Positions 1-51,558 of a DNA stretch of 51,558 bases are shown in pieces. The notes under the pieces are model-generated. The model was not told the origin of the DNA and searched no databases. It worked only from the letters and a program-made list of their open reading frames with translations. The stretch is taken from positions 1 to 51,558 of the forward strand of contig JAKFCT010000060.1 in the NCBI GenBank assembly GCA_036676495.1, in the 5' to 3' direction. The translations under genes were made by a program, and so were the position numbers. Position 1 is the first letter of the stretch, and every line of letters begins with the position of its first letter. The stretch is from Candidatus Sericytochromatia bacterium. Lineage in GTDB: Bacteria; Cyanobacteriota; Sericytochromatia; S15B-MN24; UBA4093.

Positions 1-915
1 ATCGGTGTTGACCCGGTAGAGGTCGAAGTTGCCTCCCCCGCGATCGCTGGCGAAGGCGATCTGGCGGGAATCCGGCGCCCAGGTGGGATCGACGTTCATG
101 CCGGAGACGCCGGTGACGTTCCAGGTGTAGCCGGCCGAGTCCAGGGTGTAGATGGCCGAGAAGCCGGTGCCCGGGTAGTAGACGAAGGCGACCTTGCGAC
201 CGTCCGGCGAGATGGCGGGGCTGCCTCCGCTCAACGGCACGTTGTTGCGATCCTTGAGCTGGCGATGGTTGGTGACGCCGTAGCCGCCCTCGCCGACCGT
301 CGCGGCCCAGAGTTCGCCGACGGCCCCGTTGGACTCCTTCACGTAGACCATGGTGTCGCCGCTCAAGCTGATGGCCTGGGTCTCCTGGGCCGAGGAGAAG
401 CCGTCGTCGGCCTGGATGATGAGGCGATCGCCCTGGACCATGTTGCCCTGGGCATCCGAGTAGCGCGAGGTGAAGGGCGCGACGTAGGTGAAGGTCCCGC
501 TCTTGGTACTGGCGATCTGCTCCTTCATGTCGATCTCGGGATCGCCCGTGAGGATCCGGCCCCGTTCGGCCTGCACGGAATACGTGATGGTGCGACCAGG
601 CACGGAAGCCGCCTTTACCGTAATCTGGGTTTGGCCACCAACGGATAGGGCTTGTTTATCGATTTGCACCGACCCGATGACGAGCCTATCACCAACCTGG
701 GATGCTGGCGTTGGCTCAGGTGAACTACCTTGTTTATGGTCACTGTCACCGGAACTCGGACTGGGGGATCCTTGCTTTGGAGAAAGAAGTTGATCAAGGC
801 CGCTCGCGTTGATCTGGATATTGCACGCGGCCAGCAATAAAGGCAGCAAGACCATGGTCTGCCGAGAATAGCGAAAAAAAGCCTGTTTGAATGTCTGCTG
901 CGAGCGAATCGTCAT
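1..915 (-). CDS. TolB-like (PD40/WD40 beta-propeller) lipoprotein, 3' end beyond window
   Basis: Manual translation (not in ORF track): MTIRSQQTFKQAFFRYSRQTMVLLPLLLAAC lipobox, Ser/Pro linker, then PD40 motifs SPAISPDGRKVAF and DPTWAPDSRQIAFASDRGGGNFDLY; frame runs to position 1. Confidence 0.8.
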   Translation of the reverse strand, partial: MTIRSQQTFKQAFFRYSRQTMVLLPLLLAACNIQINASGLDQLLSPKQGSPSPSSGDSDHKQGSSPEPTPASQVGDRLVIGSVQIDKQALSVGGQTQITVKAASVPGRTITYSVQAERGRILTGDPEIDMKEQIASTKSGTFTYVAPFTSRYSDAQGNMVQGDRLIIQADDGFSSAQETQAISLSGDTMVYVKESNGAVGELWAATVGEGGYGVTNHRQLKDRNNVPLSGGSPAISPDGRKVAFVYYPGTGFSAIYTLDSAGYTWNVTGVSGMNVDPTWAPDSRQIAFASDRGGGNFDLYRVNTD

Positions 916-1080
916 GTTGCTGGCACCATCTCGTTCAATCTTCTCAATCAAGCTATACCCTTCAAATCCTAATCCAAGCATTAGCAATGCTCGCCTAGTT
1001 CCCTCGACTCCTTCAAGGGCAAAGCGCAGGGGCACGCAGATCCTCCGCCAGGCAGAAGAAAGAAGCAAGCACCACAGTCC

Positions 1081-1797
1081 CTATTTGCTGAGGTTGTTCT
1101 TCATCCAGGGATTGAGATCCAGGAGGCCGTAGGAACCCTTGGGACTCTTGAGATAGAGCGGCAATTCCGAGGGCATGTAGGCCTCCGCCTCGAGCCCGAA
1201 ACCGTTCCAGAGCTTCTCCCGGCTGCCTCCGGGAAGCATCTTTCTGGACTCGTCCAGGGCCTTGCCGGACTCGTTGAGCCAAGACGCATTGCTCACGACC
1301 TTCTGACCGTAGAGGACGAAACCGATCCCCGCATCGAATGGGCTACCGGCCGGTTTGCCGGTCTCGTCAGTGGGCGTCAGCCGCTTCGATGCGACGAAGG
1401 CCATGGCATAAGGGCCCAGGGGAACTTGCTTGTAGATCGTGGCGGGTCGGACCGTGCTCGTGAAGCCGCGCCAGTCGGGAGGGGCGACCTTGACCGTGCG
1501 GCCCGGAAGGGCCGTCTTGGCGGCGGTTTCCTTGGTCTTGGAGAGCGCGGCCTCCATCATCGTGCCCTTGCCCCAGTACTTGTCCTCCCAGCCGCGCATG
1601 GCCGCCATGGAGGTCTCGCGGGCGGCAAAGCGCGCGGCGACGATGGTGTTCTGCCGCTCGACCATCGCGAAGCCGAAGAAGCCCATCGCGAGCAACATGA
1701 ACACCAGCAGGGGAAGGATCAGGGCCGCCTCGAGGATGGCTTGACCCCGCTGCCTCCGCTTAGTGCTGGGAATTGAGGCCTTGCATGTCGGTGCCAT
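1081..1797 (-). CDS. TadE-like pseudopilin (238 aa)
   Basis: RGQAILEAALILPLL...AARFAARE: G|Q cleavage site, E+5, hydrophobic helix, TadE AAR motif. Confidence 0.8.
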   Translation of the reverse strand: MAPTCKASIPSTKRRQRGQAILEAALILPLLVFMLLAMGFFGFAMVERQNTIVAARFAARETSMAAMRGWEDKYWGKGTMMEAALSKTKETAAKTALPGRTVKVAPPDWRGFTSTVRPATIYKQVPLGPYAMAFVASKRLTPTDETGKPAGSPFDAGIGFVLYGQKVVSNASWLNESGKALDESRKMLPGGSREKLWNGFGLEAEAYMPSELPLYLKSPKGSYGLLDLNPWMKNNLSK

Positions 1798-2704
1798 CGG
1801 GTAGCTTTCCTGTACGCATCAAGCGGGGACTGTACCAAGGGAGGCCGAACTCGCCCAGGACCGGTACCTTGAAGCTCAGTCCCTGCTCTCGCGGGTCCGT
1901 GCCCTGGATCGTGACGGCAGGCACCGGGCCCGCGGCGGCCCAGGCCCAGAGCTCGAGGGGAGCGGCGCCCCGTGAAAGGGGCTGGACCTGGGGTTTGACC
2001 CAGACGAAGCTCTTGCCGGAGACGCCGCGTTTGCCGGCTCCTTCGTTGGCGAAGTTCATGCCTCCGATGAACTTGGAGGTGCCGAGGCCTCCGTTCTCGA
2101 CGAAGGCGCCGGGGTCCGACAGGAGGCGCATGTTGCGCTGATCGACCGCGCGGCCGGTGGCCGAGTGATCGTTCATGCCGGAGACATTGGCGGCGTAAGC
2201 GATCCGGGCGGCCTCGGCAGCGAGCTTGGGCCCTTCCTCCTCGATCCACGCGTTATAGGCCCGGAGGCCGTGGCGCAGGCGGTTGTAGCGGTCCATGTGC
2301 TGATCGGCGCGCTTCATATGGTCTTCGAACGCGGCATGGGTCGGCTTGGCGGGGGCAGGTACCGGGGGCTGACCGGGAGCCGGAAGGGAGGGCGCCACTC
2401 CGTTGAACTGGCTCAGGCTGGCGATGCCGGCGAGGATCTCACGGCGCGCCAAGATCGCCTGATCGGTCATGGCCAGGTAGGCCAGGGTCCGGGTATGGTG
2501 CACGCTGACCTTCAGGGAAACCGAGGCCAGCGCGGCCGCGTCCGCCCCGTTTTGACTCATGACCTTGGCGGCCACGAGGCGGCCCAGGTCGTAGGTGGTG
2601 TAAAGGACGGTGACCAGGGCGCCTGCAACGATCGCCACGTAGATCATCGACTGACCGTCGTCCTGGCGGCGGATCTTATCGAGCAAGCGTAAGAGTGACG
2701 TCAT
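1760..2704 (-). CDS. Tad-domain (TadG-like) minor pilin, 314 aa
   Basis: DDGQSMIYVAIV...DLGRL...SQNGADAAALA is the Tad N-terminal signature; ATG at 2704 overlaps the upstream stop (ATGA), so the ORF-track start at 3127 is too far upstream. Confidence 0.8.
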   Translation of the reverse strand: MTSLLRLLDKIRRQDDGQSMIYVAIVAGALVTVLYTTYDLGRLVAAKVMSQNGADAAALASVSLKVSVHHTRTLAYLAMTDQAILARREILAGIASLSQFNGVAPSLPAPGQPPVPAPAKPTHAAFEDHMKRADQHMDRYNRLRHGLRAYNAWIEEEGPKLAAEAARIAYAANVSGMNDHSATGRAVDQRNMRLLSDPGAFVENGGLGTSKFIGGMNFANEGAGKRGVSGKSFVWVKPQVQPLSRGAAPLELWAWAAAGPVPAVTIQGTDPREQGLSFKVPVLGEFGLPWYSPRLMRTGKLPDGTDMQGLNSQH

Positions 2705-3675
2705 GGCTGGGCCTTTGTCTGGAAGATGGTGCCCTCGACGAAGGTCTGCACCCCCATGGCGAGGGGAGTCATGGCCGTGCGGTCGATCGTGAGGGCCGTG
2801 CCGGTGATGAACGTGACGGTGCCAGCGATGGTGGGGTCGATGGATCCGGCCTGTTTGAAGGCATAGATCCAGTTGGCGAGGGTCTGATAGTCCTTGAGGC
2901 CCTGGTAGACATGGGCGGACTGTCCGAGACCGTTGGCGGCCCCGGGGCCGAGGCGGCTGTAGCTGGCGGGTTCTTCGGCCTGACGGTCCAGGTACCAGTC
3001 TCCGGCGTAGCGGCTCTCCTGGTTCCAGGTCCGGCGAGGGTTCTCGGCCACGGCCTGGCGGGTGGGGTCGATCCCGTAGGCCAGGGAAGCGGCGCGGTTT
3101 CCGACGCCGGGAAGCTTGGAGAGCCATGGGGCGAGGGTCGAGACGGGCTTGGCCAGGGTGTCGAGGTTGCCCAGCTTGGTGCGGTAGTCGACGAGGTTAT
3201 GGGTGAAGGCGCGGGCGGCCGAGCGGGCGCCGTCTCCGGGGACGTATTCCTGGTTGAGGGTGACGGCGGCCGCGAGTCGGACCTCCGGATCGAGCGTGCC
3301 TCCCAGGGCCTGGGAGGCGCCTGCGACGAGGCCAGTCCAGGACTCCTTCTTCTGGAGCGTCACCTTGACCCAGCGTTGATCGTCGTGCTTGGTGGCCTTG
3401 ACGGAGCCGGCGTCGCCGGCGACGACCTTGGCGAGCCAGGGGGCCTGACTTTCCTCGGAGAAGGTCTTCAGGGTCTCTTGCACAGCGGCGTTGGTCTCGG
3501 GGCCGCTCACGGCGGCGGCGCGGGCGGCGATGAAGCCGGCTCCGCCCATGACCAGCTGGCGCTGGAGAAAGATGCCCAGTTCGATCGTACCGAAGGTCAA
3601 GAGGAGCAGGATCGGCAGCACCAGGATGAACTCGACCGTGGACTGGCCGTTTTGATCCTTCCAGGTGCGACGCAT
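2701..3675 (-). CDS. TadE-like pseudopilin with long C-terminal extension (324 aa)
   Basis: NGQSTVEFILVLPILLLLTFGTIELG...AARAAA TadE motif. Confidence 0.8.
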   Translation of the reverse strand: MRRTWKDQNGQSTVEFILVLPILLLLTFGTIELGIFLQRQLVMGGAGFIAARAAAVSGPETNAAVQETLKTFSEESQAPWLAKVVAGDAGSVKATKHDDQRWVKVTLQKKESWTGLVAGASQALGGTLDPEVRLAAAVTLNQEYVPGDGARSAARAFTHNLVDYRTKLGNLDTLAKPVSTLAPWLSKLPGVGNRAASLAYGIDPTRQAVAENPRRTWNQESRYAGDWYLDRQAEEPASYSRLGPGAANGLGQSAHVYQGLKDYQTLANWIYAFKQAGSIDPTIAGTVTFITGTALTIDRTAMTPLAMGVQTFVEGTIFQTKAQP

Positions 3676-3693
3676 GACGATGATCCTCGCGGT

Positions 3694-4218
3694 CTAGCCG
3701 CCCACGAGCCGGGGAATCGTGGGGTAGGCGAGGGCGAGTACGGTGCCCGCGGCGATCGCCAAGCCGTAAGGGAATTTCGGCGCCGCGCTCTCGGTGAGGA
3801 TCTCGGTGGGCTTGACCCCGGGCATGAGGGCAACCGCGAAGAAGTGGTAGAGGTTCGAGAGGACCTGTTTCATGGCTCCGGCCTGCAGGGCGAAGGCGAT
3901 GCCCAGGACGCCTCCGGCGAGGGCCACGTAGATCATGTCCACCAGGATCAAGGGGAAGCCGAGCCAGGCGCCGATGGCGGTCATGAGCTTGAGATCCCCA
4001 CCTCCCATGCCGCCGAAGAGGAAGAGCAGAAGGAAGATACCAAAGGCGGTTCCGGCTCCCGCGAGGCTCATCAGGAAGCCGTGTCCTCCGCCGAAGATCG
4101 CGCTCAGGACGAGGCCGACCAGGAGGGCGGGGAGGGTGAGCCAGTTATAAATCCGGCGCCAGCGCCAATCGGTGTAGACGGCGATCGCCAACACCGCGAC
4201 CAGGGCCCATTGCCACAT
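3694..4218 (-). CDS. cpaA: Prepilin peptidase, A24 family (CpaA/TadV)
   Basis: YTDWRWRRIYN, GGMGGGDLKL and KFPYGLAIAAG motifs; hydrophobic; directly downstream of flp genes. Confidence 0.92.
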   Translation of the reverse strand: MWQWALVAVLAIAVYTDWRWRRIYNWLTLPALLVGLVLSAIFGGGHGFLMSLAGAGTAFGIFLLLFLFGGMGGGDLKLMTAIGAWLGFPLILVDMIYVALAGGVLGIAFALQAGAMKQVLSNLYHFFAVALMPGVKPTEILTESAAPKFPYGLAIAAGTVLALAYPTIPRLVGG

Positions 4219-4320
4219 GATGAATGACCTCCAGCTAGGAAAAGCGCCATGGCTCTTCCGTCAGGGTGCACGTGAACGCGATCCGGTCGGAAAGGAGCTT
4301 GGCCACAGGAGGCAAGACGA

Positions 4321-4378
4321 AGCCCCCGCTGGTTGTTCCATACCCGGTGGGGGGTATGGCCTCACGCCAGCGAGGGCT
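4321..4378 (-). other. Nested stem-loop between flp pilins and cpaA
   Basis: Outer arms 4321-4332/4367-4378 (one G-U on the minus strand), inner arms CCATACCC 4338-4345/GGGTATGG 4352-4359. Confidence 0.6.
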
Positions 4379-4405
4379 CGAAACTGGTCTTGGGGATGCG
4401 TAAAG

Positions 4406-4588
4406 CTAGTTGATGTTCTTGCCGAGTTCGCCGACCTTCTTGGCGAGCTTGCCGACCATATCGTTGACGTTCTTGCCGAGGGTGTTGTAACCGGCGACGC
4501 AGACCAGGGCGACCGCAGCCACGATCAGGCTGTACTCGACCATCGACTGACCTTCTTCGTCCCGGATAAGCTTGTTAATCAGTTCCAT
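4406..4588 (-). CDS. flp: Flp family type IVb/c pilin (locus A, copy 2)
   Basis: RDEEGQSMVEYSLIV Flp motif, 60 aa, AGGAGG RBS. Confidence 0.95.
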   Translation of the reverse strand: MELINKLIRDEEGQSMVEYSLIVAAVALVCVAGYNTLGKNVNDMVGKLAKKVGELGKNIN

Positions 4589-4636
4589 TGTTGCATCCTC
4601 CTCAAACCAGTAAGCGAAAACGGATTCAGGTCGCGG

Positions 4637-4819
4637 TTAGTTGATGTTCTTGCCGATCTCGCCGACCTTCTTGGAGAGCTTGCCGACCATGTCGTTGACG
4701 TTCTTGCCGAGGGTGTTGTAACCGGCAACGCAGACCAGAGCGACCGCAGCGACGATAAGGCTGTACTCGACCATCGACTGACCTTCTTCGTCCCGGATAA
4801 TCTTGGTGATGAGTTCCAT
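4637..4819 (-). CDS. flp: Flp family pilin (locus A, copy 1)
   Basis: RDEEGQSMVEYSLIV; near-identical to the neighbouring copy; AGGAGG RBS. Confidence 0.95.
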   Translation of the reverse strand: MELITKIIRDEEGQSMVEYSLIVAAVALVCVAGYNTLGKNVNDMVGKLSKKVGEIGKNIN

Positions 4820-4871
4820 TGCAACATCCTCCTATTGGCTAACGCTCTCTCAAACCTTTGTCGTAGGAGGG

Positions 4872-4899
4872 TTATCGCCGGAGCTCCGGGAGGGCTTGC
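4872..4899 (-). promoter_or_regulatory. Putative alternative-sigma promoter GCAAG-N15-GGCGATAA
   Basis: About 50 nt upstream of the flp ATG; same motif recurs at 28945, 47078 and 49532. Confidence 0.55.
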
Positions 4900-5233
4900 G
4901 CTGATCTGGTGAAGGAGGATTGAAGCTTTCCCTAAATCCAGATTAAGCTTGCTGAACTCACGCCAAGACGTGCGATTGACACGGGTTTGCAGGCAACGAG
5001 CGCCTCACCCGGACGGTTCAAAGCACCCCGAGATCACGGAACGGCTCGGTCACTCGCCAACCGAGCAAGCGGCCGTACGCAAGTGCACAGCCGCGCCGCG
5101 ATGGCCCATTCACTCGACCGTCTCGCGTTGTGGCATCCTGATACTCAATCACCCACCCCCCCCTCTCGAACCGAAGCCCGCCGGTCACACACCCGGCGGG
5201 CTTCCTTCATGCGCCCGAAGGCAGGCACGGACG

Positions 5234-5263
5234 CCGTCGGGTGTTTCCCCGTCGGATGTTTCC
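5234..5263. repeat. 15-bp tandem repeat x2 (CCGTCGGRTGTTTCC)
   Basis: 5234-5248 and 5249-5263, one mismatch. Confidence 0.8.
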
Positions 5264-5526
5264 GAAGCGAAGGGGTATCTTTAGGCTGCAACGGCGAGAG
5301 AAGGGCGGTCGAGTCCTCACGCGGACTCTCGACTAGCGTGCCGGGCCGCAACGAGTCGGGGAGGTCACGAGGGCCCGGGGATAGGCTTGATACCCGACGC
5401 TTTGGCCCGAAGAGACAGGGGCCCCGACCACCAGGCCTCCTCAGCAAGGCCCGGCTCCGCAGGCCCAGGCTAGAATCCAAGTTCCAGCCTGGGGAAGCGT
5501 TCGAGATCCGCGGAGGACCGTACCGA

Positions 5527-5585
5527 CCGGACCGAGCCCTTCCATTCCGGACCGAGCCCTTCCATTTGGGACCGAGCCGCTTCAT
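5527..5585. repeat. 20-bp tandem repeat x3 (CCGGACCGAGCCCTTCCATT)
   Basis: Two exact copies (5527-5546, 5547-5566) and a degenerate third (TGGGACCGAGCCGCTTCAT). Confidence 0.9.
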
Positions 5586-5615
5586 AAAAAAAGGCCCACC
5601 CTTGCGGGTGAGCCT
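5586..5615 (-). terminator. Intrinsic terminator of the DUF4015-like gene
   Basis: Minus strand AGGCTCACCC-GCAA-GGGTGGGCCT followed by a T run. Confidence 0.85.
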
Positions 5616-5643
5616 GAAGGATGAACGGAGCTAATGGAATGAG

Positions 5644-6828
5644 CTAGCGGGCAGACATGGCCTTCCAGGTGGGCTCGTACTTGTTGCTGGCGTTCCAGAC
5701 CAGGTAACCGACGGCGTTGGCGTCCTTCGCGGCGTCGATCTGCTTGCCGACGTAGCCGGGTCCGAAGTTGGTCACCCGCCAGCCGAAGCCCTGGATCCAG
5801 GGACGGACGACGGCGCCCGAACCCTCGATCTTGGCCTGAAGCTTCTTCACGCCCTGATCGACGAAGTAGACCGGGTGGTCGGCAGGGTTCTGCTTGCCGT
5901 CGAAGACCTTGCCGAAGTGCGAAGGGTAAACCATCGGGCACATGACGTCGACGTACTTGGCGAGATCCTCGACCTTCTGGCCGGTGATCCGCTGGTCGAT
6001 GTCCTTGTTCCAGGCGATCACACCGAAGACGTCGATAGAGATGAGCACGCCCTTGGGCTTGAGGGCCTCGTTGGCCTTCTTCATGAAGGCCGTGATGACC
6101 TCGTGCTTGGGGGTCTTCGAGGTGTCGAAGGAGTAGGCGATATCCGAGGTCTTGCTCTCGGCGGGAAAACGCACGTAGTCGAACTGGATCTCGTCGACGC
6201 CGATCTCCGCGAGCTCGTTGGCGATCGCCAGGTTGTAGGCGATGACCTCCGGATGGTTCGGATCGAGCCACTGAAGCTTGCCCTTGTCCAGCCAGGGCTT
6301 CCCGGTGGACTGGCTCTTGAGCGTGAGATCCGGGCGCGCCTTGGCGAGGATCGGATCCTTGAAGAGGACGATCCGGCCGGCGACGTGAATGCCCTTGTCG
6401 TGCATCTGCTTCACCCGGGTCTTGAGATCCCGGATGGGGCCTTCCTTGTCAGCGCCGATCTGCTTGACCATAGGGACCTCGCTCTTGTAGGAGACGATCC
6501 CGTCCTCGTTCTTGACGTCGAAGACCACCGTGTTGCCGCCCGACTTCACGAGGGCGTCGGTCATGGTGTGGAAGCGATCGATCTGGATCGAGGTGGCCGT
6601 CATGTAGATGCCCTTGGCCTCAAAGGACTTGTCCTTCGACTTCTTGGACGGCTGCGCCGGCTGGGCGGCTTGCGTCGTCTGGGAAGCCGAGGCGACGGCG
6701 GACTTGGGGGACGTGGAGTCCGGGGTTCCGGCGGAGTCCGAGCCGGAATTGCAGGCGCCCAGCGGGATAATCAGCAAAGCAGCGAATGCAAGCCGCAGCT
6801 TGCGGGCGGAAAAACCGAAGGTCGTCAT
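5644..6828 (-). CDS. Putative glycoside hydrolase lipoprotein (DUF4015-like)
   Basis: LGAC lipobox; KGIYMT, VFDVKNEDG, RIVLFKDP, GVDEIQFDYVRFP, PMVYPSH, VRPWIQGF and WNASNKY motifs. Confidence 0.85.
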   Translation of the reverse strand: MTTFGFSARKLRLAFAALLIIPLGACNSGSDSAGTPDSTSPKSAVASASQTTQAAQPAQPSKKSKDKSFEAKGIYMTATSIQIDRFHTMTDALVKSGGNTVVFDVKNEDGIVSYKSEVPMVKQIGADKEGPIRDLKTRVKQMHDKGIHVAGRIVLFKDPILAKARPDLTLKSQSTGKPWLDKGKLQWLDPNHPEVIAYNLAIANELAEIGVDEIQFDYVRFPAESKTSDIAYSFDTSKTPKHEVITAFMKKANEALKPKGVLISIDVFGVIAWNKDIDQRITGQKVEDLAKYVDVMCPMVYPSHFGKVFDGKQNPADHPVYFVDQGVKKLQAKIEGSGAVVRPWIQGFGWRVTNFGPGYVGKQIDAAKDANAVGYLVWNASNKYEPTWKAMSAR

Positions 6829-6928
6829 GAATGGGCTCCTCAAGAATGAAGAAAAGAGACGCCCCTTATATACCGCATCCACCGGCATGATGAAAGGGGC
6901 TCGGTCAAATGTTCATCTGGCCGAAACA

Positions 6929-6955
6929 AAGGGCCCCGACTGCGTCGGGGCCCTT
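6929..6955 (-). terminator. Intrinsic terminator of the helicase gene
   Basis: 12-bp stem AAGGGCCCCGAC/GTCGGGGCCCTT followed by T-rich bases on the minus strand. Confidence 0.8.
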
Positions 6956-6970
6956 CAGGATGATGAGGGA

Positions 6971-8659
6971 CTACTCGGAGTAGACCACCTGGGAGGGCTT
7001 GCGCTGGGTGCGCGAGCGCTCCGGCGCGCGGCGGCGCCGCCCGTTGCGATCCTCGCGATCGTCGCCCTTCTGGATCTTGACCTCTTCCTGCGGCTGCTTG
7101 ACAGCAGGCAGGAAGCCCTGGGCCTGCGGAACCAGGCTCAAGAGCGAGGCGATGATCTGCTCGGGATGACCCTGACGCAGCAGTTCTTCGGCCATGGCGA
7201 GGTAAGACTGACGGTTGGAGCCCCAGCGCAGAACCTCTTGAGCCGTGAGCGAGCGGGGGCGCGGAGCCTCCGCAGAGCGCGGCAGCTGGCCGTTGGACGA
7301 TTGGCGGGCTTCCGGGCGCGAGGCCGGACGCTCCTGCGACGGAGCGCTGAGCGAACGCTCAGGAGCAACCCGCTCAGGCGTCCCCCGTTCGGGCGCGACT
7401 CGCTCGGAAGCCGCCCGCTCGGGAGTCCGCCGCTCGCGCGCAGGACGCTCGGAGACGGGGCGCTCCGAAACGGGTGGCCGTTCGGGCGAACGCGGAGCCG
7501 CCGGGCGTGCCGCCGGTTCCGCAGCCGGAGCTTCCGGGCGCGGGGCGGGAGCGGCATTCTTTTGCATGCCCTCGCGCAGGTCGCGCTGGATCCGGATGAA
7601 ATCGCGCTCCTCGATGGGAGTCACCAGGGTGATGGCGGTGCCCTTCTTGCCGGCTCGGCCGGTACGGCCGGAGCGGTGGACGTAGGTCTCGGTGTTGTCG
7701 GGAACCTGGAGGTTGATCACGTGCGTGATCCCCGAGATGTCGAGGCCGCGGGCCGCGACGTCCGTGGCCACCAGCAGGTTGACCTCGCCCTTCTTGAAGG
7801 CGTCGAGGGCCGCGATCCGCTGGGCCTGGTTCATGTCGCCGTTGATGAAGGTCGCCTGGAGGCCGGCCTGCTTGAGCTTGCGGGCGACCAGGGTGGTCTC
7901 GGTCTTGCGCTTGCAGAAGATGATGCCCAGATGCGGATTCTCGAGCTTGAGAAGCTTGATCAGGGTGTCGATCTTCTGGGGTTCGGTCGTCTTGATGAAG
8001 CGGTGCTTGATGTCGACCGGGGTCGTGAGGCCGGTGGAGACCGAGATCTTCTCGGGGTTCTTCATGTAGCGCCGGGCGATGGCCTCGATCGGGCCCGGGA
8101 AAGTGGCCGAGAAGAGCAGCGACTGCCGCTCCTTGGGGAGGCCGGCCAGGAGGAACTCCAGGTCGTCCTTGAAGCCCATGTCGAGCATCTCGTCGGCCTC
8201 GTCGAGAATGACCATGCGACACGTCGAGAGCCGGAGGTTGCCGCGGGTCAGGTGGTCACGAAGCCGGCCGGGGGTTCCCACGATGATCTGGGACCATTCC
8301 AGGTCGGTGTACTGCGTGTCCATCTTGGTCCCGCCGTAGATGGCTCCCACCATCAGACGCATGTGAGCGCCGGCGCGGGAGAGCTCTTCGGCCACCTGAA
8401 TGGCCAGTTCGCGGGTGGGGACGATGACCAGGACCTGGACATCGTGGTTGGTGGGGTCGATTCGCTGAAGGACACCGAGGCCGAAACCGAGCGTCTTGCC
8501 AGAGCCGGTCTTGGCCTGGACGAGAAGGTCTTTTCCCTTAATGACCTCAGGGATGGCAGCCGCTTGCACCGGGGTGGGGCGTTCGTAGCCCATGTCGGCA
8601 AGGCCGCGCTGGATGTCCTCGTTCAGGGCGAAGTCGCGGAAAGTGATGTTTTCGGACAA
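6971..8659 (-). CDS. DEAD-box ATP-dependent RNA helicase
   Basis: Q motif PTPVQ, AKTGSGKT, PTRELA, TPGRL, DEAD, SAT, TDVAARGLD, HRSGRTGRAG; TTG start. Confidence 0.96.
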   Translation of the reverse strand: MSENITFRDFALNEDIQRGLADMGYERPTPVQAAAIPEVIKGKDLLVQAKTGSGKTLGFGLGVLQRIDPTNHDVQVLVIVPTRELAIQVAEELSRAGAHMRLMVGAIYGGTKMDTQYTDLEWSQIIVGTPGRLRDHLTRGNLRLSTCRMVILDEADEMLDMGFKDDLEFLLAGLPKERQSLLFSATFPGPIEAIARRYMKNPEKISVSTGLTTPVDIKHRFIKTTEPQKIDTLIKLLKLENPHLGIIFCKRKTETTLVARKLKQAGLQATFINGDMNQAQRIAALDAFKKGEVNLLVATDVAARGLDISGITHVINLQVPDNTETYVHRSGRTGRAGKKGTAITLVTPIEERDFIRIQRDLREGMQKNAAPAPRPEAPAAEPAARPAAPRSPERPPVSERPVSERPARERRTPERAASERVAPERGTPERVAPERSLSAPSQERPASRPEARQSSNGQLPRSAEAPRPRSLTAQEVLRWGSNRQSYLAMAEELLRQGHPEQIIASLLSLVPQAQGFLPAVKQPQEEVKIQKGDDREDRNGRRRRAPERSRTQRKPSQVVYSE

Positions 8660-8796
8660 ATAACCAATCCTCTTCCGAAGTGGAGAGAGCCTAACGTGAC
8701 TCCAGAACTAAGTCACAGGCGGCCTGAAGCCGCGGGCAGCGAGTCACAAAACTGCCAATCAGCGGTGTCCCGGACGGGATGCACCGTTCCCCCATC

Positions 8797-9999
8797 TTAT
8801 CGCCCTTCGGGGCTGAAAGTCCACCTTCGGACGGTCCTTTCGCTCTCATGACGCAGCCCCTTCGGGCCGGAAAGCCGGATAGAACGGCCTGCGGCCTGAA
8901 GTACGGGCTTTTCTCCCGCTACTGCGCGCGCGTGCCGATCCGAAACCGTCAGGTAAACGGGGTTCGCGAGCACCCGCACGCCCCCGAAGGACGGCCCCTC
9001 CTGGCGAAGTTCGGCGCGGACGAAGTCCGGAACTCCCGCGGCGGGAGCGAAAACCCCCTCGACACGCTCGTGATCGCTCGCCAGGCGCCTCCGGGCCAGG
9101 AGGCCGTCGCGGGTGACGAGCCGCAACTCGAGCCCCTTGCCTCCCTGCACGGCGACGCGGATCCGATGCGATCCGGACGCCGGCAGCGCGTCCCCCATGC
9201 CATGGCCGTCCACCCGGAGATCCAGCCAGGGAGCGTCGGGGGAGGAGGCGATCTGCACGCGCCCAGCCCGCAGCCCCTCCAAGATGCCCTCGGGGCCGGG
9301 TTCGGTGACCCGCACCCGGTTCACCGCCTGATCGATCCGCGCGTAGAAGTAGCCGTGGTAATCGGCTCCTCCGACGGCGACCATGCGGCGGCCCGTGCGC
9401 AGCGCCTCGTCCCAGAGCCCGAGCGCCGCCTCGTTCTGAGCCAGCGGATTTCCCCAGAACCCGTTCCAGACCTCGATGCCTGCGAGCCGCGCGTCGTGAA
9501 AGCCATGCTGCCATGAGAGGCCCCAGTGGGAAGGGTGGTTGGCGATCGCCAGCGCTCCCGAGCGATCCGCCGCCTCCAAGGCCGCCTCCACGCCGTCATG
9601 CTCCGTCACCGCCGCCCCGTCGTAGCCCAGGATCCCCGCATGCCCCCAGCGCCGGGAGCTCCACTCCTCGCCGGGGATCAGCGTGACCCCCGTCTCCTGC
9701 TCCATGGGAGCGAGGGCTTCGGGAGCGCAGGCCGCCGTGGAGTTATGGTCGGTGAGCACCAAGGCATCGAGCCCCCGCCGCTTCGCCTCGGCGGCGAGCT
9801 CGGAAAGGGACGCCCTCCCGTCATGGCTCTCCGCGGTATGCACGTGATTGGCGACCGTGCGCCATGCCTCGCGCTCGAACGGCTCGGAAGGAAGCGGCCG
9901 CAACGCGATCCGATCGGGCCGCTGGGCCCACCCCGGATAGGAGACGAAGGCGACCGACAGCGCCAAAGCAAGTAAGGAAAAGGGGTTCCGGCGTTTCAT
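8797..9999 (-). CDS. Exported PHP-domain metallohydrolase (CehA/McbA-like)
   Basis: Signal peptide MKRRNPFSLLALAL; HVHT..SHDG, LTDHN, GEEW, GH, NHP, GIEVWNG, GGADYH. Confidence 0.85.
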   Translation of the reverse strand: MKRRNPFSLLALALSVAFVSYPGWAQRPDRIALRPLPSEPFEREAWRTVANHVHTAESHDGRASLSELAAEAKRRGLDALVLTDHNSTAACAPEALAPMEQETGVTLIPGEEWSSRRWGHAGILGYDGAAVTEHDGVEAALEAADRSGALAIANHPSHWGLSWQHGFHDARLAGIEVWNGFWGNPLAQNEAALGLWDEALRTGRRMVAVGGADYHGYFYARIDQAVNRVRVTEPGPEGILEGLRAGRVQIASSPDAPWLDLRVDGHGMGDALPASGSHRIRVAVQGGKGLELRLVTRDGLLARRRLASDHERVEGVFAPAAGVPDFVRAELRQEGPSFGGVRVLANPVYLTVSDRHARAVAGEKPVLQAAGRSIRLSGPKGLRHESERTVRRWTFSPEGR

Positions 10000-10102
10000 G
10001 CTCGCTCCATACCCGGAGCGAAGGGGCTTCATCTGATCGTAACGGCTTTTTACAATTCAGAAGGGCGTTTTTCGGTATAATGGTGGAATAGGAGCCACGC
10101 GG

Positions 10103-10705
10103 ATGACGCAGACCCCGACGGTGACCCCCGTCCCCACGATACTGAAGGCCCCCACCGATCCCCGGTGGATCGCGCTCGCCTTGGACCACCTGGACCAGGT
10201 GCTGGTGGATCATGCCTGGTGCGAGCAGAAGGCGGCGGCCACGGCCATGAGCCTGATCGTGAAGGTTCCTGAGAACCGGAACCTGGTCGTGAGCATGACG
10301 CACCTGGCCTATGAGGAGTTGCAGCATTTCGAGCGCATCCATCAGGTCCTGGAGCGGCGCGGCGTGCCGCTCGGACGCATGGACTCCGATCCTTACGTGA
10401 AAGAGCTGCTCAAGGCAGGCCGGCCTTCGGGAGAGGGGCATCTGATCGATCGCCTCTTGATCCTCAGCCTGGTGGAAGCCCGCTCCTGCGAGCGCTTCGT
10501 CCTCTTGGCCGAGCATGTCCCCGATCCGGAGCTCTCGGCGCTTTACCATGAGCTCTCCCTATCGGAGGCCGGCCATTTTCGACTCTTTGTGAATTTGGCG
10601 TGCCAGATCTCCCCGCGCGAGGAGGTCCTGGCCCGTCTCGACGCGTTGGCAGAGGAGGAGGTGAAGATCCTCGCCCGACTGCCAATCACCCCCCGGATGC
10701 ATTGA
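10103..10705 (+). CDS. miaE: tRNA-(ms2io6A37) hydroxylase
   Basis: DHAWCEQKAA, EELQHF, DRLL..SLVEARSCERF and SEAGHF di-iron ligands; GGTATAAT upstream at 10074-10081. Confidence 0.92.
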   Translation: MTQTPTVTPVPTILKAPTDPRWIALALDHLDQVLVDHAWCEQKAAATAMSLIVKVPENRNLVVSMTHLAYEELQHFERIHQVLERRGVPLGRMDSDPYVKELLKAGRPSGEGHLIDRLLILSLVEARSCERFVLLAEHVPDPELSALYHELSLSEAGHFRLFVNLACQISPREEVLARLDALAEEEVKILARLPITPRMH

Positions 10706-10773
10706 CCGTAGCGGTCCCGGGGGTATTGGGTGAGAGCCCCGGGGCAACTAAGCGCTCACCCAATGGAGGAAGA

Positions 10774-11181
10774 ATGAACCGACGCGAACTGGCCAAATTT
10801 CAAGACCCCGGGATCCGTGAGGATTATCTCGCCAAGTACGGCGATCCGCTCGAAGAGGTCGGCCCCGAAGACATCATGGACCTCATGGAGAACCTCTGGA
10901 GCTCCCAGCGGGGCACCTACTTCCAGCTTCGCCAAGAGCTCACCAAGCAGGGCCGCGATCCCTGGACCGCTCGCCAGGAGCTGGCGGAAGCCTACTTCCG
11001 TTCCATCTACGTCCGCGAGCACGACCTCGACGAGACCGCGGATGCGGCCAAGGTCGAGGACGTCACCAACTTCATCATGGCTCGGGTGCAGGAGCTGATC
11101 CGCGAGGCGCAGCGCCTGGAGGCCGAAGAGGCCGACAAGACCCGGGGCAAGTTCGGCTCCCGTCTCCCCTTCCGGGCCTAA
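10774..11181 (+). CDS. Hypothetical acidic helical protein (135 aa)
   Basis: GGAGG RBS before ATG 10774; GC3-rich codons. Confidence 0.75.
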   Translation: MNRRELAKFQDPGIREDYLAKYGDPLEEVGPEDIMDLMENLWSSQRGTYFQLRQELTKQGRDPWTARQELAEAYFRSIYVREHDLDETADAAKVEDVTNFIMARVQELIREAQRLEAEEADKTRGKFGSRLPFRA

Positions 11182-11201
11182 GGCCCCTAGTAAGGTTCAA
11201 C

Positions 11202-11558
11202 ATGGCCACCGACGCGGTCAATATCCTCGTCCTCGCCCGCGAGATGCTCGAGGACAAGAAACTGGTGAGAGAGCTGATCCTCCACGGCATCAAAAACGCC
11301 AAGGAGCAGCGGCTGGAGGACCCCTTCTTCTGGGAGGTGCTCCCCAATTCCACGTCGCGGTTCCTGCGGCGCTCCGCAATCACCAGCTTCGAGGAGACCC
11401 CGGGTGCGTACATCCGGATCCCCGCTTACCCGGGGGTGGCGGAAGCGTCGGTCGCAGCCATCACGGGAGACGACGAGGGCCTCATCGAGCAGCTCTTGGC
11501 CAACACCAAGCGCTTCCTCGGACTCGTCATGGACAACGTTCGCTACGGTAACGCCTGA
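11202..11558 (+). CDS. Hypothetical protein (118 aa)
   Basis: GC3-rich codons; 20 nt after the previous gene. Confidence 0.7.
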   Translation: MATDAVNILVLAREMLEDKKLVRELILHGIKNAKEQRLEDPFFWEVLPNSTSRFLRRSAITSFEETPGAYIRIPAYPGVAEASVAAITGDDEGLIEQLLANTKRFLGLVMDNVRYGNA

Positions 11559-11564
11559 GCCCGC

Positions 11565-11867
11565 TCAGGCCCCCGGGAGCCGCTCGCGCTCCCGGGCGAA
11601 CGTCCACTCCAAGACCGTCTTCAGGACGATCACGAACGCCAGCATCCCGACCTGACTCCAGCTCGCCACGTAGAGCGTCTTAAGCAGGGTCGCCGCCAGC
11701 TTGACACTCAAACCCATGAGGGCCCCCGTGGTCACCAGGCGTCGCGCCGTGGTCGGCTGACGTTCGCGCAGCACGGCCCACCCCGCCCTGGCGCAGTAGC
11801 CCCCCACGATCAGCGCCCCCCCGAACTCGACAAGCCCGCTCACGCCTCTCAGCCACTCCCCGGCCAT
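11565..11867 (-). CDS. DUF1622-like membrane protein
   Basis: GLSVKLAATLLKT...SWSQVGMLAFVIVLKTVL; paralogous to the neighbour. Confidence 0.75.
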   Translation of the reverse strand: MAGEWLRGVSGLVEFGGALIVGGYCARAGWAVLRERQPTTARRLVTTGALMGLSVKLAATLLKTLYVASWSQVGMLAFVIVLKTVLEWTFARERERLPGA

Positions 11868-11872
11868 GGCGC

Positions 11873-12241
11873 CTACCCCTCTTCCTGGCGGCGCCGCGCC
11901 GCGGCGATGTCACGCTGCAGGAAGAGGTTCAGCACGGTCCGGATCACCACGATGGCCGCCAGCTGCCCGAGCTCGTTCCAGCCGGGCGACACCGCCGTCT
12001 TCAGGATATCCGCCGCCAGCTCGAACTCGAGCCCCAACGACAGCCACTGCCCCAGCTGAATCCGGATGCGCTCGCCGGGCGTCGCCTCCCGGGAGCGCCC
12101 GCGCAGGATCCGCAGCACCGAAACGCTGGCCTGCAGGGCGGCCCCCGCGATCACCAGCGCCGCCAGAAACTCCACGCCCCACGCGATCCAGAGCGTCGCC
12201 TGCTTGATCATGGGCTCGAGCGCCAGCTGCATCCCCACCAT
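11873..12241 (-). CDS. DUF1622 membrane protein
   Basis: RIQLGQWLSLGLEFELAADILKTAVSPGWNELGQLAAIVVIRTVLNLFL; GGAGG RBS before ATG 12241. Confidence 0.88.
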   Translation of the reverse strand: MVGMQLALEPMIKQATLWIAWGVEFLAALVIAGAALQASVSVLRILRGRSREATPGERIRIQLGQWLSLGLEFELAADILKTAVSPGWNELGQLAAIVVIRTVLNLFLQRDIAAARRRQEEG

Positions 12242-12626
12242 GCGATCGCCTCCCTGGCTGATTCCCGTGCGATCCCGGGCCCACCCTAGCATGCGTCATA
12301 TCGGCGGCCTACAGGCAAGCGAAAGCCCTTGAACCCTCCCCCAGACTCCCGAAGGAGCCCGAATCACCCTCGTCCCCACGAACGGGGCATTTTCGCCACA
12401 TTCTTCTGGTCGAGAGGGCCACCCTCCATGACTTCCTAGCGAGATAGCATTAGCGAACCCCAAAGACGCTTGCTTGTTTCCCGGGCCTTGCGAAAAGCAA
12501 GCCGTACCAAGGGGTGCGCCCCCGTCCCCATGCGCAGAAAGGAGTTCGCGAGCCCCGCGCACGCCCCGTCCCCAGCGTCGATTCTCGTTGCCCAACCTTT
12601 CCAGGATTCATGAAAGGAGAATGACC

Positions 12627-12803
12627 ATGACACTGTCCCAGAACCTTCGCCGCATCTGGAACGAGGAAGAGGGAGCGGCCCTCGTCGAGTACGGCCTGAT
12701 CGTCGGCCTGATCGCCGCCGTCTGCATCGCGGGAGTGACCACCATGGGCACCAGCGTCAACACCATGCTGGAAACCATCGCGGGCAAGCTGCCCAAGGGA
12801 TAA
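12627..12803 (+). CDS. flp: Flp pilin (locus B, copy 1)
   Basis: NEEEGAALVEYGLIVGLIA; AAAGGAG RBS (alternative ATG at 12621). Confidence 0.95.
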   Translation: MTLSQNLRRIWNEEEGAALVEYGLIVGLIAAVCIAGVTTMGTSVNTMLETIAGKLPKG

Positions 12804-12918
12804 CCTCCCCGTCCCACGGCGGCTCCTCTCCCGCTTGGGAGGGGAACCCCCCTCAGATTCTGCCACCCAACTCCTGACGACTTAACTTCCCCCCATGCGC
12901 CATGAAAGGAGAACGACC

Positions 12919-13095
12919 ATGCAATTGACCCAGAACCTTCGCCGCATCTGGAACGAGGAAGAGGGAGCGGCCCTCGTCGAGTACGGCCTGATCGTCGGCC
13001 TGATCGCCGCCGTCTGCATCGCGGGAGTGACCACCATGGGCACCAGCATCAACGGCCTGTTGGGAACCCTCGCAGGCAAGCTGCCCAAGGGATAG
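12919..13095 (+). CDS. flp: Flp pilin (locus B, copy 2)
   Basis: NEEEGAALVEYGLIVGLIA; AAAGGAG RBS. Confidence 0.95.
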   Translation: MQLTQNLRRIWNEEEGAALVEYGLIVGLIAAVCIAGVTTMGTSINGLLGTLAGKLPKG

Positions 13096-13111
13096 ACTCC
13101 GCTCCCAGTCA

Positions 13112-13148
13112 GCGGCTGTTCCCCTCACTGCAGAAGGGGAACAGCCGC
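13112..13148 (+). other. Perfect 14-bp stem-loop between the flp genes and tadE, no U tract
   Basis: GCGGCTGTTCCCCT 13112-13125 / AGGGGAACAGCCGC 13135-13148. Confidence 0.75.
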
Positions 13149-13174
13149 CCCCTATTCAAAGGACGAGGTGACCG

Positions 13175-13555
13175 ATGCAGCGACGCCGAGACGAGGCCGG
13201 ACAGGCCCTGGTCGAGATGGCCCTGGTGATGCCCATGCTCATCGCGATGATCGTGGCCGTCATGACCTTCGGCCACCTCTTCATGTCCCAGCAGATCATC
13301 ACCAACGCCAGCCGTGAAGGAGCCCGGGCCGGCACCCTCGGCCAGGGCGAGACCGCCATCAAGCAAATCATCGAAGAGCAACTCACCGCCGCCCACCTCC
13401 AGGAGACACCGCAGATCATCGTACAAGGAGCGGGGGGGCCCAGTGGGAGCCAGGTCACGGTCACCGTGACGTATCCCCTGAAGCTGGTGACTCCCGTCCC
13501 GGGGTTGCCGAACCCCTTCCCGCTGAACTCCCAGACGATCATGAGGATTGAATGA
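13175..13555 (+). CDS. tadE: TadE-like pseudopilin
   Basis: AGQALVEMALVMP...ITNASREGARAG...VTVTVTYP. Confidence 0.9.
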   Translation: MQRRRDEAGQALVEMALVMPMLIAMIVAVMTFGHLFMSQQIITNASREGARAGTLGQGETAIKQIIEEQLTAAHLQETPQIIVQGAGGPSGSQVTVTVTYPLKLVTPVPGLPNPFPLNSQTIMRIE

Positions 13556-14358
13556 TGACGAGAGCCGGAAAACGGCTGCTGACGGCCCTGACGTTCGGGC
13601 TGCTCATCAGTGGCAGCCTCTACCTTTACGCAAACCAGCCGCGCGCCTCCGCGGAGGCCGCCCCGGGCGGCACGATGCTGGTCATCACGAGCCACGTGCC
13701 CGCCAACACCCCGCTCGAAGCGAAGCACTTCAAAGTAGAGAGCCGGCCGCTCGATTACATCACCCCGGGAGCCATCAGCTCGCCTGATGGGGCTCTCGGG
13801 CGTCAGGCCAAATGGGACCTGGTGCCGGGGGATCCGCTCACCGAAGAGAAGCTGCTGAATCCCGGAGAGGAAGCCCGGACGCTGCTGCCCATTCCTAGCG
13901 GCAAGCGCGCCGTGACGGTCAAGGTGGACGAGGTCGTCGGCGTCGCCGGCTTCGTTCAGCCCAACTCGATCGTCGACGTCATCGCGATCTGGGACGTGGG
14001 CGGAGCCCCGCATTCCAAGGTCATCCTCCAGCGGATTCACGTGCTCGCCGTCGCCCAGGAATCCAACCGAGCAGAGGACGCCAAGGCCCGGGTCACCTCG
14101 TCCGTCACCCTGGCCGTGACTCCCTCCGAGGCCGAAAAACTCATTCTCGGCACCGAACGCGGCAGCATCCGCCTGGCCATGCGCGCTCCCGAGGAGGTCC
14201 AGGAGATCACGACCTCGGGAACCACCCCCGCCGCCTTGACCGGCGCTCCCCCCAAACCCGCCCCCGTGAAAGCCGCCGCGAAAGCCGCCCCCAAACCTCG
14301 GCAGCCCGAGTCGGTCGTCATCATCCGAGGAGGGCGCTCGGACGCCGTTTCGCCCTGA
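13552..14358 (+). CDS. cpaB: Flp pilus assembly protein CpaB/RcpC
   Basis: TM helix, SAF-like region, IPSGKRAVTV.VDEVVGVAGFVQP..VDVI, VTLAVTP.EAEKL, G.IRLAMR. Confidence 0.93.
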   Translation: MMTRAGKRLLTALTFGLLISGSLYLYANQPRASAEAAPGGTMLVITSHVPANTPLEAKHFKVESRPLDYITPGAISSPDGALGRQAKWDLVPGDPLTEEKLLNPGEEARTLLPIPSGKRAVTVKVDEVVGVAGFVQPNSIVDVIAIWDVGGAPHSKVILQRIHVLAVAQESNRAEDAKARVTSSVTLAVTPSEAEKLILGTERGSIRLAMRAPEEVQEITTSGTTPAALTGAPPKPAPVKAAAKAAPKPRQPESVVIIRGGRSDAVSP

Positions 14359-14394
14359 GCCCGCGCTCTTCGCTTCACCGGAAAGGATGTCGCC

Positions 14395-15612
14395 ATGTTG
14401 AAGAAGATGACCGTGCTCAGCGCGAGCCTCACCATTGCCCTCATTGCCCTCCCCGCCCACGGCAAGAGCCTCAACGTGACCGTGGCCAAGTCCACGGTGC
14501 TCGACCTTCCCGAGCGCATCGTCAAGGTCTCCGTGGCCGACCCGGCCATCGCGGACGTTGCGGTCCCCACCAAGCAGAGCCTCCTCATCAACGGCAAGCG
14601 CTCGGGCATGACGTCGCTGATCGTCTGGACGGCCAAGTCCCGCTTTCAGTACGACCTGATCGTGAGCGGAGACCCTCCCCAGAGCCGACAGGGAGTCGAT
14701 GTCTCCCTCATCAAGACGGCCCTCCAGCGTACCCTGCGCCAGGCAAGCGATGGCGTCCACGTCGAGCTGATCGGAAACCGCGTGCTTCTGAGCGGCCATG
14801 TCCCCGACCCCGCGATGCTCGAGAAAGCCGGTAAGGTGGCCTCGGGGTTCGCCGAGAACGTGATCAACCTGGTCCAGGTCCAGAACGTCGCTCAGGTGGA
14901 GGTCGACGTCCAGGTCGTCGAGATACGCCGCGAGCAGGGCCATGATCTCGGTACTAAATGGGGTTCCCTGCGGATCGCCCCGAACGGCGAGGCCATCTTC
15001 ATGAAGGATCTCATGACCTTCGCCGAGGCCGCCCCCGGCCAGACGGTCACCTTTCGACAATTCGACCGCCTGGCGGCCCAGTTGCAGCTCATGGTGAGAG
15101 AAGGCCATGCGAAGGTCCTCGCCAAGCCCAAGCTGGTCGCGGCCAACGGGGGCAAGGCCAGCTTCCTGGTCGGTGGAGAGATTCCCATCCCCATCTCCCA
15201 GCAGCTCGGACAGGTCACCGTCACCTGGAAGGACTACGGCGTCAAGCTCAACGTGGCGCCCACCGCCCGCAACGATGGCCGGATCGCCCTGAAGGTCGCC
15301 CCCGAGGTCAGCGCGCTGGACTACACCAACGCCATCAAAATCAACGGCTTCCTCATCCCGGCCCTCACCACGCGCTCGGCCGAAACGGACGTGCTCCTCG
15401 CTCCTGGCGAGGGCCTCGCCATCGGAGGACTCATCCATAACACGGAAGTCCAGAACCTCGAAAAGCTTCCCCTCCTGGGAGATATCCCCATTCTCGGCAA
15501 CCTGTTCAAATCCACCCAGTTTCAGAAGCAAGAGACCGAACTGACCATTCTGGTCTCTCCTCGCTTGATCAGCCCGACAGCCGTGCAGCCCCAGCTGGGA
15601 GCGAAGCCATGA
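14395..15612 (+). CDS. cpaC: Tad secretin CpaC/RcpA
   Basis: Signal peptide, VSVADPAIADV, BON-like region, ASFLVGGEIPIP, LPLLGDIPILGNLFKS, TELTILVSPRL. Confidence 0.95.
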   Translation: MLKKMTVLSASLTIALIALPAHGKSLNVTVAKSTVLDLPERIVKVSVADPAIADVAVPTKQSLLINGKRSGMTSLIVWTAKSRFQYDLIVSGDPPQSRQGVDVSLIKTALQRTLRQASDGVHVELIGNRVLLSGHVPDPAMLEKAGKVASGFAENVINLVQVQNVAQVEVDVQVVEIRREQGHDLGTKWGSLRIAPNGEAIFMKDLMTFAEAAPGQTVTFRQFDRLAAQLQLMVREGHAKVLAKPKLVAANGGKASFLVGGEIPIPISQQLGQVTVTWKDYGVKLNVAPTARNDGRIALKVAPEVSALDYTNAIKINGFLIPALTTRSAETDVLLAPGEGLAIGGLIHNTEVQNLEKLPLLGDIPILGNLFKSTQFQKQETELTILVSPRLISPTAVQPQLGAKP

Positions 15613-16505
15613 AACCGCGCCACAACGAGAAGGGTGGGGCCCTCGTCCTGATCGCCGTCCTGACCACCGGCCTGCTGCTGATGACCGGGGTCGGGGCGGA
15701 CGTCGGAATGATGCTCTTCCGGCGGGGCCAGATGCAGGCAGCAACCGACGCCGCCGCTCTGGCCGGCGCCTTGCTGCTCGATCGCACCGATACGCTAGCG
15801 ATTGATGAGGCCAAGCTCTTCGCCGAAAAGAACGGCTACCCCCTCCAAGCCGGGGAAGCGACGGTCGTGACCTGGTCCCGCCTCAAGGTGAGCATCCAGC
15901 GGCCGGTCTCGCTCCTGCTGGCCCCCTTCCTCGAGTTGGCGGAAGTCGACGTGGGCGCGAGCTCGGTCGCCGAGTACGCGCTCGTCCACCGGGGAGTCCG
16001 CCCCCTGGGTATCCCCGATCAAGTCTTCGAGACCTACCGGGACTACGCCGTGAAGCTCGGAGCAGGCAGCAACGGCGGGGGTAACTTCCAGGCCCTGTCC
16101 TTGGACAACCGCGGATCGCCGACCTTCGAAGAACACTTCAAGTACGGAAGCGACGTGATGGTTTCCGTTCCCAGCATGGTCCCGACCGAGACCGGAAACA
16201 TGTCCGGACCGACGGATAACGCGGCCTCCTATCTCTTGAGCAAGGCGCCTGCGACTCCCAGCTACGAGAAGGTGCTCGAGATGGCGGCAGCGGATCCGGA
16301 TTCGATCACCGCTTACCCCCGGGTCATCACCGTCTGCATCGTCAAGGACTTCGCGATCAACGGCCGAAAGGAGGTCGAGGTGATCGGTTTCGCCCGGTTC
16401 TACCTGGATAGCAACAACAAGGGCGAGGTCCACGCCCGCTACATCGATCGGTTCAATAGCGTCCAGCAGCCCGGTACGAAGTACCGCGTTCGCCTGGTCG
16501 GATAG
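15609..16505 (+). CDS. tadG: Tad-domain (TadG-like) minor pilin
   Basis: KGGALVLIAV...DVG...MQAATDAAALAGA. Confidence 0.85.
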   Translation: MKPRHNEKGGALVLIAVLTTGLLLMTGVGADVGMMLFRRGQMQAATDAAALAGALLLDRTDTLAIDEAKLFAEKNGYPLQAGEATVVTWSRLKVSIQRPVSLLLAPFLELAEVDVGASSVAEYALVHRGVRPLGIPDQVFETYRDYAVKLGAGSNGGGNFQALSLDNRGSPTFEEHFKYGSDVMVSVPSMVPTETGNMSGPTDNAASYLLSKAPATPSYEKVLEMAAADPDSITAYPRVITVCIVKDFAINGRKEVEVIGFARFYLDSNNKGEVHARYIDRFNSVQQPGTKYRVRLVG

Positions 16506-16514
16506 GAGGGCGAC

Positions 16515-17711
16515 ATGGAAAGACCGCATGTCGCCATTCTCTCCCAGGGCGGCTTCGAACCCTCGCTCTCGCCGGCTCGGTACGTGACCAGCCCTCTCTC
16601 CGAGAGCCTCGAGGGACTCACGGAGAGGAACCCGGATCTGGTCCTCATCGACTTCCACGAGGCCGAGACGGCCGTGGCCCAGGCCGAGCGGATCCAGCTT
16701 GAGCTCCCGGCGGCCGTCATCCTGCTGAGCGGCCCTCCCATGGAGCCCGCGACGCTCATGCGCGCCATGCGTGCCGGCGTCCGGGAAGTGCTCTCGGACG
16801 CCGACCCGGCTGAACTCGAGCGCGCCCTCGATCGCGCCTGGGGGCACCGGCAACGGCTGCAGGAAAGCCGGAACGCTCCCCCTACCCGGCCGCTTGGAAA
16901 GGTGATCGTGATTCACTCGCCGAAGGGAGGCTCCGGGAAGTCCACCGGGGCGGCCAACCTCGCCTGCGCCTTGCGCAAGGTGAGCGGCGAGAGCGTCGTC
17001 TTACTCGATCTCTCCCTCCACGGAGGCGATCTCGACCTCCTGCTCAACGTCAAGGCCCACGCGACCTGGGCGGATCTCGCGCAGAGCGGTCCCTTCGGGA
17101 TCGAGGAGATCGATTCCGTCCTCATGCCATGCGGCAACGGCCTGAAGCTCCTGGCGGCCCCCGCCCTCTCGGTGGATGCCGAGCTGGTCGATTCCCGGGT
17201 CCTCGAGCGGGCCATCACTCCGCTACGCGAGCGCCATGCCTACGTGGTCATCGACACGTCCTCGGTCCTGAGCGAGGTGACCCTCAAGGCGATGGAGCTG
17301 GCCGACCGGATCGTGATGCCGCTGCCGATGACCCTCCCGGCCCTGCGCCTTGGCCAGAAGAGCCTGAAGCTCTGGCCCCAGCTGGGGATACCCGCCTCAC
17401 GCGTCGTCGTTGCGGCCTGGGACCAGAACGGCGATCTCGCGATCGGGGAGGCCGAGAAGATCCTCCAAGCCCCCATCGCCCTCCAGATCCCCCCCCTGGG
17501 CAAGGCCATCGAGCAGGCCATGAACGCCGGCGAGCCCCTCGTCCTGAGCCAGCCGAACGGAGCTTTCGCCAGGGCGATCATGGAGCTGGCCCAGAGGCTC
17601 AGCGATTCCCCCGCCCAGGAAAAGAACGAGGCGGGCCGGTTCCAGGGATGGTTGAAGCAGCTCTCGCAGCACGTCAGGAGGCAGAACGATGTTTCTACGC
17701 AACAAGCTTAA
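16515..17711 (+). CDS. cpaE: CpaE/TadZ (receiver-like domain plus MinD/ParA ATPase)
   Basis: AMRAGVREVL, deviant Walker A SPKGGSGKST, YVVIDT. Confidence 0.9.
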   Translation: MERPHVAILSQGGFEPSLSPARYVTSPLSESLEGLTERNPDLVLIDFHEAETAVAQAERIQLELPAAVILLSGPPMEPATLMRAMRAGVREVLSDADPAELERALDRAWGHRQRLQESRNAPPTRPLGKVIVIHSPKGGSGKSTGAANLACALRKVSGESVVLLDLSLHGGDLDLLLNVKAHATWADLAQSGPFGIEEIDSVLMPCGNGLKLLAAPALSVDAELVDSRVLERAITPLRERHAYVVIDTSSVLSEVTLKAMELADRIVMPLPMTLPALRLGQKSLKLWPQLGIPASRVVVAAWDQNGDLAIGEAEKILQAPIALQIPPLGKAIEQAMNAGEPLVLSQPNGAFARAIMELAQRLSDSPAQEKNEAGRFQGWLKQLSQHVRRQNDVSTQQA

Positions 17712-19068
17712 GCAAGAAGCCCCGGCCCCGATGACGGAGCATCCGCCCGTCGAGGCGGCAGTTCCCAGGCCGATCGCGATTCCGGCTCCCAGAGCTGTCG
17801 ATCCCTTCCATGAGATCAAGAGCAAGGCCCATCGCCTCCTGATCGAGACCATGCGCCAGCAAGGCCTGGAGGATGATGCGAGCCCCGAACAAGTTCGCGT
17901 GGCGATCCGGGAATCGCTCGAGCGGATCCTCGCCGAGAGCAATCGTATCGCCTCCCGGTTCGAGCGGGATCGCCTGGTCGACGAGATCTACAACGACATG
18001 CGGGGGCTCGGTCCTCTAGAGCCCCTGCTGGGCGACGAGGCCATCTCGGAGATCATGGTCAACAACACGCAGCAGGTCTACGTCGAGCGGGAAGGCAAGA
18101 TCGAGCTCAGCGCCGTAAGCTTCTACGACGAGCGCCACCTGATGCGGATCATCGATCGGATCGTCAGCCGGGTCGGACGCCGCATCGACGAGTCGAGCCC
18201 CATGTGTGACGCCCGCCTACCGGACGGCTCCCGCATCAACGCGATCATCCCCCCGCTGGCCATCGACGGCCCCGCCCTGACGATCCGCAAGTTCAAGAAG
18301 GAGCCGCTCAAGGTCCAAAACCTGATCGACTACCAATCCCTCTCCCGCCCGATGGTCGACTTCCTTCAAGCCTGCGTCGCCGCCAAGCTGAACGTGCTGA
18401 TCTCAGGCGGCACGGGCTCCGGTAAGACGACCCTCCTCAACATCATGTCGTCCTTCATCCCCGAGGAAGAGCGGTTGATCACCATCGAGGATGCGGCCGA
18501 GCTTCAGCTTCAGCAGGCTCACGTGATCCGCCTGGAGACCCGGCCTGCCAACATCGAAGGGGTGGGGGGCGTGGACCAGGCCGCGCTCCTCAAGAACTGC
18601 CTGCGCATGCGGCCCGACCGGATCATCCTTGGAGAGGTCCGAGGGGGCGAGGCCCTCGCCATGCTCCAGGCGATGAACACGGGGCACGAGGGTTCGCTCG
18701 CCACCATCCATGCCAACAGCGCCCGCGATGCCCTGGCACGGCTGGAAACGATGGTGCTGATGGCCGGAACGGACCTTCCCCTGCGCGCGATCCGCGAGCA
18801 GACGGCCTCGGCCATCGATCTGATCGTCCAGATCGAGCGTTCATCGGACGGGCGGCGGCGCCTTACCAGCATCACCGAGCTCGTCGGCATGGAGGGAGAC
18901 TGCATCCAGCTCCAGGAAATCTTCACCTTCCAGCGCCAAGGCCTGGATCCGGAGGGCATGGTGCAGGGTAGGCACCGGCCCACGGGCATCTGGCCGAAGT
19001 GCGGAGATCGGCTCACGGTGAAGGGAATCCCCCTCTCCCCCAGCCTTTTCCAGGGAGAGATCGCATGA
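17689..19068 (+). CDS. cpaF: Tad assembly ATPase CpaF/TadA
   Basis: [67 protein letters not shown]. Confidence 0.97.
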
Positions 19069-19994
19069 TCGGCTTCATCCTCCTGACGGCCGGGATCGTG
19101 CTGGCGGTCCTGATGGCCACGGAGCGGCTTCCCACCTGGACCCCCGCCGTCGCGCGCGCCAGGGAACTCCAGGGCCCCGCGCCGCCAAAAAATGCCAGTC
19201 ACCTGCAAGGGCTCGCCGTGTGGCTCGATCCCTTGCTGCGAACCCTGGCCATCACCCGCAAGATCGACCGGAAACTCGCCCAGATCGGGCTCGCCTGGAC
19301 TCCGACCGAATTCTTGATCGGCAGCTGCCTGATCGCTCTCGGTTGCGGGGCGATCGGGGGGGCTCTCTTCACCTCGCTCCCGCTCGCCCTCGCCATGACC
19401 GCACTCGGGGCGGCCTTGCCCACCCTTTGGCTGCGTTGGAAATGCCAGAAACACGTCCGCCTCCTCAACGAGCAGCTTCCCGACGCGATCATGCTGATCA
19501 TCAACTCCCTCCGTGCCGGGAACGGTTTCCTGCAGACCCTGCAACTCGTCGCGCGCCAGCTCCCCCAGCCGATCGCCAGCGAGTTCGAGACCGCCGTGCG
19601 CGAGATCAACTGGGGGATGCCCATCGAGACCGCCCTGCTCGACCTTCAAGCACGCTTCAGCTCGGTGGACATGGAACTCGTGGTCTCGGCCGTGCTAATC
19701 CAGCGCGAGACGGGCGGCAACCTTGCGGAGATCCTCAGCAACATCCATGACGCCATCCGCGAGCGCGTGAGGATCCTGGGAGAGGTCCAGACCTTGACGG
19801 CCGAGGGCCGTCTCTCCGGCTGGATCATGGGCGCCTTGCCGATCGCGATCGCGCTCGTGTTCTTCGCCATCAATCCCGCATACATCAGCCTGCTCTTCAC
19901 CGATCCGCGGGGACGCCTGCTCGTGACCGCGGGCATCGCGATGGAACTCGTCGGGGCGCTGGCGATCCGCCGCATCGTCCAGATCCGCTACTAG
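19065..19994 (+). CDS. tadB: TadB (T2SSF-family) platform protein
   Basis: QLPDA...SLRAG, IQRETGGNLAEIL, LTAEGRLSG; ATGA overlap with cpaF. Confidence 0.93.
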   Translation: MIGFILLTAGIVLAVLMATERLPTWTPAVARARELQGPAPPKNASHLQGLAVWLDPLLRTLAITRKIDRKLAQIGLAWTPTEFLIGSCLIALGCGAIGGALFTSLPLALAMTALGAALPTLWLRWKCQKHVRLLNEQLPDAIMLIINSLRAGNGFLQTLQLVARQLPQPIASEFETAVREINWGMPIETALLDLQARFSSVDMELVVSAVLIQRETGGNLAEILSNIHDAIRERVRILGEVQTLTAEGRLSGWIMGALPIAIALVFFAINPAYISLLFTDPRGRLLVTAGIAMELVGALAIRRIVQIRY

Positions 19995-20073
19995 CCCATG
20001 CGCCGAGGGCCATGACCTCTAAGCCGCCAAGCGGGCGCAAGCCTTGCGCGAACGTACTCACGGAGGGAAGAAG

Positions 20074-20994
20074 ATGGGATTCTTGATCGGGTTGCTGGTC
20101 TTCGGCCTCTCCACGGCCGTGGCCATGGGGCTCATGCTCCTCATGCCCAAGGAGCGCGCCGTCCAGGATCGCATCCAGGCGCTCTCGAGCGAGGGCGGCT
20201 ACGTCAGTCGCGAAGCCCTGCTCGAGCGGTCCTTCGCCGAGCGGGTGGTCTACCCGGTCATGGAGCTGCTGGCAAAGGCGGGAGGACGCCTCACGCCGGC
20301 TCAGCAGCGAGAACTGACCCGGCTCAAGCTCCAGCAGGCGGGATTCCGCTCGCCTGCCGTCTTGAGGACCATGCTGGCCGTCAAGGGCTTCGGGCTGAGC
20401 AGCGGTCTCCTCCTCGGCTGGAGCCTGCTCGCCGTGAAGCCGCAGGCCGCCCTGGGCGTCGGAGCGACGGTCGTGATCCTGGGGATCCTGGGGCCTGAGA
20501 AGTGGCTGGAATCCAGAATTGCCAAGCGCAAGGAAGCCATCGTCCTGGCCTTGCCGGATGCCCTGGACCTCATCATCGCGGGCACCGAGGCCGGATTGAG
20601 CTTCGACGCGGCGGTGCAGCGCATCGTCGCCCGCTCTGGAGAGAGCGATCGGGAACTCAGAGACGAACTGAGCCTCTACCTCTCGGGCCTGCGACTGGGG
20701 CAGTCGCGGCAAGAAGCCCTCACGGACCTGGGCCTTCGCTGTGGGGTCGACGATCTCAAGGGACTCGTCGCCGCCCTCTTGCAGGCCGACCAACTCGGGA
20801 TCGGAGTCGGAAATGCCCTCAGGGCGCAGGGCCAGAGCCTTCGGACCCGCCGCAAGCAGCGGGCCCAGGAGGCCGCCGCGAAGGCTCCCGTCAAGATGCT
20901 ATTTCCCCTCGTCTTCTTCATCTTCCCCGCCCTCTTCGTGGTCATCCTGGGGCCCGCGGCCCTGCAGGTGTATGATGCGCTCATCAAGCCTTAG
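20074..20994 (+). CDS. tadC: TadC platform protein
   Basis: LPDALDL...EAGLSFDAA, RAQEAAAKAPVKMLFPLVFFIFPALFVVILGPA. Confidence 0.93.
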   Translation: MGFLIGLLVFGLSTAVAMGLMLLMPKERAVQDRIQALSSEGGYVSREALLERSFAERVVYPVMELLAKAGGRLTPAQQRELTRLKLQQAGFRSPAVLRTMLAVKGFGLSSGLLLGWSLLAVKPQAALGVGATVVILGILGPEKWLESRIAKRKEAIVLALPDALDLIIAGTEAGLSFDAAVQRIVARSGESDRELRDELSLYLSGLRLGQSRQEALTDLGLRCGVDDLKGLVAALLQADQLGIGVGNALRAQGQSLRTRRKQRAQEAAAKAPVKMLFPLVFFIFPALFVVILGPAALQVYDALIKP

Positions 20995-21143
20995 CGCCGA
21001 GCCTCGATTTCCCTCCGCCGGACGCGCCCCAAGGCACGCCTCTCGCTTTGATTCCGGAAAAGGACGTCCTAGAGTGGGAGCACGATACCGCGTGACGGCG
21101 GCAGCAGGCGAGGGTGCCGGCGACCATTGGAACGGAGGGGATC

Positions 21144-23803
<2,660 letters not shown>

Positions 23804-23807
<4 letters not shown>

Positions 23808-24052
23808 TGCTCGTCATCTTCAAGCATGACCTCGACCTCGCCGGTTTCCAGGACCTCGATCGGCTCTACGAGGAGGTCCGGGATCGCTACGGCGAAGACC
23901 TGGTGGGCCATATCCACCCCCACGAAGAGTACTTCCGCCCCCCGGAGACCTCCGAGGACATCGTGGCGGTGGTCGATGACCAGACTCCCGCCGAGGACAT
24001 CGAGTTCCTCAAGGAAATCGTCGCCCTGGGCGTCTTGTCGAACGAGGTCTAA
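23804..24052 (+). CDS. Small acidic hypothetical protein (82 aa) coupled to clp
   Basis: AAGGAGG RBS, ATGA overlap with the clp stop; MMLVIFKHDLDLAGF...LGVLSNEV. Confidence 0.75.
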
Positions 24053-24190
24053 TCTTCCTAGCGCCCGCGGCTGTTGCGAGGCGCCCGTGGCTGGAGGCCA
24101 GGAAAGCGAGCGTTAACCGAGAGCCGCATGGATAGAGGCTGAAAGTCAAAGCTCGCTGTCCTGCAGCAACGAAGATCGCTCTCGGGAAGA

Positions 24191-27100
24191 TTAACTGGAA
24201 AGGGTGAAGTGCCAGACGATGTTGAGCTCGGGGTCGATCTCGAGCAGATGGTTGTTCCCGGCGTGGAAGACCATCGTATTGCCGCTGGGCAGGCGCCACG
24301 CCGCCACCGGGGTGTTGAACTGCATGCCGAAACGCCCCTTGCGCCCCAGGTACATGGGATCGCCGCCGTACTGCCAGACGATCTCACGATCCGAATTGAC
24401 TTCGATCACCCGGTGGTTCTGGGTATCCGCGATGAGCGTATGGCCGTTCGCCAGGCGCCAGGCGAACTCCGGGTGGAAGAGCTGATTGCTCCCCTTGCCG
24501 GGGAAGCCGGCTTGACCGTAACTCCAGAGGACCTTGCCGCGCTCGTCGCTCTCCACCACCTGGTGCGCGCCCCAGTCGACGACCAGGAAGCTTCCCTTGG
24601 GTAGCTTCGCGGCATAGGCGGGCCCCTTGTAGCCGTTGAGGCAGGCCACGATGTCCTGGGTATTGGAAACCTCCAGCACCCGGCCGTTTCCGAAGTCCGC
24701 GACGACGACCGTCTGATGGGGCGTCCGCTCCGCGCTGCGCGGCTGGTTCAAGTGCTTGGCATCTCCCGCGGCCGTGCCCCGCTTGCCGAACTGCCAGACG
24801 ATGGCCTGATCCCGGACCTCGATGACGCGGTGGTTTCCGGTGTCCGCGATGAGCGTGTTGCCGTTGGGGAGGCGCGTGGCGGTATGCGGGGCCACGATTC
24901 GCTGCTTGTCGCCGCTCACCATGCCCGTGAACTGCCATGTCTGCTGCATCTTGCGGTCGATCTCGAGGACCCGCCCCCCGCTGCGATCGCAGATCAGGAA
25001 GGAGTCGGGGAAGTTCGCGGGCAGCTCCAGGGCCTCGGAGGCCGCCGCCTCGGGCTCGGGAGCATGAGTGCCGGCAGCATGGGCGCCGGCGGCAGCTTCG
25101 GGGATGCGGGTGGTCAACTCGCGGGTGGCCGGGGCCGCCACCGGCAGCGGTGCCGTGCCGGGCCCCGCCAGGTGATGCTCCCAGACGACCTTGAGCTCGG
25201 GGTCCACTTCGGCCACCCCGTAGCGTCCGAGCACCACCGTGCCCGTGTCCACCCGGAAGGCCGCCATGGGATCCTTGACGCCCTGGCCTCCCTTCACGGC
25301 CCCGGAGCGGTAATGCCAGACGATCTGCTTCATGTCGTCCAGCTCGAGGACCCGCTGATTGCCGGTGTCGGTGACGAGCACCTTGCCATCGGCGAGGCGG
25401 TAGGCGTAACTCGGCTCGGCGAGCTGGCCGGTGCCCGATCCCGCGCCGCCACCGAGACGGTTGGCCGCGTTTCCGTACTGCCAGATCACCTTGCCCTCGG
25501 GAGAGACCTCGACGAGGCGATGATTTCCGGAGTCCGTGATGAGCGTGTTTCCACTTGCCGATCGCACGGCCGCACTCGGCTTGAAGAGACCCTGGCCCGC
25601 GCAGCCGGCTCGGCCCGGCTCTCCGTATTGCCAGACGACCTCGCCCTCCGGGCTGACTTCGAGGATGCGGTGGTTGCCGGTATCCGCGATGAGCGTATTG
25701 CCGCTGGATAGGCGGCTCGCCCAGCGGGGAGCCCGGAGGAACTTGGCGCGATCGCCGGGATCGCCGCCGAAGCTCCAGCTCACCTTCTGGGTGAGCGGAT
25801 CGATTTCGATGACCTTGCCGGCCCCCACGTCGGTCGCCAGGATCCGGCCATTGGGGAGGTAGGTCGCGCCCCCGGCGTTCACTCCCTTGAAAGCGACCGC
25901 GTCACGGTCCTTGGAGATCTCGGTGAGCTGGCGCTTGAGGTTCTCGGGCAGGAGCACCTTGCCGCCCCGCACGCCGACATCGACGGCATGCGGCAATTCC
26001 CGCGCCAGCCGGGGACCGGTGGGCAGTGGGGCCGCCGGCGCCTCCGGGGTGGGAGGCGCTTCGGAGGCCGCAGGACGCGGAGCCCCCGCGGGCCGCGGCA
26101 ACGGGGCGGGAGGACCGGCGGGCCGGGGAGCCCCGGGAGCGGGAGTCCCGGGGGCGGAACCGCCCGGAGCCGGAGGAGGAGGCATTGGAGCGCCCGCAGC
26201 GCCGGGGGCCGGCGGCGGCGGGGGGGGAGCGCCGGGCGGCAGGGGCCCGCGCGCGGCACCCGGTCGGGGACCTGGCGGAGCACCAGGTGCGGGGGGAGCC
26301 CCCGGTGCGGGAGGAGCCCCGGGTGTGGGGGTCGGGCCTGCGGCTGTGGCTCCCGAGCCGGTGGCTCCGGGCCCCCGGGTGACGGGGGTCAGGTTCCGCA
26401 TCGTCTGGTAGGACTCCATCAGCTGGGGGTAGCGCTCGTCCATGAAGCGCTCCAGGTCCTCGACGGTGATCGGGATGAAGCGGGTCTCAAGGCCACCGGC
26501 CAGCTGCTGGGCGATCTGCTGGGACGCGGCGTCGCGCGGGTTGACCATGGCGATGTTGAGGTGCTGACCGTCCCGGTAGAGCGGCACCATGCCCATCGTC
26601 CGGATCAGCCGCTCGGGCAGCTGGGCCAGGATGGTCGGGTCGATCGCGGGATCCATGAGCGGCCCGGTGACCTCCTCGGTCTCCATGAGGCGCTGAACCT
26701 CTCCGGGGGCCAGCAAGCCCATTCGGATGAGCATGGTCTCGAGATCGGGGCGCGGCGGCAGCCACTCGGCGGGCGGGGGGAAGGCCAGGCCCAGGGGGAG
26801 GCTGGGAAGGGGGATCTCGGAGGAGATCTGGCGCTTGGCCAGATCGACGACCAGCAGGGTCGGACCGCCGCCGGCGCGGGAGGTGAGCAGGTAGGCGAGC
26901 TGTCCGTCGGGAGTGACGGCAATTTGCTCCAGCGGGGCCTCGGGGAGGCGTTTGCCGGGAAGGTTCATGAGGTGCCGGACCCGCAGGTCCGCCGTCGAGA
27001 CCGTGAGCAGGCCCAGCTCGTCGTTGGCCTTGTAGAAGACGATGAGCAGGTGGGAGCCGTCCGCGGTGGCGGCGATCGCCCCCAGCGGCCCCGTCGGGAA

Positions 27101-27820
27101 GGGCTGGTGCCGCACCTTGAGGCCGACCACGTCGAGCACGGTGAGGCGCGGCGTGAGACCGTCGGTGAGGTAGGCGGTGCGCGGAGCCATGGCCATGCCG
27201 ATGGCCCGGGGGCTGCCGGCGGCACGGAGGGCGATCGCCCCCGCCTGCTGGCGGGTGTTCGCCACGATCACGTGGACGGTGCCGGCTCCGCGGTTGGCGA
27301 CGAGCAGGAACTCTCCGCCCGGGGAGACGACCATGTCGAGCGGATGGCTCTTGGCGGCCGTGGGAGCCATTCGCGGAGAGGGGAGGTAGCTCAGGCGCGG
27401 GCTCTCCTCGCGCCGAGGCGCTTCTCCGGTGAAGAGGAAGCCCCCGCGCGGGGTGGGGATCAGGCCGATCGATTGATCCGGGCTGAGGGAGACGGCGCCC
27501 ACCAGGCCGGGCTTGGCCGGATCGAGGATGAGCACGCTCCCGGAGCTCCAGAGGGGCCACTGGGAGAAGTCGAGGGGGGGCGCCCCCTCGGCGAGCGGGA
27601 TACGATCCTCGAGGCTGCCGCTGAAGGGCTCCATGCTGACCAGGCCGGAGGCGAGCGGATCGGGCGCGAAGGCGTGCCGCGCCGGGAGGCCGGACGCCTC
27701 GGCATCGGTCTGGATGCGTTCGCGCGCCTGCTGGATCTGTTCGCGGGTCAACCGTCCGGTCCCGACGAGAAGCTCGGTCAGAAGCTCTTCGTTGAAGGAC
27801 TCGTTGTGGGGATCGGGCAT
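24191..27820 (-). CDS. Multidomain protein: YncE-like propeller, T2SSE_N/MshEN-like domain, Pro-rich linker, two NHL-repeat blocks
   Basis: PLDMVVSPGG..LLVANRGAGTVHVI; LPERLIRTMGMVPL...IAMVNP; repeated GNTLIADTGNHR..EV...G.VVWQYG; start may instead be at 27898. Confidence 0.85.
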   Translation of the reverse strand: MPDPHNESFNEELLTELLVGTGRLTREQIQQARERIQTDAEASGLPARHAFAPDPLASGLVSMEPFSGSLEDRIPLAEGAPPLDFSQWPLWSSGSVLILDPAKPGLVGAVSLSPDQSIGLIPTPRGGFLFTGEAPRREESPRLSYLPSPRMAPTAAKSHPLDMVVSPGGEFLLVANRGAGTVHVIVANTRQQAGAIALRAAGSPRAIGMAMAPRTAYLTDGLTPRLTVLDVVGLKVRHQPFPTGPLGAIAATADGSHLLIVFYKANDELGLLTVSTADLRVRHLMNLPGKRLPEAPLEQIAVTPDGQLAYLLTSRAGGGPTLLVVDLAKRQISSEIPLPSLPLGLAFPPPAEWLPPRPDLETMLIRMGLLAPGEVQRLMETEEVTGPLMDPAIDPTILAQLPERLIRTMGMVPLYRDGQHLNIAMVNPRDAASQQIAQQLAGGLETRFIPITVEDLERFMDERYPQLMESYQTMRNLTPVTRGPGATGSGATAAGPTPTPGAPPAPGAPPAPGAPPGPRPGAARGPLPPGAPPPPPPAPGAAGAPMPPPPAPGGSAPGTPAPGAPRPAGPPAPLPRPAGAPRPAASEAPPTPEAPAAPLPTGPRLARELPHAVDVGVRGGKVLLPENLKRQLTEISKDRDAVAFKGVNAGGATYLPNGRILATDVGAGKVIEIDPLTQKVSWSFGGDPGDRAKFLRAPRWASRLSSGNTLIADTGNHRILEVSPEGEVVWQYGEPGRAGCAGQGLFKPSAAVRSASGNTLITDSGNHRLVEVSPEGKVIWQYGNAANRLGGGAGSGTGQLAEPSYAYRLADGKVLVTDTGNQRVLELDDMKQIVWHYRSGAVKGGQGVKDPMAAFRVDTGTVVLGRYGVAEVDPELKVVWEHHLAGPGTAPLPVAAPATRELTTRIPEAAAGAHAAGTHAPEPEAAASEALELPANFPDSFLICDRSGGRVLEIDRKMQQTWQFTGMVSGDKQRIVAPHTATRLPNGNTLIADTGNHRVIEVRDQAIVWQFGKRGTAAGDAKHLNQPRSAERTPHQTVVVADFGNGRVLEVSNTQDIVACLNGYKGPAYAAKLPKGSFLVVDWGAHQVVESDERGKVLWSYGQAGFPGKGSNQLFHPEFAWRLANGHTLIADTQNHRVIEVNSDREIVWQYGGDPMYLGRKGRFGMQFNTPVAAWRLPSGNTMVFHAGNNHLLEIDPELNIVWHFTLSS

Positions 27821-27924
27821 GAGGGGCTCTTTCCGAAAGGGTTGACCGTCGAGCGAGATTTCCGCTATCCTGGCGACGTCAGGCTTTTCCAAGACCATTC
27901 TAACAAAGGACAGGAGACCTGGAA

Positions 27925-28101
27925 ATGGCGATGTGTCCGCTCATTAGCTACGCGAACCAAAAGGCCGAGTGCGTTCACGCTCAATGCGCGCTCTACAATG
28001 CCAAGGAAGAGCAGTGCGGGCTGCTGTCGCCCAGCAACCGCATCGAAGAAGGCTTCGATCGGTTGGTGGCGGCGATCAACGACATCCGCGTCCGACTCTA
28101 G
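27925..28101 (+). CDS. Small Cys4 protein (58 aa), absent from the ORF track
   Basis: CAGGAG RBS; MAMCPLISYANQKAECVHAQCALYNAKEEQCGLLSPSNRIEEGFDRLVAAINDIRVRL*; followed by a terminator hairpin. Confidence 0.75.
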   Translation: MAMCPLISYANQKAECVHAQCALYNAKEEQCGLLSPSNRIEEGFDRLVAAINDIRVRL

Positions 28102-28117
28102 TCCTTTCAGACAGCAA

Positions 28118-28143
28118 GAAGGCCCCGCCGCGGCGGGGCCTTC
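28118..28143. terminator. Bidirectional terminator hairpin
   Basis: GAAGGCCCCGCC/GGCGGGGCCTTC inverted repeat between convergent ORFs, T-rich flank. Confidence 0.8.
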
Positions 28144-28150
28144 TCTTTGC

Positions 28151-28432
28151 TTACAGCGTCGTCGGGTCTCCGTCTTGCTTCTTTGATTTGCGCCGGCGGT
28201 TGCGCATCAGGACCTCAAAGGGGTTTGTCGGGGGTTCCCCCTTGAAGCGAAGCCGATCCGAGCCGAGTGGGGCGGACGCCGGGGTCTGCGGGGTCTGGGG
28301 GGCAGCAGCCGATTGGCCGGCGCCGGCCCCGCCTCCAGCGCTTCCAAAGCGGGGATCCCGGCGGTTGATCTCCTGGAACAACCGCTGGTCCGCTGGATCC
28401 GGAAGCGAATTGGAAACCCCGTTGACCGACAT
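28151..28432 (-). CDS. Hypothetical low-complexity protein (93 aa)
   Basis: MSVNGVSNS...; 6 nt after the upstream gene; ends at the terminator. Confidence 0.65.
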   Translation of the reverse strand: MSVNGVSNSLPDPADQRLFQEINRRDPRFGSAGGGAGAGQSAAAPQTPQTPASAPLGSDRLRFKGEPPTNPFEVLMRNRRRKSKKQDGDPTTL

Positions 28433-28438
28433 GGCCGG

Positions 28439-28861
28439 TTACGCTCCGCGACGCATCTCGGAGACGGCGTTGGCGAGGTTGGCGAGTTCGACCTTCTGGG
28501 CGGGCGAGAGGGCAGCGCCCGAACGCTCGGCGACCAAGAGAACGAACTGCTCGGGCTTGCCGCCCGCTTCCTTCCAGAGGCCCTCGATCTCCGCGGGGGC
28601 AAGCTTCTTGACGGGCTTGGCCGCCGGGCGAACGCCCAGGTCGCCCATCAGACGATCCATGCCGGGCTCGACGCCGGCGCCGGCGGCAAGGCGGTTGGTG
28701 CCGCTGCCGATGAGGTTCACGTCACCCTGAGCGGCAGCCCGAGCCACCGGCTCCGCTCCCGTCCCGGCTTGAGCAGGCTGAACCGCCTCCCGGGCATTGG
28801 AGAGCATACGCTTGAAGATGTCCCCGATCCCACCGCCGTTAGGATTAATCGTGCCGCTCAT
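28439..28861 (-). CDS. Hypothetical protein (140 aa)
   Basis: AAGGGAG RBS before ATG 28861 (MSGTINPNGGG...). Confidence 0.7.
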   Translation of the reverse strand: MSGTINPNGGGIGDIFKRMLSNAREAVQPAQAGTGAEPVARAAAQGDVNLIGSGTNRLAAGAGVEPGMDRLMGDLGVRPAAKPVKKLAPAEIEGLWKEAGGKPEQFVLLVAERSGAALSPAQKVELANLANAVSEMRRGA

Positions 28862-28944
28862 GTGGATAGTCTCCCTTAATTCATCTTGCGCTTCAGTGGA
28901 TGACGACCGGTCACCCGGTGGGGAATCCTCCCCCGACACCCTCC

Positions 28945-28971
28945 TTATCGCCACTAGAAGTTTAACCTTGC
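28945..28971 (-). promoter_or_regulatory. Putative alternative-sigma promoter GCAAG-N14-GGCGATAA
   Basis: Resembles sigma-28 TAAAG-N14-GCCGATAA; about 85 nt upstream of ATG 28861. Confidence 0.55.
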
Positions 28972-29173
28972 TAGTTTAAAGTCCGTTTAAACGATAACTT
29001 TACAATCTTTTAAAATTCATCGGCGAAACCCGCGCCCGATCCGGCTCTCCCCCTCCGGATGCTCCGGGCGGGGTTAACCCGCAGGCGGCATTTGGTTAAC
29101 CCAGCCTTAATCTGACCCGGGCGAAAGCCGGGCCTCCTCCCCCGGGGGGCCTCCGGCCTTAACACCTGCTTAA
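28961..29173. promoter_or_regulatory. Cluster of TTAA-N7-TTAA boxes
   Basis: Exact boxes at 28976-28990, 29096-29110 and 29159-29173; GGTTAACCC twice (29072, 29094). Confidence 0.55.
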
Positions 29174-29194
29174 GGAAACGCGCAGAAACGGCGC

Positions 29195-30400
29195 CTACCA
29201 GTCCGCGGAGCGGGCGTCGGGAAGCACCTGGCGAATCCGCCCGGTGGACACCTTCACCGCGTAGAGGTCGACTCCCGACTGGATCTTGCCGGTCCCCGGG
29301 TGGAAGTTGCTCTCGAAGAGAATCTCCCCGTCAGGGCCCCAGACCGGACGCCTGCTGAAGCCCCCTTCCGGGGAGCGCGTCAGGCGAATGCCCACCGGAC
29401 GCGTGGTCTCGGCCAGGTCGACGCTGGTGAAGTAGATATCCCAGGATCCCTCCAGGTTGGAGGTATAGGCGAGCTGCTGGCCGGACGGCGACCACGCGGG
29501 CTCCATGCAGTTCCCCGTGGCCAAGAGCGCCCGCGAGGACTCCCCCCGCGGCCCCGAAACCCAGATCTGCCAGGTTCCGGTCGCCAGGCGGCGCGCCCAT
29601 GCCAGCTGCCTCCCATCGGGAGAGAAGACCGGATTGGCGGAGATCCCCGAGCCGCCCACCAGGTCGCGCATCGCCCCGGAGTAGGCATCGAGCTCGCGAA
29701 TCTCGTTGCGCATGCCGAGATGCGGGCTGCGCACCGCGACCGTGAAGGCGAAGCGCTTGCCCGCCTCGCTGTAGCGCAGCTCCGAGGCGCTGTCCGGCAC
29801 CTGCGCGAGGTAGCGGGACGCCGGCTCCAGGGGCCCCATGGTCTCGGTCGCACGGATCCAGACATGGGTCCGGCTCGGCTGACGCTGGATGAAGGCGAAG
29901 TGGCGCCCCGGCTCGACCCAGGACGGCGAGGTCTGCGTTCCCGGCAGATCCTGCGTCAGGTTGCGCACATGGGTGCCGAGCGCATCCGCCTCCCAGATCT
30001 TGCCTCCGCGCTCGAAGAGCATCCGCGGCGCGATCGGCTCGCCCGTCGCCGCGAGCCACAAATCGACCCTGCGCGTCTCGCCCGGCACCAAGGTCAGGTC
30101 CCGCTTGCGCGGCGCAAGGCCCGCCGACGCGAGCGCCTCGGGCGAGCGGCTCTGAGCCTCCGGCCGCGGCCCCGACACCTCCAGCGAGACCGTTTCTCCC
30201 AGGCCGTCGAGGACGTAGGCTCCCTTGGCGTCCGCCTTGACCTCCCGGTCCTTGACGCGAATCACGGCTCCCGGCACCAGGGTGCCTTCCGGCCAGGCGC
30301 GAACCTCTCCCTGCAGACGGGCCGCGGGCGGGCCGTCCTCGAACGCCGCGCAGCCCGCCAGCGCCAGCAGTGCCCCCAGGCTCAGCAAACGACGTTTCAA
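29195..30400 (-). CDS. TolB-like lipoprotein (carboxypeptidase-regulatory-like domain plus PD40 propeller)
   Basis: TTG start overlapping the upstream stop; MKRRLLSLGALLALAGC lipobox; NPVFSPDGRQLAW, EPAWSPSGQQLAYTSN, RPVWGPDG. Confidence 0.85.
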   Translation of the reverse strand: MKRRLLSLGALLALAGCAAFEDGPPAARLQGEVRAWPEGTLVPGAVIRVKDREVKADAKGAYVLDGLGETVSLEVSGPRPEAQSRSPEALASAGLAPRKRDLTLVPGETRRVDLWLAATGEPIAPRMLFERGGKIWEADALGTHVRNLTQDLPGTQTSPSWVEPGRHFAFIQRQPSRTHVWIRATETMGPLEPASRYLAQVPDSASELRYSEAGKRFAFTVAVRSPHLGMRNEIRELDAYSGAMRDLVGGSGISANPVFSPDGRQLAWARRLATGTWQIWVSGPRGESSRALLATGNCMEPAWSPSGQQLAYTSNLEGSWDIYFTSVDLAETTRPVGIRLTRSPEGGFSRRPVWGPDGEILFESNFHPGTGKIQSGVDLYAVKVSTGRIRQVLPDARSADW

Positions 30401-31395
30401 GGCTCGTAGACCTCCCCGAAGCCGATCCCATGCCGTTCCCCTTCGGGGAGCGGCGGGGGAGCCGCCGACAACAGCCGAACCGGCCGGCCCGGGATCTTCG
30501 GCTTCCACACCCGCGCCCACGTCCAGGACGTCAGATCCAGGATGGCGAACCGGCTCTCCTTGGCACTCAGAACGCAGAGACGCCCGTCGTCGAGCCAGGC
30601 CATCGACGTGATCGCATGGGGCACGGCAATCTCCTTGGCGATCTCCAGCGTCTGGGCATCCAGCGCCAGGATCCGCCCCGTCCCGTCATCCGCGCGGCAA
30701 GATAGCACGATCATGCCCCCCTCGCGCTGCGGCAACAAGCCCGTGGGCCGGTAAGGCAGGCGCAAGGGCTTTGGAGCCGCCACCTCGCCCGGTCGCGGCC
30801 GCGTCCACTCCACCGTGAGCTGACCTTCCTCCAGCGCGAGGATCCGGTCGGAGAGGATCACCCGGGCCGACGTGGAGTAGACCACCGGCAGGAAATCGAC
30901 CGCGTAGAGCCCGATCTTGGCGAGTAGCGAGCCGGGATCAAAGATGAGCACCGCCTGGTGATCCCGCGCCAGGTAGACCCTCCCTCCCGAGAGCGCGAAG
31001 CGCAGCGTGGGATCCGCGAACTCCGGCGAGTGATAGGTGGCGATCGCCCGGTAACGCGAGACCGAGCCCGGACGCGTGTCGATCACGGCCATCGCCTTCT
31101 GATCGGGCAGATGCACCAGCAGGAGATGACGCTCCATCAGCCAAATGGCCGCATGTACCATCCCCTGCACCGGGATCACGCCCCAGTCATCCGGACTCGC
31201 CGGATCGATCACCACGATCCGATCCGGGTACACCGCCAGCACGTCGCTCGCTCCGACGGCGTGCGTCCCGACGGCCTGCGTCCCGATGCTCGGTGTCCCG
31301 ATGGCCGGGGCGCGCCCCGGCCCGGTCACGGCGGCATCCGCCGGCATCCCGGCGCCCAAGCCGAGCGAGCAAGCCAAGAGCACGCGCAGCCTCAC
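30397..31395 (-). CDS. Exported hypothetical protein, probable beta-propeller
   Basis: GTG start, signal peptide (…MPADA), beta-rich xxID/LD repeats; stop/start overlaps on both sides. Confidence 0.7.
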   Translation of the reverse strand: MRLRVLLACSLGLGAGMPADAAVTGPGRAPAIGTPSIGTQAVGTHAVGASDVLAVYPDRIVVIDPASPDDWGVIPVQGMVHAAIWLMERHLLLVHLPDQKAMAVIDTRPGSVSRYRAIATYHSPEFADPTLRFALSGGRVYLARDHQAVLIFDPGSLLAKIGLYAVDFLPVVYSTSARVILSDRILALEEGQLTVEWTRPRPGEVAAPKPLRLPYRPTGLLPQREGGMIVLSCRADDGTGRILALDAQTLEIAKEIAVPHAITSMAWLDDGRLCVLSAKESRFAILDLTSWTWARVWKPKIPGRPVRLLSAAPPPLPEGERHGIGFGEVYEP

Positions 31396-32300
31396 GTCCG
31401 TACCTCCTGAGGTACGGCCCGCACTTCCGCCTCGCGCTCCCAGCGGTTATGCGCCCAAAGCCACATCTCGGGGTAGCGCCGGAGGTACGTCTCGAGCACC
31501 GCGTACATCCGCCGCGCATCCTCCTGAGCGTCTCCCGTCGGCACGAGCTCCGGCTCGACGTGTATCACGTGACGATCGTCCTCCGTGCGCACGCAGAACA
31601 TCGGAAGGATGGCCGCTCCCGTCTTCTGGGCGAAGAAGAACGCCCCCATCGGGACCGCCACCGGGCGGCCGTACAGGGTCGCGACCGCCTCCTGAGCCTC
31701 CCCGTGCTGGTCGACCAGGATCCCCAGCGCCTCGCCACGCTTGAGGGCGCGCAAGACGGGACGCAGCGAGGCGGGGCCGTGGTTGGCGTAGGTCGTCACC
31801 CCGACGCGCTCCCGCGCCTCGATGAAGAGTTGCCCGAAAGCGTCCTTGCTGGGCACCTGGACGAGCACGTGAAGCGGCAAGCCGGTGGCGGCGAGCGCCG
31901 CTCCCATCAGCTCCCAGTTGCCGAAGTGCCCGCTCATGAAGATCACCGCCCGCCCCTCGGCGACCACCCGGTCCAGATGCTCCCGCCCCTCCCAGGAGAC
32001 GAGGCGATCCAGGCCGTCGCGCGACAACACGTCGAAGCGCATCAGCTCGACGATCGACTTCACGACGTTGCGGAGATGGGCACGCGCCAGGCCATGCACC
32101 TCGCGATCGCTGAGCTCCTGCGGGTAGGCCTTGCGGATGTTGCCGTAGATGAAGTCGCGGTAGGGCGTGAGGCGGTACAGCCCGTAGATCGCATCCGCGA
32201 AGGCCACGCCGGCGCGAAGGGCCAACGGGCGCGGGAGGGCCATTGCCAGCGCTTGCACGCCCTTCATGACCCGGTAGATCAACCGATTGCCAGGATCCAC
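31392..32300 (-). CDS. Lipid A late acyltransferase family (LpxL/HtrB-like)
   Basis: WEGREHL, SGHFGNWE, LGILVDQH, YPEMWLWAHNRW. Confidence 0.9.
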   Translation of the reverse strand: MDPGNRLIYRVMKGVQALAMALPRPLALRAGVAFADAIYGLYRLTPYRDFIYGNIRKAYPQELSDREVHGLARAHLRNVVKSIVELMRFDVLSRDGLDRLVSWEGREHLDRVVAEGRAVIFMSGHFGNWELMGAALAATGLPLHVLVQVPSKDAFGQLFIEARERVGVTTYANHGPASLRPVLRALKRGEALGILVDQHGEAQEAVATLYGRPVAVPMGAFFFAQKTGAAILPMFCVRTEDDRHVIHVEPELVPTGDAQEDARRMYAVLETYLRRYPEMWLWAHNRWEREAEVRAVPQEVRT

Positions 32301-32344
32301 ATCGCCCTCCTCTGCTCCTTGATTCTACTTCAGCTTGAGCGGGT

Positions 32345-32373
32345 TTGACAAAGCGGAGGCCCTTGGGTAACAT
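32345..32373 (+). promoter_or_regulatory. Sigma-70-type promoter of the TPR gene
   Basis: TTGACA (32345-32350)-N17-TAACAT (32368-32373). Confidence 0.65.
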
Positions 32374-32506
32374 AACCGAGCCCATCTTTATTCTTAGTGC
32401 GTCAAACAAAACGGACTTCCTCGAGCCGCGGGCGCCGCGCCAGCGCCGTGAAACGGCGTCCCCGGCTCACCTTCGACGGTTTGGTTTGACGCGCTGACTG
32501 AGGTTC

Positions 32507-35500
32507 ATGCACCCCAAGGCGCTCACGCTCCAGAACGCAGGCCTCGCTCACCAGAAGCAAGGCGAGTTCCCCCAGGCGCGAGAGGCCTACCTCCAGGCCC
32601 TCGCGCTAGACGCACGCCTGGATACGGCCCGGCTGAACCTCGGGGCGGTGCTCTCGGAGCTGGGAGACTTCGACGGGGCGATCGCCCAGTACCGGACCCT
32701 GCTCGACACCCACCCGGATCACCCCAAGGCCATGTTCGGCCTGGTGCGCGCCCTCGCCGGGGCCCGCCGGCTCGAGGACGCCCAGCAAACCCTCGATCGA
32801 CTCGCAGAGCTGGGCGCCGACGACCTCCCCGTCCCCAAGCTCCAGGCATGGCTCGCCGCCCAGCGCGCTCCCAAGCCCGACGCGGGCCAGCCCGACGCGG
32901 GTCAACCCAATGCCCGCCCGCCCGCCGCCAGCCTCCCCACCGCCCCTGAACCGGCCCCGCCGGAGCTCCCAGCCCCCGCCTCCCCCCTCCCGCAGGACGT
33001 CCAGGGGCTTTTAGCCCAGGGGCAGGCGCTACTGGGGGAGGAGTTGGCGGGGGAGGCGATCGCCCCCTTGCGCGAAGCGGTCCGGCGCGATCCGGACGAC
33101 GTTCGCGCGCACCTCCTCTTGGCCGAAGCGCTGACCCAGGCCGGAGATGGGGAAGGAGCCTGGCAGGCCTACGCGGAAGTCACCTTCCGCCAACCCGATG
33201 CGCCGGGCCTCCGAGAACGCCTGATCGCCCTTTGCCGTCAGCAGGCCCGCGCCGCCGACGCCGCCCACGCCCTCCGCTGGTGGGAGCGCCTCCAGGGCCT
33301 GCAACCCAGCGACCTCGAGGCCGCTCGGGCGCTGGAGCAAAGCTACACCAGCCAAAGCCGGGTCATGGACCTCATTCGCCTGCTACAATCCCAGGCGGAG
33401 CGCACCTCGGATCCGGCCGTCATCTTGAGGCTGGGCCAGGCGCTCGGGGCGATCAACCGCACCACCGAAGCCCTCGCCCTCTACCAGCAAGCCCTCTCGG
33501 AGCGTCCCGAGGCCCTGGCGATTCGCCGCGCCGCGGCCACCCTCGCGCTGCTCGACCAGCAACCGGGTCTGGCTCGCCAGCTCCTGAGCGAGGCCGAGAA
33601 CCTCCCCCCGGATGTCGAACTGCTCCTGGCCCGCGCCAACTTCGAAGAGGGGCGCACCGAAGAAGGCTGGGGCGTCCTCAATCCCCTCCTGGATCTTCCG
33701 GAAGTGGCCGAGCGCGCGCAAGCGCTGGGCATCGAGTTCGTCCGCCCCTTTGCACTACGCCTTTCCGGCGAGCTGCGGGATCCGCGCGGGGCCGCCACCT
33801 GGTGGCGGCGCCTGCTGAGCTGCCGCCCCGGTGACGAGCAGGCGCTGGACGCCCTGGAAGGCCTGTACCAGGAGCTGGACCGGCCCCAGGACCTGGCGGA
33901 GATTCTGGCCCTGCGGCCACCCTCGATGCTCGATTCCGGGCAGATCCAGCGACTGATCGCAGCCTGGCTCGCCGCGGGGCGCCCCGACTCCGCGCATGCG
34001 GCCCTGTCCGACCTCGCAACCCGGGCGGGAGACCCGAACTTCGCCCGCCTGGAACTGGCCAAGCTCAGCCTGACGATGGGCCTAGCCACCCGGGCATGGC
34101 GCGAACTCGAGCCCCTGCTCAAGCCGCCCACCCCCGAGACGACCGTCCTGGCCGGCGAAATCTCCCATCAGATCGCCCTCAAACTCCAGGAAAGCGGCGA
34201 CTACGCCAAGGCCCTGGGCTGGTGGAAGCTGCACCTCCACTACCAGCCCAAATCTCCCGAGCTCAAGCGGGTTGCCGACGCACAGCTGGCCGCGGGAGAC
34301 CTCGCGGGAGCCATGCAGACCTTGCGGGAATGCCTGCGCCGGCATCCCGAGGACGAGGAGACCATGCTCACCCTGGCCGGCTTCGAGCTGGCGGAGGGAC
34401 GCTTTGCCGAAGCCCGCGTCCTCTTCGAGGCCATCCTCAAGCGCAACCCCGATCATCTGCGGGCCGTGCAAGGCATGGCCGAGGTTTCCGCCGGGATGGG
34501 CAACGACGACGCCTCCCTGACCTGGAGCCAGCGGCTTCTCGAGATCACGCACGACGAGATCCCGGAGCTGATCCAGGCCGCCCGCCAGGCCATCGACCGC
34601 TCGGATGACGAGGATGCCTGGGAAACCCTGCGCAAGGTCCTGGACAAGGATGCCACCCATGCCGAGGCGCTCGACCTGGCTCGAACCTGTCTCAAGCGCA
34701 TGGCCGCAAGCTACTACGGGGAGATTGCGCTGGCATGGTGGAAGGAACTGCTCGCGATCGACCCGCAGAACCTCGAGGCCTTGCGCGAGCTGGCGCGCGG
34801 CGCCGTGGAGGCGGGACGCCGCGACGAGGCCACCCGGCGCTACCAGGAGCTGGTCGCCGTGGACCCCGCGGATCCCGATGCCGCCCTCTGGCTGGGACGC
34901 GGGCACCTCGACGCGGGACGTTACGAGGAGGCACGCCAGTCCCTTTCCCGCAGCAAGGAAGCGCGCGAGCGGCTCGACGGCGTCCTCATCCAGGCCGAAC
35001 TTGCACTGATCGACGGCGATACCCAGGTCGCACGCTCCCTCTTCGGCCGAGCCGTCGGCATGAGCCGCGGCAACATCCAGGCCATGGCCGGACTCGCCAA
35101 GGTCACCCTCGCCGAAGGCAAGGCCGGCGATGCCTGGGTCATGTTCAAGCGCCTGCTCCAGACTCCCGAAGCCCCCAAGGTCCGCGACGACGCCCTCGCA
35201 TGCCTACGACGTCTCATCCAGGCGAGCCCCGGAGCCGCCGCGCTGACCTGGTGGGAGGAAGTGCTGGCGCTCGAACCGCGGAGCCTGGAGGCCCTGCGGG
35301 CCATCGCCACGCTCCACCACGATGCGGGAACCCTCGACTCCGCCCTCGCCTTCGCTCACCGCGCGCTGGGCCTTGCCCCGGATGACCGCGACGCCCGGCG
35401 CCTGACCGCGGAGATCCTGCGTGATCGAGGCCAACCGGAGGCGGCGGCCCAAACCCTGGAATCGCTACTGGCCTCCGGCTCCCTGGAAGCCCTCCAGGCC

Positions 35501-38500
35501 CTCGCGCGAATCGACCGCTCCAAGGCCACGCAAGCCCTCGAGGACTGGCTCGCAAAAGATCCCTCCCGGAAAGACCTCCGGCGCCTGCGAGTCCAATGGG
35601 CCATGGAAGCGGGAAAACACCAGGACGCCTGGCCTCACCTGGAAATCCTGCTCTCCCAGGATTCCGACCCGACCCTCGTGGATGTCGCCCGCTCCTGCCT
35701 GGAAATCCTGGCGACCGGCTCCCAGGACGCCGCCGAAGGCGCATCCTGGTGGGAAAAACTGCTCGAACGCGACCCCGGGCACGGCCAAGCCTTGGCCGCC
35801 ATTGCCAACTACTGCCGCGCGACCGGCCAAATCGATCGCGCCAACGCACTCACCCTCCGCCTCATCGCCAACGGCAACAGCTCTCCTGAAGCCGCCATGT
35901 CCCTGGGCACCTCGCTCGAGCTTCAAAACCAGCTCGACGACGCGCGCAAGGCTTATGCCCAGGCCGCGCAAGCGCAGCATCCCGAGGCATTTCTGGCTTT
36001 GGGCCGCCTCTCCATGCAGGCGGGGCAAGTGGCGCAAGCCCAAGCCCTGCTCGAACGCGCCGCGAAGCTGGCTCCGGGTCGGCAGACCGAGATCCCGTTC
36101 GCTCAGGCCTGCCTCGCGAATGGAGCGGCGCTGAAGGCTTGGGACGTCCTGAAACACTGGTTGGACAAGGACGACCCGCCCACGCGCATGGCTCGAACGG
36201 CGCTCGATCAGCTGCTTGCCGCTGCAAGCGAGGCCGAGGCCATCCCCCTCTGGCACGAGCGCTTGAAGCTCGACGCCCGGGACCCCGAGGCCCATGCGGC
36301 CCTCTTCCGGCATGCGCGCGCGACGGGAGACGTGGCCGGCCAGGAGCGCCATGCCCCGATGGTGCTGGAGTCGGCTCCCCAGGACGCAGACGCCGCCCTG
36401 GTGCAGGGACTCGCGCGTCATCGCAATGGGGAAGACGCCGAGGCGCTGCTCCGGATCGCCGCGGATGCGGGACGCGCGGAGGCCTACCTCCCACTGGCCC
36501 TGACCTTCTGGAAGAAAAAAGACGCCTCCTCCGCGCGACTCTGGCTGGAACGCCATCTCCAGCACGCGCCCGCCGGAAGCGACGCCCTCCGGCTGCAGCT
36601 CGAGCTCGCCCGGCACGAAGGACAGGTCGAGGAGGAATGGCGCGTCCTCGAGCAACTCGAGACCCTGCCACGGGAGGCCACGCCTCCGGGGACTCCACGT
36701 CCCGAATCCCCCTTCATCCAGGCCAAGCATGCGCTCGCACGCAAGCAGCTCCAGGGCCTCCGGCCCCAGCACGCGGAGCCCTGGGTCGAGCGCGCCCTGG
36801 CCCTGGGCGAGCGAGACGCCCTCGAAGCCCTGGCTTCAAGTTGGCTATCCGCCGCCCCCCCCGAAGGTCACGGACCCGGGGACGACGCATCCAAGGGTCA
36901 CGGCCCCCAGGCCGCACGCGAGCTCTACGCGCGCTTGATCGACCTTGCTCCGGAGCGCCCGAGCGCCCATCAGGGCCTCGGCAACGCGCTCCTCCTTCTC
37001 GGCGATCGCCGCGGAGCCCTCGCCGCCCTTCAAACCGCCTACCAGCACGGCGAACGCGGCCCCGCCATCGTCTCCAAGCTCATGGAGCTGACCTGGGAAG
37101 CCCAAAACCACGAACAGGCCGGGTCCTGGGCTCAGCGCCTGCTGGAGCTGGTTCCGGACCATCCGTTGGCGCTGAAAACCCGCCTTGAGGCGGCCAGAGA
37201 GCTTGCGCGCAGAGCGGCCGCCCCCGAAGAACAGCAAAAGTGGTGGCAAGCCGTTCTCAAGCTCGCTCCCGAAGACCCCGAAGCCCTCCGCATGGCCGCC
37301 GCCATCGCCCGCGCGCTGGGCGACCCCGCCACCACGGCGCGCCTGTTGTCCCAGTTGCACCGGGTGCAACCTCGCGACCTCTCTGTGCTGCTCAGCCTGG
37401 CCGACGCATGCCTGGAGACGGGCAACCGAAAGGGCGCGCGGCGCGCCCTCGAGCTCGCTCAAGCCCTTGACCCCGAGGACCTGGGCCTGAGAGCACGGCT
37501 CGCGGCCTTGCTGATCGAGGAAGGAGACGCTCCCGCGGCCGAAGCCGCCCTGGCCGAGATCCTGAGCCGGGACCCCGAAAACCAGGACGCCCTCAAGGTC
37601 CTCGCCGGCCTGAAGCTCGACGCATCCCCCGAGGAAGCGCTGACGCTCCTCGAACAAGCGCTGAAGCTCGGAGAGGACGCGACCATCCGGGAGCTGGCCG
37701 TGGAATGCGCCGAGCAGCTCGCCCGGAGCCAGGAGGGCCCCGCCGCCCTCGACGCATGGAAACGCCTCTTGGGGATCGATCCTGGACATGTCGGCGCCCT
37801 GAGGGCGATCGCCGACGATCGGCTCGCCGCAGGCCGCCCCGATGAAGCCCTGACCCCGCTCTTCACCCTGGTCAAGCACGACCCCGCCCCGGAAACGCTC
37901 TTCGAGCTGGCTCGAACCCTTCAGGCCTGCCGCCGGCCCCACGAAGCCACGGCCTTCTACCTGACTCTGGCCAACCAGTACGACTACCTGCCGGCATGGC
38001 AGGCCCTGGCCGAGACCAGCCTCGCCTCGGGCGACCTCGACGCGGCCCACGACGCCGCCAACCGCCTCTTGCGCGAGCAAGCCCCCGGCGCGGTCGACCT
38101 GGTCCTGCGCGCCGCCCGCGGGCTCGCCCGCCGCGCCGAAGCCGCCGGAGACTCCGAAGCCGCACACCGCTTCTGGAGCGAGGCCCTGGAGCATGCCCCG
38201 ACGGATCTCGACGCCCTCGAAGGCCTGGCCCAGGCCGCCGAGAACCTCGGCCGCCTCGAGGAATCCGTGGCGCTCCTGCGCCGCCTCGAACCCCTGGATC
38301 CCAGCCCCCGCTCGAGCGTGAAGCTGGCCGAGATCCTCATCAAGCAAGGCTCCGACGAGGAAGCCGAGAAGCTCTTCTCTCGGGCGCTCGCATCCGATCC
38401 CGAAGAGCCCCACGCCCACGCGGCGCTCGCACGGCTAGCCCAAGGACGCGGCGACTTCCTGATCGCGGGCGATCACGCTCAGCGGGCCCTGCGCCGCATG

Positions 38501-41497
38501 CCCGACGACAAGCTGCGCGTGCTGGCCGGCTACTGCGCCCGCCAGCTGGCCGAAGCCTCCCGGCTCAAGCGCGAGGTCGATCAGGCCTTCCTCTTCGCAG
38601 ATCTCTGGGCCGCCTACTCGGGCAAGACCCTCGACTGGTGGCGCTTCCGGGCCGAACTGGCCCGCGACGCGGGCCGCGCGTCGATGGCGATCGCCCTCTA
38701 CCGCGGCATCGTCCTCACCCATCCCGAGGCCCTCGAAGACGCCCTCTCGCTCACCCGCTGCTACCCGGATCCCCGCGAGGCGCGTCCCCTGCTCGAAGGG
38801 CTCCTCGCCGAGCGCCCGAACGCGGTTGCGGCCGCTCATGCGCTCGCCATGCTGGCCCTCGACGATTCGGACATGGAAGGGGCCATCGCCTGGTGGAACC
38901 ATGCCCTCCAGCATGCCCCCTCCAACGCGACGCTCTGGCGGCGCCTCGCCGACTGCTACCGCCGGAGCGGCCGGTACGCGGAAGCCTGCGCGGCGTACGC
39001 GCGCCTGGATGCGCTCGTCCCCGCCGACCCGATTCTGCTCAAGGCCTGGGGAAATGCCGCCCTCAGCGGCGAGCTCTGGGAAGAAGCCCGCACTCCTTTC
39101 GGACAACTGGCCGAAACCCACGGAGATCGCGCCGCCATGCTCACCCTCGCGGAGGTGGCGACGACCCTCCAGGATCATCCCGAGGCATGGCGCTGGAGCC
39201 AGGTCCTGCTCGCGGAGGAGGAGCCGCCCGCCGAAGCCGAGACCCTGGCCATGGGAGCCGCCAAGGCGCTCGCCGAAGGCGCGAGCGGACAGGAAGCCCT
39301 CGACTGGTGGGAGCGGTACCTGGATCTGGCTCCCGGAGACATCGACGCGCACCTGAGCCAGAGCCGGGTCCTCAAGGCCGAAGGGATGCTGGAAGAGGCG
39401 ATCGCCACGCTTCACCACACCCTGGACCTCGCGCCGGACGACAGCACGGCCCTGCGTCTCCTGGCCGATTGCTACCGCCAGTCGGGAGATCTCGCCGCGG
39501 CCGGGGACGTCCTCGAAACCGCCCTTCAAGCGGACCCCAAGGACCACGAATCGCTCTTCGCCCTGGCCGAGATGGCCTGGGATCGCGGCGAAATCCAGCG
39601 GGTCTGGGAGCTGGGCCAGCAACTGCTCGCCATCAACAACCGCAACCCCCAGGCCCAGGGACTCATCGCCCGCTGCGCGAAGCTGCTCGCCGAGGAAGCG
39701 TCCACCCAGGGAGACTGGGATAACGCGATCCTTTACTGGGAGCTGCTGCTCAGCTTCGACATCGACGAGGAGACCGCCCTCCAGAGCCTGAGCCAGGCCT
39801 ACGTCAACGCCGGCCGCTACGCCGAAGCCGTGGGCATCCAGCGCGAGGTGGTGCGCATCTTCCCCGAAGACCCCGACCGCCGCTTCCGGCTCGGAGAGAT
39901 CGCGGTCATGGGAGGCTTCTGGGACGAAGCACGGGCGACCTTCCTGGAGCTGCGCGAGGCCGATCCCAGCCACATCCCCACCCATCACGCCCTGGCGTCG
40001 GTGGCGCTCGCCCTGGACGACTTGGAAGCCGCCGAAGGCCATTTCCTCGATGCCCTGGCCCAGGACGCGCACGACCTGAAGGCGCGGATCGGGCTGGCCC
40101 GGCTCTACATGGCCCAACGCCCGAAGCAGGCCTGGGACGTGCTCAAACCGGCGACCACCGAGACCCCCGTCAAGGGAGAGATTGCCGCCCTCTCTTACCA
40201 GGCTCTGGATCGCCTCGCCGAAGAAGCTCTTTCCCAGGAGCGCTTCGCCGAAGCGGTCGACCTCCGGCGCGAAGCCGTGGCGCTCGACCCCAACACCGAG
40301 GATCCCGCAGCCCGGCTCTGGCGCCGCAAGCTCGCCGCCAGCTTGGTGAAAGCCGGCCGCAAACCCGAAGCCGTCCGCGAGCTCGCGTCCCTTCTGGAAA
40401 GCGATCCCGGAGACGTCGAGGCCTCCTACTTGCTCGGCAGCATCCACCGCCAGAGCTCGGATCTGGAGAGCGCTTGCCGGGTCTTCGAGCGAATCCTCGA
40501 CCTGCAGCCTGGTCACGTGGAAGCCCGGATCGCCCTGGCAGAGATCGACTGGGAGATTTCGGACCTCGACGGGGCCTGGACCCACGTCCAGGAAGCCTTG
40601 CAGGCCCAGCCGACCCACGAAGCCGGACGGAGCCTGTTCAGGAAGCTGGCCCTGGCCTTCGCGGACCGCGCGCAGCAAGACGGCGAGCTCTCCGAGGCGG
40701 TGCAATGGTGGAACCATGTCTGGCGCCAGGACCAGCGGGACCTCGAAACCCTCCGCAAGATGGCCCGCGCCCACATCGCCCTGGGCCAGCTCTCGGCGGC
40801 CGCCGACTGCTACGCCTTCGCGCTGGATCTCGACCCCAAGGATCTCGAAACCGCCCATATCCTGGCGGATATCCACCGCCAGCGCGGCGACCTCAAGGCC
40901 GCCGAAAAGCCGCTCTTGCGGATCGTCGCCCTGGACCCTCGCCACGCCCCGAGCCTGCGGGCTCTCTTGAAGCTGGCGCGCGATCGCGACAACGCCCCCG
41001 AAGCCCTCAAGCGCGCCTACGACCTCCTCGACGTGGAGCCCGACGATCCCGAATCCCTCTTCATCATGGCCTGGGCGCACCAGCAAATGCTGGAACGGCG
41101 CGCCGCACTGGAAGCTTGCAAGGAGTTGATCACCATCGATCCCCAGCATGCGGAAGGACACCACCTCATGGGCCAGATCGCACGCGACCTGGGCGACTAC
41201 GATCTCGCCAAAAAGGTCCTCACGACCGCCCTCTACCTCCGCCCGTGCGCCGCCTACTACCACACCATGGGCACCATCTACTCCGCCATGGGCTACACTG
41301 ACGAATCCCTCGCCTCCTTCAACCAGTCACTGGGCATGGATCCCGACTACGCCGAAGCGCACGCCGATCTCGGGTTGGGCCTCGTCCGCATGCGCCAGGT
41401 CGAGAAGGCCAAACCCCACCTCCAGAAGGCATTCAACCTGATCCCGAAGGACACCGAGCGCTCGCTCGCCCTCCAGTGCGCCCTGGACCTGCTCTGA
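32507..41497 (+). CDS. Giant tetratricopeptide-repeat protein (2996 aa)
   Basis: Uninterrupted 9-kb ORF of TPR-like units (ARLNLGAVLSELGDFDGAIAQYR...; AEAHADLGLGLVRMRQVEKAKPHLQKA); no signal peptide or catalytic domain recognised. Confidence 0.93.
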   Translation: MHPKALTLQNAGLAHQKQGEFPQAREAYLQALALDARLDTARLNLGAVLSELGDFDGAIAQYRTLLDTHPDHPKAMFGLVRALAGARRLEDAQQTLDRLAELGADDLPVPKLQAWLAAQRAPKPDAGQPDAGQPNARPPAASLPTAPEPAPPELPAPASPLPQDVQGLLAQGQALLGEELAGEAIAPLREAVRRDPDDVRAHLLLAEALTQAGDGEGAWQAYAEVTFRQPDAPGLRERLIALCRQQARAADAAHALRWWERLQGLQPSDLEAARALEQSYTSQSRVMDLIRLLQSQAERTSDPAVILRLGQALGAINRTTEALALYQQALSERPEALAIRRAAATLALLDQQPGLARQLLSEAENLPPDVELLLARANFEEGRTEEGWGVLNPLLDLPEVAERAQALGIEFVRPFALRLSGELRDPRGAATWWRRLLSCRPGDEQALDALEGLYQELDRPQDLAEILALRPPSMLDSGQIQRLIAAWLAAGRPDSAHAALSDLATRAGDPNFARLELAKLSLTMGLATRAWRELEPLLKPPTPETTVLAGEISHQIALKLQESGDYAKALGWWKLHLHYQPKSPELKRVADAQLAAGDLAGAMQTLRECLRRHPEDEETMLTLAGFELAEGRFAEARVLFEAILKRNPDHLRAVQGMAEVSAGMGNDDASLTWSQRLLEITHDEIPELIQAARQAIDRSDDEDAWETLRKVLDKDATHAEALDLARTCLKRMAASYYGEIALAWWKELLAIDPQNLEALRELARGAVEAGRRDEATRRYQELVAVDPADPDAALWLGRGHLDAGRYEEARQSLSRSKEARERLDGVLIQAELALIDGDTQVARSLFGRAVGMSRGNIQAMAGLAKVTLAEGKAGDAWVMFKRLLQTPEAPKVRDDALACLRRLIQASPGAAALTWWEEVLALEPRSLEALRAIATLHHDAGTLDSALAFAHRALGLAPDDRDARRLTAEILRDRGQPEAAAQTLESLLASGSLEALQALARIDRSKATQALEDWLAKDPSRKDLRRLRVQWAMEAGKHQDAWPHLEILLSQDSDPTLVDVARSCLEILATGSQDAAEGASWWEKLLERDPGHGQALAAIANYCRATGQIDRANALTLRLIANGNSSPEAAMSLGTSLELQNQLDDARKAYAQAAQAQHPEAFLALGRLSMQAGQVAQAQALLERAAKLAPGRQTEIPFAQACLANGAALKAWDVLKHWLDKDDPPTRMARTALDQLLAAASEAEAIPLWHERLKLDARDPEAHAALFRHARATGDVAGQERHAPMVLESAPQDADAALVQGLARHRNGEDAEALLRIAADAGRAEAYLPLALTFWKKKDASSARLWLERHLQHAPAGSDALRLQLELARHEGQVEEEWRVLEQLETLPREATPPGTPRPESPFIQAKHALARKQLQGLRPQHAEPWVERALALGERDALEALASSWLSAAPPEGHGPGDDASKGHGPQAARELYARLIDLAPERPSAHQGLGNALLLLGDRRGALAALQTAYQHGERGPAIVSKLMELTWEAQNHEQAGSWAQRLLELVPDHPLALKTRLEAARELARRAAAPEEQQKWWQAVLKLAPEDPEALRMAAAIARALGDPATTARLLSQLHRVQPRDLSVLLSLADACLETGNRKGARRALELAQALDPEDLGLRARLAALLIEEGDAPAAEAALAEILSRDPENQDALKVLAGLKLDASPEEALTLLEQALKLGEDATIRELAVECAEQLARSQEGPAALDAWKRLLGIDPGHVGALRAIADDRLAAGRPDEALTPLFTLVKHDPAPETLFELARTLQACRRPHEATAFYLTLANQYDYLPAWQALAETSLASGDLDAAHDAANRLLREQAPGAVDLVLRAARGLARRAEAAGDSEAAHRFWSEALEHAPTDLDALEGLAQAAENLGRLEESVALLRRLEPLDPSPRSSVKLAEILIKQGSDEEAEKLFSRALASDPEEPHAHAALARLAQGRGDFLIAGDHAQRALRRMPDDKLRVLAGYCARQLAEASRLKREVDQAFLFADLWAAYSGKTLDWWRFRAELARDAGRASMAIALYRGIVLTHPEALEDALSLTRCYPDPREARPLLEGLLAERPNAVAAAHALAMLALDDSDMEGAIAWWNHALQHAPSNATLWRRLADCYRRSGRYAEACAAYARLDALVPADPILLKAWGNAALSGELWEEARTPFGQLAETHGDRAAMLTLAEVATTLQDHPEAWRWSQVLLAEEEPPAEAETLAMGAAKALAEGASGQEALDWWERYLDLAPGDIDAHLSQSRVLKAEGMLEEAIATLHHTLDLAPDDSTALRLLADCYRQSGDLAAAGDVLETALQADPKDHESLFALAEMAWDRGEIQRVWELGQQLLAINNRNPQAQGLIARCAKLLAEEASTQGDWDNAILYWELLLSFDIDEETALQSLSQAYVNAGRYAEAVGIQREVVRIFPEDPDRRFRLGEIAVMGGFWDEARATFLELREADPSHIPTHHALASVALALDDLEAAEGHFLDALAQDAHDLKARIGLARLYMAQRPKQAWDVLKPATTETPVKGEIAALSYQALDRLAEEALSQERFAEAVDLRREAVALDPNTEDPAARLWRRKLAASLVKAGRKPEAVRELASLLESDPGDVEASYLLGSIHRQSSDLESACRVFERILDLQPGHVEARIALAEIDWEISDLDGAWTHVQEALQAQPTHEAGRSLFRKLALAFADRAQQDGELSEAVQWWNHVWRQDQRDLETLRKMARAHIALGQLSAAADCYAFALDLDPKDLETAHILADIHRQRGDLKAAEKPLLRIVALDPRHAPSLRALLKLARDRDNAPEALKRAYDLLDVEPDDPESLFIMAWAHQQMLERRAALEACKELITIDPQHAEGHHLMGQIARDLGDYDLAKKVLTTALYLRPCAAYYHTMGTIYSAMGYTDESLASFNQSLGMDPDYAEAHADLGLGLVRMRQVEKAKPHLQKAFNLIPKDTERSLALQCALDLL

Positions 41498-41592
41498 TCA
41501 CAAAGGCTGGAAGCAGTGGGGCGGGCCTCTGTGCCCGCCATGCATTACAATTAAGCCATCGCACTTGAGGCTCTGAGAGCGCCGGAGGAACC

Positions 41593-42324
41593 ATGATCAA
41601 CCAGCATGCGCCGAAGCTCGGCGTCAACATCGACCACGTCGCCACCATCCGCCAGGCCCGCCGGACCGTCGAACCCGATCCGGTCGCCGCGGCCGTGCTC
41701 GCCGAGCTGGCCGGAGCCGACTCCATCACCGTTCACCTGCGCGAGGACCGGCGCCACATCCAGGACCGCGACGTGCGGATCCTGCGCGAGACCCTGCGCG
41801 TTCCCATGAACCTCGAGATGGCCGCCACGGCGGAGATGCTCGCCATCGCCCGCGAAATCAAGCCCGCCCAGGTCTCCCTGGTGCCCGAGAAGCGCGCGGA
41901 AGTCACCACCGAAGGCGGACTCGACGTTCGTTCGCAACTCGATACCCTGCGCCCGCTCGTTTCGGAGCTCAAGCAAGCCGGCATCGTGGTGGCGATGTTC
42001 ATCGACCCGACCCCGGATCAGGTCTACGCCTCGAAGGAGGTCGGAGCCGACGCCATCGAGCTGCATACCGGCACCTACGCCGAGAAGGGCGAGAAGCACG
42101 CCGCCGAGCTGGAGCGGCTGCGCGTCGCCAGCATGCTCGCGGTGGAGGCGGGCCTACGCCTGCATGCCGGCCATGGCCTCACCTACTGGAACGTCCGGCC
42201 GGTCGCGCTGATCCCCGAGATGGCCGAGCTCAACATCGGGCATTCGATCGTCTCGCGGGCCGTCCTGGTCGGCATGGAGCGGGCCGTCCGCGAGATGAAG
42301 CTCGCCATGCGGGGACAGCTCTAA
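41593..42324 (+). CDS. pdxJ: Pyridoxine 5'-phosphate synthase
   Basis: [59 protein letters not shown]. Confidence 0.98.
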
Positions 42325-42481
42325 GTTTTTCGCTCCCGGGAACCAGCGCCCCCTAAAGGCGGTCTACCCACATGGAACCTGGTATAATGGACCCAGTGTT
42401 GAGCGTACCTCCCTCAAGTGACTAGCCTCAACGGCAATCAATTTTGAGGAGGAAGCCTTTTAAAGGGGGAAAGACGACCCG

Positions 42482-43336
42482 ATGGTCAACAACTTCAAGA
42501 CGTTCGTTCTTCTGGCTGCCTTGACGGCCCTGCTCATCGGAGCGGGTTTCGTGATGGGGGGCCGCGGAGGGTTGATGATCGCCCTGGGCCTCACGGTGAT
42601 CATGAACTTCGCCGGTTACTGGTTCTCCGACAAGATCGCCCTCAAGATGAGCGGAGCCCGCGAGGTCAGCCCCGCGGAGGCCCCCGAGCTTCATTCCATG
42701 GTCGGCAACCTGGTCCAGCGGGCGAACCTCCCGATGCCCCGGGTCTACATCATGCCGACGATGACTCCCAACGCCTTCGCGACCGGCCGTAACCCCAAGC
42801 ACTCGGCGGTGGCGGTGACCGAAGGGATCATGCAGATCCTGGACCGCGACGAGATGGAAGGCGTGCTCGCACACGAGCTGGCCCACATCAAGAACCGCGA
42901 CATCCTGATCTCGTCGATCGCCGCGATGCTGGCCGGCGCCCTCACGCAGCTGGCCAACATGTTCCAGTGGGCCATGATCTTCGGCGTCGGCCGCGACGAG
43001 GAGGACGGCCCCGCCTCGATGGCCGGCGGCATCGCGATGATGGTCCTCGCTCCCTTCGCGGCCATGCTGGTGCAGATGGCCGTCTCGCGCTCGCGCGAGT
43101 ACGAAGCCGACCGGATCGGCGCGCAGATCTGCGGCCGCCCGCTCAGTCTCGCCAACGCCCTCCTCAAGCTGGAGCGCGGAGCCCAGCTGGTGCCGATGGC
43201 GGCGAACCCTGCCACCGCGCACATGTACATCGTCAACCCGCTGCGGGGAGCCTCGCTGATGAAGCTCTTCAGCACCCACCCCGCCACCGAGGAGCGCGTC
43301 GCCCGCCTGCGGGCCATGGCCTTCGGACAGGCCTAA
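42482..43336 (+). CDS. htpX: Zinc metalloprotease HtpX (M48)
   Basis: PNAFATGRNP, HELAH, SRSREYEAD, FSTHP..EERV; TGGTATAAT upstream at 42380-42388. Confidence 0.97.
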   Translation: MVNNFKTFVLLAALTALLIGAGFVMGGRGGLMIALGLTVIMNFAGYWFSDKIALKMSGAREVSPAEAPELHSMVGNLVQRANLPMPRVYIMPTMTPNAFATGRNPKHSAVAVTEGIMQILDRDEMEGVLAHELAHIKNRDILISSIAAMLAGALTQLANMFQWAMIFGVGRDEEDGPASMAGGIAMMVLAPFAAMLVQMAVSRSREYEADRIGAQICGRPLSLANALLKLERGAQLVPMAANPATAHMYIVNPLRGASLMKLFSTHPATEERVARLRAMAFGQA

Positions 43337-43378
43337 CGCCTGCAGCTAAACCGTCAGGCCACTCCCGCCTTCCCGTCG

Positions 43379-43411
43379 AGCCCGCCGCCACCCGCGGCGG
43401 GCTTTCTTTTT
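43379..43411 (+). terminator. Intrinsic terminator after htpX
   Basis: AGCCCGCCGC/GCGGCGGGCT stem followed by TTCTTTTT. Confidence 0.85.
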
Positions 43412-43530
43412 CTCCGCGCCTCCCGCCCGCTAAAACTTCGGCAAATCTTGATTAAACGGCACCAAGCCCGCCCGTTTCGGGGCACATTGTATAAGGACTC
43501 TCCCTATTTGCTTCGGAAAGGAGCCGCCGC

Positions 43531-45402
43531 ATGAGCGGAGACCTTCTCAGCTCCGTCAGAAGCCCCGGCCGCCAAGCGCTCGGGGAAATCCTGCTGGGGC
43601 TTCGCAAGATCGATTCCCAACAGCTGGCAAACGCCCTTCAAGAGCAGCAGCAACTCAACCAGAAGCTGGGAGACGTCCTCGTCGCCAAGGGTTTCATCTC
43701 CCAGAAGGACCTGGATTACGCCCTCGCCCTGCAGCAGCAGCGCGACCCCGAAGGGCCCGCGCTCGCCCGCAAGAAGCTGGGAGACCTGCTTCTCGATGCC
43801 GGCCGCATCTCGACGGCCCAGCTGGAAGCCGCTCTGGAAGAACAGAGCCTCGGCTCCAAGAAGATCGGCGACGTGCTGATCGAGATGGGCTTCGTCTCGC
43901 CGCAAGAGCTCGAGACCACCCTCCGGATCCAGGATTCGTTCCGCCGCCGCAACACCAACCGCCTGGCGGCTCCGACCGCGCATGATCCGCTCGCCGCCTT
44001 CAATGAGCCGCCTGCCGTGCGCTTCCGCAAACTGGTGGGACGTGAGTTCGCCTCCGCCGAGGAAGCCCTGGCCGTGACCCGCGGGCTCGAAGGCAAGGAT
44101 GCCGAAGCGCTCGAAGCCGCCCTCCAGCAGCTCTCCCAGTTGCAGGAGGAATGGCTCCTGCCCTACGTGGCCGCGCGCCGCAATCCCTCCATCCGCCCCC
44201 AACTGCTGGCGACCGAGAACGAGATCCTCGACCTGATCAAGCTGGTCAAGGAACGCCAGGATCTCCAATCCTACTGGGACCGCCTTTTCCATGAATGGTC
44301 CTACACCCGCAAGAAAATTGCCGAGGAAGCCGACCGCGTCCACCGCCTCGAGCTCGCCAAGATCAAGAAGCAGCAGCTCATGGCCCGCATCCAGGACATG
44401 ATCTTCAACCTGCTGGGCAACGTCCCTCCCAAGCTGTTGAACAAGGTCATGGAAATGATCTCCAAGGCCGCCGACGGTGGAAACCTCGATCAGCTAGAAG
44501 CCAAGCTCACCGACCTGATCGAGATGATCCTGCGCCTCTTCCAGAAGATGAAGGGCGAGAGCCCCTCGAGCACCCAGCTGGAAAAGCTCCTCGAAGCCGC
44601 TCTCGGCGGGATGGAAGCGGACGCCGGTTCCCCCGGCCTCGATCCCAAGATCGAGCAGCTGCTCTCCAAGTTGATTGCCCAGATGGAAAGCCCGTCTCAG
44701 GATGCCCAGAGCCTGGAAGGCATGCTTCAGCAGCTTGGCGTCGGAGCCTCGCTGCCCACGCTCCCCGGGGCCCCGCAGGCTCCGACCACGGCCTCCGTCC
44801 TTCAGGGTTCCGGACTCGGGAACCTGCTCGGACAAGCCGTGGCCGGCTTCGGCGCACTGGACGCCGCGCCCGGCATCCACGTGCAAACGGCTCAAGCCGA
44901 CGCCCTCCGGGCCAAGCCCAAGACGGAAGCCCCTAGCGATCTGACCGCGGCAGCGGCCGGCGCCATCAACGCGAAGGCGAACGCGCAGCTGGATGCGCTC
45001 CAGGGCCTGGGGGCAACGGCCGCCCCGGCTCCGACCGCCGACTTCGACACCCTCACGGCCGGAGTCGCCATGGAGCTGGTCAGCGCGATGAATTACCGCT
45101 ACCGGGGCGTCACCACCCCGGTGAGCTCCCCGGACGATCCCTGGGTCCAGGCGCTCCTGAGCGGCCAGGAGACCCCCGAGACCATGGAGGCCTCGTTCCA
45201 TCAGTACTACGCCGGCGATCGCCGCGGCATCGAGATGTCGGACGCCCTCGACTTCATCACGCACATGAACCGGACCTTCCGGGGAGTGGAGGAGCGCCCC
45301 GCGTTCGACGATCCCTGGGTGCATGCGCTGGTGAACGGCCAATCCACCCCGGCCGAGGTCGAGACCCAGTGGAAGGACTACTACGCTCAGACCGCCGTCT
45401 AG
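43531..45402 (+). CDS. Protein with two tandem MshEN-like domains, helical middle and duplicated C-terminal module
   Basis: Four 24-residue motifs (ALGEILL.., KLGDVLV..G, KLGDLLL..G, KIGDVLI..G ...LxxxLxxQ) paired by 5-residue linkers; AAAGGAG RBS. Confidence 0.85.
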   Translation: MSGDLLSSVRSPGRQALGEILLGLRKIDSQQLANALQEQQQLNQKLGDVLVAKGFISQKDLDYALALQQQRDPEGPALARKKLGDLLLDAGRISTAQLEAALEEQSLGSKKIGDVLIEMGFVSPQELETTLRIQDSFRRRNTNRLAAPTAHDPLAAFNEPPAVRFRKLVGREFASAEEALAVTRGLEGKDAEALEAALQQLSQLQEEWLLPYVAARRNPSIRPQLLATENEILDLIKLVKERQDLQSYWDRLFHEWSYTRKKIAEEADRVHRLELAKIKKQQLMARIQDMIFNLLGNVPPKLLNKVMEMISKAADGGNLDQLEAKLTDLIEMILRLFQKMKGESPSSTQLEKLLEAALGGMEADAGSPGLDPKIEQLLSKLIAQMESPSQDAQSLEGMLQQLGVGASLPTLPGAPQAPTTASVLQGSGLGNLLGQAVAGFGALDAAPGIHVQTAQADALRAKPKTEAPSDLTAAAAGAINAKANAQLDALQGLGATAAPAPTADFDTLTAGVAMELVSAMNYRYRGVTTPVSSPDDPWVQALLSGQETPETMEASFHQYYAGDRRGIEMSDALDFITHMNRTFRGVEERPAFDDPWVHALVNGQSTPAEVETQWKDYYAQTAV

Positions 45403-45430
45403 CGCCTACGACGTTCGAGCCAAGCAAATC

Positions 45431-45465
45431 GACGAAGGCCCCTCTCGGCGAGAGGGGCCTTCGTC
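45431..45465. terminator. Hairpin between convergent genes
   Basis: GACGAAGGCCCCTCTC-GGC-GAGAGGGGCCTTCGTC perfect inverted repeat. Confidence 0.8.
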
Positions 45466-45530
45466 TTGAAGTCTTGAATGACGGTTTCGAGGCGGAGAAA
45501 GAACGAGGGGCGCCCGTGGGCGCCCCGTCG

Positions 45531-46559
45531 CTACCGGATGAGGTTGAGGAGCTGATCCTGGGAGTTGTTGTACTCCTGGAGCATGGTCGAGAGGTTCTTG
45601 AAGACAAAGTCCGCCGTCTGGTTCTCGAGAATCGAGAGCTGCAGCGCCACCTGGGCGTCCACCTGCTCGATGCGGTTCCCGAAGACCGTGAACTCGCCCT
45701 TGGAGTTCAGGTCGGAATTGACTTCCCGGTAGAAGTCCGTCACCGTCCGGACGGTCGATCCGGCCAGGGTGCTCAGCGAGAAGTTGTAAGTGGTGGGCCC
45801 GAAAGACGAGATGTTGAGTTCCGACTGGTTAGGCACCCGGACGATGGCGAGCTGGCTCGTCAGGCCATCGTACTGGAGGGCTTCCTTCCCGTCGGTACCG
45901 GTCGCGTAGGTGGCAATTCCCTTGATGACCTTTCCGCGCGGGTCGCTGGAGCCGACGGCTCCGTCGCGACTGCCCAGCATGCCCGGGGGGCCCGTCTCTT
46001 CGGGGCGCAATTCCCCGTTGGGTCCCATGGTCCCTTTCGGAGGCAGGCGGCGGATCTTCATGAAGTCCTTGCTGCTCGGGTCCGTCTCGATGTCGCCGGC
46101 CCTCAGGACGAAGAGGCCCTGGTTATTGACGAGTTGGTAGACGGGATTCTTGGCCTCGTCGACGCCGGTTTGCTTCCAGGTGAAGGTGCCATCGCGGGTC
46201 AGCATGACCCGGGCGCCGGGATTCAGGCTCTCGGCGACGGCAAAGAAGCCGTTGCCCTGGATGCCCAGGTTCGAGAGGGCTCCGTCAGCGCCCTTGAGGG
46301 GATCCTGGCGGTGTTGCAGGGCGGTCCGCTGGATGGTCAGCTCGCCGGCCGTCAGGCCCATGGGGGAACGTCCGCCGAGGCTCGACGTTCCGGCCGATCC
46401 GGGATCGATCTCGAACGAGGACTGCTGCATGCCCAGGTGGGTCTTGCGCTGCTTGAAGCCCGGCAAGAGGCCGCCCTGGGCGTTCAACAGGATGTTGTTG
46501 CGCCAGGCGTCCACCGTCCGGAAGGTATTGATGAAGTTGTAGCGTAAATCGAATCCCAT
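45531..46559 (-). CDS. Divergent flagellar rod/hook (FlgE/F/G family) protein
   Basis: PGFK, NLGIQGNGFFAV, LTRDGTF, LVNNQGLFVL, LAIVRVPN, C-terminal helix ending QLLNLIR; GGAGG RBS. Confidence 0.8.
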   Translation of the reverse strand: MGFDLRYNFINTFRTVDAWRNNILLNAQGGLLPGFKQRKTHLGMQQSSFEIDPGSAGTSSLGGRSPMGLTAGELTIQRTALQHRQDPLKGADGALSNLGIQGNGFFAVAESLNPGARVMLTRDGTFTWKQTGVDEAKNPVYQLVNNQGLFVLRAGDIETDPSSKDFMKIRRLPPKGTMGPNGELRPEETGPPGMLGSRDGAVGSSDPRGKVIKGIATYATGTDGKEALQYDGLTSQLAIVRVPNQSELNISSFGPTTYNFSLSTLAGSTVRTVTDFYREVNSDLNSKGEFTVFGNRIEQVDAQVALQLSILENQTADFVFKNLSTMLQEYNNSQDQLLNLIR

Positions 46560-46709
46560 CGCGACCTCCGATCAGCCTCACCTTGGGATCCTACCCAACG
46601 CTCGCCTGTTCTAATCCAGGCAGGGCCGGACCCCGCTGGCTTCCGGCATCCAGGAGATAGCGCCCGCGGCTCAACCACCGCGATCGCGGCTAAATCGACG
46701 CGATGGGGG

Positions 46710-46997
46710 CTAGACCTTCGCCATCGCGGCGTACTTCTCCTGGATCATCTTCATGATGTCGCGGATGGTGTCCGGCAGGCTCTGGATGGCCTTGAGCTCG
46801 GTTTCGTAGCGCTTCTTGGCGGAAGGGTTGACGGCGTGCCAGATGCCGCGGCCCAGGCTCTTGACGCCCAGGAAGCCGGAATCCGACATATCGGCGGCGC
46901 GCTGCTGGGCATCGGCGATGGCGCCAGCGGCCGTGTGCGTGGTCCGGACGATGTCCATCCCGCGGTAATTCGAGCCTCCTGCTCCAGAAACTCCCAT
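46710..46997 (-). CDS. Small helical hypothetical protein (95 aa)
   Basis: AAGGAGG RBS before ATG 46997 (MGVSGAGGSNY...); GC3-rich codons. Confidence 0.8.
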   Translation of the reverse strand: MGVSGAGGSNYRGMDIVRTTHTAAGAIADAQQRAADMSDSGFLGVKSLGRGIWHAVNPSAKKRYETELKAIQSLPDTIRDIMKMIQEKYAAMAKV

Positions 46998-47077
46998 GGC
47001 AACCTCCTTCATCCGACCCTGGCCCCCGAGGGGGTGCGGTCCTGATTCCGCGGGCGCTTGCCCGTCTGCTAGGTGTT

Positions 47078-47105
47078 TTATGCCCGCGATCGCCCGGGAT
47101 CTTGC
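47078..47105 (-). promoter_or_regulatory. Putative promoter GCAAG-N15-GGGCATAA
   Basis: About 80 nt upstream of ATG 46997; both boxes identical to the 49532 site. Confidence 0.55.
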
Positions 47106-47188
47106 CCGGGTTCATCGCTTTCCAATCAAGTTTTAATGGAGTCCAAACAGTCGCAAACCCCCACGGCCGTGAAGCCGCTCGCCGGGCG

Positions 47189-49459
47189 CTAGGGACCCAC
47201 GATTCCCCGGCTGGTCGGCAGGTAGACCTTGGCGTTGTCCCGGTCGATGAAGGGCGGAGCGTTCACCATGAGGCCGGTCTGGGCCAGCGGCACCGATCCC
47301 ACCAGGACGTTGGGGACGCGCTCCCAGGCATTCCCATCCTTGATGGGAACCCTCACGATCTCGCGGGTGGCTCCGTTCAAGGTCGTCGACGAGTAGAGAT
47401 AATGCCCGTCGGTCGAGAGGATCTCACCGACTTTCGCCCCCTCGAACTGGTTGCTCACGATGGGCTTCCAGCCCTTCGCGGTGACACGGCAGAGGCGGGT
47501 ATCCGTCCCTCCCAGGTTGAGCCACGCAAAGGCGTAGCCGTTCACCGCGAAGGGATGCAGGAAGTACGGCTTGATCGCCTGAGTCTTGCCATCGGGAAGG
47601 ACCAGCAGATCCGCGTAATCCTTCCACAACTGCTCGCTCAACGAGGCGTACTTGACCCGGTTGCTGCCGACGGCGAGCAAATTCCGCCCCTCGCTGACGT
47701 AGACGGGATAGAAGTTCGCCTGGCCCGGCGCCGCTTGCGTCCAGTCACTCGTGACGTCGAGCGGACGATAGAACACCGCCTCCTGGCTCAGGAGCGACGT
47801 GGCCACGAAGAGGCGCCCCTTGCTGAAGAAGACCTTGTCTGCCTTGGGCTTGGCGCTACTCGGCAAGCTTTTCTGGATCAGGCTCCAGCTTCCCCCCTGG
47901 AAGAGATAGAAATCGACCGTGTCGCCGTACGCAACGGTCGCCGCATGGCCGTAGAGCGAGGAGAAGAGCATGGCTCGGCGGCCGGGATTTCCCAGTTCGA
48001 AGGGAACCCATTTCCCCCCCTGGTACGTGTAGGTCCCGAAGGCCGTCTGCACGTACGTCTGCGTGCCGATGCGGACGACCTTATCCACCGAGGCGCGGTT
48101 CAACTCGACGGACTCTTGCAGCCAACCCACCGTCCCCTGGGCATACGCGGCCGGCCCCCGAGTCAGAGGCGACAGGCTCTCGAGGATCAAGGGATAGCCG
48201 AAAAGCCCCTCGTTTCCCGCCAGGTAGATGCGAGAGCCATCCGTCGCGAAGCTGTTCCTGCCCTCCAGGGTGACCGACAGGACGTTTCCATCCACCTTCT
48301 TGGCGGTAACGGCCTCCCACTTGGAGTAGATGTTCACATCGCGCCGGTGGAAGACCTCAGGTCCTCGAGACGGGAGCGAACGGTAGGCGTAAAAGCGCCC
48401 TAGCTGCTTGACCAAGCCCTTGAAGTTGTCCTGGTAGGCTCCCGTGTACGGATCGTCCAGCGCATAACGCATCAGCGCCGAAGAATGCCCATCTCCGTAG
48501 AGCAGGTGATTCGTCGCGTTGAGCCCCCAGAAACGGTAGCCCCCGGAGATTCCCGGATTCTGGTAACTCCGGATCACCTTCGTGGGAAAATTGGCCGGCT
48601 GGAAGGAAAGTCCCGCGTAATTGTTCTCGGCATTCAAGTAGGCGTAGCCATTCCCCCCATCGGGCGTCCCTTCGGGCAGGAACTTCACCATGTACGGGGC
48701 GGAGGTGTTCGTCGTCTTGAGCAGCACGATCAGGTCCTTGCTCGTGCTTTCCGCATCCACGGAAAGATCAACGAAGCGCTCGCCGATATTCGAATCGCGG
48801 CGCAGGTCGACGATGGGCCCGACCCAACTCGAGCCATCCCAGCGGTAGAGGAAATCCTCGGTGGCCGCGAAGGCGAAGCCGGGCCCGCCGGCCACCGCGA
48901 CGATTCCGCGGGGAAGGGTGCTCTGCTGCCAGTCGCTGCTGCCTTCCTTCGCCTGATAGACCCGCTCCTCGCGATCATCCGCCGAAATGACCGTCTCGTT
49001 CGAGTCGTTCACGAAGAAGAGCCAGTTCCCGTCGCTGAAGAGGCGCGTGGGATACTTGCCGCGATGCGAGGGCAGCGTCTGTTGATCCGACCAGGGCGGC
49101 GGCGTGGCGTTCTTGGTGACGACCCGGTAGTAGAAGCGTTCGCCTTGCTCGAGGAAGAACTTGTACCCGCCGTCCGGCTGGAGGGCCCCGTGGATCTGCT
49201 TGATCTTCTGGTCCCGGGGAGACTCGCCCTCCCTCAGGCTCCAACTCAGGCCCTGGATCGCGTCGAGCACGGGTTCTTCCGGCTGATCCGGAGGCTCGAA
49301 CTCAATGGCCGGCGAGGGTTCGGAGGCGGCCGGGGTCGCTCCCGAGCCGGAGGGGTCCTTGTCCTTGTCCTTCGAGGTGGAGAGCGGATTGCCCGTGCAC
49401 GCCATGAGGGACAGAGCCAATATGCTGGCGACGAATCCGCTGATTTGCCTGCTGTTCAT
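47189..49459 (-). CDS. Large hypothetical lipoprotein (756 aa), probably beta-propeller rich
   Basis: MNSRQISGFVASILALSLMAC lipobox, Pro/Ser linker, aromatic beta repeats (LYRWDGSSW, YTYQGGKW, YLFQGGSW). Confidence 0.8.
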   Translation of the reverse strand: MNSRQISGFVASILALSLMACTGNPLSTSKDKDKDPSGSGATPAASEPSPAIEFEPPDQPEEPVLDAIQGLSWSLREGESPRDQKIKQIHGALQPDGGYKFFLEQGERFYYRVVTKNATPPPWSDQQTLPSHRGKYPTRLFSDGNWLFFVNDSNETVISADDREERVYQAKEGSSDWQQSTLPRGIVAVAGGPGFAFAATEDFLYRWDGSSWVGPIVDLRRDSNIGERFVDLSVDAESTSKDLIVLLKTTNTSAPYMVKFLPEGTPDGGNGYAYLNAENNYAGLSFQPANFPTKVIRSYQNPGISGGYRFWGLNATNHLLYGDGHSSALMRYALDDPYTGAYQDNFKGLVKQLGRFYAYRSLPSRGPEVFHRRDVNIYSKWEAVTAKKVDGNVLSVTLEGRNSFATDGSRIYLAGNEGLFGYPLILESLSPLTRGPAAYAQGTVGWLQESVELNRASVDKVVRIGTQTYVQTAFGTYTYQGGKWVPFELGNPGRRAMLFSSLYGHAATVAYGDTVDFYLFQGGSWSLIQKSLPSSAKPKADKVFFSKGRLFVATSLLSQEAVFYRPLDVTSDWTQAAPGQANFYPVYVSEGRNLLAVGSNRVKYASLSEQLWKDYADLLVLPDGKTQAIKPYFLHPFAVNGYAFAWLNLGGTDTRLCRVTAKGWKPIVSNQFEGAKVGEILSTDGHYLYSSTTLNGATREIVRVPIKDGNAWERVPNVLVGSVPLAQTGLMVNAPPFIDRDNAKVYLPTSRGIVGP

Positions 49460-49531
49460 CCTGTCCTCCCCTTGCGCGCTACCTGCATTATGTCCCAACC
49501 GAGCAGGCTTCTAACGCGCGCCGCCAAACGA

Positions 49532-49559
49532 GCAAGATATCCTCCTCATGCGGGCATAA
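49532..49559 (+). promoter_or_regulatory. Putative promoter GCAAG-N15-GGGCATAA
   Basis: About 42 nt upstream of ATG 49602. Confidence 0.55.
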
Positions 49560-49601
49560 TAGGAATAGAAGTCGTTGGCCGAAAGGCCATGGGAGGAATC
49601 A

Positions 49602-50936
49602 ATGGCCGATCGCGCAGGAAACCCGTTGCAACCCAACCCCTGGGGGGTTCCGGTAGTCGCCGCCCCGGCGCCGTACGCTCCTGCCGTCCAGCTTCCCCCT
49701 GCCGCGCAACCCCCGGTTGCCGTCCCGCCTCCGGTCGCCATCCCCCCGCAGGCATGGAGCCCGGACCAGGCCCAGTTCTCCCAGCAGGCGGTGCAAGCCG
49801 CCGCCACCAACCAGGCCCAGGCGACGGTCGTGCCGGCCTCCAACCCGCAGGGCTACACCCAGCTCTGGGCCGAAGCCCCGCAGACCCCCCTCTGGGAAGC
49901 CGCTTGGAAGAACGGGCCTTCGGTTCCGACCCAGGCCCCGCCGGTCGTCGCGGCCCCGCCCGTCTACACTCCGCCGGTCGTCCAGGTTCCGGTGCCACAG
50001 CCGGCCCCTCCTCCGGTCGTCCAGGCCCCCCTTCCTCAGCCTCCGGCGACGCCGGCCCCGGCCCCTGCGCCGGTGGTCCCGCCCAAGCCCGACGCCTCGT
50101 CCGCACCCATCGGCGGCCTCCCCCAAGCCCCGGAGCCCGAACCGGAGCCCGCGCCCGAACCCTACGCCACCGAAACCGCGTCCCGCCTGGGCGGACTTCC
50201 TGACGTGGCCGAACCCGAGCCGGAACCGGCTCCCGAGCCGGAGCCCGAAGCGCCCAGCCATACCGCCTCTCGCCTGGGCGGGCTTCCGACGACCGAGGAA
50301 GCCGAGCCGGCCCCCAAGCCTGAGCCCAAACCGGCCCCCAAGCCGGACGGCGTGAGCGGCCGTAGCTGGAAGGTCGTCGCCGACCCGCATGTCACCACCG
50401 GAGACGGCAAGCGCTTCGACGCCTCGCTGGCCGGACGCTTCACCTTGCTCCGTAGCTCGGACGGCAAGTTCGAGGTCCAGAACAAGCAGGATCAGATCCC
50501 GGGCGATCGCGGCATCTGGAACACCGCCCTCACCATCAAGAGCCATGGCGATACCGTCGCCTACGATGCCCCGAGCCAGGCCCTCACGGTCAACGGCAAG
50601 AAGGTGGACTTCAAGGCCGGCACCAAGCTCAAGCTCACCGACGGCGGACGCCTCGAGATGACCAACAGCGAATACTCCCCCGGCAAGTTCGCGCCCCGGG
50701 TCCAGGTGGTCACCCCGGAGGGCGATCGTGTGGCCTTCCTCATCCTCCAGCGCAAGAACGGCGGCCGCTACGTCGATCTCTACGGCAACATCGGCTCCAA
50801 GCGCCAGGCCGGCGAGATGAGCGGCATGGTCGGAGCCTTCGATGCCGACTCCAACGCGGAGAACGACCTCAAGCTTCGCAACGGCAAGACCGCTTCCAGC
50901 CTGGACGCCTTCCTCAAGGACTGGAAGGCCCCGTAA
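49602..50936 (+). CDS. Pro-rich protein with C-terminal von Willebrand factor type D (VWD)-like domain
   Basis: GGAGG RBS; about 260 aa rich in P/A/E/Q; VADPHVTTGDGKRFD...GRFTLLRS...SGMVGAFDADSNAENDL..W parallels VWD GDPHxxTFDG...GLCGNFD..ND. Confidence 0.8.
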   Translation: MADRAGNPLQPNPWGVPVVAAPAPYAPAVQLPPAAQPPVAVPPPVAIPPQAWSPDQAQFSQQAVQAAATNQAQATVVPASNPQGYTQLWAEAPQTPLWEAAWKNGPSVPTQAPPVVAAPPVYTPPVVQVPVPQPAPPPVVQAPLPQPPATPAPAPAPVVPPKPDASSAPIGGLPQAPEPEPEPAPEPYATETASRLGGLPDVAEPEPEPAPEPEPEAPSHTASRLGGLPTTEEAEPAPKPEPKPAPKPDGVSGRSWKVVADPHVTTGDGKRFDASLAGRFTLLRSSDGKFEVQNKQDQIPGDRGIWNTALTIKSHGDTVAYDAPSQALTVNGKKVDFKAGTKLKLTDGGRLEMTNSEYSPGKFAPRVQVVTPEGDRVAFLILQRKNGGRYVDLYGNIGSKRQAGEMSGMVGAFDADSNAENDLKLRNGKTASSLDAFLKDWKAP

Positions 50937-50957
50937 GCGTTCTGTGACCTCAAGACC

Positions 50958-50988
50958 AAGAGCGCCTCCCCGAAAGGGAGGCGCTCTT
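50958..50988. terminator. Bidirectional terminator hairpin
   Basis: AAGAGCGCCTCCC-CGAAA-GGGAGGCGCTCTT between convergent VWD genes. Confidence 0.85.
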
Positions 50989-50999
50989 CGTTTGAGAGG

Positions 51000-51558
51000 C
51001 TATCGCGTCGGGATCAGATCCTGGTTCGTGGGCACCCGCCAGAGCTCCAGGAACCGGTCGACGTAGGCCTGATCTTCGGAGATCTGGTTGTTCGCGCTCT
51101 TATTGGGGGCGTAGGTGATGGGGAAGATCGAGCCGTCCGGGCGGCGCAGGTCGTTGGTCGGATCGGTGTCCGCGTCGAACATCCCCAGCGACCCGAAAAC
51201 GGACCCCGAAGGCCGGCTCTTGGAGATCTCCCCCGCGAAGTCGATGTAGCCGTCGCGCTTCTCGATGGTGATCTTGTCGTCCTGCGGGGTGTTGACCGTG
51301 ATATTGCCATCCTTGCCCACGCTCACGTTGCCTCCGCCCGGAAGCGCGTAGGTGGAGCCGGGTGCGGTCGAGACCTTCTTGCCGTTGATGGAGAGCTGGT
51401 CACCCCGGATATCGTAGGAGACGGTGTTCTCGCCGACCTTGATGCCGGCGGCCTTGTTGAGCGTGGCACCGGCCCAGCGGCCCTGCTCGTCCTTCTCCTG
51501 GTACTTCTGAAGCTCGAGGTCCCCGCTGGCGCTCTTGAAGGCCGTGAAGGTCCCGGTC
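51000..51558 (-). CDS. Second VWD-like protein, 5' end beyond window
   Basis: Frame open to the window edge: GTFTAFKSASGDLELQKYQ...TVSYD...LSINGKKV...TPQDDKI...FGSLGMFDADTDPTNDLRRPDG...FLELWRVP, collinear with the preceding protein. Confidence 0.8.
   Translation of the reverse strand, partial: TGTFTAFKSASGDLELQKYQEKDEQGRWAGATLNKAAGIKVGENTVSYDIRGDQLSINGKKVSTAPGSTYALPGGGNVSVGKDGNITVNTPQDDKITIEKRDGYIDFAGEISKSRPSGSVFGSLGMFDADTDPTNDLRRPDGSIFPITYAPNKSANNQISEDQAYVDRFLELWRVPTNQDLIPTR

Follow-up and report, generated by a model that had tools for sequence, protein, structure and literature searches.

A predicted sigma-28-like promoter class ahead of Flp pilin, wall-enzyme and orphan genes in an order of uncultured bacteria

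Four sites in the window, the 51,558-nt stretch of DNA analysed here, are probably promoters of a single class (class A) that would be served by an alternative sigma factor and that resembles sigma-28 promoters in its spacing and -10 core. The earlier note on this DNA had described the sites as copies of GCAAG-N14/15-GG(CG/GC)ATAA, and all four were recovered with coordinates and strands unchanged (Table 1); 100 dinucleotide-preserving shuffles of the window gave no match to this strict pattern. As had been described, each site is intergenic, points toward the next gene and lies 40-85 nt before a start codon: the end of ATAA is separated by 52, 83, 80 and 42 nt from the start codons of the flp, 140-aa, 95-aa and VWD genes, respectively. 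We infer that RNA polymerase binds the motif and, likewise, which sigma factor would direct it there.

Genome-wide, the class-A motif consists of two blocks, aaG[C/A]AAGtTT-N9/10-nnn[C/G]GATAAc, with the relaxed form G[C/A]AAG-N16/17-[C/G][G/C]ATAA. The strict pattern occurs six times in the 4.14-Mb genome, four of these inside the window, so that GG at the start of the -10 element is no general requirement. The relaxed pattern G[CA]AAG-N16/17-SSATAA was found 40 times, with 29 matches intergenic and gene-facing, 2 otherwise intergenic and 9 in coding sequence, in a genome of which 12.6% is intergenic. Control searches with altered spacing or a permuted motif returned 3-15 matches versus 40 (3-8 in total for N12/13, N20/21 or N24/25 spacing or a permuted -10). 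When the search was anchored on CGATAA (110 gene-facing sites), GCAAG appeared 14 times where 1.6 were expected, with a spacer of 16 or 17 in 13 cases, and when it was anchored on GCAAG (705 sites), offset 19 had 23 occurrences of ATAA compared with a mean of 2.4. TAAA[GC] and TCAAG anchors gave no ATAA peak of this kind, and the housekeeping -35 element TTGAC pairs instead with TAnnnT, the housekeeping promoter being cTTGACA-N17-TAnnnT. A PWM, seeded on the motif itself and trained on this genome only, gave about 100 gene-facing matches of at least 16 bits, mostly 30-80 nt from the start codon, compared with 48 in an antisense control whose count includes promoters of divergent genes; genes were called with our own crude ORF and codon-bias caller. 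Judged by these sequence patterns, the motif is an orientation- and spacing-specific, conserved promoter-like element distinct from the housekeeping promoter.

With the same genome-trained PWM, the window contains exactly four intergenic matches of at least 19 bits, which are the four noted sites. Four matches in 51.6 kb is a high count (Poisson P = 0.009 for >= 19 bits) but not a unique one: contigs C1 and C101 contain stretches with five. Promoter 1, which has an orthologous site in the related genome G002, precedes Tad/Flp locus A, which also encodes three TadE/TadG-like proteins. Of the two flp loci in the window, the motif is found before this one and not before the second (locus B). Promoter 2 precedes a pair of orphans that have no Pfam family and no hydrophobic N-terminus; among the genomes compared, the 140-aa gene is confined to genera g1 and g2. 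Conserved AT-rich blocks lie directly upstream of its site, so that additional factors may bind there. Promoter 3 is conserved in all three genomes of the genus, and in the genus only. The 342-aa protein encoded behind it, present in 27 of 41 genomes, has a weak flagellar rod/hook D1 match (Pfam LlgE_F_G_D1, 25 bits, below the 27-bit cut-off) and no PDB relative by sequence. Promoter 4 is conserved, with an altered spacer, in G001 and G002, and relatives or paralogues of the VWD protein occur in 24 of the 41 genomes. Two weaker candidates that had been put forward ahead of the MshEN and large lipoprotein genes were rejected from class A because both score below 9 bits on the PWM. Judged by eye, both resemble housekeeping TTGACA/TAnnnT-type promoters; the block at the lipoprotein gene is strongly conserved inside the genus in an alignment.

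Table 1. Predicted promoters, associated genes and rejected candidates in the window, and sigma factor genes elsewhere in the genome (contig:positions)
Feature	Position	Strand	Sequence	Details
Class-A predicted promoter 1	4869..4901	(-)	GCGCAAGCCCT-N10-CGGCGATAACCC	PWM 24.5 bits
Tad/Flp locus A, downstream of promoter 1	1081..4819	(-)		Pfam Flp_Fap, Peptidase_A24, TadE, Tad
Locus A Flp pilins (two)	4637-4819 and 4406-4588	(-)
Locus A prepilin peptidase	3694-4218	(-)
Class-A predicted promoter 2	28942..28973	(-)	TAGCAAGGTTA-N9-TGGCGATAAGGA	PWM 20.5 bits
Orphan pair	28151..28861	(-)		140 aa (28439-28861) and 93 aa (28151-28432)
Class-A predicted promoter 3	47075..47107	(-)	GGGCAAGATCC-N10-CGGGCATAAAAC	PWM 19.7 bits
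95-aa orphan and 342-aa protein	45531..46997	(-)		95 aa (46710-46997) and 342 aa (45531-46559)
Class-A predicted promoter 4	49530..49562	(+)	GAGCAAGATAT-N10-CGGGCATAATAG	PWM 19.0 bits
VWD gene	49602..50936	(+)		444 aa; von Willebrand D domain (Pfam VWD 24.2 bits), proline-rich N-terminus
Weak candidate before 623-aa (MshEN) gene, rejected	43462..43487	(+)		PWM < 9 bits
Weak candidate before 756-aa (lipoprotein) gene, rejected	49488..49515	(-)		PWM < 9 bits
FliA gene	C38:21532-22365
SigF-a gene (SigB/F-like group-3 sigma)	G000:C30:20894-21712
Gene for FliA-like sigma without region 3	C45:53739-54410

The AT-rich blocks at promoter 2 would also suit a reading of the motif as a transcription-factor binding site or dispersed repeat instead of a promoter, but such a reading can hardly be right: the motif has two short blocks joined by a spacer of fixed length and free sequence, its orientation is strict (29 gene-facing against 2 other intergenic matches), it is mostly placed 30-80 nt ahead of start codons, it resembles sigma-28 promoters, and its copies share no extended flanking similarity. 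As predicted from sequence, class A is conserved across the whole order of this uncultured bacterium. The genomes of most of families f1-f5 each have 6-30 exact copies of GMAAG-N16/17-CGATAA and those of genus g7 have 3-7, compared with 0-5 for a reversed-pattern control in the relatives and 0-4, in most of them, for an N20/21 version. The link that had been drawn between Flp pilins and orphan proteins recurs in these genomes. A motif lies at most 350 nt upstream of 12 of 30 Flp loci, with a -35 of GCAAG type in 11 and CCAAG in 1; cross-reading of the match and Flp lists placed an exact match about 100 nt ahead of each of four further Flp genes. The 140-aa gene is preceded by the motif in all five genomes compared, which belong to two genera; the -35 and -10 blocks are invariant there and the spacer has diverged.

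We estimate that class A comprises roughly 65-100 promoters or transcription units in this genome. This predicted regulon is far larger than originally suggested, and not pili but hydrolases (for peptidoglycan and otherwise), proteases, transporters and orphans predominate in it. Its targets include one Tad/Flp pilin locus, wall enzymes of the LysM, M23, lytic-transglycosylase (SLT) and permuted-papain (YiiX-like) types, subtilisin-like proteases, transporters and many orphans; the 60 top targets contain no flagellar genes. Enrichment ahead of pil and che genes was not seen, and a permissive pattern gave no match at 14 of 17 chemoreceptor genes and weak, unconvincing ones at the other 3. The evidence for one surface programme is weak: 39 of 100 targets have a hydrophobic N-terminus, versus a background of 27%, but the window's own orphan targets have neither these nor signal peptides.

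The CGATAA core is a hallmark of FliA-type sigmas, and the Bacillus SigD regulon includes autolysins, to which the LysM, M23, SLT and YiiX-like targets may be compared. All sites might be ordinary FliA (sigma-28) promoters, with the FliA encoded on contig C38 reading GCAAG as well as TAAAG/TCAAG and its regulon widened to Tad pili and envelope enzymes, a reading we consider unlikely. In its favour, the geometry equals that of the sigma-28 consensus TAAA-N15-GCCGAWAA, as quoted in the accessible text of PMC2532724, with the CGATAA core in common, which bears out the resemblance first noted. The flgM -35 element, CTCAAG, is one base off GCAAG, and Bdellovibrio FliA activates a TAD/flp1 promoter in a reporter assay, according to the accessible part of PMC5430801. 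FliA scores above its cut-off in 38 of the 41 genomes, and these 38 all show at least some motif enrichment; the two g18 genomes without such a FliA show none, although this is a single evolutionary contrast and involves AT-rich genomes.

Against that reading, flagellar genes carry a separate T-type variant. Flagellin, the gene that follows it, one rod gene, flgM and a gene on C38 have CTAAAG, CTAAAC or CTCAAG, followed by N16 and CGAw; this is the canonical cCTAAAG/cCTCAAG-N16-CGAw, in which GCAAG was never seen. No class-A motif was found upstream of flagellin, flgM, rod genes or chemoreceptors, and none of the 17 chemoreceptor genes has a convincing site. In the 11 relatives with recognisable flagellin promoters, the first -35 base is T and never G. 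The -35 types do not cross over: T begins the element in four flagellar promoters of this genome and in about 11 flagellin promoters of relatives, and in no Flp (12), 140-aa (5), VWD (3) or 95-aa (3) promoter. In the PWM, the first -35 position scores +1.6 bits for G and -4.2 for T, and the three bases preceding CGATAA score just 0.3-0.5 bits; the sigma-28 -35 element TAAA and the GC directly preceding CGA are both absent from class A, whose spacing is strict and follows the sigma-28 geometry. Furthermore, one relative (G036) lacks an above-cut-off FliA and flagellin, yet class-A-like promoters precede both an Flp gene and the SigF-a/b-like gene of this genome.

A search for fliA and sigF homologues showed that the genome encodes five group-3 sigmas. 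FliA scores 268 bits against TIGR02479 (cut-off 189.6), and FlgM is present (PF04316, 48.5 bits). Three SigB/F paralogues have PRK07408 SigF and TIGR02980 as best models, all below the curated cut-offs (for SigF-a, SigF 190.8 versus 261 bits and SigBFG 199.6 versus 234.35), and their nearest solved relatives, 8x6g_H and 1l0o_C (titled only 'sigma factor'), rank above the sigma-28 FliA 1rp3_A. A FliA-like sigma without region 3 is encoded inside a second basal-body cluster. In 13 of 31 relatives (11 of 20 and 2 of 11), a PWM match of at least 20 bits lies directly ahead of the SigF-a gene, but none does so before SigF-b or SigF-c (0 of 20 each, 0 of 40 windows), and 1 of 20 genomes has a class-A match of at least 15 bits in the stretch of about 7 kb that precedes the FliA-like sigma gene. 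This distribution favours autoregulation of SigF-a; the SigF-a gene of the present genome and its genus has no class-A motif, and family f4 has weak matches only. By sequence and by analogy with the cyanobacterial pilin regulator SigF, SigF-a may read the motif and activate its own gene, a proposal to which we give nearly even credence. The motif ahead of a sigma gene could also signal a cascade. Known SigB/F/G-family -10 elements are GGGTAT-like and unlike CGATAA. The -10 of cyanobacterial SigF, with which the earlier note compared the motif, shows no resemblance either: Synechocystis SigF uses GGTAA in the accessible text of PMC2532724. Since SigF-a belongs to the SigB/F/G family, these -10 elements count against it as the reader. 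That some other or a redundant sigma reads the motif seems improbable.

The FliA-like sigma itself could be the reader, coupling completion of the second basal body to late substrates such as the 342-aa protein and small orphans without signal peptides. Its sequence is FliA/WhiG-like, and having only regions 2 and 4 it might suit promoters that lack the GC 'extended -10'. It shows 79-85% identity across the order, in both genomes that gave no match FlgI sits at the end of a contig, and the absence of signal peptides from the window's orphan targets would agree. We nevertheless regard this as quite unlikely, since 19 of 20 genomes lack a class-A match upstream of its gene, the g18 genomes retain this type of sigma and FlgI while the motif is unenriched, and class-A targets are mostly non-flagellar.

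We tentatively favour, with rather more doubt than belief, a scheme in which SigF-a, of the SigB/SigF family, would have acquired sigma-28-like promoter specificity in this lineage, giving two parallel regulons of equal promoter geometry in one cell. FliA would read cCT[A/C]AAG...GCCGA ahead of flagellar genes, and SigF-a would read G[C/A]AAG...CGATAA ahead of genes for Flp pili, hydrolases of the wall, secreted proteases and orphans. Separation of the two regulons would depend mainly on a single -35 base and on the extended -10. SigF-a would activate its own gene, in a circuit conserved across this order of uncultured bacteria. Overall, the interpretation from which the analysis started is partly supported.

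We found no published report on promoters or sigma regulons of this uncultured lineage in the literature on Melainabacteria, Sericytochromatia and Vampirovibrionia. Class A is a conserved, predicted promoter class that is easily scanned for, and the regulon predicted from it, with about 65-100 units, would connect many orphan genes with Flp pili and remodelling of the wall. Its sites are candidate promoters for heterologous assays, and together with the flagellar promoters they offer a clean test case of how related sigma factors keep their promoters apart. If the reading with SigF-a is true, the cyanobacterial theme of SigF controlling pilins and secretion extends to non-photosynthetic relatives, with another pilus type and another promoter sequence.

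Among known systems, sigma-28 (FliA/SigD/WhiG) promoters share with class A the arrangement [TAAAG or GCAAG]TTT-N11/12-nnCGATAA, with equal spacing, the CGATAA core and a T-rich tail behind the -35, and flagellar genes are encoded in the genome together with FliA and FlgM. The class-A -35 differs in starting with G[C/A] and not TA or TC, GC before CGA is not conserved, and flagellin, flgM, rod and chemoreceptor genes have their own canonical version or none. In Bdellovibrio, as far as the accessible part of PMC5430801 describes it, FliA drives the Tad/flp operon (flp1-flp2); a sigma-28-type promoter before Flp/Tad genes, a much enlarged regulon and the involvement of some flp genes only are common to both systems. 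There, however, one FliA activates flagellin and flp promoters, whereas here the -35 elements of the two consistently differ and a SigB/F-like sigma gene is among those with the motif ahead of them. The Synechocystis SigF promoter, TAGGC (-32) and GGTAA (-12), is called unlike sigma-28 promoters by its authors in the accessible text of PMC2532724, and differs from the class-A blocks GCAAG and CGATAA; the pilin there is type IVa PilA and here Flp, and SigF-a falls below the curated SigF and SigBFG cut-offs. Possible likenesses to cyanobacterial SigF are the SigB/F family of the best candidate reader, a predicted pilin target (the major pilin there) and a signature of autoregulation, here the presence of the motif before the SigF-a gene of some relatives: in the accessible texts, Synechocystis SigF autoregulates and drives pilA1 (PMC2532724), and Synechococcus elongatus SigF1 controls pilin and affects secretion (PMC11345509). 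The broad effects on secreted and envelope proteins described in these texts (PMC2532724, PMC11345509) would be a further likeness.

The earlier note had proposed that a promoter-like pattern, GCAAG-N14/15-GG(CG/GC)ATAA, links Flp pilin genes, small orphan genes and a von Willebrand D (VWD) gene. This observation is confirmed: the window contains exactly four matches (sites 1-4), and none arose in 100 dinucleotide-preserving shuffles. On reading of the sequence, each site is intergenic and aimed at the next gene, whose ATG start follows a Shine-Dalgarno sequence. Computation likewise supports the core reading, an alternative group-3 sigma promoter common to Flp pilins and orphan genes, for which we infer a function in transcription. 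With a weight matrix (PWM) of the broader motif described below, named class A, these four are the only sites of at least 19 bits in the intergenic DNA of the window; two weaker candidates, before the 623-aa MshEN and 756-aa lipoprotein genes, score below 9 bits each and drop out as members.

Sites, loci and sigma factor genes considered in the analysis (window positions unless a contig, C, is named)
Feature	Location	Strand	Description
Site 1	4872-4899	-	Exact pattern match; downstream, two Flp pilins, then prepilin peptidase and TadE/G-like genes
Site 2	28945-28971	-	Exact pattern match; downstream, orphan pair of 140 aa and 93 aa
Site 3	47078-47105	-	Exact pattern match; downstream, 95-aa orphan, then 342-aa protein with sub-threshold flagellar D1 match
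Site 4	49532-49559	+	Exact pattern match; downstream, VWD protein
Weaker candidate	43462-43487		623-aa MshEN gene
Weaker candidate	49488-49515		756-aa lipoprotein gene
Tad/Flp locus A	1081-4819
Tad/Flp locus B	12627-20994		Two flp genes, TadE, RcpC/CpaB, secretin, TadZ-like, TadA, TadB, TadC
flp genes of locus B	12627-13092		No class-A motif before them
1235-aa protein	24191-27898	-	MshEN domain and NHL repeats
AT-rich blocks	28975-29035	-	TTTTAAAA, TGTAAATTT, GTTTAAAC, CTTAAAC; directly upstream of 140-aa promoter
2996-aa protein	32507-41497	+	TPR repeats almost throughout
342-aa protein	45531-46559	-	FlgE/F/G D1 match
756-aa/VWD intergenic block	49465-49515		About 35 nt, between divergent genes
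FliA proper	C38
FliA-like sigma	C45		223 aa, regions 2 and 4 only, within second basal-body cluster
Second basal-body cluster	C45:47985-60059		FliK-like, FlgF, FlgG, FlgA, FlgH, FlgI, rod-binding protein, sigma, FlgB, FlgC, FliE, FliF, FlhA
SigF-a	C30		SigB/F-like
SigF-b	C88		SigB/F-like, 66-67% identical to SigF-a
SigF-c	C102		SigB/F-like
SigF-c gene region	C102:6132-11330		Sigma gene directly follows pilB (MshEN domain), pilT and pilC

The window carries two separate Tad/Flp loci, and a class-A promoter is found at locus A only. Behind site 3, identification of the 95-aa orphan as FlgM was dropped for want of a Pfam match, and the 342-aa protein was rejected as a rod or hook protein, its D1 match reaching only 25 bits (cut-off 27 bits) and no PDB relative being found. 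The N-terminus of the latter resembles flagellar axial proteins by eye and a signal peptide is absent; the protein is shared by 27 of 41 genomes and encoded away from any flagellar cluster.

The host genome, of which the window is contig C60, comprises 4.14 Mb in 106 contigs with 66% G+C, and our own codon-bias ORF picker, which is cruder than a standard caller, placed 3792 genes on 87.5% of it. Only six matches to the strict pattern occur genome-wide, four of them in the window, and were initially read as a locus-specific element; this reading was dropped once a relaxed motif emerged. Plain dyad counts, sense minus antisense, drowned in GC-rich noise, and it was the relaxed pattern GCAA-N17-19-SSATA that exposed the real motif in gene-facing upstream regions, of which the strict pattern covers too small a part; its GG persists in the PWM as a weak preference and nothing more. 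The full motif combines a -35-like block, aaG[C/A]AAGtTT, with a -10-like block, [C/G]GATAAc, at a sigma-28-type separation. Of 40 matches to G[CA]AAG-N16/17-SSATAA, 29 are intergenic and gene-facing, 2 otherwise intergenic and 9 coding, in a genome that is only 12.6% intergenic, and 3-8 are left in controls with spacers of 12/13, 20/21 or 24/25 nt or a permuted -10 block. A further control, GAA[CA]G (15 matches), was discounted because it includes GAAAG and hence overlaps the motif. Anchoring on CGATAA recovers GCAAG 14 times where 1.6 would be expected, with a spacer of 16 or 17 in 13 cases; anchoring independently on GCAAG (705 gene-facing sites) recovers ATAA 23 times at offset 19 against a mean of 2.4, with GATA, TAAC and CGAT peaking at matching offsets. 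No comparable downstream peak was found for gene-facing TAAA[GC] or TCAAG anchors in this genome, whose housekeeping promoter has the usual form (cTTGACA, 17 nt, TAnnnT). The iterated PWM gives 100 gene-facing matches of at least 16 bits and 56 of at least 20 bits, compared with 48 and 29 when these regions are read on the other strand, which includes promoters of divergent neighbours. Two more -35 words, TAAGAAT and TTTACC (6 sites each), each stand at a fixed distance from CGATAA in gene-facing upstream regions and may represent promoter classes of other group-3 sigmas.

Conservation was followed in 41 genomes of one class, the host and 40 relatives from seven families (f1-f7), which do not count as independent samples. 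Most genomes of f1-f5 have 6-30 exact copies of GMAAG-N16/17-CGATAA versus 0-5 for a reversed-pattern control, with 3-7 exact matches per genome in genus g7, and changing the spacing to N20/21 lowers the count to 0-4 in most f1, f3 and f4 genomes. Enrichment is weaker in f6 (14-25 versus 2-11) and lacking in f7 (3/13, 19/13 and 5/11), and G026 has no excess over the control (14 versus 11). The -35 word itself varies between groups, being GCAAG in f1, GAAAG in f3 and ACAAG in genus g7. At Flp loci, counted once per genome, the motif lies at most 350 nt upstream in 12 of 30 (f1, f3, f4, f5 and one f7 genome); two other permissive-pattern matches were judged spurious, and cross-reading of the motif and Flp lists places exact matches about 100 nt upstream of four more Flp genes. 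Five genomes, from two genera between which the protein is 53% identical, have the 140-aa gene, and its promoter keeps CTAGCAAGrTTAAA and CGATA in all five while the intervening 9-10 nt differ. AT-rich blocks directly upstream are also conserved in all five and could be a UP element or activator site. All three genomes of the genus retain the VWD and 95-aa sites. Beyond it, a permissive-pattern search of the 700 nt upstream of the 342-aa orthologue did not find site 3, and PWM scoring of VWD loci did not find site 4 at 13 bits or more. The intergenic block of the divergent 756-aa/VWD gene pair, almost invariant in these three genomes and better conserved than the adjoining class-A site, looks like the -10 element and leader of the 756-aa gene.

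The predicted regulon is far larger than had been thought and not specifically pilus-related. From the 64 best PWM matches, removal of the window's own genes left 61, the first 60 of which were searched against NCBIfam. Among them are three proteases of the subtilisin-like (mycosin-like) type and three LysM proteins, together with an M23 peptidase that is fused to a lytic transglycosylase and two permuted papain enzymes resembling YiiX. Also present are two MFS transporters, enzymes of families GH1 and GH13 and of the phospholipase-D type, a porin matching the iron uptake porin model NF033921 and a fatty-acyl-AMP ligase; 28 match no family. None of the 60 is flagellar, and none of 17 chemoreceptor genes has a convincing class-A site. 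The signal for a surface programme is weak: hydrophobic N-termini are mildly enriched (39 of 100 targets versus 27% background; 22 of 60, P = 0.06), and none was found among the window's orphan targets.

Several sigma factors could be the reader of class A. The genome encodes two RpoD-like, three ECF and five group-3 sigmas; the group-3 sigmas are FliA proper, a FliA-like sigma and three SigB/F-like paralogues. SigF-a and SigF-b do not sit beside an anti-sigma partner, their neighbours being an ABC permease, a glycosyl transferase family 3 protein (PF00591) and MnmE, and no SigF-c orthologue was found in genus g7. Across the order the FliA-like sigma shows 79-85% identity and, with the adjoining FlgI, it is kept in f7 genomes where flagellin and above-cut-off FliA were not found.

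FliA is a candidate reader, less likely than SigF-a: the core CGATAA typifies FliA-type rather than SigB/F-type sigmas, and Bdellovibrio FliA has been shown to activate a TAD/flp promoter (PMC5430801). Besides a FliA that scores above the curated cut-off, the host has genes for flagellin, FlhA, rod and hook-associated proteins. Its flagellar promoters differ from class A: CTAAAG-N16-CGAATA before flagellin, CTAAAG...GCCGATG before the following gene, CTAAAC...TCCGATAA before a rod gene, CTCAAG...GCCGATAG before flgM (PF04316) and CTAAAC...GTCGATGA before a gene in the C38 cluster. A sigma-28-like promoter is recognizable at about 11 of 28 flagellin loci of relatives, always with T first (CTAAAG, CTCAAG, TCAAG and similar) and GCCGA(a/t), never with G first; the patterns used gave no match at the other 17. 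In contrast, the Flp, 140-aa, VWD and 95-aa promoters have GCAAG, with one CCAAG. Flagellar genes use another promoter version than class A. Moreover, in G036, which lacks flagellin and above-cut-off FliA, an Flp gene is preceded by GCAAG-N16-CGATAT and a SigF-a/b-like gene by AAGAAAGTT...CTATAA.

Profiles of the five group-3 sigmas across relatives do not discriminate when set against motif counts; nearly all genomes have all five, and the two apparent absences of the FliA-like sigma (G018, G007) both have FlgI at a contig end. The sigmas can be told apart by the DNA that precedes their genes. Trained solely on the host genome, the PWM finds a match of at least 20 bits just upstream of SigF-a in 11 of 20 genomes and 2 of a further 11, with 11-17-bit matches in six others (G012, G013, G027, G014, G024 and G037). 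It finds none upstream of SigF-b or SigF-c (0/20 genomes each), and for the FliA-like sigma a match in one of 20 genomes within about 7 kb of upstream DNA. This distribution of the motif is what a positively autoregulated sigma would be expected to show, although a regulatory cascade would look identical. Against SigF-a, the host's own gene lacks the motif, which is likewise absent before its SigF-b and SigF-c genes. The SigF-a pattern parallels the known autoregulation and pilin control of cyanobacterial SigF: in Synechocystis, SigF regulates its own gene and drives pilA1 (PMC2532724), and S. elongatus SigF1 controls the pilin and affects secretion (PMC11345509).
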